DNA from: Candidatus Marinacidobacterales bacterium
GTDB lineage: Bacteria; Acidobacteriota; Vicinamibacteria; Marinacidobacterales; SMYC01
Length of the DNA stretch: 64,000 bases
Reading direction: 5' to 3'
NCBI GenBank assembly: GCA_965237955.1
Contig: OZ250169.1
Span: 2,784,001 to 2,848,000 of the forward strand
The notes beneath the pieces were generated by a model. It searched no databases. It was not told the DNA's origin and saw only the letters and a program-made list of their open reading frames with translations. A program made the translations under genes and the position numbers. Shown piece by piece: positions 1 to 64,000 of this stretch (the stretch's first letter is position 1; each line of letters opens with the position of its first letter).

Positions 1-723
1 ATGTTCATGGTTGTCGTCGTTGGCGTGATCGTGTACGTGGAGCGGGCGCAGAGGCGCATCCCGGTTCAATACGCCAAGCGCGTCGTCGGGCGTCGCATGT
101 ACCAGGGACAATCCACTCACCTCCCGCTGAAAGTGAACACCGGCGGTGTCATCCCTGTCATCTTCGCGAGCTCGATCATCGCGCTACCGCAAACGTTCGC
201 TTCGATGTTCCCGAACAGCGTGTGGATGACGAACATCGCGACGCAGTTGGCGTGGGGAATGCCCCTGTACACGTTGCTCTACGTCGTCGCCATCGTCTTT
301 TTCTGTTACTTCTACACCGCTATCATTTTCAACCCCGATGACGTTGCCGACAACATGCGGAAGTACGGCGGCTACGTGCCTGGCATCCGGCCCGGCAAAC
401 GCACCGCGGAGTACATCGACACTATCCTCACCCGTCTCACCTTCGGCGGAGCGGTCTATCTCGCGGCGGTCTCGGTGCTTCCTGAGTTCATGATCGCGGG
501 TTTCCGCGTAGCGCCGATTCCGATCATCGGGCCCTTTCTGGACGGCCTCCTCCCCACGTGGATCACCGAAGGGCTTGGGATAACGTTCTACTTTGGTGGG
601 ACATCGCTCCTCATCATCGTGGGTGTCTCGATGGATACCGTGCAGCAAGTCGAGAGCCAGCTGATCATGAGGCACTACGACGGCTTCATGAAGCGCGGCC
701 GTATCCGGGGACGACGGGGCTGA
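1..723 (+). CDS. secY: Preprotein translocase subunit SecY (C-terminal part, runs off window start)
   Basis: Motifs [39 protein letters not shown]; lies upstream of adk. Confidence 0.98.
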
Positions 724-727
724 CGTC

Positions 728-1324
728 ATGGTGAGATTGATTCTTCTCGGACCTCCCGGCGCGGGGAAGGGCACGCAAGCCGTGCGACTGGCGGATGAGT
801 TGAACGCTCCGCATATTTCCACCGGCGTCATCCTGCGCGAAGCTGCGGCTTGTGGAACCGAGCTCGGCAACAAGGCCAAGGAGATCATGGACCAAGGGCG
901 TCTCGTCGGTGACGACGTCATGCTCGGTATCATTCGCAAGAGGTTGGCCGAGGACGATTGCGCTAACGGCTACATCCTGGATGGCTTTCCGCGGACGATT
1001 CCGCAGGCTCGAGCCCTCGACGAGCTTCTCCACGAGCGAAGCGCTCCGCCGGTGGTCATCGCGAATCTCGAGCTCGACGAGGACGAGCTGCGGCGACGCA
1101 TCGCGGGCCGTCGCAGCGAGGACCAGCGGTCGGACGATAGCGAGGAGACGATGTTGCACCGCTTCGCCGTCTATCAGGAGCAGACGCGGCCGCTTTTGGA
1201 CTATTATGGGAGTCGCGTTTCGGCCCTCGACGGAAAAGGTAGTATCGACGACGTGTTCGAGCGTTTGTCGGATCTCCTGGCCTCGGCTTCGGCCTCGGCG
1301 GGAGAGGGACAGGCGGGCGCATGA
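728..1324 (+). CDS. adk: Adenylate kinase (short type without Zn-LID)
   Basis: GPPGAGKGTQ P-loop, LDGFPRT; position in spc operon. Confidence 0.97.
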   Translation: MVRLILLGPPGAGKGTQAVRLADELNAPHISTGVILREAAACGTELGNKAKEIMDQGRLVGDDVMLGIIRKRLAEDDCANGYILDGFPRTIPQARALDELLHERSAPPVVIANLELDEDELRRRIAGRRSEDQRSDDSEETMLHRFAVYQEQTRPLLDYYGSRVSALDGKGSIDDVFERLSDLLASASASAGEGQAGA

Positions 1325-2103
1325 TTCGACGTCGTTCCGACAAAGAGCTCGACAAGATGCACCAGGCCAATGCCATCGTGCTCCATACGCTCGAGCTCCT
1401 GAAGGCGGCCCTCGAGCCCGGCATGACCACCGTCGAGCTCGACCGGATCGCGTCCGACGCGCTCGCGCGTGAGGGCGCGAAGCCCGCGTTCAAAGGGTAT
1501 CGCGGGTTTCCGGCGTCTCTGTGTGTGTCGGTAAACGATGAAGTCGTGCATGGCATACCGTCGCCGGAACGCTCGCTGTCCGAAGGTGACATCGTGAGCC
1601 TCGACTTCGGCGCCATCGTCGACGGGTATTTCGGCGACAACGCGCTGACGGCAGGTGTGGGGGAGATATCGAAGGAGCTCGAAAGACTTCTAGAAGCAAC
1701 CGAGCAGGCTATGTTCAAAGGCATCGAGGCAATGGAGCCCGGAAATCACGTGTCGGACATCGGCTACGCGGTTCAATCGCACGCCGAACGGAACGGCTAT
1801 TCGGTGGTTCGTGACTTCGTTGGGCACGGGATTGGCCGTGCGCTCCACGAAGATCCTCCGGTGCCGAACTATGTTCAGGCGGGCCGCGATCCGCGCTTGA
1901 GAGCCGGGATGTGCCTAGCTATCGAGCCGATGGTGAACACCGGTGGCCATCACGTCAAAACACTGTCGGACAAGTGGACGGTGGTGACGGCAGATGGCGG
2001 CTTCTCGGCACACTTCGAGCGCTCGGTGGCGATTACGGATGCAGGACCTTGGATTCTCGCCGAGCCGCGATCCGTCTATTCCGAGGGGGCCCAAGTTGTC
2101 TAA
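1321..2103 (+). CDS. map: Type I methionine aminopeptidase
   Basis: [31 protein letters not shown] motifs. Confidence 0.97.
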
Positions 2104-2314
2104 AGAAGACGCCATTGAGGTCACGGCGACGGTGCTCGAGCCGCTTCCGAACGCGATGTTCAAGGTCGAGCTCGAGAACAAACATAAAGTTCTCGCACAC
2201 GTTTCGGGAAAGATGCGCAAGCATTTCATTCGCATCCTTCCCGGCGACAAAGTCTTGGTGGAGCTGTCCCCGTACGATTTGACGAGGGGACGGATCGTCT
2301 ACCGGTACAAGTGA
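2096..2314 (+). CDS. infA: Translation initiation factor IF-1 (TTG start)
   Basis: SKEDAIEV...[10 protein letters not shown]...SGKMR...RILPGDKV; 72 aa. Confidence 0.97.
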
Positions 2315-2342
2315 GCCGTTCTAGTTTGGCAAGGATAGAGTC

Positions 2343-2456
2343 ATGAAAGTCAGAGCGTCGGTGCGACGCATTTGCGCCAAATGCAAAATCATTCGCCGCA
2401 ACAGAGTCGTTCGGGTCATCTGCACCAACCCGAAGCACAAGCAGCGGCAGGGTTAA
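2343..2456 (+). CDS. rpmJ: 50S ribosomal protein L36 (not in ORF track, 37 aa)
   Basis: Manual translation [37 protein letters not shown]. Confidence 0.97.
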
Positions 2457-2468
2457 GGAGAAGTTGAC

Positions 2469-2834
2469 GTGGCACGTATTGCCGGAGTTGATTTACCGCG
2501 TGAGAAGCGCATCGGCATCGGGCTGACTCATATTTACGGCATCGGGCATGTGCGCTCGGCTGTAATCCTCGAAAAGGCCGGTATCGACTTGATGACCAAA
2601 GTCAAAGAGTTGAGCGAGGAGCAAGTCAGTCAGATCAGTCGGACCATCGATGCCGAAGGTGGCGTCGAGGGTGACCTGCGCAAAGAAGTTTCTATGAACA
2701 TCAAACGGCTGATGGACGTCGGAGCCTATCGCGGACTTCGTCATCGCCGCTCTCTGCCAACCAGAGGCCAGCGCACCCACACCAACGCGAGGACGCGCAA
2801 AGGGCCGAAGCGCGGCCAACAGAGGAAGAGGTAG
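2469..2834 (+). CDS. rpsM: 30S ribosomal protein S13
   Basis: [10 protein letters not shown]...[23 protein letters not shown]. Confidence 0.98.
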
Positions 2835-2840
2835 TCTCGG

Positions 2841-3257
2841 ATGGCAAAGAAGAAGAAAAAGGACGACAAGAAGGGCAAACGCAAGACCTTCAAGAAGAAG
2901 GAAAAGCGTACGCTCCTGAGCGGCGTCGCGCACATCCAGGCGACGTTCAACAACACCCACGTGACGGTTGCCGATGCGGAAGGCAACGTGGTGGCTTGGG
3001 CGAGCGCCGGCGGCATGGGCTTCAAAGGCTCCCGCAAGGGAACGCCTTTCGCCGCCCAACAAGCCGCCAGCCAAGTAGCCCAGGCCGTCAAAGCCCTAGG
3101 CTGCAAAATCCTCGATGTCCGCGTAAAGGGACCGGGCTCCGGCCGAGAATCGGCAATCCGAGCACTACAAGCCTCGGGGATAACCGTCAAATCGATCCGA
3201 GACGTAACCCCCATCCCCCACAACGGCTGCCGCCCCCCCAAAAGACGGAGAGTATAG
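2841..3257 (+). CDS. rpsK: 30S ribosomal protein S11
   Basis: [41 protein letters not shown]. Confidence 0.98.
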
Positions 3258-3334
3258 AAAGCAATGATTTTTCAAACAAGCACAGCGTGGCCGAGCAAGA
3301 AGCTGATGGCCGATGGCTGAATCCAAGGAGAACC

Positions 3335-3964
3335 ATGGCTAGGTATCGCGGTCCGGTCTGCCGGCTCTGCCGGCGAGAGGGGATGAAGCTCTTTCTGAAA
3401 GGGGAGCGATGCTTCGGTCCCAAGTGCGCCATCGAGAAGAGGAACTATGCTCCGGGCGCGCATGGCAAGGCGCGGCGCAGCCGAATCCAGGGCTATGGGC
3501 TTCAGCTTCGAGAGAAGCAAAAGGTCAAACGCACCTATGGCCTTCTGGAAAAACAATTCCGCCTCTACTTCGAGCGAGCTGAAAAAACTCGTGGCATTAC
3601 CGGTGAGATTCTGCTGCAATCGCTCGAGAGGCGCTTGGACAATACCGTCTACCGGCTCGGGTTCGCGACGTCGCGGCCCCAGGCACGGCTACTCGTGCGT
3701 CACGGCCATGTCCGTGTCGGTGAGCGGCGCGTCAACATCCCGTCCTATGCGGTGCGGGAGGGCGATGTCGTTGCGGTCGGTCCAAAATACGCGAAGCACG
3801 CTCGTTTCCAACACGCCGCCGAAGTCGGCAAGAGCCGCGGTGTGCCCAGGTGGTTGGAGCTTGGCGAAGAAGGTACATCGGGCAAGGTCGTCTCCTTGCC
3901 CGCTCGTGAGGACTTGGAGCTCTCTTTTCAAGAGCAGCTCATCGTCGAGCTCTACTCTAAATAA
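3335..3964 (+). CDS. rpsD: 30S ribosomal protein S4
   Basis: [37 protein letters not shown]; AAGGAG Shine-Dalgarno before ATG 3335. Confidence 0.98.
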
Positions 3965-3999
3965 GGTTTTCGCTCGACCAGAGGAGGTTTTTCGAAGGT

Positions 4000-4959
4000 A
4001 TGCTCTGGACAGGATTTCAAAAGCCCAAGCGGCTTGATGTGGATCGCTCTTCCCTGACCAACCACTATGGCCGGTTCTACGCCCAACCTTTCGAACGTGG
4101 TTTCGGAACCACGATCGGAAACGCGCTCCGGCGCGTGCTCCTGTCGTCCATCGAGGGAGCGGCCATCACCGCTGTCAAGATCGAAGGCGTGCTCCACGAG
4201 TTTTCTCCCATTCCGGGCGCGCTCGAGGACACGACCGAGATCATCCTCAACTTGAAACGGGTGCCGTTCAAACTACTGTCGACGGGCCCGAAAACGGTGA
4301 CGCTCCACGCCGAAGGCGAAGGCGTCGTCACCTCGGGTGACCTCGAGCTTCCGTCGGACGTCGAGGTTCTCAACAAAGACCTCGTCATCGCCAACCTGTC
4401 CCCGTCTGGCAAGCTCGGTCTCGAGATGCGTTTGAACGACGGTCGCGGGTACGTGTCCGCGGAGAAGAACTTCGACGACGATCTGACGATCGGCTTCATT
4501 CCGCTCGACTCGGTGCACTCGCCCATCAAGAAGGTCAACTACGTGGTTGAGGCCGCTCGCGTAGGCCAGGCCACCGACTACGACAAGCTGACCCTCGACG
4601 TGTGGACGAACGGCTGCGTGTCGCCGCAGGATGCTGTGGGTCTCGCGTCCAAGCTTCTCAAAGACCACTTGACCATCTTCGTCAACTTCGAAGAGGAGAG
4701 TCCGGTGGACGAAGCGGTGACCGAGACCGCGCGGGACGCCATTGCGGAGCACTTGAACCGCAGTGTCGATGAGCTCGAGCTCTCCGTGCGCTCTTACAAT
4801 TGTCTGAAAAACGCCGATATCAAGACGATCGGCGAGCTGGTGACGAAGACCGAATCGGAGATACTCAAGACCAAGAACTTTGGGCGGAAGTCCTTGAACG
4901 AGATCAAAGAGATCTTGGGCACGATGGGGCTTTCGCTGGGGATGAGAATCGAGTCATGA
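4000..4959 (+). CDS. rpoA: RNA polymerase subunit alpha
   Basis: [45 protein letters not shown]. Confidence 0.98.
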
Positions 4960-5522
4960 GGCATCGCGTCGCTCACCGCAAGCTAAGCCGCACCACCGAG
5001 CACCGGCTCAGCTTGCTCCGCAACATGGCGGCTTCGCTGATCACCCACGAGCGCATACGCACCACCGTGGCGAAGGCCAAGGAACTGCGGCCGTTCGTGG
5101 AGAAGCTGGTCACGTTGGGAAAACGGGACTCCTTGCACGCTCGCCGGAGGGCACTTTCGATCCTTTCCAGCAAAACGGTGGTTCGCCGGCTCTTCAGTGA
5201 CGTCTCCCCGCGCTTTTCCGAGCGTCCGGGCGGGTATACCCGCATCTTGAAGCTTGGTCCGAGGCAGGGCGACGGCGCGCCCATGGCGTTCATCGAGTTT
5301 GTCGACTACGAGTTCAAGGGCGGCGCAGCTCCGGCACCCTCGACCAAGGCGAAGTCCAAGAAGAAGGACGAACCCGTCGAGCCTGTTGAACAAGAGGTTG
5401 AAGAGGTTGCCGACGTAGGGGAGCCCGAAGCCGAGAAGCCCGCCAAGAAGAAAGCAGCAAAGAAGAAAACCACCGCCAAGAAGGCGACCAAGAAAAAGAC
5501 GACAAAGAAGAAATCCAGCTAG
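4956..5522 (+). CDS. rplQ: 50S ribosomal protein L17 with long acidic then Lys/Ala-rich C-terminal extension
   Basis: [36 protein letters not shown]; ATG overlaps the rpoA stop. Confidence 0.97.
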
Positions 5523-5557
5523 TTGTTTCAACGGCGAAGTCGCAACCAAAAAAAACA

Positions 5558-5735
5558 AACGCAAAGGCGCCAAGACGCAAAGAAAGGGTCTGCGTTGCGC
5601 CTTGCGGCGCTTGTTTGGGCTCCCTACTTCCGTTTCGGCAGGAAACTTAGAAATCTCAGGAACTTGAGACGGGAGAGAGAAGTCGGCGTCGAAGGCGCTC
5701 CACTTTGCGCCCTTGCGACTCTGCGCCTTTGCGTT
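5558..5735. repeat. Intergenic REP-like inverted repeat (AACGCAAAGGCGC...GCGCCTTTGCGTT family)
   Basis: Inverted arms between convergent rplQ and the EF-G paralogue; same family at 10436-10516 and 20039-20071. Confidence 0.75.
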
Positions 5736-5766
5736 GAGACTATCTTCGCACGGGAGTGCGGCCAGT

Positions 5767-7845
5767 TTAATCCTTAGCTTCTTTTTCCGCTTTCCGCTCC
5801 GCGACGATTTTTGGGATCAAGTGCGTCGGCACCTCTTCGTAATGGGAGAACTCCATGTGGAAGGCGCCACGGCCACCGGTCATCGACGTGAGCGCCGGCT
5901 CGTAGCTGAGCATCTCCGCCATCGGTACCTGGGCTTTGATCGCCGTCGAATTGCCTTTGGTGTCCATCCCCTGGGTGCGGCCCCGCCGTGAGTTGAGATC
6001 GCCCATCACATCGCCGGTGTTGTCGTCGGGCACCGTGATCTCGACGTCCATGATCGGCTCGAGGAGCGTCGGCTTGCACTTTTGCATGGCCTCCTTGAAG
6101 GCCATCGACCCGGCGATCTTGAACGCCATTTCCGACGAATCCACGGCGTGGTGCTTACCGTCGAAAACCGTCGCTTTGAAGCCGACCATCGGATAGCCCG
6201 CCAGGAAGCCTTTCACCCGCTCCTCTTGAATTCCCTTTTCTACTGCAGGGATGAACTGCTTGGGGATGGCGCCGCCGAAGACTTCGTTGCCGAACTCGAA
6301 CTCTGAGCCGCCCTCGACGGGCTCGAACCGGACGTGGCAGTCAGCGAACTGACCGTGACCGCCGGTCTGTTTCTTGTGCCGCGCGTGCGTCTCGGTGCTG
6401 CCTCGAATCGTTTCTTTGTACGGCACTTTCGGCGGATGAAGCTCGACCTCTACGCCGAATTTCTCTTTTAGTCGCGACACCACGACCTCGATGTGCAGCT
6501 GACCGGTACCGGAGAGAAGGAGCTCGCTCTCACGGTGGAAGCGCAACATCAGGTCTTCTTCCGCCAAGCGCTGCAACGCTTGGCTGATCTTCTCTTCGTC
6601 ACCGCGCGACTTGGGCTCGATTGCGAAGCTGATGACCGGCTCGGGAAACTCGATCTTCTTGTAGATGATGGGAGCCGATTTGTCGGCGAGGGTGTCGCCA
6701 GTTTGGCTTTCTTTGAGCTTCGCCACCGATGCGAGGTCGCCGGCGTGCACTTCGTCGACAGGCTGGGACTCCTTGCCTTGCAAAAGCGCGAGACTCGCCA
6801 CCCGTTCCGCCGTGTCTTTTACGGTGTTCTGGTACGAGGAGTCGGGCTTCAGGACGCCGCTCATCACGCGGAACAAGCTGATGCGCCCGGCAAACGGATC
6901 GGCGATCGTCTTGAAGATATATGCCGAAGCGGGCTCGTCCACCGAGATCTTTCGCGTCACTTCGCCGCCACTCGCGTCCAAGCCGGTCACCTCGCCGCGA
7001 GCGTCGGGCGCTGGGCTGAGCGCGACGAGGACGTCCATGAGCGGTCGCACGGCGATGTTTCGCGCTCCCGCGCACGCGAGCACCGGGTAGATACTTCGGG
7101 CGAGGATCGCCTGTTTCAAACCATTGAGAAGCTCGTCCGCTGACAACTCGCCGGCTTCGAAATACTTTTCCATCAACGCGTCATCGACTTCGGCCACCAT
7201 CTCCATGAGCGCACCGCGGGCGGTGTCCGCCTCGTCTTTCATATCCGCCGGAACGTCTTGCTCCTCGAAGCCGCCTTGGTCGTCGCCCTTGAACACGTAC
7301 GCTTTCATCGTGGCGAGGTCGACGACGCCCTTGAAATCCTTCTCCGAGCCGATGGGGAGCTGAATAGGAACCGCGACCCGCCCGAAAGTCTCTCGAACGG
7401 AATCGAGCGAGCGCGAGAAGCTGGAGCGGTCTCGATCGAGTCGATTGATGACTATCATGCGCGCGAGTCCAAACTCGTCGGCGAATTCCCATACCTTCTC
7501 GGTTTGAACCTCGACACCAGCGACGCCGCACACGTTGACGAGAGCGGTATCCGCGACCTGGAGCGCCCCGCGCGCTTCCTGGATGAAGTTGCCGTAGCCC
7601 GGCGTATCGAGAATGTTGATCTTGGTCTTGTTCCACTCGTAGTGAGCCAGTGACGTGGAAAGGCTTATCTGGCGCGAGATTTCGTCCGCGTCGAAATCGG
7701 TGACGGCGTTCCCGTCCTCGACCTTCCCCATGCGATTGACGGCACCCGAGCCGTAGAGCATCGCGGACGTGAGTGAAGTCTTGCCGGAGCCGCCGTGACC
7801 CACGATGGCTACGTTGCGGATACCGGCAGTCTCGTAGATCTTCAT
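5767..7845 (-). CDS. fusA: Elongation factor G paralogue (EF-G2/FusA-like)
   Basis: GHGGSGKT, DTPGYGNF, NRLD, KKQTGGHGQF, HAVDSSEMAFKIA; 692 aa; located outside the str operon. Confidence 0.9.
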   Translation of the reverse strand: MKIYETAGIRNVAIVGHGGSGKTSLTSAMLYGSGAVNRMGKVEDGNAVTDFDADEISRQISLSTSLAHYEWNKTKINILDTPGYGNFIQEARGALQVADTALVNVCGVAGVEVQTEKVWEFADEFGLARMIVINRLDRDRSSFSRSLDSVRETFGRVAVPIQLPIGSEKDFKGVVDLATMKAYVFKGDDQGGFEEQDVPADMKDEADTARGALMEMVAEVDDALMEKYFEAGELSADELLNGLKQAILARSIYPVLACAGARNIAVRPLMDVLVALSPAPDARGEVTGLDASGGEVTRKISVDEPASAYIFKTIADPFAGRISLFRVMSGVLKPDSSYQNTVKDTAERVASLALLQGKESQPVDEVHAGDLASVAKLKESQTGDTLADKSAPIIYKKIEFPEPVISFAIEPKSRGDEEKISQALQRLAEEDLMLRFHRESELLLSGTGQLHIEVVVSRLKEKFGVEVELHPPKVPYKETIRGSTETHARHKKQTGGHGQFADCHVRFEPVEGGSEFEFGNEVFGGAIPKQFIPAVEKGIQEERVKGFLAGYPMVGFKATVFDGKHHAVDSSEMAFKIAGSMAFKEAMQKCKPTLLEPIMDVEITVPDDNTGDVMGDLNSRRGRTQGMDTKGNSTAIKAQVPMAEMLSYEPALTSMTGGRGAFHMEFSHYEEVPTHLIPKIVAERKAEKEAKD

Positions 7846-8039
7846 CGTGCCTCCGTCGGATGTGAGAGTTGCGGTTGGCTACCCAGCACCCGAGCCGGAC
7901 TCGGGCTCGTCCTCTCAGGACGTGATGATCCCTCTCGGACCTCCTCCAAACAACCACGGGAAGCCGCACCGTGGCGCTCCCCGGTGCAGTGGACACCGGT
8001 GGTTGGCGCCTGAAGGCTCCCGGGACGGGAATTATAGCA
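7846..8039 (-). promoter_or_regulatory. Extended -10 promoter (TGCTATAAT, 8031-8039) and ~180-nt structured 5' leader of the EF-G paralogue
   Basis: Consensus TGnTATAAT on the minus strand; five helices visible between 7889 and 8005. Confidence 0.5.
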
Positions 8040-8072
8040 CCATGCTCGGAAGGGAAGCCATTCAACTATAGT

Positions 8073-8957
8073 ATGGTTACTATCATGCGCGGTTCGGGCC
8101 TCTGGCGGTGGCGGCAGCCCAGCGCCGGACTCGCGTTTACCAGCCGCGCGATCGTGGCATTCAAGAACGGGCGTAAGAACGGGGGTGCACCTCGCTTCGA
8201 AAGAAAAGAGCTGCCCGACGGGCTCGTGGAGGTGTCCGCGACCACACCCAACATTCAGTCGGTGAGGGACCTCGCTCAGATCGCGGTGGCCGTGCTCGAC
8301 GCGGTGGGCGCCCGACGCGAGCGGCTGGCTCTTGCGCTGCCGGATCTCGCGATCACCACAGCGGTGTTTCCCGGCCGCGGCCGAGCTCCCGAGCGTGTGC
8401 TCAAAAAGGAGTTCGCCTCGATGCTGCCCTACTCCGTCGGCGAGGCGCGGTGCGACTTTTGGAGAGGTCGACACGACGAGGTTTTGGCCGCCGCTGTCCG
8501 AGAGATGGTGGCGCTCCAATACGAGCAAATCGTCGAAGCGGTCGAGTGTCGCCTCGCGTGGGTCGACGCCGTGAGCCTCGCCAGAATCCCGAGCTATTCG
8601 ACCCGTCCCTCGCGAAAAGGCGAGCTCGACGTTGATCTGCAGCTCTACGCCGGGCACTATTGCTTGACGGTGTTCCGCGAGGGTGAGCTCGTGGATGCGA
8701 GGACGAAACTGAGGACGGCGGGCGACGTCGAGTTCGTTTGCCGCGAAGTGCTCCGGGTCCCGGCGCTTCACGATAGTGCCGATAGTGATGCCCAAGATTC
8801 GATCGCCTCGCTCTGCCTATTCGGCGCCGACGCGGCTTCCGTCGCCGCGGCTCTCGAAGACTCTTCACGAGTTCGTGCCATTCGAATCGAGACCGATGAT
8901 GAGGACCGTCATCTGGAGTCTTCTCTAGAGACTCTCCTCGCTCGGGGAAGACCCTGA
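8073..8957 (+). CDS. Putative PilM/GspL-like pilus or secretion assembly protein
   Basis: First gene of a three-gene operon; LALPDLAI, VALQYEQIVE pattern; neighbours resemble PilN and PilO; start codon uncertain. Confidence 0.5.
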   Translation: MVTIMRGSGLWRWRQPSAGLAFTSRAIVAFKNGRKNGGAPRFERKELPDGLVEVSATTPNIQSVRDLAQIAVAVLDAVGARRERLALALPDLAITTAVFPGRGRAPERVLKKEFASMLPYSVGEARCDFWRGRHDEVLAAAVREMVALQYEQIVEAVECRLAWVDAVSLARIPSYSTRPSRKGELDVDLQLYAGHYCLTVFREGELVDARTKLRTAGDVEFVCREVLRVPALHDSADSDAQDSIASLCLFGADAASVAAALEDSSRVRAIRIETDDEDRHLESSLETLLARGRP

Positions 8958-8962
8958 GCGTC

Positions 8963-9490
8963 ATGAAGTCCGGAATCTATCTCGGTCCTCCCCTTGGACG
9001 TGCCCGCGGCCTCGGAAGACTTCTCGTTCTGTTCGGGGTGATAGGGACGCTGTTCCACCTCGGTATCTACCTTGGTCAGGTGCGCGAGCTCGATGCGGTT
9101 CGCTCTGATGTTGAGCGGCGCGAAGGTGCCGTCGCGAATGCGTCGTCCCGTGCCGAGGGCGAGCTTGCTGAGGGCGAGCGCGCGGTGCTCGCACGACTTC
9201 GCGCTCTGTCGGAGTCCGGAGCCCCGACGAGCATCCTGACGACGGAGTTGCTGCAGCTTATCGCAAACGCGCTCCCGGACGAGGTCGCGCTCATAGGCGT
9301 CAGCCTCGAGCCGTCCACATCGCCTCCGAGCTTGCTCGTGGAGGCCGTCGTCCGGCGGGAGGAAGATGTCACTGCGCTCGAAAGACGTATGGCCGCCTCG
9401 AGCCGGGTGGCCGCGACCAGGCTACTCGGAGAGCGGAGCGCTCCCGACGGCACGCTCTCGGTACGTTTACAAGTGGACTTGATCCCGTGA
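8963..9490 (+). CDS. PilN-like protein
   Basis: N-terminal TM helix, coiled coil, LLQLIANALPDEVALIGVSL core. Confidence 0.6.
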   Translation: MKSGIYLGPPLGRARGLGRLLVLFGVIGTLFHLGIYLGQVRELDAVRSDVERREGAVANASSRAEGELAEGERAVLARLRALSESGAPTSILTTELLQLIANALPDEVALIGVSLEPSTSPPSLLVEAVVRREEDVTALERRMAASSRVAATRLLGERSAPDGTLSVRLQVDLIP

Positions 9491-9497
9491 AGGCGCC

Positions 9498-10409
9498 ATG
9501 AGAGCGAAGACCATCGTAGTCTTCGGCCTCGTGCTGGTAAATGCCGCACTCGTGATCCTGCGCCAATCCGCGTCTGGCGAACGAGCTGCGCTCGTCGACG
9601 CCGCTTCGACGCTGTCCCGAGAAGCCGACCAGGCGCGACTCTCAACCGAGCGGAGGCGCGAGCTCGACGCGCTCGTCGTGAAAGCGAGATCTTACACCGA
9701 AGATCCACGAGATATCGGCGCGCTCCGAGACGTGCTCGTCGAAGCGGAACACGGTCTCTCGATCGACCGGTTGTCGCTCGATTTCCGTCCCGAGGAGCAG
9801 CTCCCGTCGGAGTTTGGTGGAAGTCGTGTCCACGCGAGCCTCCGGGGTCGATTCGAAGCCATTTACGACTACTTGGAGCGCATCGAAGCGATGGTCCTTC
9901 CGTTGTCGCCGGAGAACTTCACGCTACGGGGGGACGGCTCGAGCGTGACGCTCACGGTGCAGTGGGCGGCCCGCTGGCCGCTCGGGAACGAAGGCGCCTT
10001 CGAGCCGTCGCCAACGGAGGTGTCGAAGTTGAACGAGTGGCTCTCCGAGAAGCCGCGGCCTCGTCCCGAGCGAGATATCTTCTCGTTCCGCGGTGCCGAG
10101 GCGCCCATCGAGGCAGTCCTTTTGACCCAAGCTTCCGAGATTCCCCCTCCCGGGACTCCTCCCGAAGAGCTGGAGCAGGAGGTTGAGCCGGAACGACCTG
10201 TGTTGACCGGATTCGTGCTCGCGCGCCCGGAGCTCGAGCCCGACGTGCGGCGCCGCGTGCTTGCCGCTCTCCGCTACCAGGGCGAAGTGCGTCTCGTTAT
10301 GGTGGGCGATACGATCGGGGGCTACGTGGTCGACCGCATCGAGGCGAGAGACAGCGTTACGCTTACACGGGCGGATACGGGAGAGCGTATTCTTCTGACG
10401 TTCGAATAA
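9498..10409 (+). CDS. PilO-like protein fused to a PilP/GspC-like C-terminal domain
   Basis: TM + coiled coil + LRGRFEAIYDYLERIE; then RDIF, Pro-rich linker, VLTGFV...VMVGDTIGGYVVDRI. Confidence 0.5.
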   Translation: MRAKTIVVFGLVLVNAALVILRQSASGERAALVDAASTLSREADQARLSTERRRELDALVVKARSYTEDPRDIGALRDVLVEAEHGLSIDRLSLDFRPEEQLPSEFGGSRVHASLRGRFEAIYDYLERIEAMVLPLSPENFTLRGDGSSVTLTVQWAARWPLGNEGAFEPSPTEVSKLNEWLSEKPRPRPERDIFSFRGAEAPIEAVLLTQASEIPPPGTPPEELEQEVEPERPVLTGFVLARPELEPDVRRRVLAALRYQGEVRLVMVGDTIGGYVVDRIEARDSVTLTRADTGERILLTFE

Positions 10410-10435
10410 GAAAATGTTGATGAGCCGAAAAACAT

Positions 10436-10516
10436 AACGCAAAGGCGCCAAGGCGCAAAGTGTTCGGAGTCGCTTTGATTCAACTCGGCTTCTTTGCGCC
10501 CTTGCGCCTTTGCGTT
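10436..10516. repeat. REP-like inverted repeat (same family as 5558-5735)
   Basis: AACGCAAAGGCGCCAAGGCGCAAAG ... CTTTGCGCCCTTGCGCCTTTGCGTT between convergent genes. Confidence 0.75.
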
Positions 10517-10547
10517 TGTTTTTTTGGATCGTCCGGCGAGGCCTTCT

Positions 10548-11219
10548 CTAGAATCGCAAATACCCCGGAGGAATTCCCGCGACTCGGCCTTTGGTTTGGA
10601 GGTCGAGCTTCAATTGATCCTTGCGGCTCTCCATCTGCGCGTTCATCGTTTGCAGCCTCTTCTGCTCGGCGATGAGCTGTTGGGATTCCTGGCCGGTCAT
10701 TTGAGTGTTCGCAGTCCCGGTCCCAGTCTGGGGTGCGACGGGTAGACCGGCGCCGCCGAGAGCTGAGGTGGCTCCGATCTTGGCTTCGAGCTGACGAAGA
10801 CGTTCGTTGTTCTCCGCGATGGCGTTATCGATCTCGCGCACTTGCTGGTCATAGTGACGTCTCATGCGCTGGAACATCTCGAGCTTTTGCTCGAGAGGAA
10901 TGTCGGGCGGAATGCTTTTGGGAACGTCTTCCTCCGTGTACTCCGCTTCCTCGCTGTACTCTTCCCCGTCCTCCGAGCCTGGCCGAGACGGCCCGGAGGC
11001 GGAGCGCGTCGAACCCGTCGTCCCGCCTTCGACTTGGGCTTGGCCCGAGCCGCCCGCCTGCTGGGTGGCCAACTGATCCTCGGAGATGACGAGAGCCTCT
11101 TTGCCTTCCTGCTTGTTTTTCTCCCGCCTCTCTTTTTCCTTCTTGGCAACCTCGGTGAGCGACTGACTCAAGGCCAATCTCGGCAGGAGAACGAGCAAAA
11201 CGAACAGCGTTGATTTCAT
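10548..11219 (-). CDS. Hypothetical exported coiled-coil protein
   Basis: Signal peptide MKSTLFVLLVLLPRLALS-QSL..VAKKEKERR; C-terminal GIPPGYLR. Confidence 0.7.
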   Translation of the reverse strand: MKSTLFVLLVLLPRLALSQSLTEVAKKEKERREKNKQEGKEALVISEDQLATQQAGGSGQAQVEGGTTGSTRSASGPSRPGSEDGEEYSEEAEYTEEDVPKSIPPDIPLEQKLEMFQRMRRHYDQQVREIDNAIAENNERLRQLEAKIGATSALGGAGLPVAPQTGTGTANTQMTGQESQQLIAEQKRLQTMNAQMESRKDQLKLDLQTKGRVAGIPPGYLRF

Positions 11220-11346
11220 CGGTGGACCCTCGAAAAAAGTTGTTTCAGGATTCAACGTCTATTATAGATCGCGATACCACATCTGGCCAAAGACACGCAA
11301 GGTGTTTAAATGCAACGCGTTAAGACCGACGGTTGGGTCCGGGCAA

Positions 11347-11634
11347 CTACAAAGCGTTGCCGAACCCATGCCTCACCTCATACTCGGGAAGGCCGTATGC
11401 GTCTTCGAACATCAGCGTTCGCACCGAGCCGGTTGTGTAGTGCGCGATGTCGCGTCCGGTCATCAAGTAGCCGTAGAGCACGACGATGCAATGTTTGGTT
11501 TTGAAGTCGGACACCGCCGGCACGTTGGTCGCACGCGTGGCAGGAATGAGAGAGCGTTTGAGCGAGCAGTGTCTCGGGAACAGGCCACAAGTCGCAGCGG
11601 CCCCGGCACTCTTCAGGAAATCTCGGCGCTTCAT
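11347..11634 (-). pseudogene. Short ORF with twin-arginine (Tat) signal, probable gene remnant
   Basis: MKRRDFLKSAGAAA Tat motif but only 95 aa long. Confidence 0.35.
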
Positions 11635-11858
11635 CGTGTGTGCTTCATTCGGCCATAACCTCCTGACCGAGATGACGTTACCTTGCCTGACGTACTTATC
11701 ACAGCTGTGAGGATCCATCAAAAAGGAGGCCCTTGCGCGTCGTCGTCTAGCGAACTAAAATCAGCGGCTTCGACTCTTGTGGGGTGCCGCCTTCGTTCGG
11801 GGGGCGATGACGGACGGAACTTCGGCGAGGTGCGACCTGAGAAAGGAGCTCTTGAGAG

Positions 11859-13160
11859 ATGGCAGTTTTCGCGGAGCGCATCGCCGCCATGGGTACGGAG
11901 AACGCGTTCAAGATTGGGGAAGATGTAGCGAAAGCCCAAGCACGGGGCGTCGACGTCATCCGCTTCACTCTCGGCGAGCCCAACTTCGATACCGCGGCTC
12001 ATATCAGTCAAGCCGGGATCGACAGCATTCTCGCCGGGAACACGCACTACACCGATCCGGCCGGCATCGAACCGCTCCGGAACGCTGTCGCAGCGCACAT
12101 CGGAAAGACGCGAGGTCTCGACGTCGACCCGGGCCAGGTGATCGTGCTCACCGGCGGGAAGCCGGCGATCGGCTTCTCCATGATGAGCTACGTGAATCCA
12201 GGCGACGAAGTCATCTATCCGAGCCCGGGCTTTCCCATCTACGAATCGTGGGTCACTTACGTGGGCGGAAAGCCGGTGCCTCTGGTGTTGCGGGAGGAGA
12301 ACAACTTCGCGTTCACGCCGGGCGAGCTCGAGCCGATGTTAACAACCCGCACCAAGATCCTCATGCTGTGCTCGCCGTCGAACCCGACCGGGGGCGTGTT
12401 GTCGCGCAAAGTGTTACAAGGCGTCGCCGACGTGGTGCGCCGCAAGGCGCACCCTGATTTGCGAGTGTACTCCGACGAGATCTACGAGCACATCACTTTT
12501 GACGGCTTCGAGCACTTCTCCATTGCTTCGGCGCCGGGAATGAGAGAGCGTACGATCATCGCGAGCGGCCACTCCAAAGGTTTCGCGATGACCGGCTGGC
12601 GTTTGGGCTGGGCCGTCCTCCCCAACAAAGAAGAGGCGTCTTTGTTCAAGCAGCTCAACATCAACACCGTGAGCTGCGTCCCGCCGTTCATTCAGGAAGC
12701 GGCGCGGGAGGCACTCGAAAGCCCGAGCTCGGCCGAAGTCGTGGCCGGCATGGTCTCTGAGTTCAAGAACCGGCGCGACTACGTCGTCCCGGCGCTCAAC
12801 GATATTCCTGGTATTCACTGCAACAAGCCGTTGGGGGCGTTCTACGTATTCCCCAACGTGGGTGGGGCGGTGGCCGTGGTAGGCGCCGAGGATTTCTACA
12901 ACGGACTCTCCGACGAGCAAAAGGCTTGCACGAGCCCTGCGACCCTCTTCCAGCGGTTCCTGATCTACTGTCACGGCGTCGCGCTCGTCGATCGTCGAAG
13001 CTTCGGCGTTTTGAAGAGCGAGGGCCAGCATTTTTTGCGCCTGTCCTACGCTACCGACATGGACAGCATCAAGGAAGGCGTCGCACGCATCCGCAAAGGT
13101 GCGTCCGATTCGGCCGGCTTCGAGAAGTTCACGGCGGATCGCGACGCGCTCGGAGTATGA
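11859..13160 (+). CDS. PLP-dependent aminotransferase class I/II (aspartate aminotransferase-like)
   Basis: GEPNF, PSNPTG, SDEIY, SKGFAMTGWRLG, GAFY. Confidence 0.93.
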   Translation: MAVFAERIAAMGTENAFKIGEDVAKAQARGVDVIRFTLGEPNFDTAAHISQAGIDSILAGNTHYTDPAGIEPLRNAVAAHIGKTRGLDVDPGQVIVLTGGKPAIGFSMMSYVNPGDEVIYPSPGFPIYESWVTYVGGKPVPLVLREENNFAFTPGELEPMLTTRTKILMLCSPSNPTGGVLSRKVLQGVADVVRRKAHPDLRVYSDEIYEHITFDGFEHFSIASAPGMRERTIIASGHSKGFAMTGWRLGWAVLPNKEEASLFKQLNINTVSCVPPFIQEAAREALESPSSAEVVAGMVSEFKNRRDYVVPALNDIPGIHCNKPLGAFYVFPNVGGAVAVVGAEDFYNGLSDEQKACTSPATLFQRFLIYCHGVALVDRRSFGVLKSEGQHFLRLSYATDMDSIKEGVARIRKGASDSAGFEKFTADRDALGV

Positions 13161-13164
13161 GACT

Positions 13165-14184
13165 GTGAAGATATTTGCGACCCGCCGTATCCCCCAAGCT
13201 GGAATGGATATCCTCGAGCGCGCCGGCACCGTGGAGTTTGGCGTCGAACCAGAGGATGAACTCGTGCCTCGAGAGACGATCGTTTCTGGGGTGAACGGCG
13301 CGGACGTGCTCGTGTCCCTTCTCACCGAACGCATCGACCGCGAGGTGATGGAAGCTGGACCCTCGCTCCGAGGCGTGGCGAACTACGCCGTGGGGTTCAA
13401 CAACATCGATGTCGACGTCGCTACCGAGCTGGGGCTTCCCGTGACCAACACTCCGGGCGTCCTCACCGATACCACGGCCGATCTCGCATGGACCCTTCTC
13501 ATGGCCGCGGCACGCAATGTCGTCCCCGCGGACCGGTATATGCGCGGCGGTAAATACAAAATCTGGGGGCCCAGCTTGTTTCTCGGTGGCGACGTTTCGC
13601 GGGGCGGAGACGGTACGCCGAAGGTTTTGGGCATCGTCGGCTTCGGCCGTATCGGTCAAGCGATGTTCCGTCGCGCCCGTGGCTTCGACATGCGGGTGTT
13701 GGTTTTCGATCCACCGCTCCAGAAGATGATCCGCGAGACCGCAGGCGTCGACTACGCCGAGATGGACCAACTGCTCGAGGAAAGCGATTTCGTATCGATT
13801 CACGCCGATCTGAATCCAGCGACCAAACACCTCATCGGCACACAAGCGCTGAAGAGAATGAAATCGACCGCCTATCTCATCAACACCGCCCGGGGTCCCA
13901 TCGTCGATGAGAAAGCGCTGGTGGTTGGTCTTCGCGACGGTGAGATCGCCGGCGCCGGCCTCGACGTGTTCGAGGACGAGCCCGAGATGGCGCCGGGGCT
14001 TGCCGAGCTCGAAAACGTCGTGATCGTGCCCCACATCGCCTCCGCGAGCCGCGACACCCGCGACAAAATGGCGACGATGTGCGCCGAGAACGCCGTCGCC
14101 CACCTGGGGCTCGAGCGCGCCCCCGACTGCGTCAACCCCGACGTGTACCAGACTGAGGCCTACAGGAAGCGCTCGCGAGTTTAG
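13165..14184 (+). CDS. D-glycerate/glyoxylate reductase (D-2-hydroxyacid dehydrogenase family), GTG start
   Basis: AVGFNNID, TNTPGVL, GFGRIG, INTARG, GLDVFEDEP, PHIAS. Confidence 0.92.
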   Translation: MKIFATRRIPQAGMDILERAGTVEFGVEPEDELVPRETIVSGVNGADVLVSLLTERIDREVMEAGPSLRGVANYAVGFNNIDVDVATELGLPVTNTPGVLTDTTADLAWTLLMAAARNVVPADRYMRGGKYKIWGPSLFLGGDVSRGGDGTPKVLGIVGFGRIGQAMFRRARGFDMRVLVFDPPLQKMIRETAGVDYAEMDQLLEESDFVSIHADLNPATKHLIGTQALKRMKSTAYLINTARGPIVDEKALVVGLRDGEIAGAGLDVFEDEPEMAPGLAELENVVIVPHIASASRDTRDKMATMCAENAVAHLGLERAPDCVNPDVYQTEAYRKRSRV

Positions 14185-14190
14185 ATGGTG

Positions 14191-14267
14191 TCGCTTCCCG
14201 CTGTCCGCTTCCCGCTTTCCAGTCCACTAAAATCCCCGTGAGACCGGATAGCGGACAGCGGGTAGCC
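14191..14267. repeat. Short heptamer-type repeats in inverted arrangement (GCTTCCC/GCTGTCC ... AGCGGAC/AGCGGGT)
   Basis: Directly visible just after the dehydrogenase stop codon. Confidence 0.5.
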
Positions 14268-14432
14268 CAGTTCGACAAGCACATCCTCGCGACCAACGGA
14301 GCCTCCGCCCCGCATCTGGCTGCCTGGCACAGGACCATTCTGCCGGTTCGCCCTAACCTTGATACAATATCCGTGCTGGCGTCGGCTTTTCTGTCCGTCT
14401 AGATCTGCGAATAGAACTCTGTTTTAAGGCTC

Positions 14433-15901
14433 ATGTCCTCGACTCCCGAAAAAATCGACAAATACGTCGTCCTCGGAGAGCTTGGCCGCGGCGCTATGGG
14501 CACCGTCTACAAAGCTCACGATCCGGTTCTCGGCCGCGACGTCGCCATCAAGATGATGTCCGAGGAGCTCGTCATCGAAGAGGAGATGCGCGGCAGGTTC
14601 AACCGGGAAGCGAAGTCGGTGGCGAAGCTCCAGCATCCCAACATCGTGACGATCTTCGATTTTGGCGAGCTCGAGAACGCGGGTGTTCCCTATATCGTCA
14701 TGGAGCTGCTCGACGGGGCCAGCCTCGCGCAGATGATGGAGGAAGACCGACCCGAGCGTCTCGAGGACAAAGTCCAAATCGTGACCCAGATGTGTCGCGG
14801 GCTCGACTACGCGCACAAGCGCGGCGTGATCCATCGCGACGTCAAGCCCGGCAACATCCAAGTTCTGCCCGCCGGTACCGCGAAGGTTCTAGATTTCGGC
14901 ATTGCGTTGGGCGAAGGCTCTACCATCAAGACGAAGACGGGGCTGGTCATGGGCACGCCTAACTACATGGCCCCGGAGCAAATCTCGGGTGAAAACGTCG
15001 ACCATCGTGCCGACATGTGGGCCGTCGGCGTCATCCTCTACGAGCTGTTGTCGGGTGAGAGACCCTTTGTGGCCTCGACCGTACCGAGTCTCGTGTATCG
15101 GATCGTGCACGCCGCGCCGGAGCTTCTCGATGCTCGTGCTCTCGGACTTCCCGCGAAGCTCGTCTCCGTCGTCGAGCGTGTTCTGACCAAGGATACTGAC
15201 AAACGGTTTGGCGATCTCGCGATGATGGCGAGGGCGCTCGACCAGGTCATGGGCGTGGCGACGCCTATTAAGGAGATGTCGGGCGAGTCACGTGCCCGCA
15301 GCTACACGACGAACTTCCAGCTCGCGAAGAGCCTTCTCGACCAAGGACAGCCACAACGGGCGCTCGAAGCCGCGCGGCGTGCCCAAGCCCTCGAGCCGAC
15401 GCATGGCTCGGTGGTCGATCTCGTTCAAGAGATCGAAATTGCGCTCCAAAGGATGCAGTCGGAGCCAACCGTCGCTCACAACCCCGAAGCGGCCGCCTTC
15501 GACGCCGCGCAATGGGTGGACCACGCGCGTATGGCGCTCACGGCGGGTAATCGCAGCGAAGCGCTCCGTATCGTCGATGATGTGTTGGCGGTTGAGCCGG
15601 GCTTCGAGCCCGCGGTCGAGCTGCGCGATCTTCTCGACACGCCGGGACAAGCGGCACGGGCAGGACGGAGCCGACCCGGGTCGCTACGCACTCACACGCA
15701 TCGACAGGCACGCGTCCGCCCCGAGCTCAACTTCATCGAGATGATTACGTTCGGCGAGCCTCCCGGAACTCAAGTGTTGACGGTCGGTCCACATCCGCAG
15801 CTTGTCGCGGTTGGCGGCGTGGATGGCTCGGTGCGCCTTTGGGATATCGACGCCCGGCGGAAGCTCGCGAGCTTTCGCACCGAGCTTCACCAGCGTACCG
15901 G
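14433..15901 (+). pseudogene. Ser/Thr protein kinase (kinase-TPR-WD40), truncated in the first WD40 repeat by IS5
   Basis: [31 protein letters not shown]; GGVDGSVRLWD then the frame runs into the IS end at 15902. Confidence 0.85.
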
Positions 15902-16988
15902 TGCCTTGGTGCACAACTCGCGATCTCGGTCCACAATTGTCCTGTACTCGCGGATTCGAGGTTCCCCATGAGCATTTTCAAACGCACTCAGCGGAAGTAT
16001 GTGAAGAAGGCCTATCGCGTGAGGAATTGGCGTGAATATGAGGCGGGTCTGCGCAACCGCGGGAGCCTGACCGTCTGGATCTCGCTCACCGCCGGCAAGC
16101 TTGTGAACTGGGACGCGCCCCGGCCAAGGAGGAGGAAACCGGGCCGTCAACGCAAGTACTCGAACCACGCCATCGAGACGGCTGTCACCCTGGGCATGGT
16201 GTTTCATCTGTCGTCTAGGCAGAGCGAGGGATTGCTGCGATCGTTGTTCGCTCTGATGAAGCTAGACAATGATGTGCCCGATCACACCACGATTTCGAGG
16301 CGCAAGGCGAAGCTGGGTAAGGTCCCCTTCTACCAAGACAAGCAGAAGACGCCGTTGCACATCTTGATCGACAGCAGCGGTCTCGCTGTCCACGCCGGCC
16401 AGCTGCGCAGAGCACCAAAGAGCAGGGACTATCGCAAGCTCCATCTGTGTGTCGACGAGCAGAGTGGCGAAGTCGTCGCCGGCGAGCTGACGAGCAAAAG
16501 AGCCCGCGATTCATCGCGGGTTGCATCGCTTGTCGGACAGATCGACAGTCCCATCTCATCGGCTAGAGCTGACACCGCATACGACGCCAGCGGCGTCTAT
16601 GAGGCGATCGAGAATCACAGCGCTCATCGCTCGCCGAGGGTGCTGATACCGCCGCGCAAGGGCGCCCAGCTCGCATCGGGGCCGGCGAGCAGCCGACAGC
16701 GTAATCGCAACATTGCAGCACAAGCTCGGCTCGGCAAACGAAAGTGGCACACAGAATCGGGCTACAGCAAACGGAGCAAAGTCGAGACAACGTTCCATCG
16801 CTACAAGGCTATCGTGGGCTCAGCGATGCGAGCGAGAGGGTTGGCGGCACAGAGAGTCGAGGCAAGGATCGGGTGCAAGATTCTCAACACGATGACGGCG
16901 CTCGGGATGCCTGATAGCGAGATGATCGGATGATGGGAGTCGGGGCCAAGCGAGTTCTCGGCCTCTATCGGAGTTGTGCACCAAGGCA
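15902..16988 (+). mobile_element. IS5-family (IS903-group) element, type A copy 1, 1087 bp
   Basis: Perfect 18-bp TIR TGCCTTGGTGCACAACTC; near-identical copy at 34389; no target-site duplication. Confidence 0.93.
15968..16933 (+). CDS. IS5-family transposase
   Basis: [32 protein letters not shown]. Confidence 0.93.
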
Positions 16989-17456
16989 CGTCGCAACCGC
17001 ATTATCACCGGCATGACCCTCGGCACCCTCGTCGTCGAAGCGGCGCTCAAGAGCGGCTCGCTCGTGTCGGCGCGCTTGGCGATGGAGCAGGATCGCGACG
17101 TGTTCGCCGTGCCCGGGCCCGCGTTGTCCCTCAATAGCGTTGGCGTCCACGCCCTGATTCGAGACGGCGCCAAGCTTGTCACCTAAGCCGCCGACGTTGT
17201 CGAAGAGCTGAGACCCGATATCCGCGCCCTACTATTGACAAGACCCCGAACCGCGACGACGAAAGATGAAGAGCTCGACGAGCTCGAGCGAGAAATCCTA
17301 GACCACCTCATGAACGCGCAAGACGCTGTCGACGTCGACACACTGCTGGAGCGCACGGACATTCCAGTCCCTCTCGCCCTCGCGGCATTGAGCGGGCTAG
17401 AAGTGAAAGGACTGGTCTGGAGACTGGCTGGAGGTCTGTATCAGGCGAAGCCGTGA
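16989..17456 (+). pseudogene. dprA: DNA-processing protein DprA, 5' part deleted and internal TAA at 17184-17186
   Basis: RRNRIITG...[11 protein letters not shown]...RDVFAVPG...LIRDGAKLV then in-frame stop and winged-helix tail; canonical dprA-topA-trmFO order. Confidence 0.9.
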
Positions 17457-17464
17457 TCATCGAA

Positions 17465-17493
17465 CTGATGGCTGACGGCTGATGGCTGATGGC
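17465..17493. repeat. Heptamer tandem repeat (GCTGAYG)n
   Basis: ctgatggctgacggctgatggctgatggc; reverse-complement copies at about 20010-20040 and 26774-26803. Confidence 0.65.
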
Positions 17494-17539
17494 AGCGCGC
17501 AGAAGAGCGTTTTGCTCTTCTGCGCGCTTTAGCTACACT
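17494..17539 (+). promoter_or_regulatory. Perfect 15-bp hairpin overlapping a putative topA promoter (TTGCTC-16-TACACT)
   Basis: AGCGCGCAGAAGAGC-gtttt-GCTCTTCTGCGCGCT; -10 box ends 6 nt before the topA ATG. Confidence 0.5.
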
Positions 17540-17545
17540 ATTCGC

Positions 17546-19999
17546 ATGGCGAAATCACTCGTGATCGTCGAATCGCCGGTAAAGGCGAAGACCATCAACA
17601 AGTTCCTGGGGCGGAACTACATCGTGCGCGCCTCGATGGGACACGTCCGTGACCTGCCGAAGAGCAAACTCGGCGTCGACGTCGAGCACGGGTTCGTGCC
17701 GGACTACGTCGTGATCCCAAAAAAGAAGAAAGTGCTCAGCGAGTTGAAGAGCGAAGCCAAGAAGGCCGAGGCAATCTACCTCGCCCCGGACCCGGATCGG
17801 GAAGGCGAAGCGATCAGCTTCCACCTCGCTGAAGAGCTCGGTGGCAAGAAGGGCAAAATCCACCGCATTCTCTTCAACGAGATCACCAAAAAAGCGATCC
17901 AGGAAGCGATCAAGAATCCGCTCGAGATCGACCAGGACAAAGTCGACGCCCAGCAGGCGCGTCGCGTGCTCGATCGTTTGGTGGGTTATCAAATCTCGCC
18001 GCTTCTGTGGGAAAAGGTTCGCCGCGGCCTCTCTGCCGGGCGCGTGCAATCGGTGGCGCTTCGCATCGTGTGCGAGCGCGAGCGCGAGATCCAGGCGTTC
18101 CAATCGGAAGAGTACTGGTCGATCCACGCGAACCTCGAGAGCAAAACCCCGCCGCCGTTCGAAGCGAAGCTCACCAAAATGGACGGCAAGACCGTCGAGC
18201 TCAAGGACGAAGCGTCGACGACGGCCGTGGTCGAAGAGCTTTCGAAGCTCGAGTTCGGAGTCGCCAAAGTCATCGCGAAGGAGAGGCGCAGAAATCCAGT
18301 ACCGCCGTTCATTACCAGTAAGCTTCAGCAGGAAGGTGCCCGCAAGCTCGGCTTCACTGCGAAGCGCACGATGATGGTGGCGCAACGTCTCTACGAAGGC
18401 ATCGAGCTCGGAAAAGAAGGTCCGGTCGGCCTCATTACCTACATGCGCACCGACTCGACGAGGATTTCCGACGAAGCCGTCGCCGACGTTCGGCACTACA
18501 TCGAGGAGCGCTACGGAAGCCAGATGCTCCCGGCGAAGCCCAACTTCTACAAGAACAAGAAGGGCGCGCAGGATGCTCACGAAGCGGTCCGGCCGACGTC
18601 GGCGTTCCGCGATCCCGATTCGCTGAAGGCGTTTCTCGACCGTGACGAGCTCAAGCTGTACCGGCTCATCTGGAACCGCTTCGTCGCCTCGCAAATGCCC
18701 CCCGCCGTCTTCGACGAGACCATCGCCGAGATCGAAGCGGGCCGCTACATGCTGCGCGCTCGTGGCTCGGTGTTGAAGTTCAACGGTTTTCTCGCCGTCT
18801 ACGAAGAAGGCAAGGACGACGACCCCTCGAAGAAAAGGGCCGAGGCCGAAAACGAGCCGACCGCGAAACCCGACGGACCCAAGCAGCTCCCGCCCTTGAC
18901 CGAGGGAGAGATTCTCAAACTCCTCGAGCTCAAGCCCGAACAACACTTCACGCAACCGCCGCCCGGTTTCACCGAGGCAACGCTTGTGAAAGAGCTCGAG
19001 GAGAAGGGTATCGGGCGCCCGAGCACGTATGCCAGCATCCTCTCCGTCCTCCAGGACCGCGAGTACGTGAACAAAGTCGAGAAGAAGTTCGTCCCGACCG
19101 AGCTCGGGTTTCTCGTCACCGACCTCTTGATGGCAAGCTTCGCCGACATTATGGCGACCGAGTACACCGCGCGGATGGAGGAGCTCCTCGACGAAATCGA
19201 AGAAGGACGCGCGAACTATCTCACCACCATCGACGACTTCTACAAGAAGTTCAGCAAGGACCTCGCGGAAGCCAAAGAGAACATGACTAACGTCAAGGCC
19301 ATGGAGATCGCGACCGAAGAGGTGTGCGACAAGTGTGGCAAGCTGATGGTCATCAAGTGGGGACGTTTTGGCCATTTTCTCGCGTGCTCCGGCTATCCCG
19401 ATTGCCGCAATACGCGCGAGATCCAAAACTACCAGGACAAAGACTCCGCCGATCCGGACGCGTTCGGAAACGAGGAATGCGAAAAGTGCGGGCGGCTGAT
19501 GGTGTTGAAAAAGGGCAAGTACGGCCAGTTTCTCGCGTGCTCCGGTTATCCGGATTGCAAGAATACGAGGCGCATTCTGCGCGGCGAGGACGGGACCCTC
19601 GAGAGCAAGAAAGATCAACTCCTCGAGGAAAAGTGCCCCAAGTGCAAGCACCAGCTCGTCATCAAACACGGCCGCTACGGCGAGTTCACGGCGTGCAGCG
19701 CCTATCCCGACTGCAAGTACATCAAGCAGAAGGAAGTCGGCGTCGCATGCCCCAAAGAAAATTGCCCCGGGCAGGTGGTGGAGCGACGCTCACGGCGCGG
19801 GAAGCTCTTTTACGGTTGCAGCGAGTACCCGAACTGCGACTTCACGAGCTGGTACATGCCGGTGAAAGAGCCCTGTCCCGAGTGCGGCTATCCCGTCGTG
19901 TTCGAGAAGAACACAAAGCGCGATGGTCCCCACATCGCGTGCACGCAAGAAGGCTGCAGCTTCAAACAAACACGGGAAGAGGCCGCTGCGAAAGCGTAA
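17546..19999 (+). CDS. topA: DNA topoisomerase I with C-terminal zinc ribbons
   Basis: LVIVESP.KAK, DPDREGE, SAGRVQS, ITYMRTDS, GIGRPSTY, multiple C4 ribbons. Confidence 0.98.
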   Translation: MAKSLVIVESPVKAKTINKFLGRNYIVRASMGHVRDLPKSKLGVDVEHGFVPDYVVIPKKKKVLSELKSEAKKAEAIYLAPDPDREGEAISFHLAEELGGKKGKIHRILFNEITKKAIQEAIKNPLEIDQDKVDAQQARRVLDRLVGYQISPLLWEKVRRGLSAGRVQSVALRIVCEREREIQAFQSEEYWSIHANLESKTPPPFEAKLTKMDGKTVELKDEASTTAVVEELSKLEFGVAKVIAKERRRNPVPPFITSKLQQEGARKLGFTAKRTMMVAQRLYEGIELGKEGPVGLITYMRTDSTRISDEAVADVRHYIEERYGSQMLPAKPNFYKNKKGAQDAHEAVRPTSAFRDPDSLKAFLDRDELKLYRLIWNRFVASQMPPAVFDETIAEIEAGRYMLRARGSVLKFNGFLAVYEEGKDDDPSKKRAEAENEPTAKPDGPKQLPPLTEGEILKLLELKPEQHFTQPPPGFTEATLVKELEEKGIGRPSTYASILSVLQDREYVNKVEKKFVPTELGFLVTDLLMASFADIMATEYTARMEELLDEIEEGRANYLTTIDDFYKKFSKDLAEAKENMTNVKAMEIATEEVCDKCGKLMVIKWGRFGHFLACSGYPDCRNTREIQNYQDKDSADPDAFGNEECEKCGRLMVLKKGKYGQFLACSGYPDCKNTRRILRGEDGTLESKKDQLLEEKCPKCKHQLVIKHGRYGEFTACSAYPDCKYIKQKEVGVACPKENCPGQVVERRSRRGKLFYGCSEYPNCDFTSWYMPVKEPCPECGYPVVFEKNTKRDGPHIACTQEGCSFKQTREEAAAKA

Positions 20000-20071
20000 C
20001 GGCCGATCCGCCGTCAGCCATCGGCCGTCAGCCATCAGCCTTGCGACTTTGCGCCTTGGCGTCTTTGCGTT
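20000..20071. repeat. Composite of heptamer repeat and a half REP-like element
   Basis: gccgtcagccatcggccgtcagccatcagcc followed by ctttgcgccttggcgtctttgcgtt. Confidence 0.6.
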
Positions 20072-20082
20072 GTAATTAGGCC

Positions 20083-21414
20083 GTGGATCGCAGTGAAGTA
20101 ACGGTCGTTGGGGCAGGCCTTGCCGGAGCGGAGGCAGCCTGGCAGATCGCGACCCGCGGAGTTCCGGTGCGGCTGTTCGAGATGCGGCCTACCAAGCCGA
20201 CGCCGGTCCATCGGACTGATCGGTTCGCTGAGCTCGTTTGCAGTAATTCACTTCGCTCCGACCGTCTTTCGAATGCGCATGGCCTTCTCAAAGAAGAGAT
20301 GCGTCGTCTCGGCTCCCTCGTCATGGAGGCCGCCGTCGACGCGCGCGTGCCCGCTGGCCAGGCTCTCGCCGTCGATCGAGACGTTTTCGCGCAGCGGGTC
20401 ACCGACACCATCAAATCCTCGCCGTTGATTCGAGTGGTTCGCGAAGAAGTCGTCGCGATTCCCGAGGACGGGATCGTCGTGCTCGCGACCGGACCGCTGA
20501 CTTCGGAGTCGCTCTCGATCTCGATTCGCGCCTTTACCGGGAGCGAGCATCTTTATTTCTACGATGCGGTCAGCCCGGTCGTCGAGGTCGACACGGTTGA
20601 CTTCAACCAAGCGTTTCGCGCGTCACGGTACGGGAAAGGAGGCGACGACTACATCAACTGCCCGATGAATCGGGAGGAGTACCAGAGCTTCTACGATGCC
20701 CTCATGGCTGCATCGACCATCGATATTCACGAGGTCGACAAAGGTGTCTATTTCGAAGGCTGCCTTCCCATCGAGGTGATGGCGTCGCGGGGCGTCGACA
20801 CGTTGCGCTTCGGACCGATGAAACCCGTCGGGCTCGCCGACCCGAGAACGGGACAAGAGGCTTTCGCCGTCGTGCAGCTCCGGCAAGACAATCTCGCCGC
20901 GACGCTCTATAACATCGTCGGCTTCCAAAACCAGCTCAAGTGGGGCGAGCAAAAGCGCATTCTGAGAATGGTGCCCGGTTTGGAGAATGCAGAGTTCGCT
21001 CGCTTCGGCATGATCCACCGGAACACCTACATCAACGCGCCCAAGGTCCTACACGCGACGTTTCAGACCCGGGGTCGCGACACGTTGTTCTTCGCGGGAC
21101 AAATCTCCGGTGTCGAGGGTTATACCGAGTCGGCAGCGTCGGGGCTCATCGCGGGACGAAATGCCGCGGCGCTCGCGCTCGGCCTACCCCTGACCGAACC
21201 TCCAAAAACCACGGCGCTCGGGGCATTGTGCCACTACATTTCGCACGTCGATGCGGAAGACTACCAGCCCACCAACATCGCGTTCGGCCTCCTTCCTCCT
21301 CTCGACCCACCGGTGCGCAACCGACGAGCAAGGAAAGAAGCCTTGGTCGAGCGCGCCCTTGGAGCCCTCGACGAGTTCATCGCTTCCACTGGCGTTAGCA
21401 CTCGAACCCGCTGA
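20083..21414 (+). CDS. trmFO: Folate/FAD-dependent tRNA (uracil-54) methyltransferase
   Basis: GAGLAGAEAAWQ, AELVCSNS, FEGCLPIE, FGPMKPVGL, HRNTYI, GQISGVEGY. Confidence 0.97.
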   Translation: MDRSEVTVVGAGLAGAEAAWQIATRGVPVRLFEMRPTKPTPVHRTDRFAELVCSNSLRSDRLSNAHGLLKEEMRRLGSLVMEAAVDARVPAGQALAVDRDVFAQRVTDTIKSSPLIRVVREEVVAIPEDGIVVLATGPLTSESLSISIRAFTGSEHLYFYDAVSPVVEVDTVDFNQAFRASRYGKGGDDYINCPMNREEYQSFYDALMAASTIDIHEVDKGVYFEGCLPIEVMASRGVDTLRFGPMKPVGLADPRTGQEAFAVVQLRQDNLAATLYNIVGFQNQLKWGEQKRILRMVPGLENAEFARFGMIHRNTYINAPKVLHATFQTRGRDTLFFAGQISGVEGYTESAASGLIAGRNAAALALGLPLTEPPKTTALGALCHYISHVDAEDYQPTNIAFGLLPPLDPPVRNRRARKEALVERALGALDEFIASTGVSTRTR

Positions 21415-21453
21415 CGCTAGCACCAATACCACTGGCTCAACTCCTTCGCCGCC

Positions 21454-21592
21454 CCCCTGCCCCTGCCCTTGCCCCTGTCCGTCCCCTTCGCAGAGAACCT
21501 CGACCTCGCAAGATCGTCCTCAACGCCGACCGAAGCCGAGGCGAAACTTGGCGTCCTCGGTAGAACGGGAACGGGGACGGACAGGGGCAGGG
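21454..21592. repeat. Inverted hexamer-type repeat (CCCTGC/CCCTGT ... GGGACG/GGCAGG)
   Basis: Visible low-complexity inverted arms downstream of trmFO. Confidence 0.5.
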
Positions 21593-21700
21593 GATCTACT
21601 TCGGGGACTTCCGAGGCTCGTCTCGAGTGTGGTACGCTTTTGGGATGGGAATTACAAAGTATACTTGACGAGCCCTTTCGATCCGTGTCAAAGTTCCCGC

Positions 21701-22921
21701 ATGGCCTCACCCAACTGGGCCAACCAGACCATCTGGACCGGCGATAACCTGCCGATCCTCCGGGGGATGAACTCGGAGTCCGTAGACCTCATCTACCTCG
21801 ACCCCCCGTTCAACTCGAAGGCCAACTACGCGGCGCCCATTGGCTCCAAGGCGGCCGGCGCCGCGTTCAAAGACACCTGGACGCTCTCGGATGTTGACGC
21901 GGAGTGGATCAATCTCATCGAAGCCAAGCACCCAGCACTCTACCGAGTGCTGCTCGCGGCGATGACCAGCAGCGACAAGTCCTACCTCGCGTACATGGCG
22001 GCTCGGCTTCTGGAACTGCGCCGCGTGCTGAAGCCCACGGGAAGCATCTACCTCCACTGCGACCCCACCATGAGCCACTACCTCAAACTCGTCATGGACG
22101 CGGTGTTCGGACGGCGAAACTTCCGAAACGAGATCGTGTGGTGCTACGAAGTCGGTGGAAGGAGCAAGAAACGATTTAGCAGCAAACACGATGCCATCCT
22201 TTTCTACGTTCGTGGCGACGATTCTAAGTTCAATGCGGACGCTGTGCGACTACCACGTCGAAACACACACATGAAAATTGAAACGGACGCGAAGGGGCAA
22301 AAGTGGCAGATCAAGATGGACGCCAAAACCAGAAAAGTCTATCGGTATCCTATAGACGCCGGTGCCTTGTGCCCGGACTGGTGGGCTGGAATTCAACAGC
22401 TTAATCGAAGCGACAAAGAGCGAGTCAGCTACCCGACCCAAAAGCCGCTCAAGCTACTCGACCGGATCATCAGGGCGAGCTCGAACGAGGGCGACGTTGT
22501 GCTCGACCCCTTCGCTGGCTGCGCCACCGCCTGCGTCTCCGCCGAAGCGGGACACCGCGAGTGGGTAGGCATCGACATATCTCCGAAGGCCGCCGAGCTC
22601 GTCCGCCAGCGCATGCGCGACGAGCTAGGCATGTTCTACCAGGGAGCACACCGGACGGACGTGCCGCCCAGAACCGACCTCGGTCGGCTCCCGAAGTACA
22701 GCAGTCCACAGAACCGCAAGCGGCTCTACGGAGAGCAAGGCGGCAACTGCGCGGGCTGCGCCACCCACTTCGAGCCTCGGCACTTCCACGTGGACCACAT
22801 CATCGCCCGAGCCAAAGGTGGGACCGACCACATCGAGAACCTTCAGCTCCTTTGCGGCTCTTGCAATGGGATCAAAAGCGACCGCGGAATGGAGTACTTG
22901 CGGGCAAAGCTCGCACTTTGA
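21701..22921 (+). CDS. Beta-class N4/N6 DNA methyltransferase fused to a C-terminal HNH endonuclease
   Basis: YLDPPFN motif IV, YPTQKP, VLDPFAGCAT motif I; CAGC...HVDHIIA..KGG...NLQLLCGSCNGIK HNH; 406 aa, intact. Confidence 0.9.
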   Translation: MASPNWANQTIWTGDNLPILRGMNSESVDLIYLDPPFNSKANYAAPIGSKAAGAAFKDTWTLSDVDAEWINLIEAKHPALYRVLLAAMTSSDKSYLAYMAARLLELRRVLKPTGSIYLHCDPTMSHYLKLVMDAVFGRRNFRNEIVWCYEVGGRSKKRFSSKHDAILFYVRGDDSKFNADAVRLPRRNTHMKIETDAKGQKWQIKMDAKTRKVYRYPIDAGALCPDWWAGIQQLNRSDKERVSYPTQKPLKLLDRIIRASSNEGDVVLDPFAGCATACVSAEAGHREWVGIDISPKAAELVRQRMRDELGMFYQGAHRTDVPPRTDLGRLPKYSSPQNRKRLYGEQGGNCAGCATHFEPRHFHVDHIIARAKGGTDHIENLQLLCGSCNGIKSDRGMEYLRAKLAL

Positions 22922-23072
22922 CTTGCTGCCTATCCAAAGGATATATTCCACACCCCCCGCTGTGAACGGGACGATTGCGCTTAACATTTGTAGCCCGTTG
23001 GGCCACAATAGGACACAAGGATGGTTTGACGGAAATTGACCTATAATCCATCCCCCACAAGGAGGTGGAGCG

Positions 23073-23581
23073 ATGTCTGATTGGCTGTCCAATCCAGTGA
23101 CCTTACATCTTGGCTCTTGCGGTTGGCACAGCTATCGTTAAGATTCTTTGGTGGATTCGAGATGTCACTCGTGGCGAGAAAGATTTTCGAGCCTTCGTAA
23201 AAGAAATCAAAGACGATATGAAGACCATCCGGGAGCACATCACGGACATTTTCAAGCGGCTCCCTGATCCGGTGATTGCCGGTGCAAGCCCATTTCAGCT
23301 TACTGATCTAGGACGCAAGTTATCGGCGGAACTAGGAGCCGAGGAGTGGGCCCGCTAATCTTGCTCCAAATCTATCTGATGATGTTGCAGGCAAGAAGCC
23401 ATTTCAAATCGATGAGTACGCGGAAAAGTATGTGCGCGACAACCTTTCTGACGAAATGGTAAACTTGGTGGCTGCGTGTGCATACGAAGCTGGCCGGACA
23501 CGCGAAGATGTTCTCCCTGTACTGTGCGTCGTGCTGCGTGACGAACTAATCCGGCTTGGCATATCGGAAGATGACGAGTAA
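23073..23581 (+). pseudogene. Hypothetical membrane-anchored protein with two frameshifts
   Basis: GGAGGT Shine-Dalgarno + MSDWLSNPV; shifts near 23102 and 23356 join to ...SPFQLTDLGRKLSAELGAEEWAR/NLAP...VVLRDELIR. Confidence 0.6.
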
Positions 23582-23836
23582 AACGTGAGCAAGCGACCGG
23601 ACTACGGGAACGCGACGCCGACTTGGCCCGAGGCAGGAGTCGATAATGGGAAGAAAAGCGATGTTAGACCCCAAGCGTGATTTGGCAGGCGCGACGCCGG
23701 AGAGCTTGGCGCGCGCGCTGTGCAGGCCGCTACGACCGCGCCGTGGAGCTGAGGCCGTTGTCTGCGATGAGGTCCCGGTAGAGAAGCCGGTGGCCGACCA
23801 TGCGGGCGACGGTGTCGAGCATCTGGTCGAGGGTAC

Positions 23837-25025
23837 CTAGTCCCATGGAACAGAAAAAGCTAGACAACACCGGCCCTTCTGTGATCTGCTAAATGCATGA
23901 AACACAAGGGCCGGCGAAAAGCCGAATTGAAGCTGTCGTCTCAAGAAAGCGAAGCGCTGACGCGACTGGCGCGACGCAGCCGTAGTTCGCCGCACCAAGC
24001 CTTCCGAGCGAAGATCGTGCTGGATTGCGCGGCGGGTCTGACGAATATGGAAGTTGCTAGGAAGATGCACACCATGAGGAGCACGGTGGGCAAGTGGCGA
24101 AGACGCTTTGTAGAACAACGAATGGAAGGGTTGTACGACGAACCTCGGCCGGGAGCGGCTCGCAAAATCGGCGATGACCAGATCGAGGAAGTCGTGACCA
24201 AGACGCTGGCGACGACTCCAAAGGGGAGAACCCATTGGAGTACGCGCTCGATGGCCAAGCATCTTGGGCTGAGTCATTCGACGATTGGACGTATTTGGCG
24301 AACGTTCGGGCTTCAACCGCACCGCTCGGAATCGTTTCGTCTCTCGCAAGACCCACAACTGGTCGAAAAAGTACGCGACGTTGTTGGCCTGTATATGAAC
24401 CCACCGGATAACGCGGTCGTCCTGTGCGTCGACGAGAAATCGCAGATTCAAGCGCTCGAGCGTGCTCAACCTGTCCTGCCCATGAGCTTGGGCCAGCCCG
24501 AGCGACAAACCCACGACTACATTCGGCATGGAACGACTGACCTGTTTGCCGCACTCGACGCCGCAACAGGTGAAGTCTTCGGAAAGTGCTACGCGCGACA
24601 TCGAGCGCTAGAGTTCAAGAAGTTCCTCGCTGAGATCGAAGCAGCCGTTCCCAGCGAGTTGGACATCCACGTCGTGCTCGACAATCTCGCCACGCACAAG
24701 ACACCGGCGATCAAACGCTGGCTTTCCAAGCGACCTCGGTTCCACTTTCACTTCACACCGACACACGCCTCTTGGCTCAACTTCGCTGAGCGCTTCTTTG
24801 GCTTGCTCACCGAACACGCCTTGCGACGAGGCTCGCACACGAGCGTGCCTCAGCTCCGCGTTGCGATACAAGACTATCTCGATGCTCACAACGAGAACCC
24901 AAAGCCGTTCAAGTGGACGAAATCCGCCGACCAAATCCTCGAAACCATCGCTCGGTTCGCCCAGCGAACGCTCGATACACATGGCAAATCGAATTTGGAC
25001 AGTAATTAAAGATCCAGGGGACTAG
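23837..25025 (+). mobile_element. IS630-family element, coordinates include CTAG at both ends
   Basis: CTAGTCCCATGGA...TCCAGGGGACTAG; removing it with one CTAG restores the IS1595 reading frame. Confidence 0.93.
23897..25009 (+). CDS. IS630 transposase
   Basis: HTH region, [30 protein letters not shown]. Confidence 0.95.
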
Positions 25026-25877
25026 GTCGCGGATGTTGTTCTTTGCGACAAACTCGTTGACGTAGCGCTGTAGGTGCTTGGGGCTGAGCTTGTGGAAGAC
25101 GCCCTTATGTGCGCGCTTGAGGGTGGCCCAGAACGATTCGACCCCGTTGATATGAGCTTGCTGGCGCACGTACTCGCCGACTGAGTGCTTGACGGCTTCC
25201 CTGTCCCTCGGTAGCCCATCGTAGGCTGAGGCTTCATCGGTGTAGACCTTCGCGGCCGGGGCCGAATTCTCAATCACGAAGCCTTGGAGGGTAGGCTGGT
25301 CGGTGCTCTCGACCACCTTGGCCCGGACTTGCTTGCTCGTCCGGTCCTTCATGGCGACGACGGCGGTCTTGCCCTTGGTGCCGCGGCCAGTGAGCGCCTT
25401 GCGCTTCGACAGGCTCATGTTGCGGCGCTTGCCTCCGAAGTAGGATTCGTCCACTTCGACGGGGCCGGAGAAGGCCGTCCCACCGTTCGACCCCCACGCT
25501 TCGCGAATGCGGTGCAGCATGAACCACGCGGTGGGCTGTGAAACGCCGATGTCGCGATGCAGCTTCATGCTCGAGACGCTCTTGAGGCTCGTGAGGCAGA
25601 GGTAGATCGCGATGGTCCACTTGCGCAGCGGGACGTTAGAGTTGGCGATCGGAGTGCCAGTCCGCACGCTGAAGTAGCTCCGGCAAAGCCGACACCAGTA
25701 GGGCATCGGCTTTCGGTTCGGCACTTCGCTCGTAGCCAGACTCCCGCAGTGGCTACAGCTGCGCTCGCCGTGCCAAACGGCTTCTTCAAACCACTTGATC
25801 GCCGCCTCTTCGCTGGGGAACATGTCCATAAGTTCAACAACCGTCAGGCCTTCGCGGTCGGCACGCCCTGGGGCTTT

Positions 25878-26768
25878 CGTTTCGTCGGGGCTCTCGCCGT
25901 GGTTGCGCTTCTCGCTCCATCGAGCCTCGAAGCCCAGGGAAAGATTCGAGTGGCGATTTGGGATTTCGAGAACAACGCCGAGCGAAGCTGGTGGTTCTAT
26001 AACGACCTCGGGCCGGCGGCACGCAACAACATCGACACCGCGTTCTCGGAAAGCGACATTCTCTCGTCTCGGTTCAGTGTCATCGAGCGAGAGAAGCTCG
26101 ACCTCGTCCTCCAGGAGCAAGGTCTCTCTACATCGGGAGCACTCGACCAGCAAACCGCCGCAAAAGTCGGACGGATTCTGGGAATCAAGTACATCATTAC
26201 CGGTGGCATCGACAAGTTCGCGATCAACACCACGAAGGGCGGCTTCGGAGGCATCGGAGGCAGCTACACGAAGGCCGAGGCGAAGATCAACTTGAGGCTC
26301 ATCGACACGACGACGGCCGAGCGCGTCGTCGCCGTTTCCGCCAACGGGAACGTCAAGAAAGGCGGCGGTTTCGCGAAGGGCGCGAGCCTCAGCCGTGAGG
26401 ACGAGTGGGGTATCGCCAGCGAAGCCATCGAGAAGGCATCCGAGGAAGTCGTCGCCAAATCCGAAAAACACAAAGGCCTGAAGAAGCTCGCCGCGGGCGG
26501 CGCCATGGGCGGTGCCGAAGGCAAGATCATCAAAGTAGAGGGCAACCGCGCCTGGATCAACATGGGATCGGCGTCCGGCATACAGGTCGGTGATCGATAC
26601 GTGGTGTTCTCCGTTGGCGAAGCGCTCGTGGACCCCGACACTGGACAAGTGCTGGGGGTGGACGAGAGTCAGATCGGCGAAGGTGAAGTGGTCGACGTCA
26701 AGGATCGTTTTTCGATCATGACCTTTACCGGCACGGCGAACGCGAAGGACGTCGTTCGTAAGCAATAG
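25878..26768 (+). CDS. CsgG/HfaB-family exported protein with C-terminal beta domain; native start codon apparently lost
   Basis: Signal-like FVGALAVVALLAPSSLEA-Q, RFSVIEREKLDLVLQEQ, AAKVGRILG, LVDPDTGQVLG. Confidence 0.75.
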   Translation, partial: RFVGALAVVALLAPSSLEAQGKIRVAIWDFENNAERSWWFYNDLGPAARNNIDTAFSESDILSSRFSVIEREKLDLVLQEQGLSTSGALDQQTAAKVGRILGIKYIITGGIDKFAINTTKGGFGGIGGSYTKAEAKINLRLIDTTTAERVVAVSANGNVKKGGGFAKGASLSREDEWGIASEAIEKASEEVVAKSEKHKGLKKLAAGGAMGGAEGKIIKVEGNRAWINMGSASGIQVGDRYVVFSVGEALVDPDTGQVLGVDESQIGEGEVVDVKDRFSIMTFTGTANAKDVVRKQ

Positions 26769-26801
26769 CTGCTGCCATCGGCCATCAGCCGTCGGCCATC
26801 A

Positions 26802-26837
26802 GCCCGCTTTCGCTGTGAGCTTTTAGCGAAGGCGGGC
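26802..26837. terminator. Hairpin between convergent genes
   Basis: GCCCGCTTTCGCT / AGCGAAGGCGGGC stem. Confidence 0.55.
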
Positions 26838-26838
26838 G

Positions 26839-28705
26839 CTACCGACCACGATTGCGATTCCAGTACTCGCGCACGGCGGCCACCAAATCCGACGCAATCA
26901 CGCGCGATTGCTCTCGCAGTTTCTCGCGGCCGAGGCGGGCGTCGAAGGTGATCATCTTGGGGGGCAACACCAGCTCATCGTCGAAGTGTCTTGAGCTCCC
27001 GCTCGCTTCGATCAAATAAGTCCTCACGACGAACGTTGTCCCGAACTGCTCTTCGGTGCGGGCTTCGATCTCCTCGACGTCGAGGCGAACGACTACGTCA
27101 CCACGTGGCGGACGGGCTACCGGAACGCCCTGTTTCCGGCACTCTTTGACGATGGCGAACCTCAACGCTGCGCAGCCATCACGCACGCCTTCACAAGCGA
27201 CTCCAGTGACCGGAATCTCGGGAAGCGGTGGTGGCGACTCAGGCTGGACAGGCTGGACAGGCGGCGGTTGGGAGCGCGTCGCCGTGGAGGACGCTAGCGG
27301 CGGGGCGCTTACCGGTTCGGGCTCCGGAGCTCGAGATGCCGACATCGCCGCCGGGCGCTCGGGCTCGGCCAAAACCTCGGGGTCTTCTTCAATAACTGGT
27401 TCAATAACTGGGGTCTCTGGTGTCTCCGCGGTGGCTGCGGCTGCAGCGGGCTCGGCTTCCTTGGTTTGGCTCCGGTGGCGGCGCGCTCCTTCCTCGTAGC
27501 AAAAAGAGCGCGATGAGCGCCACCGCGACGACGACCAACCCGAAGAGCAAGAAACGAGACGCGTCCGCTTTCGTTTCCGCCGTTCGCACTTCGTGCGCTC
27601 GTACGGTGGCGGTGGCGGACGGCGACGACGGCAAGGGTGGCAACGCGGCCGCCGCCGCGCCGGCCATGGTGGTTTCGCGTCTCGCCTGCGTTGGCTCTGC
27701 AGGTTCGCTAGGCCCAAAGGTTTCCGGAGTGACAGCGATAATAGGTAGGGCCACGTCCCGAGCGGCGGTATCGGGAACGATGTCGAGCGCGCTCATTAGC
27801 TCTTCCGCGCTTTGATAGCGGTTGTCGGGCTCTTTCTCGAGGCAGCGCAACACGACCGCCTCGAGCTCCGCCGGGATTTTCGCGCCCACGGCGTTGGGCG
27901 GTGTAGGCGGTTCGCTGAGATGCTTGTTGAGAATCTGATGTATCGACGTATCGTCGAAAGGCACCCTCCCCACGAGCATTTCGTAGAGGATCACGCCGAG
28001 CGCATAAAGATCGCTTCTCTGATCCGCCGGCTGGCCCTTGGCCTGTTCGGTCGACATGTAATGAGGAGTGCCGAGGACCATCCCCGTCGATGTGAGCGCC
28101 GGGCTCGTCGGCTCGAACGTTTTTGCGATGCCGAAATCGAGAAGCTTGGGGATCTCGTTGCCGTCGCTATCGCACGACACCATGATGTTCTGCGGCTTCA
28201 AATCGCGATGGACTATACTTTTGCGGTGCGCGAGCGCGAGCGCGCTCCCGATCCCTCTGAGCAGCCGCACCGTGCGCTTCGGCTCCCACGCGCCCTCGGA
28301 GACGATCATCTCCTTGAGGCTGCTCCCGTCGACGAGCTCCATCACGATGTAGAGGGTACCGTCGGTGGCTTGTCCCAGGTCGTGCACGGCCACGATGTTC
28401 GGATGGCTCAGGTGGGCCGCCGCGCGCGCTTCGCGCAGAAACCGCTGGACCACGTCGGTCGACGAAACCAGCTCGGGTTTGATGAGCTTGATGGCGACGG
28501 GTTTGTTCAGCATCAAATGGGTGCCGCGATAGACCGCTCCCATTCCGCCTCGTTGGAGAAAACCGTCGATGCGATACTTTCCGTCGAGCGTCTTCCCGAC
28601 CGCTTGCTCCTCGAACGAGACCGTATCGGAAAGAAGCGTCCCGTCGTGGGGACACACCCTTTCACCGGCCGGGAAACGGCGCTCGCACTTTGAACACTGA
28701 CGCAT
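26839..28705 (-). pseudogene. Membrane Ser/Thr kinase with a frameshift just after the TM helix (~27465)
   Basis: GGMGAVY, HRDLKPQN, DFG, GTPHYM; extracellular Pro-rich domain continues in another frame (TKEAEPAAAA...). Confidence 0.8.
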
Positions 28706-28782
28706 AGAACGATGTTAAGTGGCTTCCGCGAATGAATCAACCGGATGGATTTCACGCGCGGCCTGGGCGAGAATGCAGGTGA

Positions 28783-29673
28783 ATGCGCAACGACGTCGAC
28801 GCGTTTTTGGAGGATCTACAACATCGAAGAGGGCTGTCCGCACACACCATCAAGAGCTATCGTTCCGACCTTCTCCAATTCGGTGCGTTCCTCGAAGGGT
28901 CGCTCGGCATCAAGCGGCTCGACAAAGTCGACGTCCTCGCGATCCGGGCGTTTCTCGCCGAGCTTCATCAAAACGGAATCGCTCGCTCGTCGATCGCCCG
29001 CAAGCTTGCTGCCATCCGAACGTTCTTCCGCCACCTCACCAGAGAAGGAAAGCTAGACAAAAACCCAGCTCGCTTGGTGTCGACGCCTCGCCTCGATCAA
29101 AAAATTCCGGCGCGACTCGAACAAAGCGAAGTCGAGCGACTTCTCGAATGCCCGGACCCGACAACGCAGCTAGGACGCCGGGACCGCGCGATGCTCGAGC
29201 TTCTCTACGCCACCGGACTTCGCGTCGGCGAGCTCGTCGCGCTCGACCTCGCACGCGTGGATCTCGAAAACATGCTGGTGCGGGTCGACGGCAAGGGTGG
29301 GAAGGAACGCATCGTACCGTACGGTGAAGTAGCGTCCGAGGCGATACGTCTCTATTCGAACGATCGACTCGAGCTCGTGCGGCTGGGACGAGGCACCGAC
29401 GCTCTCTTCCTCAATGCCCGCGGCGGAAGGCTCACCGCACGAAGCGTCCGGAGACTCCTCGAGCGCTACCTGCGCGACGCCGCCCTGACATCCAGCTTGT
29501 CGCCCCACAGCCTGCGACACGCGTTCGCAACCCATCTGCTCGAACGCGGCTGCGATCTCCGATCCATCCAGGAGCTCCTGGGACACGAGAGCCTATCGAC
29601 CACCCAGAAATACACGAACCTGTCGACGCAGCGCTTACTGGATGTGTACGAGAAGACGCATCCTAAAGCCTAG
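28783..29673 (+). CDS. xerC: Tyrosine recombinase XerC
   Basis: LLYATGLRVGE, GKGGKER, PHSLRHAFATHLL, LLGHESLSTTQKY; downstream of topA-trmFO. Confidence 0.88.
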   Translation: MRNDVDAFLEDLQHRRGLSAHTIKSYRSDLLQFGAFLEGSLGIKRLDKVDVLAIRAFLAELHQNGIARSSIARKLAAIRTFFRHLTREGKLDKNPARLVSTPRLDQKIPARLEQSEVERLLECPDPTTQLGRRDRAMLELLYATGLRVGELVALDLARVDLENMLVRVDGKGGKERIVPYGEVASEAIRLYSNDRLELVRLGRGTDALFLNARGGRLTARSVRRLLERYLRDAALTSSLSPHSLRHAFATHLLERGCDLRSIQELLGHESLSTTQKYTNLSTQRLLDVYEKTHPKA

Positions 29674-29733
29674 GATCGGTGTGGTATACGGTATACCGAA
29701 TTACCTGAATCGCATACTGTGAGGTCAATAGGG

Positions 29734-30963
29734 TCAATAGCGAAGGGCTTCGATGTGCTCGTGCCGGTGGCCGAAAATCCGCTTGAACCTCTCGATGTCC
29801 TCCTTGCTGCCGGTGGCTTTGGCGAGGTTGTCACTGAGCTTCACCGTGCGGGTTCCGCACGCCTCGACCGCCTTGACGACAATCGCGATGGGGTCGATGC
29901 CCATGTCGTTGGTCAAGTTCGTCCCCCAGCCGAAGCTCAACTTGACCCGTCCGTGGAATCGTTCCGATAGCTCCAATATCGTATCGAGCTCCAAGCCGTC
30001 GCTGAAGATCAGGAGCTTCTCCTTCGGATCGATACCGCAGTCTTCGTAGAAACCAACGGCGCGCTCCCCGAACTCGAACGGGTCGCCCGAGTCGTGACGG
30101 AGCCCCTTCCACGCCCGCGCCTGGGATTTTGTCATGTCACGGAAGAAGAACTCGGAGCCATAGGTGTCGGTCACCGCGACCGAGAGACCCCATCCGTAGA
30201 GCTCCCACCAGTCTTTCAATACTCGATTGTGGGATGCGCGGATTCTGTCGTCCGATTCGTTCATGATGCTCGACATCACCATGTTGAGCTCGTGGGCCGA
30301 CGTACCCATGGGCACGAGGCCGTGCAGTAGCGCCGATTCGGTCGCCGACGTGCCGACGAACTGCTCCTGCAGCTCTTCCGCGAGGGTGCGGTCGACGTAG
30401 TGCTACCACTCGCGGCTGAAGCGTCGCCGGGTGCCGAAGTCGACGAACTCGATCTCCGGATGCTCACGCAACACGCGAATCTTGTTTGCGAGTCTCATTT
30501 TGCCTTCGGCGTAGACGAGATCTCTCTCGAACCGGCTGAGCTTCTGCAAGAGACTCCGGTAGTACAACTCGTTGACAAGCGCGAGCGCGATGGTCTCCCA
30601 ATAGATGGCGTGAGACCAGAGTCCTTTGAAGCTCAACCGAAAACTTCCGTCCACTTCCTCGAGCTCGTACTCGGGTAGCTCTAGTCCGCGCAAGAAATCG
30701 AGGTAGTCCTCCGAGAACATGCGATCGCCGTACTCGTTGGTCCCACGAAGATAGTGGAGCTCTGAGTTGTTGAACCGAAGACTGCGGGCGTGGTCGAGCT
30801 CCTCTCTCAGCTCGACGTCGTCCACCACGGAAGCGAGCCGGATTTCGCGGGTGCGATTCGTGAGCGCGTAGGTGACGGGCACGTCCGGGTAGCGAAGAAA
30901 CACCATTTGACCCATCGTGAACTTGTAGAAATCGACATCGAGCAACGATTCGATGATGGGCAT
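29734..30963 (-). pseudogene. pncB: Nicotinate phosphoribosyltransferase with in-frame TAG at 30403-30405
   Basis: SLLDVDFYKFTM, DFGTRRRFSREW*HYVD, GTSAHE, RHDSGDP, FSDGL, VKLSDN; both halves are in the same frame. Confidence 0.9.
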
Positions 30964-30967
30964 GCCG

Positions 30968-32009
30968 CTATCGCCTTTCATCCACGAGAGCTCGCTCGAA
31001 GCCGCCCCACGAATCGAGCGTCGTCGTCGATCGCACGAGATGCATCCCCGCGGACTCGAAGTCGCGATAAGCGGCCTCTGCCTGGTCGGTGAAATCCACG
31101 ACGCCGGGGACCACGACTGGCGAGCTGCAATCCTCGAGGAGATACACGTTCGCAGCGAGCGCTGGGTCGCGTTTTCGGATCTCCGTGAGCAGATCCGCCA
31201 CCGTCCACGCGACGCAGTGGCTCTTCGCTTGCCCGGCCACGATGAGAGCGTCGTAGCCGAGGAGCTCGTCTATTAGCGCCCCGTTGGGCCTGTTGGACTC
31301 GTCGAGCTTCTCGCCGTGGGCGTCATCGAGGACTTCGGGTCGCAGCACCGAATAGTTCTCGGTCAAGGGATGGACGCCTTTGACTTCGAAACCGGTTTGA
31401 GAGCTACGGACCATGTTGTGAAAAAACAGTGCCTCTTCGACCGCGGAGACGAGGGCGTGCCCGACCCCGCCGAGCATCGCGTGGTACGGCCACACCATGA
31501 GCGAGTAGAACCCATCGCGGCTCAAACTCCTGCAGTAGTGGATGAGATATTCCTGATCGACGCCGAGCTCGACCGACACCCGTGGGTTCACTTTCCATCG
31601 GCCCGACTCCACATCCTCGAGCGAGACCGCGGTCATCGGTTCGGGATGGTTGCCGGCGTCGTCCACGAGGAAGACGCTATGGAAGATTTGCATCGCGGTA
31701 TGAGTGTCGAGAGTCGCGTGGATGCGCGTGATCGAAGAGAGGTTCTCGTAGATGAACCGGCACAGCCGGGTGTTGTCCTCCACTGCCGCCATTCCCGATC
31801 GACCGGCCACGAAGAACTCGAACTCCGGGATGCAGAACGTGTTTTGAACGTCGACGAGAAGAAGTCCGACGCGGTGCTCATCGCTCGCAGACGGTGCCGC
31901 CCCGCGCTCGTCGCGCCAGAGCCTCGCGTCCTCGGCGCGATCTTCATAGGGCACGCGATAAATCTCCGATACCTTCTTGGGATCGAAATAGGGCGGGCAA
32001 CATCGCCAT
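30968..32009 (-). pseudogene. pncA: Nicotinamidase/isochorismatase-family protein with a frameshift in the first codons
   Basis: VDVQNTF, TLDTH, WPYHAM, GQAKSHCV; ATG coupled to the nrtR stop is out of frame near 31995; GTG 31954 could give a shortened protein. Confidence 0.7.
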
Positions 32010-32680
32010 CAGAAAACCTCGACGAGCTCGGGCGTTTTGCTTTCGAAACGATAGAGCATGGCGGGACGATGGCGTCTCCCCGTAGACTTCTCCCCCAACG
32101 CGGTGACCAGACCGAGAGCCAGTATTTTTTTCCTGAAATTCCGTTTGTCGAGCGGTTTGTTCAACACCGTCTCGTAGGCGGTCTGTAGCTCGCTCAGTGT
32201 GAATTTTTCCGGAAGCAGCGACCACATGCAATTGGTGTATTGGATTTTCGTGGCAATCCGCCTCTTGGCGTAGTCGAGAATCTCAGCGTGATCGTAGGCG
32301 AGCTCTGCCGGGAGTCGCTCACAATCCCAGAATCGAACCGCGCGGTATTTGTCCGTGGTGGTGAGCTCGAGCCCCTCTCGAGGAATGAGCGACACGTAGG
32401 CGACGGAAATCACCCGGCCGTCGGGATCGCGAGTCTTGTCGTCGAACGTATAGAGCTGCTCCAAGTAGACGTGGTGCACACCGGTCTGGCGTTCGAGGAT
32501 GCGCGCCGCCGCGGCGTCGAGTGTCTCGCCGTCGGCCATGAGCCCGCCGGGAAGAGCCCAAACGTTGTCGAAAGGCTCTTTCATCATCTGAATCAGGAGC
32601 ACGTCGAGGCGCCCGTCGATCACGGTGAAAATGCAGTTGTCGACGGCAACGCTGACTTCTTGTTTTTTGTTGATTCTCAT
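32009..32680 (-). CDS. nrtR: NrtR-family Nudix-related transcriptional regulator
   Basis: WALPGG, LEQLYTF, RDP, LAYDH, FTLSELQ.AYE, LDKRNFRKKI, RPAMLY; heads the pncA-pncB operon. Confidence 0.92.
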   Translation of the reverse strand: MRINKKQEVSVAVDNCIFTVIDGRLDVLLIQMMKEPFDNVWALPGGLMADGETLDAAAARILERQTGVHHVYLEQLYTFDDKTRDPDGRVISVAYVSLIPREGLELTTTDKYRAVRFWDCERLPAELAYDHAEILDYAKRRIATKIQYTNCMWSLLPEKFTLSELQTAYETVLNKPLDKRNFRKKILALGLVTALGEKSTGRRHRPAMLYRFESKTPELVEVF

Positions 32681-32690
32681 ACACTTAGAG

Positions 32691-32743
32691 TTAGTGTTAT
32701 CTACACACGATCTATTCTAGTAGAACTCCTGCGAGAGAGTCAA
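32691..32743 (-). promoter_or_regulatory. NrtR operator (32691-32711) and sigma70 promoter TTGACT-18-TAGAAT
   Basis: TTAGTGT-N7-ACACGAT fits the 21-bp GT-N7-AC NrtR palindrome and overlaps the predicted transcription start. Confidence 0.7.
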
Positions 32744-32828
32744 GTGGGCGGAGAAGCCCGGATCCTTACAACCCCTCTCCCCCGTTGGGGGAGAGGGAAA
32801 GTCGGTGCGGCTCGCTTCGCGAGCCGGT

Positions 32829-34388
32829 CTAAATTAGTCCAGCCGCGCCGGCAAACGACAGGATCTCCCCCGCTGACTGGAACCGGTCCCCCGGAGCTTT
32901 CGCAAGGCAGAGCAAGACGAGCTCCTCGAGCTTTTCATCGATGTCGGTGCGCTTGGCTCGAAGCGGCGGCGGCGGTGTGTGGAGATGGTGCATGAGGAGG
33001 TTCCCCTCGGTAAAAGGTGTTCGGCCCACGAGAAGCTCGTAGAGCGTCGCTCCCAACGAGTAAACGTCGGAGCGCGCATCGGTCGGCCGTCCCTGGATCG
33101 CTTCCGGCGAAATGTATTTCGGAGTCCCCGACATCGAAAACGCCCATCTCTCCCCGTCTTGTTCCTCGTCGGCCGGCCGGGCGAGACCGAAATCGAGAAG
33201 CTTCACCCGATGATCGACGGTGAGCAGGACGTTCGACGGTTTCAGATCACGGTGAATGATCCCGCGGCTGTGAGCGTGGTCGAGGCCCTGGCACACGGAC
33301 ACCAACCAGTGGAGCGCTTCTGCAAGGTCGAGCCACGTCTGCTTGCGAAGGATCGCTTGATAGCTCTCACCTTCGATGAGCTCCATGCAAATGAACGCGT
33401 TGTCGCCGTCGAAACCGAGGTCGTACACGGTCACGATATTGGGATGATTCAACGCCGCCGCCGCACGAGCTTCGTTCAAGAGCTGGTCGCGCGCGTTTTT
33501 TTCTTTGGCGAAGGACTCCGCCAAAACTTTGTAGGCAACGGGCCGCTTGAGAAGATGGTCGTACGCCTTGTAGACGGAACCCATGCCGCCTTTTCCAAGC
33601 ATGCCGGTGATCTCGTAACGCGCTTTGTCTCGGTGCGTCGTGACAGGCTTCGCGCTTTTGATCGTCTTCGCGCGCGTTTTTTCGTCGTCGATCCTCTTTT
33701 GAAGCTTCTTATGGCGCATGCTCGCGCCGTGATAGTCGTAGCGCACCGCCATGACCCGATGAAGGATATCGGCCGCCTCTTCGTAGCGCCCCTCGGATTC
33801 TTCGGCCTTCGCCAGTTCGTTCCACAGTTCAACATTGTCGGCCGTGACCTCTTTGCCAGTGAGTACGGTGCGGAGCTTCTCGGAAGCGAGAGATGCCCAG
33901 CCGCGGCGCTCGAACGCCCGGGAGAGCTCGACGACCGCGACGACGTAGTTCGAATCCGTCGGTGGCACCTGTTGCAGGTATTCGACCATTTTGGTCTCGG
34001 AGTTTGCTTCGGCCGCCGATTTCGCCGCGTCGAAGAATCGCTTCGACTTCGCAAAGAGCAATCCTGCGAGCTCGAAGTCGCCTAACTCGAAGTAGAGCTC
34101 GGCCGCCTTTTCCTTCTCGCCCGCTTTGACGAACAACTCTGCGGCGCGACCTCGTACTTCGGCGCGCAGAGCGGTAGCGGCCGCTTCTGCGTACGCCCCG
34201 GCCTGTTCGTAGCACTCGGACGCTCGCTCCAACTCCCCCGCGGTGTCGAACACTTCGGCAGCGCGTAGCGGATCCCCACCCTTCAGGAACGCTTCGGCGG
34301 CCGCGACCGCGTCCCCTCTGGAGAGCTTTTCGTCCCCAAGCAAGTTCGCGGCCTCGCGTGCATCGCCGGCCTTTTCGTAGAGCTCGGC
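32829..34388 (-). pseudogene. TPR-repeat Ser/Thr kinase, 5' end removed at IS5
   Basis: Ala-rich helical repeats then LGKGGMG, HRDLKPSN, DFG, GTPKYISPE; ORF start lies inside the IS TIR. Confidence 0.85.
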
Positions 34389-35475
34389 TGCCTTGGTGCA
34401 CAACTCGCGATCTCGGTCCACAATTGTCCTGTACTCGCGGATACGAGGTTCCCCATGAGCATTTTCAAACGCACTCAGCGGAAGTATGTGAAGAAGGCCT
34501 ATCGCGTGAAGAATTGGCGTGAATATGAGGCGGGTCTACGCAACCGCGGGAGCCTGACCGTCTGGATCTCGCTCACCGCCGGCAAGCTTGTGAACTGGGA
34601 CGCGCCCCGGCCAAGGAGGAGGAAACCGGGCCGTCAACGCAAGTACTCGAACCACGCCATCGAGACGGCTGTCACCCTGGGCATGGTGTTTCATCTGTCA
34701 TCTAGGCAGAGCGAGGGATTGCTGCGGTCGTTGTTCGCTCTGATGAAGCTAGGCAATGATGTGCCCGATCACACCACGATCTCGAGGCGCAAGGCGAAGC
34801 TGGGTAAGGTCCCCTTCTACCAAGACAAGCAGAAGACGCCGTTGCACATCTTGATCGACAGCAGCGGTCTCGCTGTCCACGCCGGCCAGCTGCGCAGAGC
34901 ACCAAAGAGCAGGGACTATCGCAAGCTCCATCTGTGTGTCGACGAGCAGACTGGCGAAGTCGTTGCCGGCGAGCTGACGAGCAAAAGAGCCCGCGATTCA
35001 TCGCGGGTTGCATCGCTTGTCGGACAGATCGACAGTCCCATCTCATCGGCCAGAGCTGACACCGCATACGACGCCGGCGGTGTCTATGAGGCAATCGAGA
35101 ATCACAGCGCTCATCGCTCGCCGAGGGTGTTGATACCGCCGCGCAAGGGCGCCCTGCTCGCATCGGGGCCGGCGAGCAGCCGACAGCGCAATCGCAACAT
35201 TGCAGCACAAGCTCGGCTCGGCAAACGAAAGTGGCACACAGAATCGGGCTACAGCAAACGGAGCAAAGTCGAGACAACGTTCCATCGCTACAAGGCTATC
35301 GTGGGCTCAGCGATGCGAGCGAGAGGGTTGGCGGCACAGAGAGTCGAGGCAAGGATCGGGTGCAAGATTCTCAACACCATGACGGCGCTCGGGATGCCTG
35401 ATAGCGAGATGATCGGATGATGGGAGTCGGGGCCAAGCGAGCTCTCGGCCTCTATCGGAGTTGTGCACCAAGGCA
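34389..35475 (+). mobile_element. IS5-family element, type A copy 2, 1087 bp
   Basis: Same 18-bp TIRs as 15902-16988; no target-site duplication. Confidence 0.93.
34455..35420 (+). CDS. IS5-family transposase
   Basis: Near-identical to 15968-16933. Confidence 0.93.
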   Translation: MSIFKRTQRKYVKKAYRVKNWREYEAGLRNRGSLTVWISLTAGKLVNWDAPRPRRRKPGRQRKYSNHAIETAVTLGMVFHLSSRQSEGLLRSLFALMKLGNDVPDHTTISRRKAKLGKVPFYQDKQKTPLHILIDSSGLAVHAGQLRRAPKSRDYRKLHLCVDEQTGEVVAGELTSKRARDSSRVASLVGQIDSPISSARADTAYDAGGVYEAIENHSAHRSPRVLIPPRKGALLASGPASSRQRNRNIAAQARLGKRKWHTESGYSKRSKVETTFHRYKAIVGSAMRARGLAAQRVEARIGCKILNTMTALGMPDSEMIG

Positions 35476-35493
35476 CCCGCGTGCCCCATCCGG

Positions 35494-36021
35494 CTATTGG
35501 CCGACAGGGCTCATGAAGCCGCCGCTCACGGCGATCAGCACGAGCATGACACCCCACCCGGCCACGCACACCACCACCGCGCGCCATGTCGTCGTGAAAT
35601 CAAGCGCCTGCCGCACCGCCACCACCATCGCGACGAGCATCCAGATCGCTACCACCAGAAGAAGCAGGTCGCCGAGCAGCCCTGGCACGATGCCAAGCAC
35701 GCGCACCACGCCTGGGGCCGCCGCGAAGCCGGTGGTCCGGAGCAACTCCCCCACATCGGAGCGCGTCTGGGGCTGCGCGAAGACCTTGGTGCCGAGGACG
35801 TAGATCAGGACAGCCCAGATGAGCCAGCCGAGCAGCGCCCCCAGGGTGCCGACGATGAAGTCCGCGCCCTGGCCCCCCGCCAGGCCGATACCGCCGGCCA
35901 CGCTCGAGAGGACAACCACACCCATCGCCTGCGCGGTGGCTCTCGGATCCGCCTCGACCTCCTCGTAGATGTTTGGTTTCAGACGGGCAGCGCCAACGAC
36001 GCGTTCAGCAAAGGTATGCAT
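35494..36021 (-). CDS. Yip1-family membrane protein
   Basis: YEEVEAD..AT.QA, ELLRTTGFAAAPG, VAVRQALD; about five TM helices. Confidence 0.75.
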   Translation of the reverse strand: MHTFAERVVGAARLKPNIYEEVEADPRATAQAMGVVVLSSVAGGIGLAGGQGADFIVGTLGALLGWLIWAVLIYVLGTKVFAQPQTRSDVGELLRTTGFAAAPGVVRVLGIVPGLLGDLLLLVVAIWMLVAMVVAVRQALDFTTTWRAVVVCVAGWGVMLVLIAVSGGFMSPVGQ

Positions 36022-36082
36022 ACGCTTACAGAGTATGCCATGCCTCGTTGTGATCCGCATAAAAGAAGATCGCCTATCGATG

Positions 36083-36165
36083 GGCCCTTGGTCCGGTCGC
36101 AAACACAGGTACTGAGCTGCTGATTTATGGTCTATTTCAAAAGCGCCGAGTTTTGGCACAGGACG
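36083..36165 (+). repeat. Family C element terminus (...AGCTGCTGATTTATGGTCTATTTC...GAGTTTTGGCACA-GGACG)
   Basis: Copies end at 41818, 60195, 60942, 62341 and (inverted) start at 61959; shorter variants at 44546, 46436, 49192. Confidence 0.8.
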
Positions 36166-36836
36166 GGGTGCCTGAATCTGAGGTCAGCGCGGCGCTCGCT
36201 GATTTCCCTATGAATGCTCTTTTGGTGTTTAACAAAGTAACTGGAGTAGGAAACAGACGTACTTTCTCGCCCACTCTCATGCCAGTTTCTGGGTTTGGAG
36301 ACAGCCTAAATCTGATTCGGACTAAGAGAACACCAACTCTTTACGCTGGCTTGTGCGCAAACTTGTCGTCGCTTTGCTTAGATTTTACGGCCCGCCAGAA
36401 AGTCGGTGGAGTGAACATTAACTTCTTTCACGTTCAGCAATTGCCAGTTCTAGGCCCGAACTTCTACACGGAGCCCCGCTTCGCCTTCCTTGTCCCCAAG
36501 GTTCTCGAACTCATCTACACCTCTCACACAATGGCTCCCTTTGCCCGCGATCTCGGCCATGGCGGCCCCCCATTCGCCTGGGATGAGGAACGACGCGCGT
36601 GCCTGCGCGCCGATCTCGACGCCTTCTACGCCCGCGCCTACGGTCTGATCCGCGACGAGCTGCGCTACATCCTCGACCCCGCCGACGTGAAGGGCCCCGA
36701 CTACCCGTCGGAAACCTTCCGCGTACTCAAGGAAAAGGAAATCCGCCAATACGGTGAATATCGCACGCGCCTCCTCGTCCTCGCCGCGTGGGACCGGATG
36801 GAGGCGAATGGCCAATTCACGGGACTTGGTTTGTGA
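36166..36836 (+). pseudogene. C-terminal fragment of a type IIG (Eco57I-like) restriction-modification protein
   Basis: ANLSSLCLDFTARQKVGG, LRADLDAFYARAYGL.RDELRYILDP, ETFRVLKEKEIRQYGEYRT; begins at a family C terminus. Confidence 0.8.
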
Positions 36837-37594
36837 TCGAAACGCCCCAAGGTTTCGTCGTCGCTGAGGAATGCCGAAAGGCCGCTTGGCAGAACGGCTA
36901 TCGCCGCCCGCTGGAAGAGGAGGCCGGCTGGGCACGATACGGCTCCACCACTGCGAAGGGGACCATCTACGTCTCCGCGACGGGGCCTTCCGGTCCCTGG
37001 TTCCTCGCTCTCGACCACACGGGCGTCGTCGAGGAACTGGAGCATCCACGCGCCGACATGCCCGGTCCCGGCCTTGCCCGCTATGCCTTCGCCAGGCTAA
37101 CCGAACTTTATGCGGTGCTGCCCAAGGTCTACGATCTTGGCGTAGCGTTGCCCGAGGCCCCGCTCGAAGACTTCCGCGCCGCAACCCGCGACCTGCCAAA
37201 GACCACCGAGGCAGAGCGCCTCGTCGTTCAGCGCATCGGCCAGGGCATCTTTCGCGACCGCCTGCTGACCTACTGGCAGGGCCGTTGCCCCTTGACCGGA
37301 ATCACGGACCGAGACCTGCTGCGTGCCTCGCACATCATTCCCTGGAAGGACTGCCCCGACGACGCCGAACGTCTGAACATTCACAACGGACTGCTTCTCT
37401 CAGCACTTTGGGATGCGGCCTTTGACAGGGGACTAATAACCTTCGATGACGACGGGAGACCAGAGTTCTCGCCTCCCCTGAGCGAGCCGGCACGAACCGA
37501 GCTGCATTGGCATCATCCCATTCCGTTGACAGAGAAGCACCAGAAACGGCTTGCATGGCATCGAGCGAATCATTTCAAGAAAGACCAGGGATGA
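36833..37594 (+). CDS. HNH endonuclease (HNH_2-type, restriction-associated)
   Basis: QRIGQGIFR, CPLTGI, LRASHIIPW, NGLLL...DAAFDRGLITF; GTG overlaps the RM stop. Confidence 0.88.
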   Translation: MIETPQGFVVAEECRKAAWQNGYRRPLEEEAGWARYGSTTAKGTIYVSATGPSGPWFLALDHTGVVEELEHPRADMPGPGLARYAFARLTELYAVLPKVYDLGVALPEAPLEDFRAATRDLPKTTEAERLVVQRIGQGIFRDRLLTYWQGRCPLTGITDRDLLRASHIIPWKDCPDDAERLNIHNGLLLSALWDAAFDRGLITFDDDGRPEFSPPLSEPARTELHWHHPIPLTEKHQKRLAWHRANHFKKDQG

Positions 37595-37855
37595 CATCAC
37601 GTTTCATTGAAGCGATGCCCGTGGTATGCCCCCAAAAACTGGCCCAAACACAGCTGAAGGAAGTCGCATAGACTGAAGCTCCAGTGGGGAGGGTCCAAGT
37701 GAAGAACCGTTTCTCCGAAGAGAAGTTCGTACCCAATCGGGTCGCACTGAGCATGAACGTCGTCAAGACCATCAAGCGCTCTTCTCGCGTGGAGAGGATC
37801 TCGTGAGGTTGATTTACATGGACGAGGCTGGTATCGGAAATCCTGCCGAGGAGCC

Positions 37856-38340
37856 CGTCCTGTCCAAAAACACAAACGAACTCAAGAGTGGCGCGCCGGG
37901 CCGTTTCGATCGCGTCGTGTCCAAAAATACAAACGCACTCTAAGACCCGCGCGACGGGCCATCGTCGAGTTCAGCTATCATTAATTATGGAGAGCGCCAC
38001 CATCAAGGACTTGGCAACGCGTTTGTGTTTTTCGTGACGACGGGCTCGTTCGCCTACGGCGTCAAAGAGTCCGTGAGTGTGGCCTGTGCCTTCTATTTAT
38101 TCATCCGCGCGCCCAGAACTTGATTAGCGTCGTGTCCAAAAATACAAACGAACTCAAGACCGGCTCGCCGGGACGTTTCGGAATAGACGTATCTACGCTT
38201 GATTGGCCAATGGGAGCTACCCTTGACACTGTTGGTCGTCGCAATCGCTGGTTGGCTCCAGCGTGACCAACAGGCCGCTATCGCGTCCTGTCCAAAAACA
38301 CAAACGAACTCAAGACCGGCGAGTCTGCGCCGTTTCGATC
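37856..38340 (+). mobile_element. Stack of nested TGT-type termini (families B and A) with an rve-integrase N-terminal remnant
   Basis: CGTCS-TGTCCAAAAAYACAAACG at 37856, 37913, 38128, 38284; CC-TGTGCCTTCTATTTATTCATCCG at 38083; remnant MIGQWELPLTLLVVAIAGWLQRDQQ at 38199. Confidence 0.75.
37913..38043. mobile_element. ~130-bp MITE, family B (degenerate, inverted relative to 59664-59792)
   Basis: Aligns by eye to the reverse complement of 59664-59792. Confidence 0.7.
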
Positions 38341-41167
38341 GTCATCGACCCGTGGCGAGCCCCAGATCTGGGGCGTGTCGGAGGCGATGTCGGCGATTCG
38401 GGTTCCCCGTACGCGCAGGGAAAACACCGTTCAGCAACGAGGTGCCACGCTCCCGGGCGGAGACCTGGATCCAGGCCCGGGCCGCACATGGACCAGAACG
38501 TGCTAGCCGGCTACGCCACGGTAGCCCTGGCCTCGATTCTGGACCCCTCGGGCGGCCTCTTTTCCGCTGCCCGCAAGGTCCCCGGTCAGATGGCGCAAAC
38601 GTGGCACTCGAAAATCGGGATTAGAGACGAATGCCGAAAATGAGGCCCGTTCAGCCCTTCTAGCGCATCTCTGGTGCCACCTACCCTTGCAAAACCCCGC
38701 CAACCGCGCGGAAAATCTCATCCGTCTCTGCAGTGCCACAGTTTGCAAGACTGGGTGGCGGATGGTGCAGTCTCGAGCCATCCGGTCTCGGCAAAAGGTA
38801 TTTTGGCAATTTTGGGAGTCAGGATCGAATTTTGGCCGTGCGCGTGGTTGGGGCAATGTAGCGAAAACTCAGAGAAGCCCTGATGCCCACAGCGTTCTAT
38901 CCTGTTTTGTTACAGTGACTTAACGGAAGCCACCACGTGCTGGTCCCCGCACATCTCATCGGCGGGTGCTCGTTCCGAGCCGGAATCGAATTTGCTTCAA
39001 TCAAATTTCTTGTACGGCAATCTCAACCTCCTGGACGCTTGAAAGAGGGCCGTGTCGTAAACCCTCCGGAGGCGGCTCCGACCGTTACTCATTGTCGCAA
39101 AAGGCTTTACGTCTCATCAGCGAATGTTCGTCGACGGGAACATCTTTCCGGCTATCGCAGTCAGGAGGCTCGAGTGGAGCTTCCGATTCTTGGCTGGAAA
39201 CGATCAGAAACAGAGCAAAACAGGCCATTAACGTGCAATTTGGGGCGATTTTGGGGCTTATCGGGACGTTTTTCCACTTAATCGCGCAGACAATGAGAAG
39301 ACGCTCTACGCCTAGATCGCGCCTGAGGAGAGGACGAATAGCGGAATTCGAATTGGCCAAACCTCGAATTCATCCAGTGGAGTTTTACGGAGGAAACGAA
39401 GATGACTCCGCAGACGGTCCAGTACAAGGAGCTATCCGAGTCTGGAAACCATGACAGGGAATTTGGGCCAGTTTGAGGCTGATTGGTGGAGGCCAGTGTC
39501 GGAGAGCAGCTTGCTGCTAACCGAGGCCATTCACGAAGTGGGCGCTGGAGGCTCACAGCGTTTTGACGAGCACTCGCTGTTTCTCCCAATCGTCGGGAAG
39601 CGGATGATGCAAGAGGTAGCTCGAGGTCAGCCCAACGGGCTGGCGGCCTTCGACAATGGCGCGGACGATGTCGGGAGCCAGGAAGGCATAACGGATTGCC
39701 TTGCGCACGCGGTCCGTTGGGATGGCGTTTTCGGTGGCAATCTGCTCATAGGTTTTGCCTGCTTTGATTCGGTCGAGCCAGGAGAGGGCGTTTCTGATAT
39801 TGCGCAGGAGTGTGCGGTCGACGGATTTCGTGGGGTTGCCCAGAACGAGCTTGGTCTCGACGCCGCGTCGACGCAAGCGGAACGGTGCGAGGATGCGGAG
39901 TGCATCCTCGCGAATGCGGTCAGGTCCCATAGACAGGCAATCAGCGAACGCATTGCGGTCGAGCAGGATGGACACAGAGCCGGGGCTGATATCGACCTGC
40001 CGGATAAGACGGAGCAGGGGGGCTGCCGAGGCACTATCATCATTAGTATCGGAACACAGCCCGTCTAAAAAGCGACGCACCGAGGCGAGCTCTTGCATCG
40101 TCGGAGTGTGGATCAACGAGGCCGAGAAGGTCGTGACATCCACATGCTGTCGGATGAGATGCACGACGGTCTGTTCCAGCATCGGGGCGGGCAGTCGCCA
40201 GCCGGAGAGGTCCTTTTGACCACTGTGCTGGATGAGGCGCCGGGAGACGTAGTAGCGGAGCCGTTGCCCGTTTTTCTTTTTGGTGTGGCTCGGCGTCAGC
40301 CGGTCGCCGGTCTCGTCGAAGAGCTTGCCTGCCAGTGGGGAACGGGCTGCACGGCCCTTCGTCGTGCGTCTCCTTGGTTTGGCAGCCCCTGCCTGCAGCT
40401 GCGTTTGGACCGCGTCCCAGAGCTCCGGAGCAATGATCGATGGATGCTGGCCCTCGTAGACACACCTCTGGTGCCGGATGCGGCCGGCGTAGAGAGGATT
40501 GGTCAGCAGGCAGTGGAGGTGTCCGCGACGGAACGGCAGCCCGCCCGTTCGGGTTCCATCCGCGGTGAAGCGTTGCTTGGTACGCAGTCTCAGACGGTCC
40601 GCCTCGGCCTTCACCTGCCGGAGCGTTTCGTGCTTTCGGTACAGCGCATAGAGCGTCCGGACCGTTTCGGCCTCAGCCTCGTTGATGCGCAGCGTGCGCC
40701 CGTCCTTCTCATAGCCGAGCGGTACGCGGCCGCCCATCCATAGTCCCTTGCGCTTGGAGGCAGCGACCTTATCGCGGATCCGCTCGGCCGTGACCTCGCG
40801 TTCGAATTGTGCGAAGGACAGCAGCATATGCAGCGTCAGTCGTCCCATGCTGGTCGCGGTGTTGAAGGACTGAGTCACCGAGACGAAAACCGCGCCGGCC
40901 GCCTCGAGCCGCTCGACGAGCTTTGCAAAGTCGGAGAGGGAACGGGTCAGCCGGTCGACCTTGTAGACCACAATCTGGTCGACGAGACCTGCGTCGATGT
41001 CGGCGAGCAAGCGCTGCAGGCCCGGGCGCTCCAGGGTTCCTCCCGAGAGCCCCGCGTCCTCGTAGACGGTTGGCAGCAGCACCCAGCCCTCCGCTTTCTG
41101 GCTCGCGACATACGCGGCGCAGGCTTCTCGCTGCGCATCGAGGGAGTTGAACTCCTGTTCGAGACCC
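38284..41167. repeat. ~2.9-kb duplicated segment, copy 1
   Basis: Colinear with 56636-59663, with scattered substitutions. Confidence 0.92.
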
Positions 41168-41214
41168 TCTTCCGCACTCTTTCGCGTATAGATGGCACAG
41201 CGGATCTTCTTCAT
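39553..41214 (-). CDS. Large serine recombinase (resolvase + recombinase domains), intact
   Basis: RCAIYTRKS, SLDAQREAC, VYKVDRLTRS, FAQFERE, WMGGRVPLGY, NPLYAG; 553 aa. Confidence 0.93.
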   Translation of the reverse strand: MKKIRCAIYTRKSAEEGLEQEFNSLDAQREACAAYVASQKAEGWVLLPTVYEDAGLSGGTLERPGLQRLLADIDAGLVDQIVVYKVDRLTRSLSDFAKLVERLEAAGAVFVSVTQSFNTATSMGRLTLHMLLSFAQFEREVTAERIRDKVAASKRKGLWMGGRVPLGYEKDGRTLRINEAEAETVRTLYALYRKHETLRQVKAEADRLRLRTKQRFTADGTRTGGLPFRRGHLHCLLTNPLYAGRIRHQRCVYEGQHPSIIAPELWDAVQTQLQAGAAKPRRRTTKGRAARSPLAGKLFDETGDRLTPSHTKKKNGQRLRYYVSRRLIQHSGQKDLSGWRLPAPMLEQTVVHLIRQHVDVTTFSASLIHTPTMQELASVRRFLDGLCSDTNDDSASAAPLLRLIRQVDISPGSVSILLDRNAFADCLSMGPDRIREDALRILAPFRLRRRGVETKLVLGNPTKSVDRTLLRNIRNALSWLDRIKAGKTYEQIATENAIPTDRVRKAIRYAFLAPDIVRAIVEGRQPVGLTSSYLLHHPLPDDWEKQRVLVKTL

Positions 41215-41215
41215 G

Positions 41216-41647
41216 TTAGGCCTTGCGCTTGGGCGTGAGACCGAAAAAGCGTGGTCCTGACCAGTGGGTGCCGGTGATTCGCTTTGCGATGGTAGTGAGG
41301 GACGGATAGGTTTTGCCATCGAACCGATAGCCGTTGTCGATTACCTCGACCTGGTAGGTCCGGCCATTCCACTCGCGGACGAGATGGGTGCCGGCAGAAA
41401 CGGACCCTGCGGGAGCGCCGGAGCTTGGTGTCTCGTTCGCCATGGCAGCCAGAGCGCGCCGGGTTGCGGCCGAAAGCCCGCCATGGGTCCGGCACTGGCG
41501 TTCGTGCAAGAGAACGCGGCGCAGGAAAACACGCGAGAGCGAGCTTGGAGGAGCAGCCCCAAAGGTCTGCTCCCAGACCCGCCGTAAGCTGGCGAAGTCC
41601 AAACCGTCCAAAACGACGTTCCGGCCAACCCCTGTATCCTGCGGCAT
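41216..41647 (-). CDS. DUF2924-family protein
   Basis: GTHLVREWNG, YPSLT.IAKRITGTHWSGPRFFGL; the usual partner of this recombinase type. Confidence 0.85.
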   Translation of the reverse strand: MPQDTGVGRNVVLDGLDFASLRRVWEQTFGAAPPSSLSRVFLRRVLLHERQCRTHGGLSAATRRALAAMANETPSSGAPAGSVSAGTHLVREWNGRTYQVEVIDNGYRFDGKTYPSLTTIAKRITGTHWSGPRFFGLTPKRKA

Positions 41648-41818
41648 CACCGAACGTTCGCTCTTGTGCTCGATAAAGTCCAGTCTAATGAGGGACTTCC
41701 GGGTGCGAAGTTCACTGCCCGTAGCTCGCCACGCAGCCCAAGGGTCGGCGGATTCCAAGGGCGTCTAAGCTGCTGATTTGTGGTCTATTTCAAGAGGGGC
41801 GAGTTTTGGCACAGGACG

Positions 41819-41970
41819 GGGTCCATTGGTACAACACGCAACGACTCTTGGAGCCGATCGGAAATGTCTCCCCCGTCGAGTACGAGATGAACTACTATCG
41901 GTCGCAGGAAGGCTCGCTAGAGATGGCGAGACTCAACTAAAACAGTCTCCAGAAAACCCGGGGCGGTTCA
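41819..41970 (+). mobile_element. IS3-family (IS51-group) remnant: transposase C-terminus and right TIR
   Basis: VHWYNTQRLLEPIGNV.P.EYE; ends GTCTCCAGAAAACCCGGGGCGGTTCA. Confidence 0.8.
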
Positions 41971-41971
41971 G

Positions 41972-42678
41972 TTAGGGGGCAAGGTCAGTACCGTTCGAAC
42001 CATGCAGTCGGGACAGTATTTGACCCATCAGATTGTTGATCGTCTGATACCTTTCGGCCGGTGCGGCAAGAATTTCCCCTTCGGACTGAACGTACTTTGA
42101 CGGCAGCAGCTCTCCTCGACAGTGCTCGACAAGCTGACGGGCCGCTTCGGGTGTGGTTTCCAGATGAAACTGAAGCCCCAGCACACGGTTTCCAAACTGG
42201 AACGCCTGGTTTTCACAGGCTTCGCCCCTGGCCAGCAATCGCGCACCATGCGGCAAATCGAACGTCTCGCCGTGCCAGTGGAACACATCCAATAGAGGAC
42301 GGCAAGCCGAACTCGTTCTCCGCGGACGCCGCGTAGACGGGGAACCAGCCAATCTCCTTCGCGGGGTTCGGATAAACCTTCGCACCCATAGCGCTGGCAA
42401 TCAGCTGGGCCCCGAGACACACGCCCAGAACCGGCTTTCCCGTCTGGATGCAATCGCGAATGAAATGTTTTTCGTCCACCAGCCAGGGATGCTTGGTCTC
42501 ATCGTTCACGCTCATGGGGCCGCCCATCACGATCACGAAGTCGACATCCCGGGCCGCAGGCAGATCGGTTGATTCGAAGAACGGCGTGTGTGTTAGCTCA
42601 TATCGAGCTGACCGGAGCCATGACTTCAATGCTGCCGAGTCCTTCGAATGGAACGTGCTGCAAGTAATGAGCTCTCAT
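41972..42678 (-). pseudogene. Type 1 glutamine amidotransferase with two frameshifts
   Basis: MRAHYLQHVPFEGLGSI / MGGPMSV, GVCLGAQL, KEIGW / HWHGETF, GLQFHLE spread over three frames. Confidence 0.85.
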
Positions 42679-43350
42679 TGAGTCACATCCGGTGCTTGCG
42701 CTGTTTGCTGTTGGTGATGTGTACGTATCTCTTTGTAAAAAAAGCGCTTACGCTCCATTTTAGCGCGCGGCGAAGGTCGTGAGCGCTATTTGGGCTGTAA
42801 TTTAATGCAGCGTAACGTCTTAGCGTCATCTCACCAACACTGAATGGCGGAAGCACCGTACAGGACGCCATTCCAAAGGTTGGTGGTCTCCATCATTATT
42901 ACACTCGACGCGCTGCTGGAGTCCTATCTGCTCGGGACGGCTGCGGAACTTCGCACCAGCTTACACCTCTACCCCTGAGTAGAGCCGACGCCGGCCCTCA
43001 AAACGTCCTACATAAAGATGACCAGAGCGTCCTGGTTGCAGGCAGTTTGACAATCTCATGCAGCTCAGGTTTATGGAAGGGACAACCTCTAATACGAAAC
43101 GTCCCGGCGAGCCGGTTTTGAGTTCGTTTGTATTTTTGGACACGACGCCTTTGAACATCGGTCGAATCTTGAAGACCGCGCTGTTCGGCTTTTCAGACCA
43201 AACCCCACGAAAGGTAACGTTTCTCGGCTCAAGTCTGGTCTGAAAATAGTCGTTCAGGAATAGGCCGATCTTGTCGAATATGGCGTAGGCAGACCTTGAT
43301 CGACTACCTGCAAGAGGTCTACGTCGCGTTTGTCATCGACAGTCCGCCGT

Positions 43351-44307
43351 TCACCGCTCGCAGACAACTCCGTCCCCGTCGGCATCTCGCATGTAGGGAT
43401 ACGCAGGATGGCCGCGGCGCACTGGCGCGATCCCGTGGCGCCGTGCTTCAGCGCAAGTGATGCGGCCGTTGCCGTTGTCGTCGTACTGACGGAGCGCGCT
43501 ACTGCCGCTGGTCGCGCGGGTCGAGCCTTGGCGCGCCGTGCCGCCCTTGGCCTCACCGCCACCAGCTTCGCAGACAATCCCGTCGCCGTCACCATCGCGC
43601 ATATAAGCGTAGGCCGGATGGTCGCGGCGCACCGGGGCGATCCCATGGGTGCGAGCCTCGGCGCACGTGATACGGCCATCGTCGTTGTCGTCCCACTGGG
43701 TGAGCATCTCACGCGCATCGGCGGCCGTCGGGGTGATGTCCTGAGCGACCGGTGAGGCACCACGGGCCACCACGACCAGGTCGGTCGACTGGCATCCAGA
43801 CAACACGCGTTCAAGGGTGTCTGCTTCGCGCTGGTCTATCGTCAGACCGTACTTTCGGCGGACAGCGACGCTACGGTCCGCGAACCAGCACCGGTTCTGG
43901 TCGGGTAACCACTCCGCGGCATCCCGAGCGCGCTTCTGGTTCCGGTTCACGCCGGGACTTGCCAGCGTCAGATTCAGCAGATCCGTTGCGAAGCGTCGGC
44001 GGGTCGCCTCATCCGCCACACAAAGTCCGCTGTCGTGTGCCTCGGAGCGGGCGACGATATGTTCAATGTCCGTCTCCCGTTTGTTGGCGAACCAGCGGCC
44101 CGTGTAGGGACCATAGACGCCGCCAAGCTCGGCGATGACCCGGTCCTCCACAGACTGCGGATACTGATAGTCGTCAGCATCGTACGGGGAGCAACGGGAT
44201 TCGGGGGCAACCACCAAGCCCCGCCACGACGTCTGGGCCGTGGCGGGGTTGTGCCACGAGCCCGTGGCGAGCACAGCGATCCATACGGGAATGGGGAAGT
44301 GTCGCAT
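43351..44307 (-). CDS. Exported DUF1524/GmrSD-C-like HNH protein with two Excalibur-like Ca-binding repeats
   Basis: Signal peptide; DIEHIVARSEAHDSG, DLLNLTLA..VNR.QK..DAAEWLP; two copies of DDN.[DN]GRITCAEAR.HGIAPVRR.HPAY.YMRD.DGDG.VCE. Confidence 0.8.
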   Translation of the reverse strand: MRHFPIPVWIAVLATGSWHNPATAQTSWRGLVVAPESRCSPYDADDYQYPQSVEDRVIAELGGVYGPYTGRWFANKRETDIEHIVARSEAHDSGLCVADEATRRRFATDLLNLTLASPGVNRNQKRARDAAEWLPDQNRCWFADRSVAVRRKYGLTIDQREADTLERVLSGCQSTDLVVVARGASPVAQDITPTAADAREMLTQWDDNDDGRITCAEARTHGIAPVRRDHPAYAYMRDGDGDGIVCEAGGGEAKGGTARQGSTRATSGSSALRQYDDNGNGRITCAEARRHGIAPVRRGHPAYPYMRDADGDGVVCER

Positions 44308-44589
44308 CTTAGTCTTACCTCTCACAGGCTATGCCGTCGTTCTCTCGGTCGATTGCGCGCGATGGAGACGCATATCGCGGTCCTCCACCTAGTAGCGTAC
44401 AGCGGCGAAGAATGGAACTCGGGTGCTTCCGCAGTTAAATGTTGGCGCCTGCCGTGTAACCCGTTCGCCTGCTAGAGTTTGAGCCTGATTTCGAGAGGCG
44501 CAGTTCTTTCGTCGATGTCGGCTGGGCCGAGTTTTGGCACAGGACGAGGAAGACGCCCAATGAAAGCCAGACCGAAGAGGATCTGATCT

Positions 44590-44772
44590 GAACTCGAGCC
44601 CAGCGTCGCCAACGTAGATGGTGCTGTCGACGTGAGCGCCGGTGATGTCGAGCATGCGCTCCGCGCGGTACACGTCGGCCATGCGCACGAGGATGGACAT
44701 CGCCATCTTCGCAGCACGACCGAGTTCGCCCGCGAGGAGTGCTTTGTCCTTCTCCGCGAGCTCCAAGCTCAC
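44590..44772 (-). pseudogene. Aconitase X catalytic subunit, N-terminal fragment
   Basis: LLAGELGRAAKMAMSILV...ITGAHVDS.IY.GDAGLEF, after which similarity stops. Confidence 0.7.
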
Positions 44773-46232
44773 GATCCGCTACTCTTTTTCAGGCGGTGGA
44801 CCCAGTAGGTGTTGGTGATGACAACCACGACGACGAGCACCGAAATTTGGATGACGGCGGTCCCAACGCTCGATTCACTCCGGAGCTTCCACCAGCCATC
44901 GGGATCGAATTGCGTCGCCGATTGGTAGAACCACCATGCCAGCATGGCAAGAAACTCGAGCGGCACGACGATCGAGATGGCCCACACGAACCAGCTACCG
45001 ATCGGATGCTTCTCATCTTCGGTGTTGATGAGCTCCTCCCGGAATTTCGCCGCTCCATACTTGATGACGGTCACCGCGATGAAGAAACCGGAGAACATGA
45101 GGCCGATGCCCCAGACCCAATCCTGATTCTTGAAAAAGCCCATGAAAAACGCCGAGGGAAGGCCGAGCACGAACGACACCACGCCGACCGTGGGCACGGC
45201 GCGGGCGCGCGAAAAACCCAGGTCCATCATCATGCGGGACGCCATTTCGAGCATGGCGATGAGCGACGAAATCGCCGCGAAGCTCAGCGCGAGGAAGAAA
45301 ATGGGGAGAAAGAGTCGCCCTCCGGGCATCGACGAGAAAAGCTGCGGCATCCAGATGAACGTCAGGCCTTCGTTGCCGGCAGCGAGAGCGGCCGAGGCCT
45401 GGTCTTCGGGAAGAAGGGCGAAGACGGTACACATCACCGCGATGCCGGCGAGAAGCGAAGCCGAACTGTTGCCGAACGCGGTCGTGAGCGTCGTCAGCGT
45501 GAACGTGTCTTTCTTGCGGAAGTACACGCCATAGGTCGTGACCAGGCCCCAGCCCGCGCCGGTGCTCCACGCGGATTGGGTTAGCGCTGCCAGCCAGACT
45601 TGGTAGTTTCCGAGGTCTTCCCAGTTCGGCGTGAACAGGTAGGCCAGGCCTTTCACGGCCCCGGGAAGAGTGACCGCACGGATGGCCGCGATGATGAGGA
45701 GCACGAAAAGCGCCGGGATGAGGATGCGGTTGGTCCGCTCGATACCACGGACGACGCCTCTATAAATGATGGAGCATCCTATAGCGAGTGCTATGGCGTG
45801 GAAGATGACCGGTTGGATGGGATCACTAGTGAATCGCGTCCAGTAACTCTCGGCATTGTCGGCGGAGAACACCGTGCCCAAGGAAACGGTAAAGTACTTC
45901 AGACACCACCCGGTGACGACGGAGTAATAGAACATGATGAAGCACGTCACCAGTCCCACGAAAACGCCCAACCAGTTGTAGCGTTCTCCTATCAACGTTC
46001 CAACGGCGCCCGCCGGGCCGCGGCGGGTGGTCTTGCCGAGAGCGAACTCGACGAGAAGCAGCGGGATCGCCCACGCGAACAGGAAGATCACCCAGGGGAT
46101 GAGAAACGATCCTCCTCCATTCGCGGCGGCAACTCGTGGAAAACGCCAGATGTTCCCGGTGCCGACCGCCATGCCGATCGAGGTCAGCAGGATCCCCCAT
46201 CGAGACGTGAACTCTTCTTTGGATGTGCTCAT
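44769..46232 (-). CDS. Sodium-dependent transporter (NSS/SNF family)
   Basis: GMAVGTGNIWRFP, NGGGSFLIP, FYYSVVTGW, GLTFIWMP, AAISSLI. Confidence 0.93.
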   Translation of the reverse strand: MSTSKEEFTSRWGILLTSIGMAVGTGNIWRFPRVAAANGGGSFLIPWVIFLFAWAIPLLLVEFALGKTTRRGPAGAVGTLIGERYNWLGVFVGLVTCFIMFYYSVVTGWCLKYFTVSLGTVFSADNAESYWTRFTSDPIQPVIFHAIALAIGCSIIYRGVVRGIERTNRILIPALFVLLIIAAIRAVTLPGAVKGLAYLFTPNWEDLGNYQVWLAALTQSAWSTGAGWGLVTTYGVYFRKKDTFTLTTLTTAFGNSSASLLAGIAVMCTVFALLPEDQASAALAAGNEGLTFIWMPQLFSSMPGGRLFLPIFFLALSFAAISSLIAMLEMASRMMMDLGFSRARAVPTVGVVSFVLGLPSAFFMGFFKNQDWVWGIGLMFSGFFIAVTVIKYGAAKFREELINTEDEKHPIGSWFVWAISIVVPLEFLAMLAWWFYQSATQFDPDGWWKLRSESSVGTAVIQISVLVVVVVITNTYWVHRLKKSSGS

Positions 46233-46236
46233 GCCA

Positions 46237-46260
46237 CTAGTCCCCTGGATCTTTAATTAT
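46237..46260. mobile_element. Isolated IS630 terminus
   Basis: CTAGTCCCCTGGATCTTTAATTA is the reverse complement of 25003-25025. Confidence 0.8.
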
Positions 46261-46264
46261 CACA

Positions 46265-46435
46265 GGTAAACCCCCGGCTCTGCCGGGGTGACTCGCAGAG
46301 GTTTGACCGTGTGAGGCAGTAATAACAAAGTCCTCCTTGGAAAGCGCCAACTTCCAAACAAGGAGGACTCAATGAAAAACTACGAAAGCCTATCGCACAC
46401 GCGGTACGACTGTAAATACCATGTTGTCTTTATCC
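46265..46435 (+). mobile_element. IS200/IS605 left end and tnpA N-terminal remnant
   Basis: Hairpin CCCCGGCTCTGCCGGGG; SD-sequestering stem AGTCCTCCTTG/CAAGGAGGACT; MKNYESLSHTRYDCKYHVVFIP from 46372. Confidence 0.85.
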
Positions 46436-46659
46436 CGTCCTGTGCCAAAATTTGATCCACTTGCAACGTTACAAGCGAACAGTTGACGCGGCGTGGGAGG
46501 TGAGGCCCGCGACAACCATTGAGCAGAGCTACCCTTTGGACGGGTCGTCACCATGCAGATGACCACCTAGTCGAGAGCGAATATCCAAGCGTGTTCCTGA
46601 AGCTGTTTTCACGCTACGCCGAGCGGGCCCACCGAGGGGCTACCGTCGCCAGCGACCAT

Positions 46660-46967
46660 CTACGCGGCACGGCAGTAGTAGTTGAGAATGCCCCCAAGTC
46701 GCTCTCGCGACACGATGGGGCCAGCGCTATTCGCGCTTGCCGGCAGAGGTGTGAGGAGCTCGTTGCCGAGACTTTGGTGGTTCCGTTCTGTGTGTGATAG
46801 TGCACTACGTATTCGGTTACCGCTGTGCGCAGGTGTCGCTCACTGAGAGGTACGAAGCGGTCGAGACACTCTCGACGTATGGAGAGAACGAATCTTTCCG
46901 CGTATGCGTTCAGATTCGGACTGTTCGCTGGAAGGCGGAGGGGCTTCACACCTGAATCTCTCAAGAG
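46660..46967 (-). pseudogene. rve/integrase-core transposase C-terminal remnant, cut by IS256
   Basis: [27 protein letters not shown] (frameshifted), [11 protein letters not shown]. Confidence 0.8.
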
Positions 46968-47018
46968 GGTCAAGTCTTAATTTTCCTGTCAAATCTCCGT
47001 ACGGTTCCCCGCGCTCGG

Positions 47019-48221
47019 TTAAGCTGCTGATTCCTCCGACGTACGGTTCCCCGCGCTTGCGGGATTCCTCCGAAGCTCGTTGCGAAGCTCCTCGACTTTC
47101 CTAGCGGCGAAGACATCCATCCTCACGCCGCGCCATTTGTTTGCGACGGCCAAGAGCACAGCGAACGAGAGTTTCATCGCGGCCTCCTCGGTGAAGAAGT
47201 GAGGAATGACCTTTGTGCGACGTTTGTGCTCTCCGAACGTGCGCTCAAGTAGATTCGACGTGCGAAGCCTTTTGTGATGCGCCGCAGGAAGGCGTAGCGC
47301 CTGAAGACACGCTTCGAGGGTCTCTTCCATGCACTTCATCGCGCTCGGGAATCGTTGACGGTACCGAGCGATCACCTCCCGACCCTTCTTCAGCCCTTGC
47401 TCGTAGCTGTTCGCATGGAACGACTCAAGGATGGCCGCCTTGAGTTCGTCGCGCACTTCCTTCGGAGCCTTGCCCAGGATGTTCTCGAGGCGGTGCTTCT
47501 GGCAACGTTGCTTGAGGCTTCGAGGGAAGACCTCTGCGATCGCTTTGAGCACTCCAGGATTCCCGTCCGTCACGATGAGCAACGGCTCCCTCATTCCTCG
47601 GGCCACCATCTCCTGCAAGAACCCCTTCCAGTTCTCGTAGGATTCTCGGTTGCCGACACCGATATGAAGAAGAACTCGCGTCCCATCAGCGCGATAGCCG
47701 GTCGCAACGAGGATGGGCTCTTTCCTCTCCGCTCCTTGGTGGTAGCGCAGGTACGTGCCGTCGAGCTCGAGATACAACAGCTTCTCGTTCGAGAGATCCC
47801 GTTTTCGAAACGCCTCGAAATCCTCCGACAGACACCGTGTGACCCGGCTCACCACCGACTTCGAGACACCCGTGCCGCTCAGCACGTCCGCGAACGTCGC
47901 CTCAATGTCACGCGTCGACATCCCGTGGACGTACATCCGCGCGATCAGTTCATCGAGTTTCTCGGTCCGGCTCACGTAGGCGTCGAGAATCTTTGACTGA
48001 AACACCTTCTCTGTTTCTCGTACCTGCGGCACTTGCACCGTTACCGCTCCCTCGCCCGTGAGGACCCGATGCGACTCATACCCGTTGCGTCGTCCCTTCT
48101 CCTTCGTCGTTGCCGGAGCGTTCTCATAGTAGTTTCGACCCAACGCCTCCGTCACCTCGCGCTCCAACGCATATTGAAGCATCATCTGAGCTCCCGACCG
48201 GACGATCTCCGAGAGATTCAT
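47019..48221 (-). CDS. IS256-family transposase (element about 46968-48300; 5' end abuts a family A terminus)
   Basis: RNGY, GMSTRD, LDGTY, TDGNPG, QRCQKH, RTSNLLER; start codon uncertain. Confidence 0.9.
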   Translation of the reverse strand: MNLSEIVRSGAQMMLQYALEREVTEALGRNYYENAPATTKEKGRRNGYESHRVLTGEGAVTVQVPQVRETEKVFQSKILDAYVSRTEKLDELIARMYVHGMSTRDIEATFADVLSGTGVSKSVVSRVTRCLSEDFEAFRKRDLSNEKLLYLELDGTYLRYHQGAERKEPILVATGYRADGTRVLLHIGVGNRESYENWKGFLQEMVARGMREPLLIVTDGNPGVLKAIAEVFPRSLKQRCQKHRLENILGKAPKEVRDELKAAILESFHANSYEQGLKKGREVIARYRQRFPSAMKCMEETLEACLQALRLPAAHHKRLRTSNLLERTFGEHKRRTKVIPHFFTEEAAMKLSFAVLLAVANKWRGVRMDVFAARKVEELRNELRRNPASAGNRTSEESAA

Positions 48222-48436
48222 CTCCCCAAATACCAGTTGTTCCTCGAACTGCTTGAGCAATCGCTGACTCGGGCGAAGGACTTCCGACCCATGGGGCTGG
48301 CGGATGAATAAATAGAAGGCACAGGCTTGAGCGCACGGCGTTGCCAATATCTTGGGGTCGGATCGGCCCTGAATGCATCAACTTGACAGGGAGCGGATTG
48401 GTCAAGCAGGTCAATCGTGAGAATATTGGATCGAGC

Positions 48437-49075
48437 ATGAAGAAACGTTCCCTCCGATACGCTGGCGGCAAGGCCGTTCGCGCTCTATTGGAACGTTATG
48501 CGTGCCCGACGTCATTCCATGTTGTCCGCACACGACTCCTCGGCAACATCGCGACGCCCAAGCTCGACGCATCGCCACTCCGAGCTATAGAGAGCTGTTG
48601 GGAAGGTGAGTTGCCGGGGTTCGACAATGTCGGCGCAGCCAGTGAGCTATTCGAGTCCCTGATGGGGCTTTGGAACGAACTGGCAAGGCATCAATCGGCA
48701 ACCAAGCCGTTCCGTTTGACACGGATGGAGGCTAAGCCGGATACGGATGACATTCGCCGCTTGTGCCGGACCCGCACCGAGGAGCTTGAAGGCTTCATCG
48801 ACGGACTGTTCGGTGACGTGGAGTTCATGGATCTGCCCGAACGGGCCAACGAGGCTCTGGACAACCTCGGCAAGATCTATGCCATGACCCGCGGTATCAT
48901 CGATCTCCTGGAGAGAGAGTCGGCGTCAGAGGGGGACCTTAGGGGAATTCTCAAGGACGTTGGGGAGCTCTCACACATCGCAGAGAAAGAACTGCACGCA
49001 GTAATGCTTGCCTGCAAGCGCGCCCGCCAACAGACCCTTTCCACTATCGCCGTGGGCAAACCCACCGTCCATTGA
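48437..49075 (+). CDS. Hypothetical helical protein
   Basis: Clean 212-aa ORF (VRALLERYACP...LMGLWNEL...RTEELEGF); no function recognised. Confidence 0.65.
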   Translation: MKKRSLRYAGGKAVRALLERYACPTSFHVVRTRLLGNIATPKLDASPLRAIESCWEGELPGFDNVGAASELFESLMGLWNELARHQSATKPFRLTRMEAKPDTDDIRRLCRTRTEELEGFIDGLFGDVEFMDLPERANEALDNLGKIYAMTRGIIDLLERESASEGDLRGILKDVGELSHIAEKELHAVMLACKRARQQTLSTIAVGKPTVH

Positions 49076-49194
49076 AGGGAAGTGTCACGAGCAGCCGGAA
49101 GTAGTTCTCACCAGGGGCGATGTCCCGGAAGTGGCGTCGCTCAGATGCCGATTTGTAAACGTTGCCAGTGGATCAAGTTTTGGCACAGGACGAG

Positions 49195-49368
49195 TTACGA
49201 ATCCTTGGTCTTGAGCTGGGCTTTGTTTTCTTGAATGAAGGCGCGGATGTCATCTGTCATCTCGAGCAGTTTCTCCCACTGCTCCTTGTATAAGGTCACC
49301 GGGAAACGGCCCAGTCCGTAAACGGAGACGCCGCCCTTCTGGCTGACTTTGAGGGAGAGCTCTTTCTC
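49195..49368 (-). pseudogene. Small conserved hypothetical protein, 5'-truncated
   Basis: LSLKVSQKGGVSVYGLGRFPVTLYKEQW; upstream part replaced by IS5 sequence. Confidence 0.6.
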
Positions 49369-49829
49369 ACTTGTCGGACAGATCGACAGTCCCATCTCAT
49401 CGGCCAGAGCTGACACCGCATACGACGCCAGCGGCGTCTATGAGGCGATCGAGAATCACAGCGCTCATCGCTCGCCGAGGGTGCTGATACCGCCGCGCAA
49501 GGGCGCCCAGCTCGCATCGGGGCCGGCGAGCAGCCGACAGCGTAATCGCAACATTGCAGCACAAGCTCGGCTCGGCAAACGAAAGTGGCACACAGAATCG
49601 GGCTACAGCAAACGGAGCAAAGTCGAGACAACGTTCCATCGCTACAAGGCTATCGTGGGCTCAGCGATGCGAGCGAGAGGGTTGGCGGCACAGAGAGTCG
49701 AGGCAAGGATCGGGTGCAAGATTCTCAACACCATGACGGCGCTCGGGATGCCTGATAGCGAGATGACCGGATGATGGGAGTCGAGGCCAAGCGAGCTCTC
49801 GGCCTCTATCGGAGTTGTGCACCAAGGCA
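49369..49829 (+). mobile_element. IS5 type A copy 3, 3' part only
   Basis: Matches the last ~460 bp of copies 1 and 2, including the right TIR. Confidence 0.9.
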
Positions 49830-49994
49830 GCGGGCTGCTACGTTTCTACCATCGGGAAGCCGCATGAGTATTTTGACCTCACGGGAGGTCGAGCTGGCCA
49901 ATGGAGCGAGGTCACTTCGCCTTTACTTCATGTCCACACCTTTTGAGAGTAGCTCGCGTGATGCGGGAAAAAGCGTTAAAAGGTTAACTACCGC

Positions 49995-52472
49995 ATGAGC
50001 ACCAACAATCCGTTCCAGGGAAGTCTTTTCGCCAATGATTTCCTTTGCGGATCCATCGTCGAATCACCCGACTGGCGGGCGATCGACGACATGGCGCTCG
50101 ACACTCTCGAAGCCTCCGTCCGGAACGTTTTCAACCTTTTTCCGACGAGGAAGACGCCCAACGAAAGCCAGACCGAAGAGGATTTGATCTGGCCTGTCCT
50201 CTTACAGCTCGGGTGGACGGCGAGCCTACGGCAGCAAAACCTCTCCACCCGAGGCCGCGAGGACGTGCCCGACGGCCTGCTATTCACAGACGCTGCGGCG
50301 AAGGAACGCGCCAACAGCTTCACCGAGGAATGGAAGCGTTACGAGTTAGGCCTCGCGGTTGTCGAGTCCAAGCGCTGGCTGCGCCCGCTCGACCGCCGCG
50401 CCGAACGCCGGGGCGAGGAAAACGCACCCTCGACTCAGATGCTCCGCTACCTTCGGCGCGTGGACGATCTGACCACCGGCAAGTTGCGATGGGGCGTCCT
50501 CACCAACGGCGCAAGGTGGCGACTCTATTATCAAGGTGCGCGGTCCGTCTCGGAGCAGTTTTTCGAAGTCGATCTCGCGGTGCTTCTCGATCTCCCCGGC
50601 CACAATGACGGCCTGTTCGCCCTCACCGAAGCTGAGCGACACCATTGGCTTAAGGTGTTCATGCTCGTCTTCCGGCGCGAAGCTTTCCTTCCCGGGACGA
50701 CCGATCCGCGCACGTTCCACCAGCGTGCTATCGAGGAAGGCCGGTTCTACGAAGAGCGCGTGGCCTCCAGCCTTTCCGGTTTGGTCTTCGGCCAGGTTTT
50801 TCCTGGGCTTGCTCGCGCCATCGCAGCCGCCGCGCCCGCGGCGCCGTTGCCGGAAGTGCGCGAAGCCGCCCTGATTCTTCTCTACCGCCTGCTCTTCATC
50901 CTCTATGCCGAGGACCGCGACTTACTGCCTGTCCGCGATGCACGCTATGACGACTACGCCCTTCGGGAGAAGGTCCGCGACGATATCAAACAGCGGAAGG
51001 ATCGAGAGGACGTTTTTTCCGCCAGCGCCGCCCGATACTGGTCGGCCATCGACGACCTTTGCCGCGCCATTGACCAAGGCGATGCCTCCATCGGTCTGCC
51101 GCCCTACAACGGCGGGCTGTTCGACCGCGACCGCACGCCACTTCTAGGGCGTATTCGGCTTGACGATCAAGTCATGGCTGATGTCATTGATGCGCTCTCA
51201 TTCGAGCAAACCCCTGATGGTCGTCGCTACATCAACTATCGCGACCTTGGTGTCCAGCAGCTCGGCTCTATCTACGAGCGTTTGCTCGAACACGAGGTCA
51301 TCCGCGATAGCAAGGGGATTACTGTTCGTCCCAATGTTTTCGCACGGAAAGGGTCGGGCAGCTACTACACGCCCGACGATCTGGTCGGCCTGATCATCAA
51401 AGAAACGATCGAGCCCCTGGTCCGGTCGCGCATGGGCGTGTTCACGGCAAAACATTCCGAACTCGCCACGAGCGAACTTTCCAAGGAACGCCAGATCGGC
51501 CGATTAAAGCATGTCGACCCAGCCGAAAAGCTGCTCGACCTGAAAGTCTGCGACCCCGCCATGGGCTCGGGGCACTTTCTGGTCAACCTTGTGGACTATC
51601 TCGCTGACCGGGTGATCACGGCCATGGCCGAGGCGGAAGCTTCGGTGGACGGCTACATTTCGCCGCTGACCGAGCGGATCGACGGTATCCGCAACACGAT
51701 CATGGCCAACGCCAAGGACCGCGGCTGGACCATTGATGCAGACCAGCTCGACGACAGGCATATTGTCCGGCGCATGGTGCTCAAGCGCTGCGTCTATGGC
51801 GTTGACAAGAACCCCATGGCCGTTGAGCTGGCCAAGGTCGCGCTCTGGCTACACACGTTCACGGTGGGCGCACCGTTGAGCTTCCTGGATCATCACCTCC
51901 GTTGCGGCGATAGCCTGTTCGGTTCATGGGTACGCACCGGCATCGATCAGGCGAAGGAGCAAGGCGGTCCGCTCTTTTTGAAAGGGCCAGTAGAACGGGC
52001 CATGCGGGCGGCGGCTTCCATGCAGATTATCGAGGGACTGACCGATGCCGAGATTGCCGAGGCTCATCGTTCCGCGGAAGAGTTCGCCAAGATCGAGAAG
52101 ATGACGGCGCCATTGAATGCCTTCCTTTCCCTGGTCCATGCCTTCGATTGGCTGAACATCCGTAATCGCGACGACAAGGCGGCACTTTCCGCCTACTTCA
52201 ACGGCGTCTTCGGCGATCCCATCGACGTTGCCTCGGGAAGACCGAAGATCTTTTCACCTGAAGTACGGGCGGGTGAGCGGTTTGCCGGATTGCTCGACAA
52301 AGCACAGCAGCTTCTCGACGACGAACGCTTCTTCAATTGGCAAGTGGCTTTTCCCGGTGTGTGGTCGGAGTGGGAAGGCGCCGGGCTGACCGGCGGTTTC
52401 GACGCTGTGATCGGCAATCCGCCCTGGGACCGGATGAAGCTGCAACAGGTTGAGTGGTTCGCGGCGCGGCGC
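49995..52472 (+). pseudogene. Type IIG (Eco57I-like) restriction-modification enzyme, N-terminal ~826 aa, cut by IS5
   Basis: PDGLLF...VESK nuclease, LTNG..WRLY, GSYYTP, DPAMGSGHFL, FDAVIGNPPW; interrupted shortly after motif IV. Confidence 0.9.
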
Positions 52473-53557
52473 GGCGTTGTTGCACCGCTCTGGCTGAGAG
52501 CGAAATCCGCCTATGGTGGTGGCCGAGGTATGTTCGAGCATGAAGTATCCCAAGCGCTGCCAGTACAAGCACGCGAAGCAGAAGAAGTACCACGTTCGCA
52601 ACTGGGCGGAATACAACGAAGGGCTGCGCCGCCGGGGCGATTTGACAGTCTGGTTTGACGAGGAGGCAATCGCGAACTGGAAGGCCGACAAGACCGGTAA
52701 GCCTGGCGGTCAACGGGTCTATTCAGACATGGCGATTGAAACGGGCCTGGTTGTCCGGATGGTGTACAAGCTCGCCTACCGACAAACCGAAGGCTTCTTG
52801 CACTCGATCGCCTCGCTTCTCGGGCTCGGTATCGAGATCCCGGACTACTCGACGTTGTGTCGGCGCTCGAGGTTGCTCCGCAAGAAGCTGCGGATTCCGA
52901 AAGCCGCGAGCACTCAACCCATCCACCTGATGATCGATAGCACGGTCTTGAGGATTCATGTTGGAAACGCTCGCAAACCGCCAAAGCAGCGCGCATGGCG
53001 CAAGTTGCACATCGCCGTTGATCGCGAGACAGGGAACATTGTTGCGTCCGAACTGACGGCGTCACGAGCTCGCGACGCAACCCGAGTCCCCGCTTTGCTA
53101 ACACAGATTCAAGCACCTCTAGTTTCGGTGGCGGCGGACAGTGCATACGACAAGGAAGCGGTCTACGAAGCCATCGAAGCGCACAGTCCTGGACGAAGGA
53201 CGCGCGTGGTGATTCCGCCGCAACGAAACGCGACGCTCAGTCAGAATTCGAACACCGCCATGCAGGAGCGCGATCGCCATATTCGTGCAATCGAAAGACA
53301 CGGCCGACGTGAATGGTACAAGCTCTCAGGCTACACCAAGCGAAGCATGGTGGAGAACGCGGTCTATCGTTACAAGGCGATCATCGGGCCGGAGATGCGG
53401 GCTCGAACGTTGGCGAGGCAACGAGTTGAACACCGAATTGGGTGCGAGATACTCAACAAGATGGCTGCGCTCGGGATGCCCGATACGTACTGCGCCGGGT
53501 GACTCTGCAACCGGCACAGGGAGGTCAGCGATTTGCTCCGGGCCGTGCAACAACGCC
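52473..53557 (+). mobile_element. IS5-family element, type B copy 1, 1085 bp
   Basis: TIR GGCGTTGTTGCAC / GTGCAACAACGCC; no target-site duplication. Confidence 0.92.
52540..53502 (+). CDS. IS5-family transposase (DSTG motif altered to DSTV)
   Basis: NWAEYNEGLRRRGDL, WRKLH, ADSAYD, RSMVEN. Confidence 0.9.
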   Translation: MKYPKRCQYKHAKQKKYHVRNWAEYNEGLRRRGDLTVWFDEEAIANWKADKTGKPGGQRVYSDMAIETGLVVRMVYKLAYRQTEGFLHSIASLLGLGIEIPDYSTLCRRSRLLRKKLRIPKAASTQPIHLMIDSTVLRIHVGNARKPPKQRAWRKLHIAVDRETGNIVASELTASRARDATRVPALLTQIQAPLVSVAADSAYDKEAVYEAIEAHSPGRRTRVVIPPQRNATLSQNSNTAMQERDRHIRAIERHGRREWYKLSGYTKRSMVENAVYRYKAIIGPEMRARTLARQRVEHRIGCEILNKMAALGMPDTYCAG

Positions 53558-53703
53558 GGCTCGACCGCTTTGAACTGTCTCTCGGCACGTTCAGCTTCAT
53601 AGCGCGCGCTCAACCTGTACTCGCCACTGCTTCAGGGCAGCGTCGTGGTCGGCTTCGAGGTTCGCCTCTGGCAAAAGGGCAGCCTCGATACCCGCGGGAG
53701 CGA
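53558..53703 (-). pseudogene. Internal fragment of a second type of large serine recombinase
   Basis: AGIEAAL...LEADHDAALKQWRVQVERA/RYEAERAERQFKAVEP with a frameshift. Confidence 0.55.
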
Positions 53704-53872
53704 TGGCATGAGGAAAATCTTGGCCACTGCATCATCGATCCGTCGGCCACCTACACGCATGACGTTGTATCTCAGTCATTCGGTCCTGACAAGGACCGGT
53801 TGAAGCCGGCGGTCGGTAAACCAACGAGCTATGGGGTCTAAGACGATTGAACTCTTGCGTACTGAAGCGGCA

Positions 53873-54928
53873 TCACAATGTGGCACGCCAGCATCTAATG
53901 ATGCGCAGAAATTTCCCTACATTGTAGCCAATATAAACCAGAGTCTCGTGAATGCCTCGTGAATCGTCTTGTCCAACATCCCCGTCACCTCGCAGGTTTC
54001 TGTTGGCAATCTCCAGCATTCGTTTCAACGATTTCCTCTTGGACAAGGAACTATGGCTCACTTCATTATTGCGAAGGACATCCAACAGTGTACCGAGGGT
54101 GTAGTCGTCCCCATATACTTCAAAGATTTTGAAGTCCAACCAGTCGCCCCTAGCTAGTGAACGGCGACCGTAGTTGAGGGGATTGTAGTCGTCCAAATGA
54201 TTGTATCCGCCGTGCCATTTGCCGAGTCGGTATTCGGAGTCCGCTCGCTGAGAGGACATGAACATACCTTGCTCGAACGAGTTCAGAACGCGAGCGTTCT
54301 GTCCGACATATAGGTCAAATAGAGAGCAGTTGTTTTCGATAGGCTTCTGGCGAATGATTTGTTTGTGCTGTCGAGTGAGGTGCTCCATCGCAGTTTTCGA
54401 GTCGAGCATCATTTTGTGTAGAATGCTCACGACAGTCTGAAACGTGAAATACGAAGCATTAAAAGAGCGTGCCCTGATTAGGTTTGTCTCAAATCCCTTC
54501 ACTAGTTCGCACACGGCGCCAACGCTCCTTGATGCGGCCTTGAGAAAAGCATCTTGTGTCTCGCTCAAAATAAAGGCTAGCTGAGGAGGAGGCCACTTCA
54601 GGGCTTCCTGAAGCCCGGTCTCAGTAAAATCAACATATGCTCCATGATCGCCCTTGGGACAGATCTCCAGCAAGCCATCAGATACAGCTATAAGAAGAAT
54701 GTTCTCATCCTCTTTTGACAAGATGTAATAGCGCCCCGTGAATCCTTTGGCAGAGTTGCTATAAAGAGTGAGATCCTTCTTGCATATGGGGCCGTAGTTA
54801 CCTTCAACAGATAGATCCATTAAGATAAGACAAAGACCTTTTGTTGTTAGGACACCGTTAGGTGATAGGGCGTCCTTTGGTGAACGATCTGTGAAGTACA
54901 GTTTCGTCCAGCCGGAATGTGGTTTCAT
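53873..54928 (-). CDS. Lower-GC hypothetical protein with a C-terminal R-x5-H (HEPN-like) motif
   Basis: 351-aa open frame in AT-richer DNA; LLDVLRNNEVSH; 5' end abuts a family D terminus. Confidence 0.6.
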   Translation of the reverse strand: MKPHSGWTKLYFTDRSPKDALSPNGVLTTKGLCLILMDLSVEGNYGPICKKDLTLYSNSAKGFTGRYYILSKEDENILLIAVSDGLLEICPKGDHGAYVDFTETGLQEALKWPPPQLAFILSETQDAFLKAASRSVGAVCELVKGFETNLIRARSFNASYFTFQTVVSILHKMMLDSKTAMEHLTRQHKQIIRQKPIENNCSLFDLYVGQNARVLNSFEQGMFMSSQRADSEYRLGKWHGGYNHLDDYNPLNYGRRSLARGDWLDFKIFEVYGDDYTLGTLLDVLRNNEVSHSSLSKRKSLKRMLEIANRNLRGDGDVGQDDSRGIHETLVYIGYNVGKFLRIIRCWRATL

Positions 54929-55129
54929 TGGTAACTGCCTGTGCTCCGCAAAAAAGAAGATCGACCAGAAGCAGCCTACCATAGCAGGTCGGTATTAGAC
55001 CTGCTATGCGGGGGGAAACTCACGTTCTGCCTGTCGCAACCCTGTGCCTTCTATTTATTCATCCGGGCGCCCGAACTTGATTAGTCTCCGGTCTGTCGGC
55101 ACCATACCTGCTTGATTTCGCCGTTTGTT

Positions 55130-56214
55130 GGCGTTGTTGCACCGCTCTGGCTGAGAGCGAATTCCGCCTATGGTGGTGGCCGAGGTATGTTCGAGCATGA
55201 AGTATCCCAAGCGCTGCCAGTACAAGCACGCGAAGCAGAAGAAGTACCACGTTCGCAACTGGGCGGAATACAACGAAGGGCTGCGCCGCCGGGGCGATTT
55301 GACAGTCTGGTTTGACGAGGAGGCAATCGCGAACTGGAAGGCCGACAAGACCGGTAAGCCTGGCGGTCAACGGGTCTATTCAGACATGGCGATTGAAACG
55401 GGCCTGGTTGTCCGGATGGTGTACAAGCTCGCCTACCGACAAACCGAAGGCTTCTTGCACTCGATCGCCTCGCTTCTCGGGCTCGGTATCGAGATCCCGG
55501 ACTACTCGACGTTGTGTCGGCGCTCGAGGTTGCTCCGCAAGAAGCTGCGGATTCCGAAAGCCGCGAGCACTCAACCCATCCACCTGATGATCGATAGCAC
55601 GGGCTTGAGGATTCATGTTGGAAACGCTCGCAAACCGCCAAAGCTGCGCGCATGGCGCAAGTTGCACATCGCCGTTGATCGCGAGACAGGGAACATTGTT
55701 GCGTCCGAACTGACGGCGTCACGAGCTCGCGACGCAACCCGAGTCCCCGCTTTGCTAACACAGATTCAAGCACCTCTAGTGTCGGTGGCGGCGGACAGTG
55801 CATACGACAAGGAAGCGGTCTACGAAGCCATCGAAGCGCACAGTCCTGGACGAAGGACGCGCGTGGTGATTCCGCCGCAACGAAACGCGACGCTCAGTCA
55901 GAATTCGAACACCGCCATGCAGGAGCGCGATCGCCATATTCGTGCAATCGAAAGACACGGCCGACGTGAATGGTACAAGCTCTCAGGCTACACCAAACGA
56001 AGCATGGTGGAGAACGCGGTCTATCGTTACAAGGCGATCATCGGGCCGGAGATGCGGGCTCGAACGTTGGCGAGGCAACGAGTTGAACACCGAATTGGGT
56101 GCGAGATACTCAACAAGATGGCTGCGCTCGGGATGCCCGATACGTACTGCGCCGGGTGACTCTGCAACCGGCACAGGGAGGTCAGCGATTTGCTCCGGGC
56201 CGTGCAACAACGCC
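55130..56214 (+). mobile_element. IS5-family element, type B copy 2, 1085 bp
   Basis: Near-identical to 52473-53557; inserted into the 5' end of a family A element. Confidence 0.92.
55197..56159 (+). CDS. IS5-family transposase
   Basis: DSTG, ADSAYD, RSMVEN intact. Confidence 0.92.
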   Translation: MKYPKRCQYKHAKQKKYHVRNWAEYNEGLRRRGDLTVWFDEEAIANWKADKTGKPGGQRVYSDMAIETGLVVRMVYKLAYRQTEGFLHSIASLLGLGIEIPDYSTLCRRSRLLRKKLRIPKAASTQPIHLMIDSTGLRIHVGNARKPPKLRAWRKLHIAVDRETGNIVASELTASRARDATRVPALLTQIQAPLVSVAADSAYDKEAVYEAIEAHSPGRRTRVVIPPQRNATLSQNSNTAMQERDRHIRAIERHGRREWYKLSGYTKRSMVENAVYRYKAIIGPEMRARTLARQRVEHRIGCEILNKMAALGMPDTYCAG

Positions 56215-56631
56215 GGTAGCGGGCGCGAAGACGCGGAACGCGCCCGTGTGGTGGACACGCTCGAGCAACAGACGCGAGAAGCCGAGGGGCAGGGGTTCGA
56301 TATCGATGCGGTGACAGAGAGCGACCTCGCTATGCCGGCACGCACACCATCACCCGTCACCATGGAGGACCTCGACAGGATTATCGGGTCATCTGACCTG
56401 ATGCCGCCAGGGACCGATGTCCAGCCCATGGGACGTCGAGAATACGGCTTCTTGGCCCCGGGAATGACCGAGCGTCTGCGAGTGACCACCGACCCGGAGT
56501 ATTTCGAGGAAAACGCCGAAAGCCTGGAACTGTGGTCCCCAGGAAACCCTCTGTTTACCCCTCCGGAGTTTACTCCGCAGGCGGACGAACCGCCTGCCGA
56601 CAAAACATTGAAGGATATCCTGGATGGCTGA
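56215..56631 (+). pseudogene. C-terminal fragment, probably of an RM-associated SNF2-type helicase
   Basis: GFDIDAVTESDL...RVTTDPEYFEENAESLELWSPGNPLF recalled as the tail of such helicases; no helicase motifs remain. Confidence 0.5.
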
Positions 56632-56853
56632 TGCCCGTCCTGTCCAAAAACACAAACGAACTCAAGACTGGCGCGCCGGGCCGTTTCGATCGTCATCGAC
56701 CCGTGGCGAGCCCCAGATCTGGGGCGTGTCGGAGGCGATGTCGGCGATTCGGGTTCCCCGTACGCGCAGGGAAAACACCGTCCAGCAACGAGGTGCCACG
56801 CTCCCGGGCGGAGACCTGGATCCAGGCCCGGGCCGCACATGGACCAGAACGTG

Positions 56854-56986
56854 CTAGTCCCTTGGATCTTTGATTACTATACAAAGTTAGGCTTTTCGCC
56901 AGCCCATAAGATTCATAAGATTCATGCACTTAGAAGGGTTTCGGCAAGCTCTGCTTTATCTAGTTTGTTCTGATACAGGGGACTAG
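56854..56986. mobile_element. IS630-derived MITE (129 bp plus a duplicated CTAG)
   Basis: CTAGTCCCTTGGATC...CAGGGGACTAG; empty site GTGCTAGCCGG at about 38500. Confidence 0.9.
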
Positions 56987-58047
56987 CCGGCTACGCCGCG
57001 GTTGCCATGGCCTTGATTCTGGACCCCTCGGGCGGCCTCTTTTCCGACGCTGCACGGCCCTGTCAGCGACCCACTCCCCCCCTTTGGCGCAAACGTGGCA
57101 CTCGAAAATCGGGATTAGAGACGAATGCCGAAAATGAGGCCCGTTCAGCCCTTCTAGCGCGTCTCTGGTGACACCTACCCCTGCAAAACCCCGCCAACCG
57201 CGCGGAAAATCTCACCCGTCTCTGCAGTGCCACAATTGGCCAGACTGGGTGGCGGATGGTGCAGTCTCGAGCCATCCGGTCTCGGCAAAAGGTATTTTGG
57301 CAATTTTGGGAGTCAGGATCGAACTTCTGGCCGTGCGCGTGGTTGGGGCAATGTAGCGAAAACTCAGAGAAGCCCTGATGCCCACAGCGTTCTATCCTGT
57401 TTTTGTACAGTGACTTAACGGAAGCCACCACGTGCTGGTCCCCGCACATCTCATCGACGGGTGCTCGTTCCGAGCCGGAATCGAATTTGCTTCAATCAAA
57501 TGTCTTGTACGGCAATCTCAACCTCCTGGACGCTTGAAAGAGGGCCGTGTCGTAAACCCTCCGGAGGCGGCTCCGACCGTTACTCATTGCCGCAAAAGGC
57601 TTTACGTCTCATCAGCGAATGTTCGTCGACGGGAACATCTTTCCGGCTATCGCAGTCGGGAGGCTCGAGTGGAGCTTCCGGTTCGTGGCTGGAAACGATC
57701 AGAAACAGAGCACAACAGGCCATTAACGTGCAGTTTGGGGCGATTTTGGGGCTTATCGGGACGTTTTTGCGCTTAATCGTGCAGACAATGAGAAGAAGCT
57801 CAACGCCTAGATCGCGCCTGAGGAGAAGGCGAATAGCGGAATTCGAATTGGCCAAACCTCGAATTCATCCAGCGGAGTTTTATGGAGGAAACGAAGATGA
57901 CTCCGCAGACGGTCCAGTACAAGGAGCTATCCGAGTCTGGAAACCATGACAGGGAATTTGGGCCAGTTTGAGGCTGATTGGTGGAGGCCAGTGTCGGAGA
58001 GCAGCTTGCTGCTAACCGAGCCGATTCACGGAGTGGGCGCTGGAGGC

Positions 58048-59663
58048 TCACAGCGTTTTGACGAGCACTCGCTGTTTCTCCCAATCGTCGGGAAGCGGAT
58101 GATGCAAGAGGTAGCTCGAGGTCAGCCCAACGGGCTGGCGGCCTTCGACAATGGCGCGGACGATGTCAGGAGCCAGGAAGGCATAACGGATTGCCTTGCG
58201 CACGCGGTCCGTTGGGATGGCGTCTTCGGTGGCAATCTCCTCATAGGTTTTGCCTGCTTTGATTCGGTCGAGCCAGGAGCGGGCGTTTCTGATATTGCGC
58301 AGGAGTGTGCGGTCGACGGATTTCGTGGGGTTGCCCAGAACGAGCTTGGTCTCGACGCCGCGTCGGCGCAAGCGGAACGGTGCGAGGATGCGGAGTGCAT
58401 CCTCGCGAATGCGGTCAGGTCCCATAGAGAGGCAAGCAGCGAACGCATTGCGGTCGAGCAGGATGGACACAGAGCCAGGGCTGATGTCGACCCGCCGGAT
58501 AAGACGGAGCAGGGGGGCTGCCGAGGCACTATCATCATTACTGCCGGAACACAGCCCGTCTAAAAAGCGACGCACCGAGGCGAGCTCTTGCATCGTCGGA
58601 GTGTGGATCAACGAGGCCGAGAAGGTCGTGGCATCCACATGCTGTCGGATGAGATGCACGGCGGTCTGTTCCAGCATCGGGGCGGGCAGTCGCCAGCCGG
58701 AGAGGTCCTTTTGGCCACTGTGCTGGATGAGGCGCCGGGAGACGTAGTAGCGGAGCCGTTGCCCGTTTTTCTTTTTGGTGTGGCTCGGCGTCAGCCGGTC
58801 CCCGGTCTCGTCGAAGAGCTTGCCTGCCAGTGGGGAGGGGGCTGCACGGCCCTTCGTCGTGCGTCTCCTTGGTTTGGCAGCCCCTGCCTGCAGCTGCGTT
58901 TGGACCGCGTCCCAGAGCTCCGGAGCAATGATCGATGGATGCTGGCCCTCGTAGACACGCCTCTGGTGCCGGATGCGGCCGGCGTAGAGAGGATTGGTCA
59001 GCAGGCAGTGGAGGTGTCCGCGACGGAACGGCAGCCCGCCCGTTCGGGTTCCATCCGCGGTGAAGCGTTGCTTGGTACGCAGTCTCAGACGGTCCGCCTC
59101 GGCCTTCACCTGCCGGAGCGTTTCGTGCTTTCGGTACAGCGCATAGAGCGTCCGGACCGTTTCGGCCTCAGCCTCGTTGATGCGCAGCGTGCGCCCGTCC
59201 TTCTCATAGCCGAGCGGTACGCGGCCGCCCATCCATAGTCCCTTGCGCTTGGAGGCAGCGACCTTATCGCGGATCCGCTCGGCCGTGACCTCGCGTTCGA
59301 ATTGTGCGAAGGACAGCAGCATATGCAGCGTCAGTCGTCCCATGCTGGTCGCGGTGTTGAAGGACTGAGTCACCGAGACGAAAACCGCGCCGGCAGCCTC
59401 GAGCCGCTCGACGAGCTTTGCAAAGTCGGAGAGGGAACGGGTCAGCCGGTCGACCTTGTAGACCACAATCTGCTCGACGAGACCTGCGTCGATGTCGGCG
59501 AGCAAGCGCTGCAGGCCCGGGCGCTCCAGGGTTCCTCCCGAGAGCCCCGCGTCCTCGTAGACGGTTGGCAGCAGCACCCAGCCCTCCGCTTTCTGGCTCG
59601 CGACATACGGCGGCGCAGGCTTCTCGCTGCGCATCGAGGGAGTTGAACTCCTGTTCGAGACCC
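58048..59663 (-). pseudogene. Large serine recombinase copy 2, 5'-truncated and frameshifted (~59609)
   Basis: Lacks the catalytic YTRKS motif; one extra base relative to copy 1. Confidence 0.9.
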
Positions 59664-59792
59664 CGTCGTGTCCAAAAACACAAACGCGTTGCCAAGCCCT
59701 TGATGGTTGCGCTCTCCATCATAATGATAGATGAAACTCGGCGACGGCCCGGCGCGCCGGTCTTGAGTTCGTTTGTGTTTTTGGACAGGACG
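59664..59792. mobile_element. 129-bp MITE, family B
   Basis: Perfect 18-bp TIR TGTCCAAAAACACAAACG (59669/59787) plus outer CGTCG/GGACG. Confidence 0.85.
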
Positions 59793-60031
59793 GTACCCTG
59801 ATCGTGTGCCCCGGCGAACGTCTCCAGCGTGAGTGACACGTGCTTCGGCGAACCGTTGTCGCGAAGGTACGCCGGGTCGTCACCTCGTGACCATCCTTGG
59901 TTCCTGAACATCGAGATGGGGCGCGCCGGTTGGGTTCCCGACCGGAGGACCGAAATGGCTCCAATTGCGACATATGAAGATCTCCCCGCCTGATCGGGTT
60001 CACGGTGGTTCACGACGAAACAATACGAGCT

Positions 60032-60083
60032 TGTGCCTTCTATTTATTCATCCGTGCGCACGGATGAATAAATAGAAGGCACA
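60032..60083. repeat. Perfect 52-bp palindrome made of two family A termini
   Basis: TGTGCCTTCTATTTATTCATCCGTGC|GCACGGATGAATAAATAGAAGGCACA. Confidence 0.92.
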
Positions 60084-60255
60084 GGTCGGAAGCCAGCCTT
60101 GGCGCGAAATACCCTGGATTCTGCGCGGATTCCAAGGGCGTCTAAGCTGCTGATTTGCGGTCTATTTCAAAAGGGCCGAGTTTTGGCACAGGACGGGGAC
60201 AGACGAGGTCCTTTCAACGATTCTGTGAACGTTCGGTTCTCCGAAGCCTGCAGGA

Positions 60256-60705
60256 TCACTCCTTCGGACGAGGCCGATTTCTGAAACGCTGCCAGCATTG
60301 CCGGAGCAACAGCGGGATTCCGACCAGGAGCAGATACGGAGTGAGAACGCCGATAACCACCATATGTGGGCCGAGCAATCCGCCGACGAGGCTGAACAGT
60401 ACAGCAAGCGGAGTCGCCACCCCAAGCGTGATCAGTAAAACGCTCCGCGAGGCTCCGACAACTCCTCTCAAGAGGCGTTGCACCAGCAACCCTACCAGCA
60501 CACCGCCCAGAAAAAACAGAACCAAGCTGGAGAACAAAGCCGGAATCGCAAACAGCAACTCCTCTGGATTCCAAGAATCCATGGAGCCGAACCGGACAAG
60601 AGCGACCAGGACTTGCAGAACACAAAATCCGACGCCGAACAGGACGGGCGTCTTCCAGTAACTCCATCGAGAAAAAGAGGAAGTTCTTAAAGGATCGACC
60701 CCCAT
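60256..60705 (-). CDS. Hypothetical four-TM membrane protein
   Basis: GGAGGA Shine-Dalgarno; four hydrophobic segments. Confidence 0.65.
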   Translation of the reverse strand: MGVDPLRTSSFSRWSYWKTPVLFGVGFCVLQVLVALVRFGSMDSWNPEELLFAIPALFSSLVLFFLGGVLVGLLVQRLLRGVVGASRSVLLITLGVATPLAVLFSLVGGLLGPHMVVIGVLTPYLLLVGIPLLLRQCWQRFRNRPRPKE

Positions 60706-61035
60706 AAATCCTCCAATTCGAACCCTGCGCGGAGCCGATGCGCGCGGGCTACTTGATTCTGTCTATTATCCCGCAAGACGGCCTGGCCGGCACTGCGCTA
60801 CAGGACCGGCAATGTCGTCTTGATCCTGAATCCTCGGGCCAGACGATTGTAAAGCCTACGGCCCTTGGTCCGGTCGCAAACACAGACACTAAGCTGCTGA
60901 TTGATGGTCTATTTCAAAAGGGCCGAGTTTTGGCACAGGGCGGGGTGTCTCGGACAGTGAGGTCAAACGCATCCGCCGTTTCATTCGCGAGCCGTACGGA
61001 ATGGTATTGGTGACGGGCCCGAGCACGAGTCGGGA

Positions 61036-61470
61036 TCATCCGCCGATGCCGTCGGCAGAGAGGTAGGCGTCGAGCGAGTGGAGCTCCTGCGACAGGTCGT
61101 CGACCATGTTCCTCAACAAGTGTCGCGTCGATAGCATCCCGGCGACGTTCCCCCCGCGGTCGATGATGGGAAGATGGCGAATGTGGTTGCTCGTCATCAT
61201 CGCGAGAGCCTCGCGATGATGCATGTTGCTGGCAGCAACGATGGGCGGCGAGGTCATCACGTCGCGGATTGGGGTCTCATCCAAGTGGCTTCCTTTGGCC
61301 ACCACACGCTTCAGGAGATCGCTAGCGGTGAAGATGCCCTTCGCCGATTGGTTCTCCACCACCACGACTGCGCCGGCACCGCAGTCAACCATTGTTTCCA
61401 CGGCGTGTCGGACCGTGGACTCGGTTCCGATCGTCACCGCCGGAGTCCGGGTGATCTTGAGCAGCTTCAT
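61036..61470 (-). CDS. CBS-domain pair protein
   Basis: GIFTASDLL, IRDVMT, IRHLPII, GMLSTRHLL; AAGGAGG Shine-Dalgarno. Confidence 0.9.
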   Translation of the reverse strand: MKLLKITRTPAVTIGTESTVRHAVETMVDCGAGAVVVVENQSAKGIFTASDLLKRVVAKGSHLDETPIRDVMTSPPIVAASNMHHREALAMMTSNHIRHLPIIDRGGNVAGMLSTRHLLRNMVDDLSQELHSLDAYLSADGIGG

Positions 61471-61859
61471 AAACTGGCCTCCTTGTCTCGCACCTTCGGC
61501 GTGGCGTTGGACGTGATCCCCGTACGGGCGTTCAGTTAGGCAATCGAGAAATCAGGTATAGTGTGCCTCCTCGCGAGTAGGAGGAGAGCGACTTGTAGAC
61601 GTAAATCTTATACACCAATAAGCGGTCGGATTTCAACTCCAAGTCACATCGCAGCGCTGCTACTTCGACGTGAAAACATCTGGGTGTGGGCTCCGAGATA
61701 TTGGGTCTGGGAACTAGCTCAGGGTTCGGGTTCCGGTTGCATTCTGGTGAGGAGGCGCCCGACGATTGCAGGTAACTGGACTTGATCCAGTTTCGTGGAC
61801 ACATTCTGAACGGCGGATACGATGTCCACAATGGCAAAGACAACGCAGCCCCGGCGACC

Positions 61860-61957
61860 CCTGTGATCCGCAAAAAAGAAGAACGGCCAGAAGCAGCCGA
61901 CCATAGCAAGTCTAAAACGCGCAATCAACGCTTGATAGACTTTTTGCGGAGCACAGG
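61860..61957. mobile_element. ~98-bp MITE, family D
   Basis: CCTGTGATCCGCAAAAA ... TTTTTGCGGAGCACAGG; related ends at 36049, 54938, 62543. Confidence 0.75.
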
Positions 61958-61958
61958 T

Positions 61959-62341
61959 CGTCCTGTGCCAAAACTCAGCCCTTTTGAAATAGACCATAAA
62001 TCAGCAGCTTAGCGACTGGGCCAAGGGCCCTTAGGCTCTACAGTTACCCAAAACCCGCGGTCGACGTTCGAGAGCCGCGGCCGTTTCACCGAACGGCGGA
62101 GGACGGCGAGCTGCTGCCGAAGAGCGACATTGTCGAGAGCCAGCTCGCGACGAGCCTTGAAGGCGGAGATGAGAGCGCGAACAAACGACGAAATCAAGCA
62201 GGCATGGTGCCGGCAGACCGGAGACTAATCAAGTTTGGGGCGCCCGGATGAATAAATAGAAGGCACAGGCCCTTGGCCCCCCAGTCGCTAAGCTGCTGAT
62301 TTATGGTCTATTTCGAAAGGGCCGAGTTTTGGCACAGGACG
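61959..62341. mobile_element. Inverted pair of ~70-bp family C ends enclosing the 5' end of a family A rve element
   Basis: 61959-62030 is the reverse complement of 62268-62341; inside is ISSFVRALISAFKARRELALDNVALRQQLAVL..RPRLSNVDRGFWV on the minus strand. Confidence 0.8.
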
Positions 62342-62543
62342 GGATCCTGCGAACAGACAAGATTCCGAGCGAATGCGAGGGCATTGACGAAAGCGGGCAC
62401 AATATTTGAGAGCAGACGCAAGAGCAAACCTTTCCACGCTTACAATGACGTCGGATCACCTCATCCGTTCGCCGCGAAACGGCCAATCCTGGCAGGTCTA
62501 AACTGCAGAATCAACGACGGATCGAGTTTTTGCGGAGCACAGG

Positions 62544-63110
62544 TCGTCGCTGTGGATTTCTTCAACGTAGTCACCGTCAGCTTTCGCGTGCTTTACGTCT
62601 TCGTCATCATGGAAATCGGCACCTGCAAGATGCTTCACTTCAACGTAACGGCGCATCCGACCGCGGAGTGGACGTTGCAACAGTTCCGGGAGGCGATTGG
62701 GTGCGAGCACGACTATCGATTCGTCATCGCGGACCGCGATGACAAGTTCTCAGCAGACATCCGCCGCTCCGTCCGGGGGATGGGTGTTCGGCCGTTGAGG
62801 ACGCCGCGCAGAGCACCGCAGGCGAATGCCTACTGTGAGAGACTCATCGGCACCACACGCCGGGAGTGCTTGGATTTTCTGATACCGCTGTCAGAGGAAC
62901 ATCTTCGCCGACTCTTGACCAAATGGCGTGAGTACTACAATCGGGCGAGACCACATTCATCGCTCGGCCCATGCCTTCCCACCCCCTGTGTCGAGCTTCC
63001 GATGAAACCGGGACCAGCACCGACATCGATTACCCGCCCAGCGCGTCGTTGCCTCGAGGCCGGTCCTTGGTGGGCTCCATCACGATTACCGGTTGTCACG
63101 CGTCGCCTGA
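62544..63110 (+). pseudogene. rve/integrase-core transposase, catalytic and C-terminal part
   Basis: AVDFF, HPTAEW, DRDDKF, PQANAYCERLIGT.RRECLD, YYNRARPHSSL; frameshift before LGGLHH.Y. Confidence 0.85.
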
Positions 63111-63326
63111 CTGAGCTAGCCTCTCGCGGTGAATAATGCGTTATTTCTTGAGCACGTTATTGCGTCGGTGGCTCGGCGGCGACAGCGTGCAGAATTTCCA
63201 CCAAGACGAAGACGAGTCGGCAGGACGTTGCTCTCATGGCTGTCTGCCCGTCGATACGCGATCCTCTTTTTTGCAGATCACACGTGTACCAACGCTTGAT
63301 GGCAGAAGCACCGATTAGAGCCTGTC

Positions 63327-64000
63327 CTATCTTCGGCGGGCAAGGTCTTCGTCGAGCCAACTCATTCGTTCGACGATCCACTGTTTCAGGTAGTCGACTT
63401 CCTGTTGGTAGGACACCAAGCCCACGAGGCCCGGAGGTTCGCGCCATATCTTGTCGCCGATGGTGGGCCAATACCCGAAGTTTCTCTTCTGTGCCTCCTG
63501 TAAATCTTGAGCCATCTCATCCACGCTTTGGAGAAGGGTCCTGGTTCGAAAATGGCTCTTCCTCAAGTCGAACCACCGCTTGTTCAAAATCCGTTGAAAA
63601 TCGGCGTCTTCGAAGAGGACGCGCCAAAAGAGGTCATGTTTCTTGACAAACCACCCACCGGCCAGATCCCCCCTCCACTTTGTGGAGTTCCCAAAGGATT
63701 GGTCGAAATCCCATGCCGGTCCAGCTTTCAATTTCGCGGAGCGATCCTTGTGGAAAAAACTGCTATAGACGTACGCGTCGACATTTTTCGTTACCTCCTG
63801 GATGAGCATTTCATCCACGAAACTGTCGATGTCGATCCATCCTGAATACTGCATGATGAGAGCCCCAGAGTTGCTCTGACGCATGAACTCCCGGAAACGG
63901 CCATCGTACGTTTTGATGTACTCGACCTGCTCGTTGCGGGCCCGGTCGGGTCGGGGATAAATCAAGTTGAGAGCATTCTGGCCCGAGACGCCACCACGTT
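63327..64000 (-). CDS. CotH-family kinase (C-terminal part, runs off window end)
   Basis: IDIDSFVD, EVTKNVDAY, GPAWDFDQSFGN, YLKQWIVERMSWLD. Confidence 0.85.
   Translation of the reverse strand, partial: RGGVSGQNALNLIYPRPDRARNEQVEYIKTYDGRFREFMRQSNSGALIMQYSGWIDIDSFVDEMLIQEVTKNVDAYVYSSFFHKDRSAKLKAGPAWDFDQSFGNSTKWRGDLAGGWFVKKHDLFWRVLFEDADFQRILNKRWFDLRKSHFRTRTLLQSVDEMAQDLQEAQKRNFGYWPTIGDKIWREPPGLVGLVSYQQEVDYLKQWIVERMSWLDEDLARRR

Follow-up and report, generated by a model that had tools for sequence, protein, structure and literature searches.

The locus described here raises the question of what its crowded TGT-ended repeats are, and of how their ends come to be joined to the DNA around them. 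The window, meaning the whole 64,000-nucleotide stretch analysed, holds 28 matches to four end motifs (A to D) between 36049 and 62543 and none in positions 1-36000, the same clustering that the initial annotation had described. It represents the start of one dense region of ends. Collecting the four motifs across the genome, as that annotation had proposed, gave 931 matches (108 A, 191 B, 481 C and 151 D), and the total reached 1,065 ends once four further end types were added. Dense regions contain 996 of these 1,065 ends within 2.13 of the genome's 8.13 Mb.

Ends in the window occur as stacks, miniature elements and fragments. A D/C hybrid miniature element of 117 bp (36049..36165) runs from a D end, with its TGT at 36049, to a C end whose true terminus, CGT, lies at 36165; its three copies genome-wide have the D flank in common and different C flanks. 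A stack of same-facing ends on the plus strand (37856..38345) comprises B ends at 37856 and 37913, an A end at 38085, and B ends at 38128 and 38284, with 43-172 bp between them, where the earlier description had about 45-155 bp. Each newer end is joined within an older one, and intact alleles occur at 38340 and 55086. The allele pairs 37913/38340, 38128/55086 and 59664/41167 all read as they had first been annotated. The B end at 38284 cuts an N-terminal fragment of a B-family transposase (38199..38283, plus strand), which was read against the B protein and has no Pfam match. Further along, the minus strand carries a C end (41760..41818, true terminus 41818), a stacked pair at 43060..43147 consisting of an A-family right end (43084, beyond the 28 matches) and a B end (terminus 43147), and a C-type end (44500..44546, terminus 44546). 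At 46436..46973, a C-type end on the plus strand (terminus 46436) is followed by a C-family rve_3 fragment on the minus strand (46614-46973). Also on the minus strand, an A end is joined into the start of an IS256 copy (48290..48323), and another C-type end lies at 49140..49192 (terminus 49192).

The plus strand then carries a stacked D end (54940) and A end (55043) at 54940..55130, a segment containing the intact allele of junction 38128, and a B end at 56636..56700 (terminus 56636). A B/B miniature element of 129 bp (59664..59792), present in eight copies genome-wide, truncates the second serine-recombinase copy at its left joint. An A/A micro-element of 52 bp, a perfect palindrome (60032..60083), precedes two C ends on the minus strand (60140..60942, termini 60195 and 60942). 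Next is a D/D miniature element of 94 bp (61862..61955), with 17 copies genome-wide, one of which has a 3-bp flank match. Only 3 nt separate its D end at 61955 from a C/A hybrid miniature element of 309 bp (61959..62267; 10 copies) that contains the start of an A-family transposase. The series closes with a C end on the minus strand (62290..62341, terminus 62341) and a D end (62541, minus strand) joined into a D-family element (62505..63282), which has its rve_3 core at 62544-63136 on the plus strand and its right end, a D end also beyond the 28 matches, at 63282.

Several single-gene insertion sequences (IS) of one clade, together with their miniature derivatives, have these repeats as their terminal inverted repeats. 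The initial annotation had reported only broken transposases; this holds within the window, but elsewhere the genome has full-length elements, intact for each of the types A to D and for a fifth family, E. A search with the rve fragment of the window found 15 clusters of related transposases in the genome. Full-length copies number 21 for C (about 1.43 kb), six for B (about 1.35 kb), 16 for E (1,346 bp; a family not in the window) and one each for A and D. Clade elements measure about 1.2-1.4 kb and have one DD35E transposase gene each, whose uninterrupted frame encodes 360-385 aa with D178, D244 and E279 invariant or nearly so. The predicted fold of the C protein (pLDDT 78) has N-terminal helices, helix-turn-helix units and an integrase-type core; its top structural matches are retroviral integrases, IstA and TnsB, and a sequence search of solved structures matched nothing. 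The A motif marks the left end of its element, the left and right ends of B differ, and the C and D motifs occur at both ends. Fixed-length miniature elements account for most of the remaining ends; among them are two-family hybrids such as the A/C hybrid, whose 10 copies have mostly different flanks.

Intact alleles locate the true termini. The match to the intact allele breaks off 5 nt ahead of the TGT (position -5), dropping from 88% to 37% for C ends (n = 246) and from 79% to 29% for B ends (n = 74). This loss confirms the earlier proposal that the pentamer CGTC[CG], which precedes TGT in 457/481 C and 165/191 B ends, belongs to the element and not to its target, and it rules out CGTCC as a target preference. 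At A and D ends the intact alleles match right up to the TGT, where these elements begin, as do those of E. The idea that the terminus lies 5 nt beyond the TGT is thus correct for B and C and wrong for A, D and E. The CC that had been taken for a constant extension of A and D precedes TGT at only 44 of 108 A ends and 47 of 151 D ends, and must be abandoned as such. All eight end types align as YGT, about seven bases and an A/T run. From the allele boundaries and this alignment together, it follows that the 5 nt of B and C are real but form a CG..CG terminus, its CGT in register with the TGT of A and D, rather than an add-on, and that target DNA supplies the CC found before A and D. The G045 members open with CGTAG or CGTAA and have GGT inside, so the inner TGT of group I (the CGT-ended families) is not conserved. 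Ends of different families have a common outside flank in 12 groups, several of which pair a CGT end with a TGT end.

The transposases appear to be related to known families without belonging to them. Five full-length proteins scored 101.8, 83.9, 92.3, 85.4 and 78.5 bits against the IS481 profile NF033577, below its cut-off of 224, and 74.8-84.1 bits against the IS3 profile NF033516, below its cut-off of 160; IS481 is the best or second-best NCBIfam match of the clade transposases. In a quick tree of 44 rows, which excluded six weak rows including IS21 and is no clade test, 30 clade proteins grouped on a single branch (SH-aLRT 99), separate from the 12 IS481-type and two IS3 rows, and the CGT-ended members formed a subclade within it. 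The sub-threshold scores and separate branch agree with the earlier suggestion of a poorly characterised rve clade. Judged by sequence, the transposases form a distinct, apparently unclassified IS481/IS3-related clade with an unusual joint pattern. A literature search, with most subscription papers, ISfinder and TnCentral outside its scope, found no description of the clade; nor is it described in the accessible parts of a paper on Frankia IS (PMC2770080). A term search of the accessible ISfinder-derived alignments in the supplement of PMC10045372, where gaps can hide motifs, did not find the clade motifs.

Relatives of these proteins are numerous: scoring 7,998 candidates identified at least 7,941. 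Of 553 genome loci, the best 80 fall in eight genomes titled Ca. Marinacidobacterales, mostly at >90% identity, plus one Gemmatimonadota. A match at 1e-40 was found in 6 of 200 sampled genomes of the phylum. A search of plasmid DNA with the rve fragment of the window matched nothing; distant clade members are found on 24 Streptomyces plasmids, where they are annotated, if at all, as 'integrase core domain-containing protein'.

Comparison with known systems shows a mixture of features. Like IS481, the clade has a single-ORF, rve-type DDE transposase with an integrase-type fold, and the ends of A, D and E (group II, TGT..ACA) fit the TG..CA pattern of IS481, whereas group I ends are CG..CG, with a CGT start in 173/191 B and 466/481 C ends. 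With IS3 (IS911, IS2, IS150) the clade has in common the DD35E spacing of D178, D244 and E279; the single-strand figure-eight step of IS3 is a model reaction for the clade, and adjacent deletions are known in IS3. IS3 elements are defined by two frameshifted ORFs (orfA/orfB), whereas clade elements have one reading frame. IS3 copies in the same genome retain 3-4 bp duplications (9/11 and 8/12), and clade copies do not. An IS3-like circle with abutted ends was not among the joints listed for E in four contig sets, from which rare forms are dropped, and one of nine close back-to-back end pairs has a 3-nt spacer, joining two families. IS1202 likewise has a related DDE core, a relationship stated in PMC10045372, and TGT ends; a subclass of IS1202 is reported to insert beside Xer sites. 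Published accounts give duplications of 2-15 bp for IS481 (Kojima and Bao 2023, PMC10045372) and of 5-6, 15-17 or 24-29 bp for IS1202; clade copies have no IS481-like duplications, and no long fixed duplication of the IS1202 kind was found up to 60 bp. CGTC-tagged REP repeats, in the accessible account 20-40 bp stem-loops with no associated transposase (Di Nocera 2013, PMC3733652), also carry the CGTC tetranucleotide at one end, but in the clade CGTC opens paired inverted repeats around a DDE gene.

The flanks of clade copies set them apart from most IS of the same genome. Contiguous flanks (offsets -20 to +30) were found in none of 140 testable copies, a sample of 58 group I, 22 group II, 25 hybrid and 35 copies in other genomes, each having an intact allele for one or both sides; the allele test covers repeated DNA only, and the copies are not fully independent. 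Seven control families of the same genome, identified as IS3, IS21, IS256 and ISL3, had contiguous flanks in 43/67 copies, a count that excludes an ISAzo13 family with uncertain boundaries (1/6). Controls retain their duplications within the same dense regions (ISL3, 7/7). Among 136 paired clade copies, flank repeats reached at most 5 bp, near the shuffled level; at the 80 loci from other genomes, 45 complete C copies had a longest repeat of 3 bp, and of 19 Streptomyces and G045 loci, the 17 elements for which both ends could be located had no repeat of 3 bp or more. These results uphold the initial statement that no target duplications are visible. Long variable duplications were also rejected, with one case of 572 bp alone standing out among the paired copies tested. 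Coding-frame continuity was usable for 10 of 136 clade copies, too few for adequate power, and the nearest of 30 relatives searched for empty sites was at about 78% DNA identity. Why some IS copies lack target duplications has been called an open question (PMC11708052). In this clade, their absence is the rule and not a matter of single events.

Streptomyces provides a series in which deletions can be read directly. Six plasmids carry a 1,192-bp element (WP_266425385.1) at 99% identity or more. Locus L130 equals L128 minus 6,405 bp adjoining the right end of the element, and in L126 and L127 the left flank of L132 is displaced outwards by 24,936 bp; L126 and L127 have the left joint in common and different right sides. 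The 6,405-bp and 24,936-bp deletions end exactly at TGT, at CC^ACT and CC^CCT, in agreement with the marine target motif. In G000, long reading frames enter E ends without resuming on the far side. In runs X21 and X24, the contig match stops one base short of an A end, at L009:9107, and other DNA follows; no joint to the other flank of the element is listed for these contigs. Where same-genome pairs have one flank in common, the other flank is nested within 40 kb in only 3/20, possibly through repeats, a count that speaks against the single-end reading. The joint at 36165 is bridged with at least 31 letters on both sides by run X19 alone, possibly the source run, with X20 and X22 reaching 27-28. 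Assembly artefact is an unlikely explanation, since 919 distinct joints share one register, ordinary IS keep their duplications, and the same architecture recurs in other assemblies and isolates.

We consider it probable, on these sequence patterns, that the ends of the clade join DNA one at a time, without target duplication and each at its own target. All the joints analysed are end states. The transposase would nick one end and transfer its 3'-OH to a CC^-type site, a reaction that would correspond to the first (figure-eight) step of copy-out, aimed at nearby DNA and not at the partner end. Single-strand transfer is the step that opens copy-out transposition (PMC7780238). Replication would then make the product permanent as a deletion beside the element, a circle or a tandem duplication, and repeated events would yield same-facing stacks, two-family hybrid miniatures and confinement to dispensable islands. 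Least secure is how copies arrive in a new region, which would probably involve circles or two successive single-end joints. It speaks against the single-end reading that deletion of neighbouring DNA does not by itself add copies.

The clade is not alone in lacking duplications, since flanks were likewise non-contiguous in IS5a (0/45), IS5b (0/42) and IS6 (0/8) of the same genome. An unlikely alternative is concerted copy-in as in IS6/IS26 or IS903, where both ends attack one site by a replicative route; intramolecular events then leave deletions or inversions, so that duplications are split or lost. IS6/IS26 and IS903-like IS5 elements resemble the clade in their duplication-free copies, adjacent deletions and island clustering, but their transposases are unrelated. 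In DDE transposases, a two-ended attack implies a mirror-symmetric target, which we infer applies here. Family C joints instead occur at a one-sided motif, WYCC^MST, with a sequence preference of about 4 bits straddling the cut. No symmetric stagger from -6 to +10 fits the C logo (chi2/df at least 17.5, n = 175), and the mirror half of the motif is absent from -80 to +40 in 447 flanks. At most one of 28 low-scoring C joints resembles a partner joint, and a search for matched halves gave no offset peak among 361 ends. B behaves like C in these symmetry tests. In the IS903-like control, IS5a, the pattern judged by eye mirrors about 9 bp, and matched pairs occur twice at -9; the control symmetry values set beside the C logo fit are symmetric by construction and are not evidence. 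Concerted copy-in thus predicts a mirrored target and matched halves, both of which occur in IS5a and neither in C or B. The motif of group II is nearly symmetric about the joint (best stagger 0; chi2/df 1.5 for D, 3.3 for group II as a whole), as copy-in would have it, which leaves B and C as the only families where the polarity argument is strong. Copy-in could also survive if its complex were asymmetric and one joint alone were ever kept. Its duplication-free outcome is one described in a review of IS6 (PMC7986276).

We regard as improbable an ordinary IS3/IS481 copy-out-paste-in cycle whose short duplication is later erased by frequent adjacent deletions or inter-copy recombination. The closest families do work in this way (PMC7780238), E copies have 3-bp flank matches in 4/15 (p = 0.06), and one pair of back-to-back ends has a 3-nt spacer. 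Yet 3-bp matches overall, in 13/243 pairs, show no significant excess (p 0.13-0.7), and 10 of the 13 are refuted by intact alleles. Moreover, E copies are very young, with a median nearest identity of 99.85%, similar to control IS, and lack contiguous flanks that equally young controls possess. It is very improbable that the elements fill breaks already present when DNA is deleted or duplicated, the target itself being uncut: this was proposed for single IS481 and IS5 events, including an IS481 at a duplication joint without duplication (Ngan et al. 2024, PMC11708052), and would suit the one E copy flanked by 572-bp repeats of another E copy, but two self-directed single-end joints also explain that case, and the strong preference across the cut in C (about 4 bits) looks as if the transposase picks the site.

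Single-end joining also bears on why the ends are so crowded. The initial annotation had proposed that the elements target their own kind, for which the signal is weak: 158 of 996 dense-region ends (16%) have clade DNA as the sequence they join, compared with 10% for random positions and 10/100 for ends of the IS5a control. Within 300 bp, same-facing neighbours were found for 164/447 ends and opposite-facing neighbours for 91/549, and hot spots inside old ends carry the same short target motif. This neighbour pattern points to local deletion reaching into short neighbours more than to strong recognition of self, and survival in dispensable DNA alone would explain the islands. The accompanying proposal of a rearrangement hotspot is well founded, given the non-contiguous flanks, the dense regions and the exact Streptomyces deletions.

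A broader claim, which we hold as possible but rather doubtful, is that this transposase never performs concerted two-end integration, all joints, including those of new copies, being single-end at a one-sided CC motif, and that the clade constitutes a new and very large IS family. If true, ends of different families would act independently, so that any DNA between two such ends would be mobile, and the family would mainly delete and shuffle genomes in Acidobacteriota, Actinomycetota and other phyla. Hundreds of exact joints, internal controls and a cultured Streptomyces series make the choice between single-end and two-end transposition directly testable. Clade transposases are common, and defined ends and a defined target make the family annotatable. 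If the single-end reading is right, it would explain the plastic islands of marine Acidobacteriota and of Streptomyces plasmids, and the transposase would represent a natural enzyme for making nested deletions.

Two IS903-like families of IS5, here called IS5a and IS5b, lie among the ends of families A to D, transposon families of the rve/DDE clade related to IS481 and IS3. IS5a occupies 52484-53538 and 55130-56215 of the window, and IS5b is represented by a fragment at 49370-49830. Across the genome there are 50 full copies of IS5a and 79 of IS5b. Among genome copies with an intact allele for at least one flank, contiguous flanks were never found for either family (0 of 45 for IS5a, 0 of 42 for IS5b), as for the clade elements themselves. 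IS5a is confined to the islands of clade ends, and its 9-bp target is symmetric as judged by eye, with the halves split. IS5b is distributed genome-wide, and duplications are absent even among its 53 copies in stable regions.

IS5a cuts a Type IIG-like restriction-modification gene (49995-52483), a C end cuts a fragment at 46240-46436 that we take to be probably of IS200 type, and an A end cuts an IS256 copy (46975-48290). The C end at 36165 directly adjoins the apparent 3′ end of a Type IIG-like restriction-modification gene, which lies with an HNH gene at 36166-37594.

A large serine recombinase segment is present in two near-identical copies (38290-41760, including a DUF2924 gene, and 56640-59660), and B and C ends border or cut each of them. 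The second carries a CTAG-bounded miniature element of ~135 bp (56835-56990) as a clean insertion, with the empty allele near 38505 in the first; this element has 116 genome-wide matches.

Elsewhere in the genome, at 691004-694267, an E element is flanked on either side by a partial E copy, and these two copies share a 572-bp overlap. At two loci in other genomes, one repeat family supplies both flanks, in inverted order and 475 bp apart at one (L017) and with 706 bp missing at the other (L019). Among the 80 best of 553 loci matching the C transposase in other genomes, its identity is mostly >90% across eight genomes classed as separate species, and this sequence similarity suggests recent horizontal spread of the C transposase.
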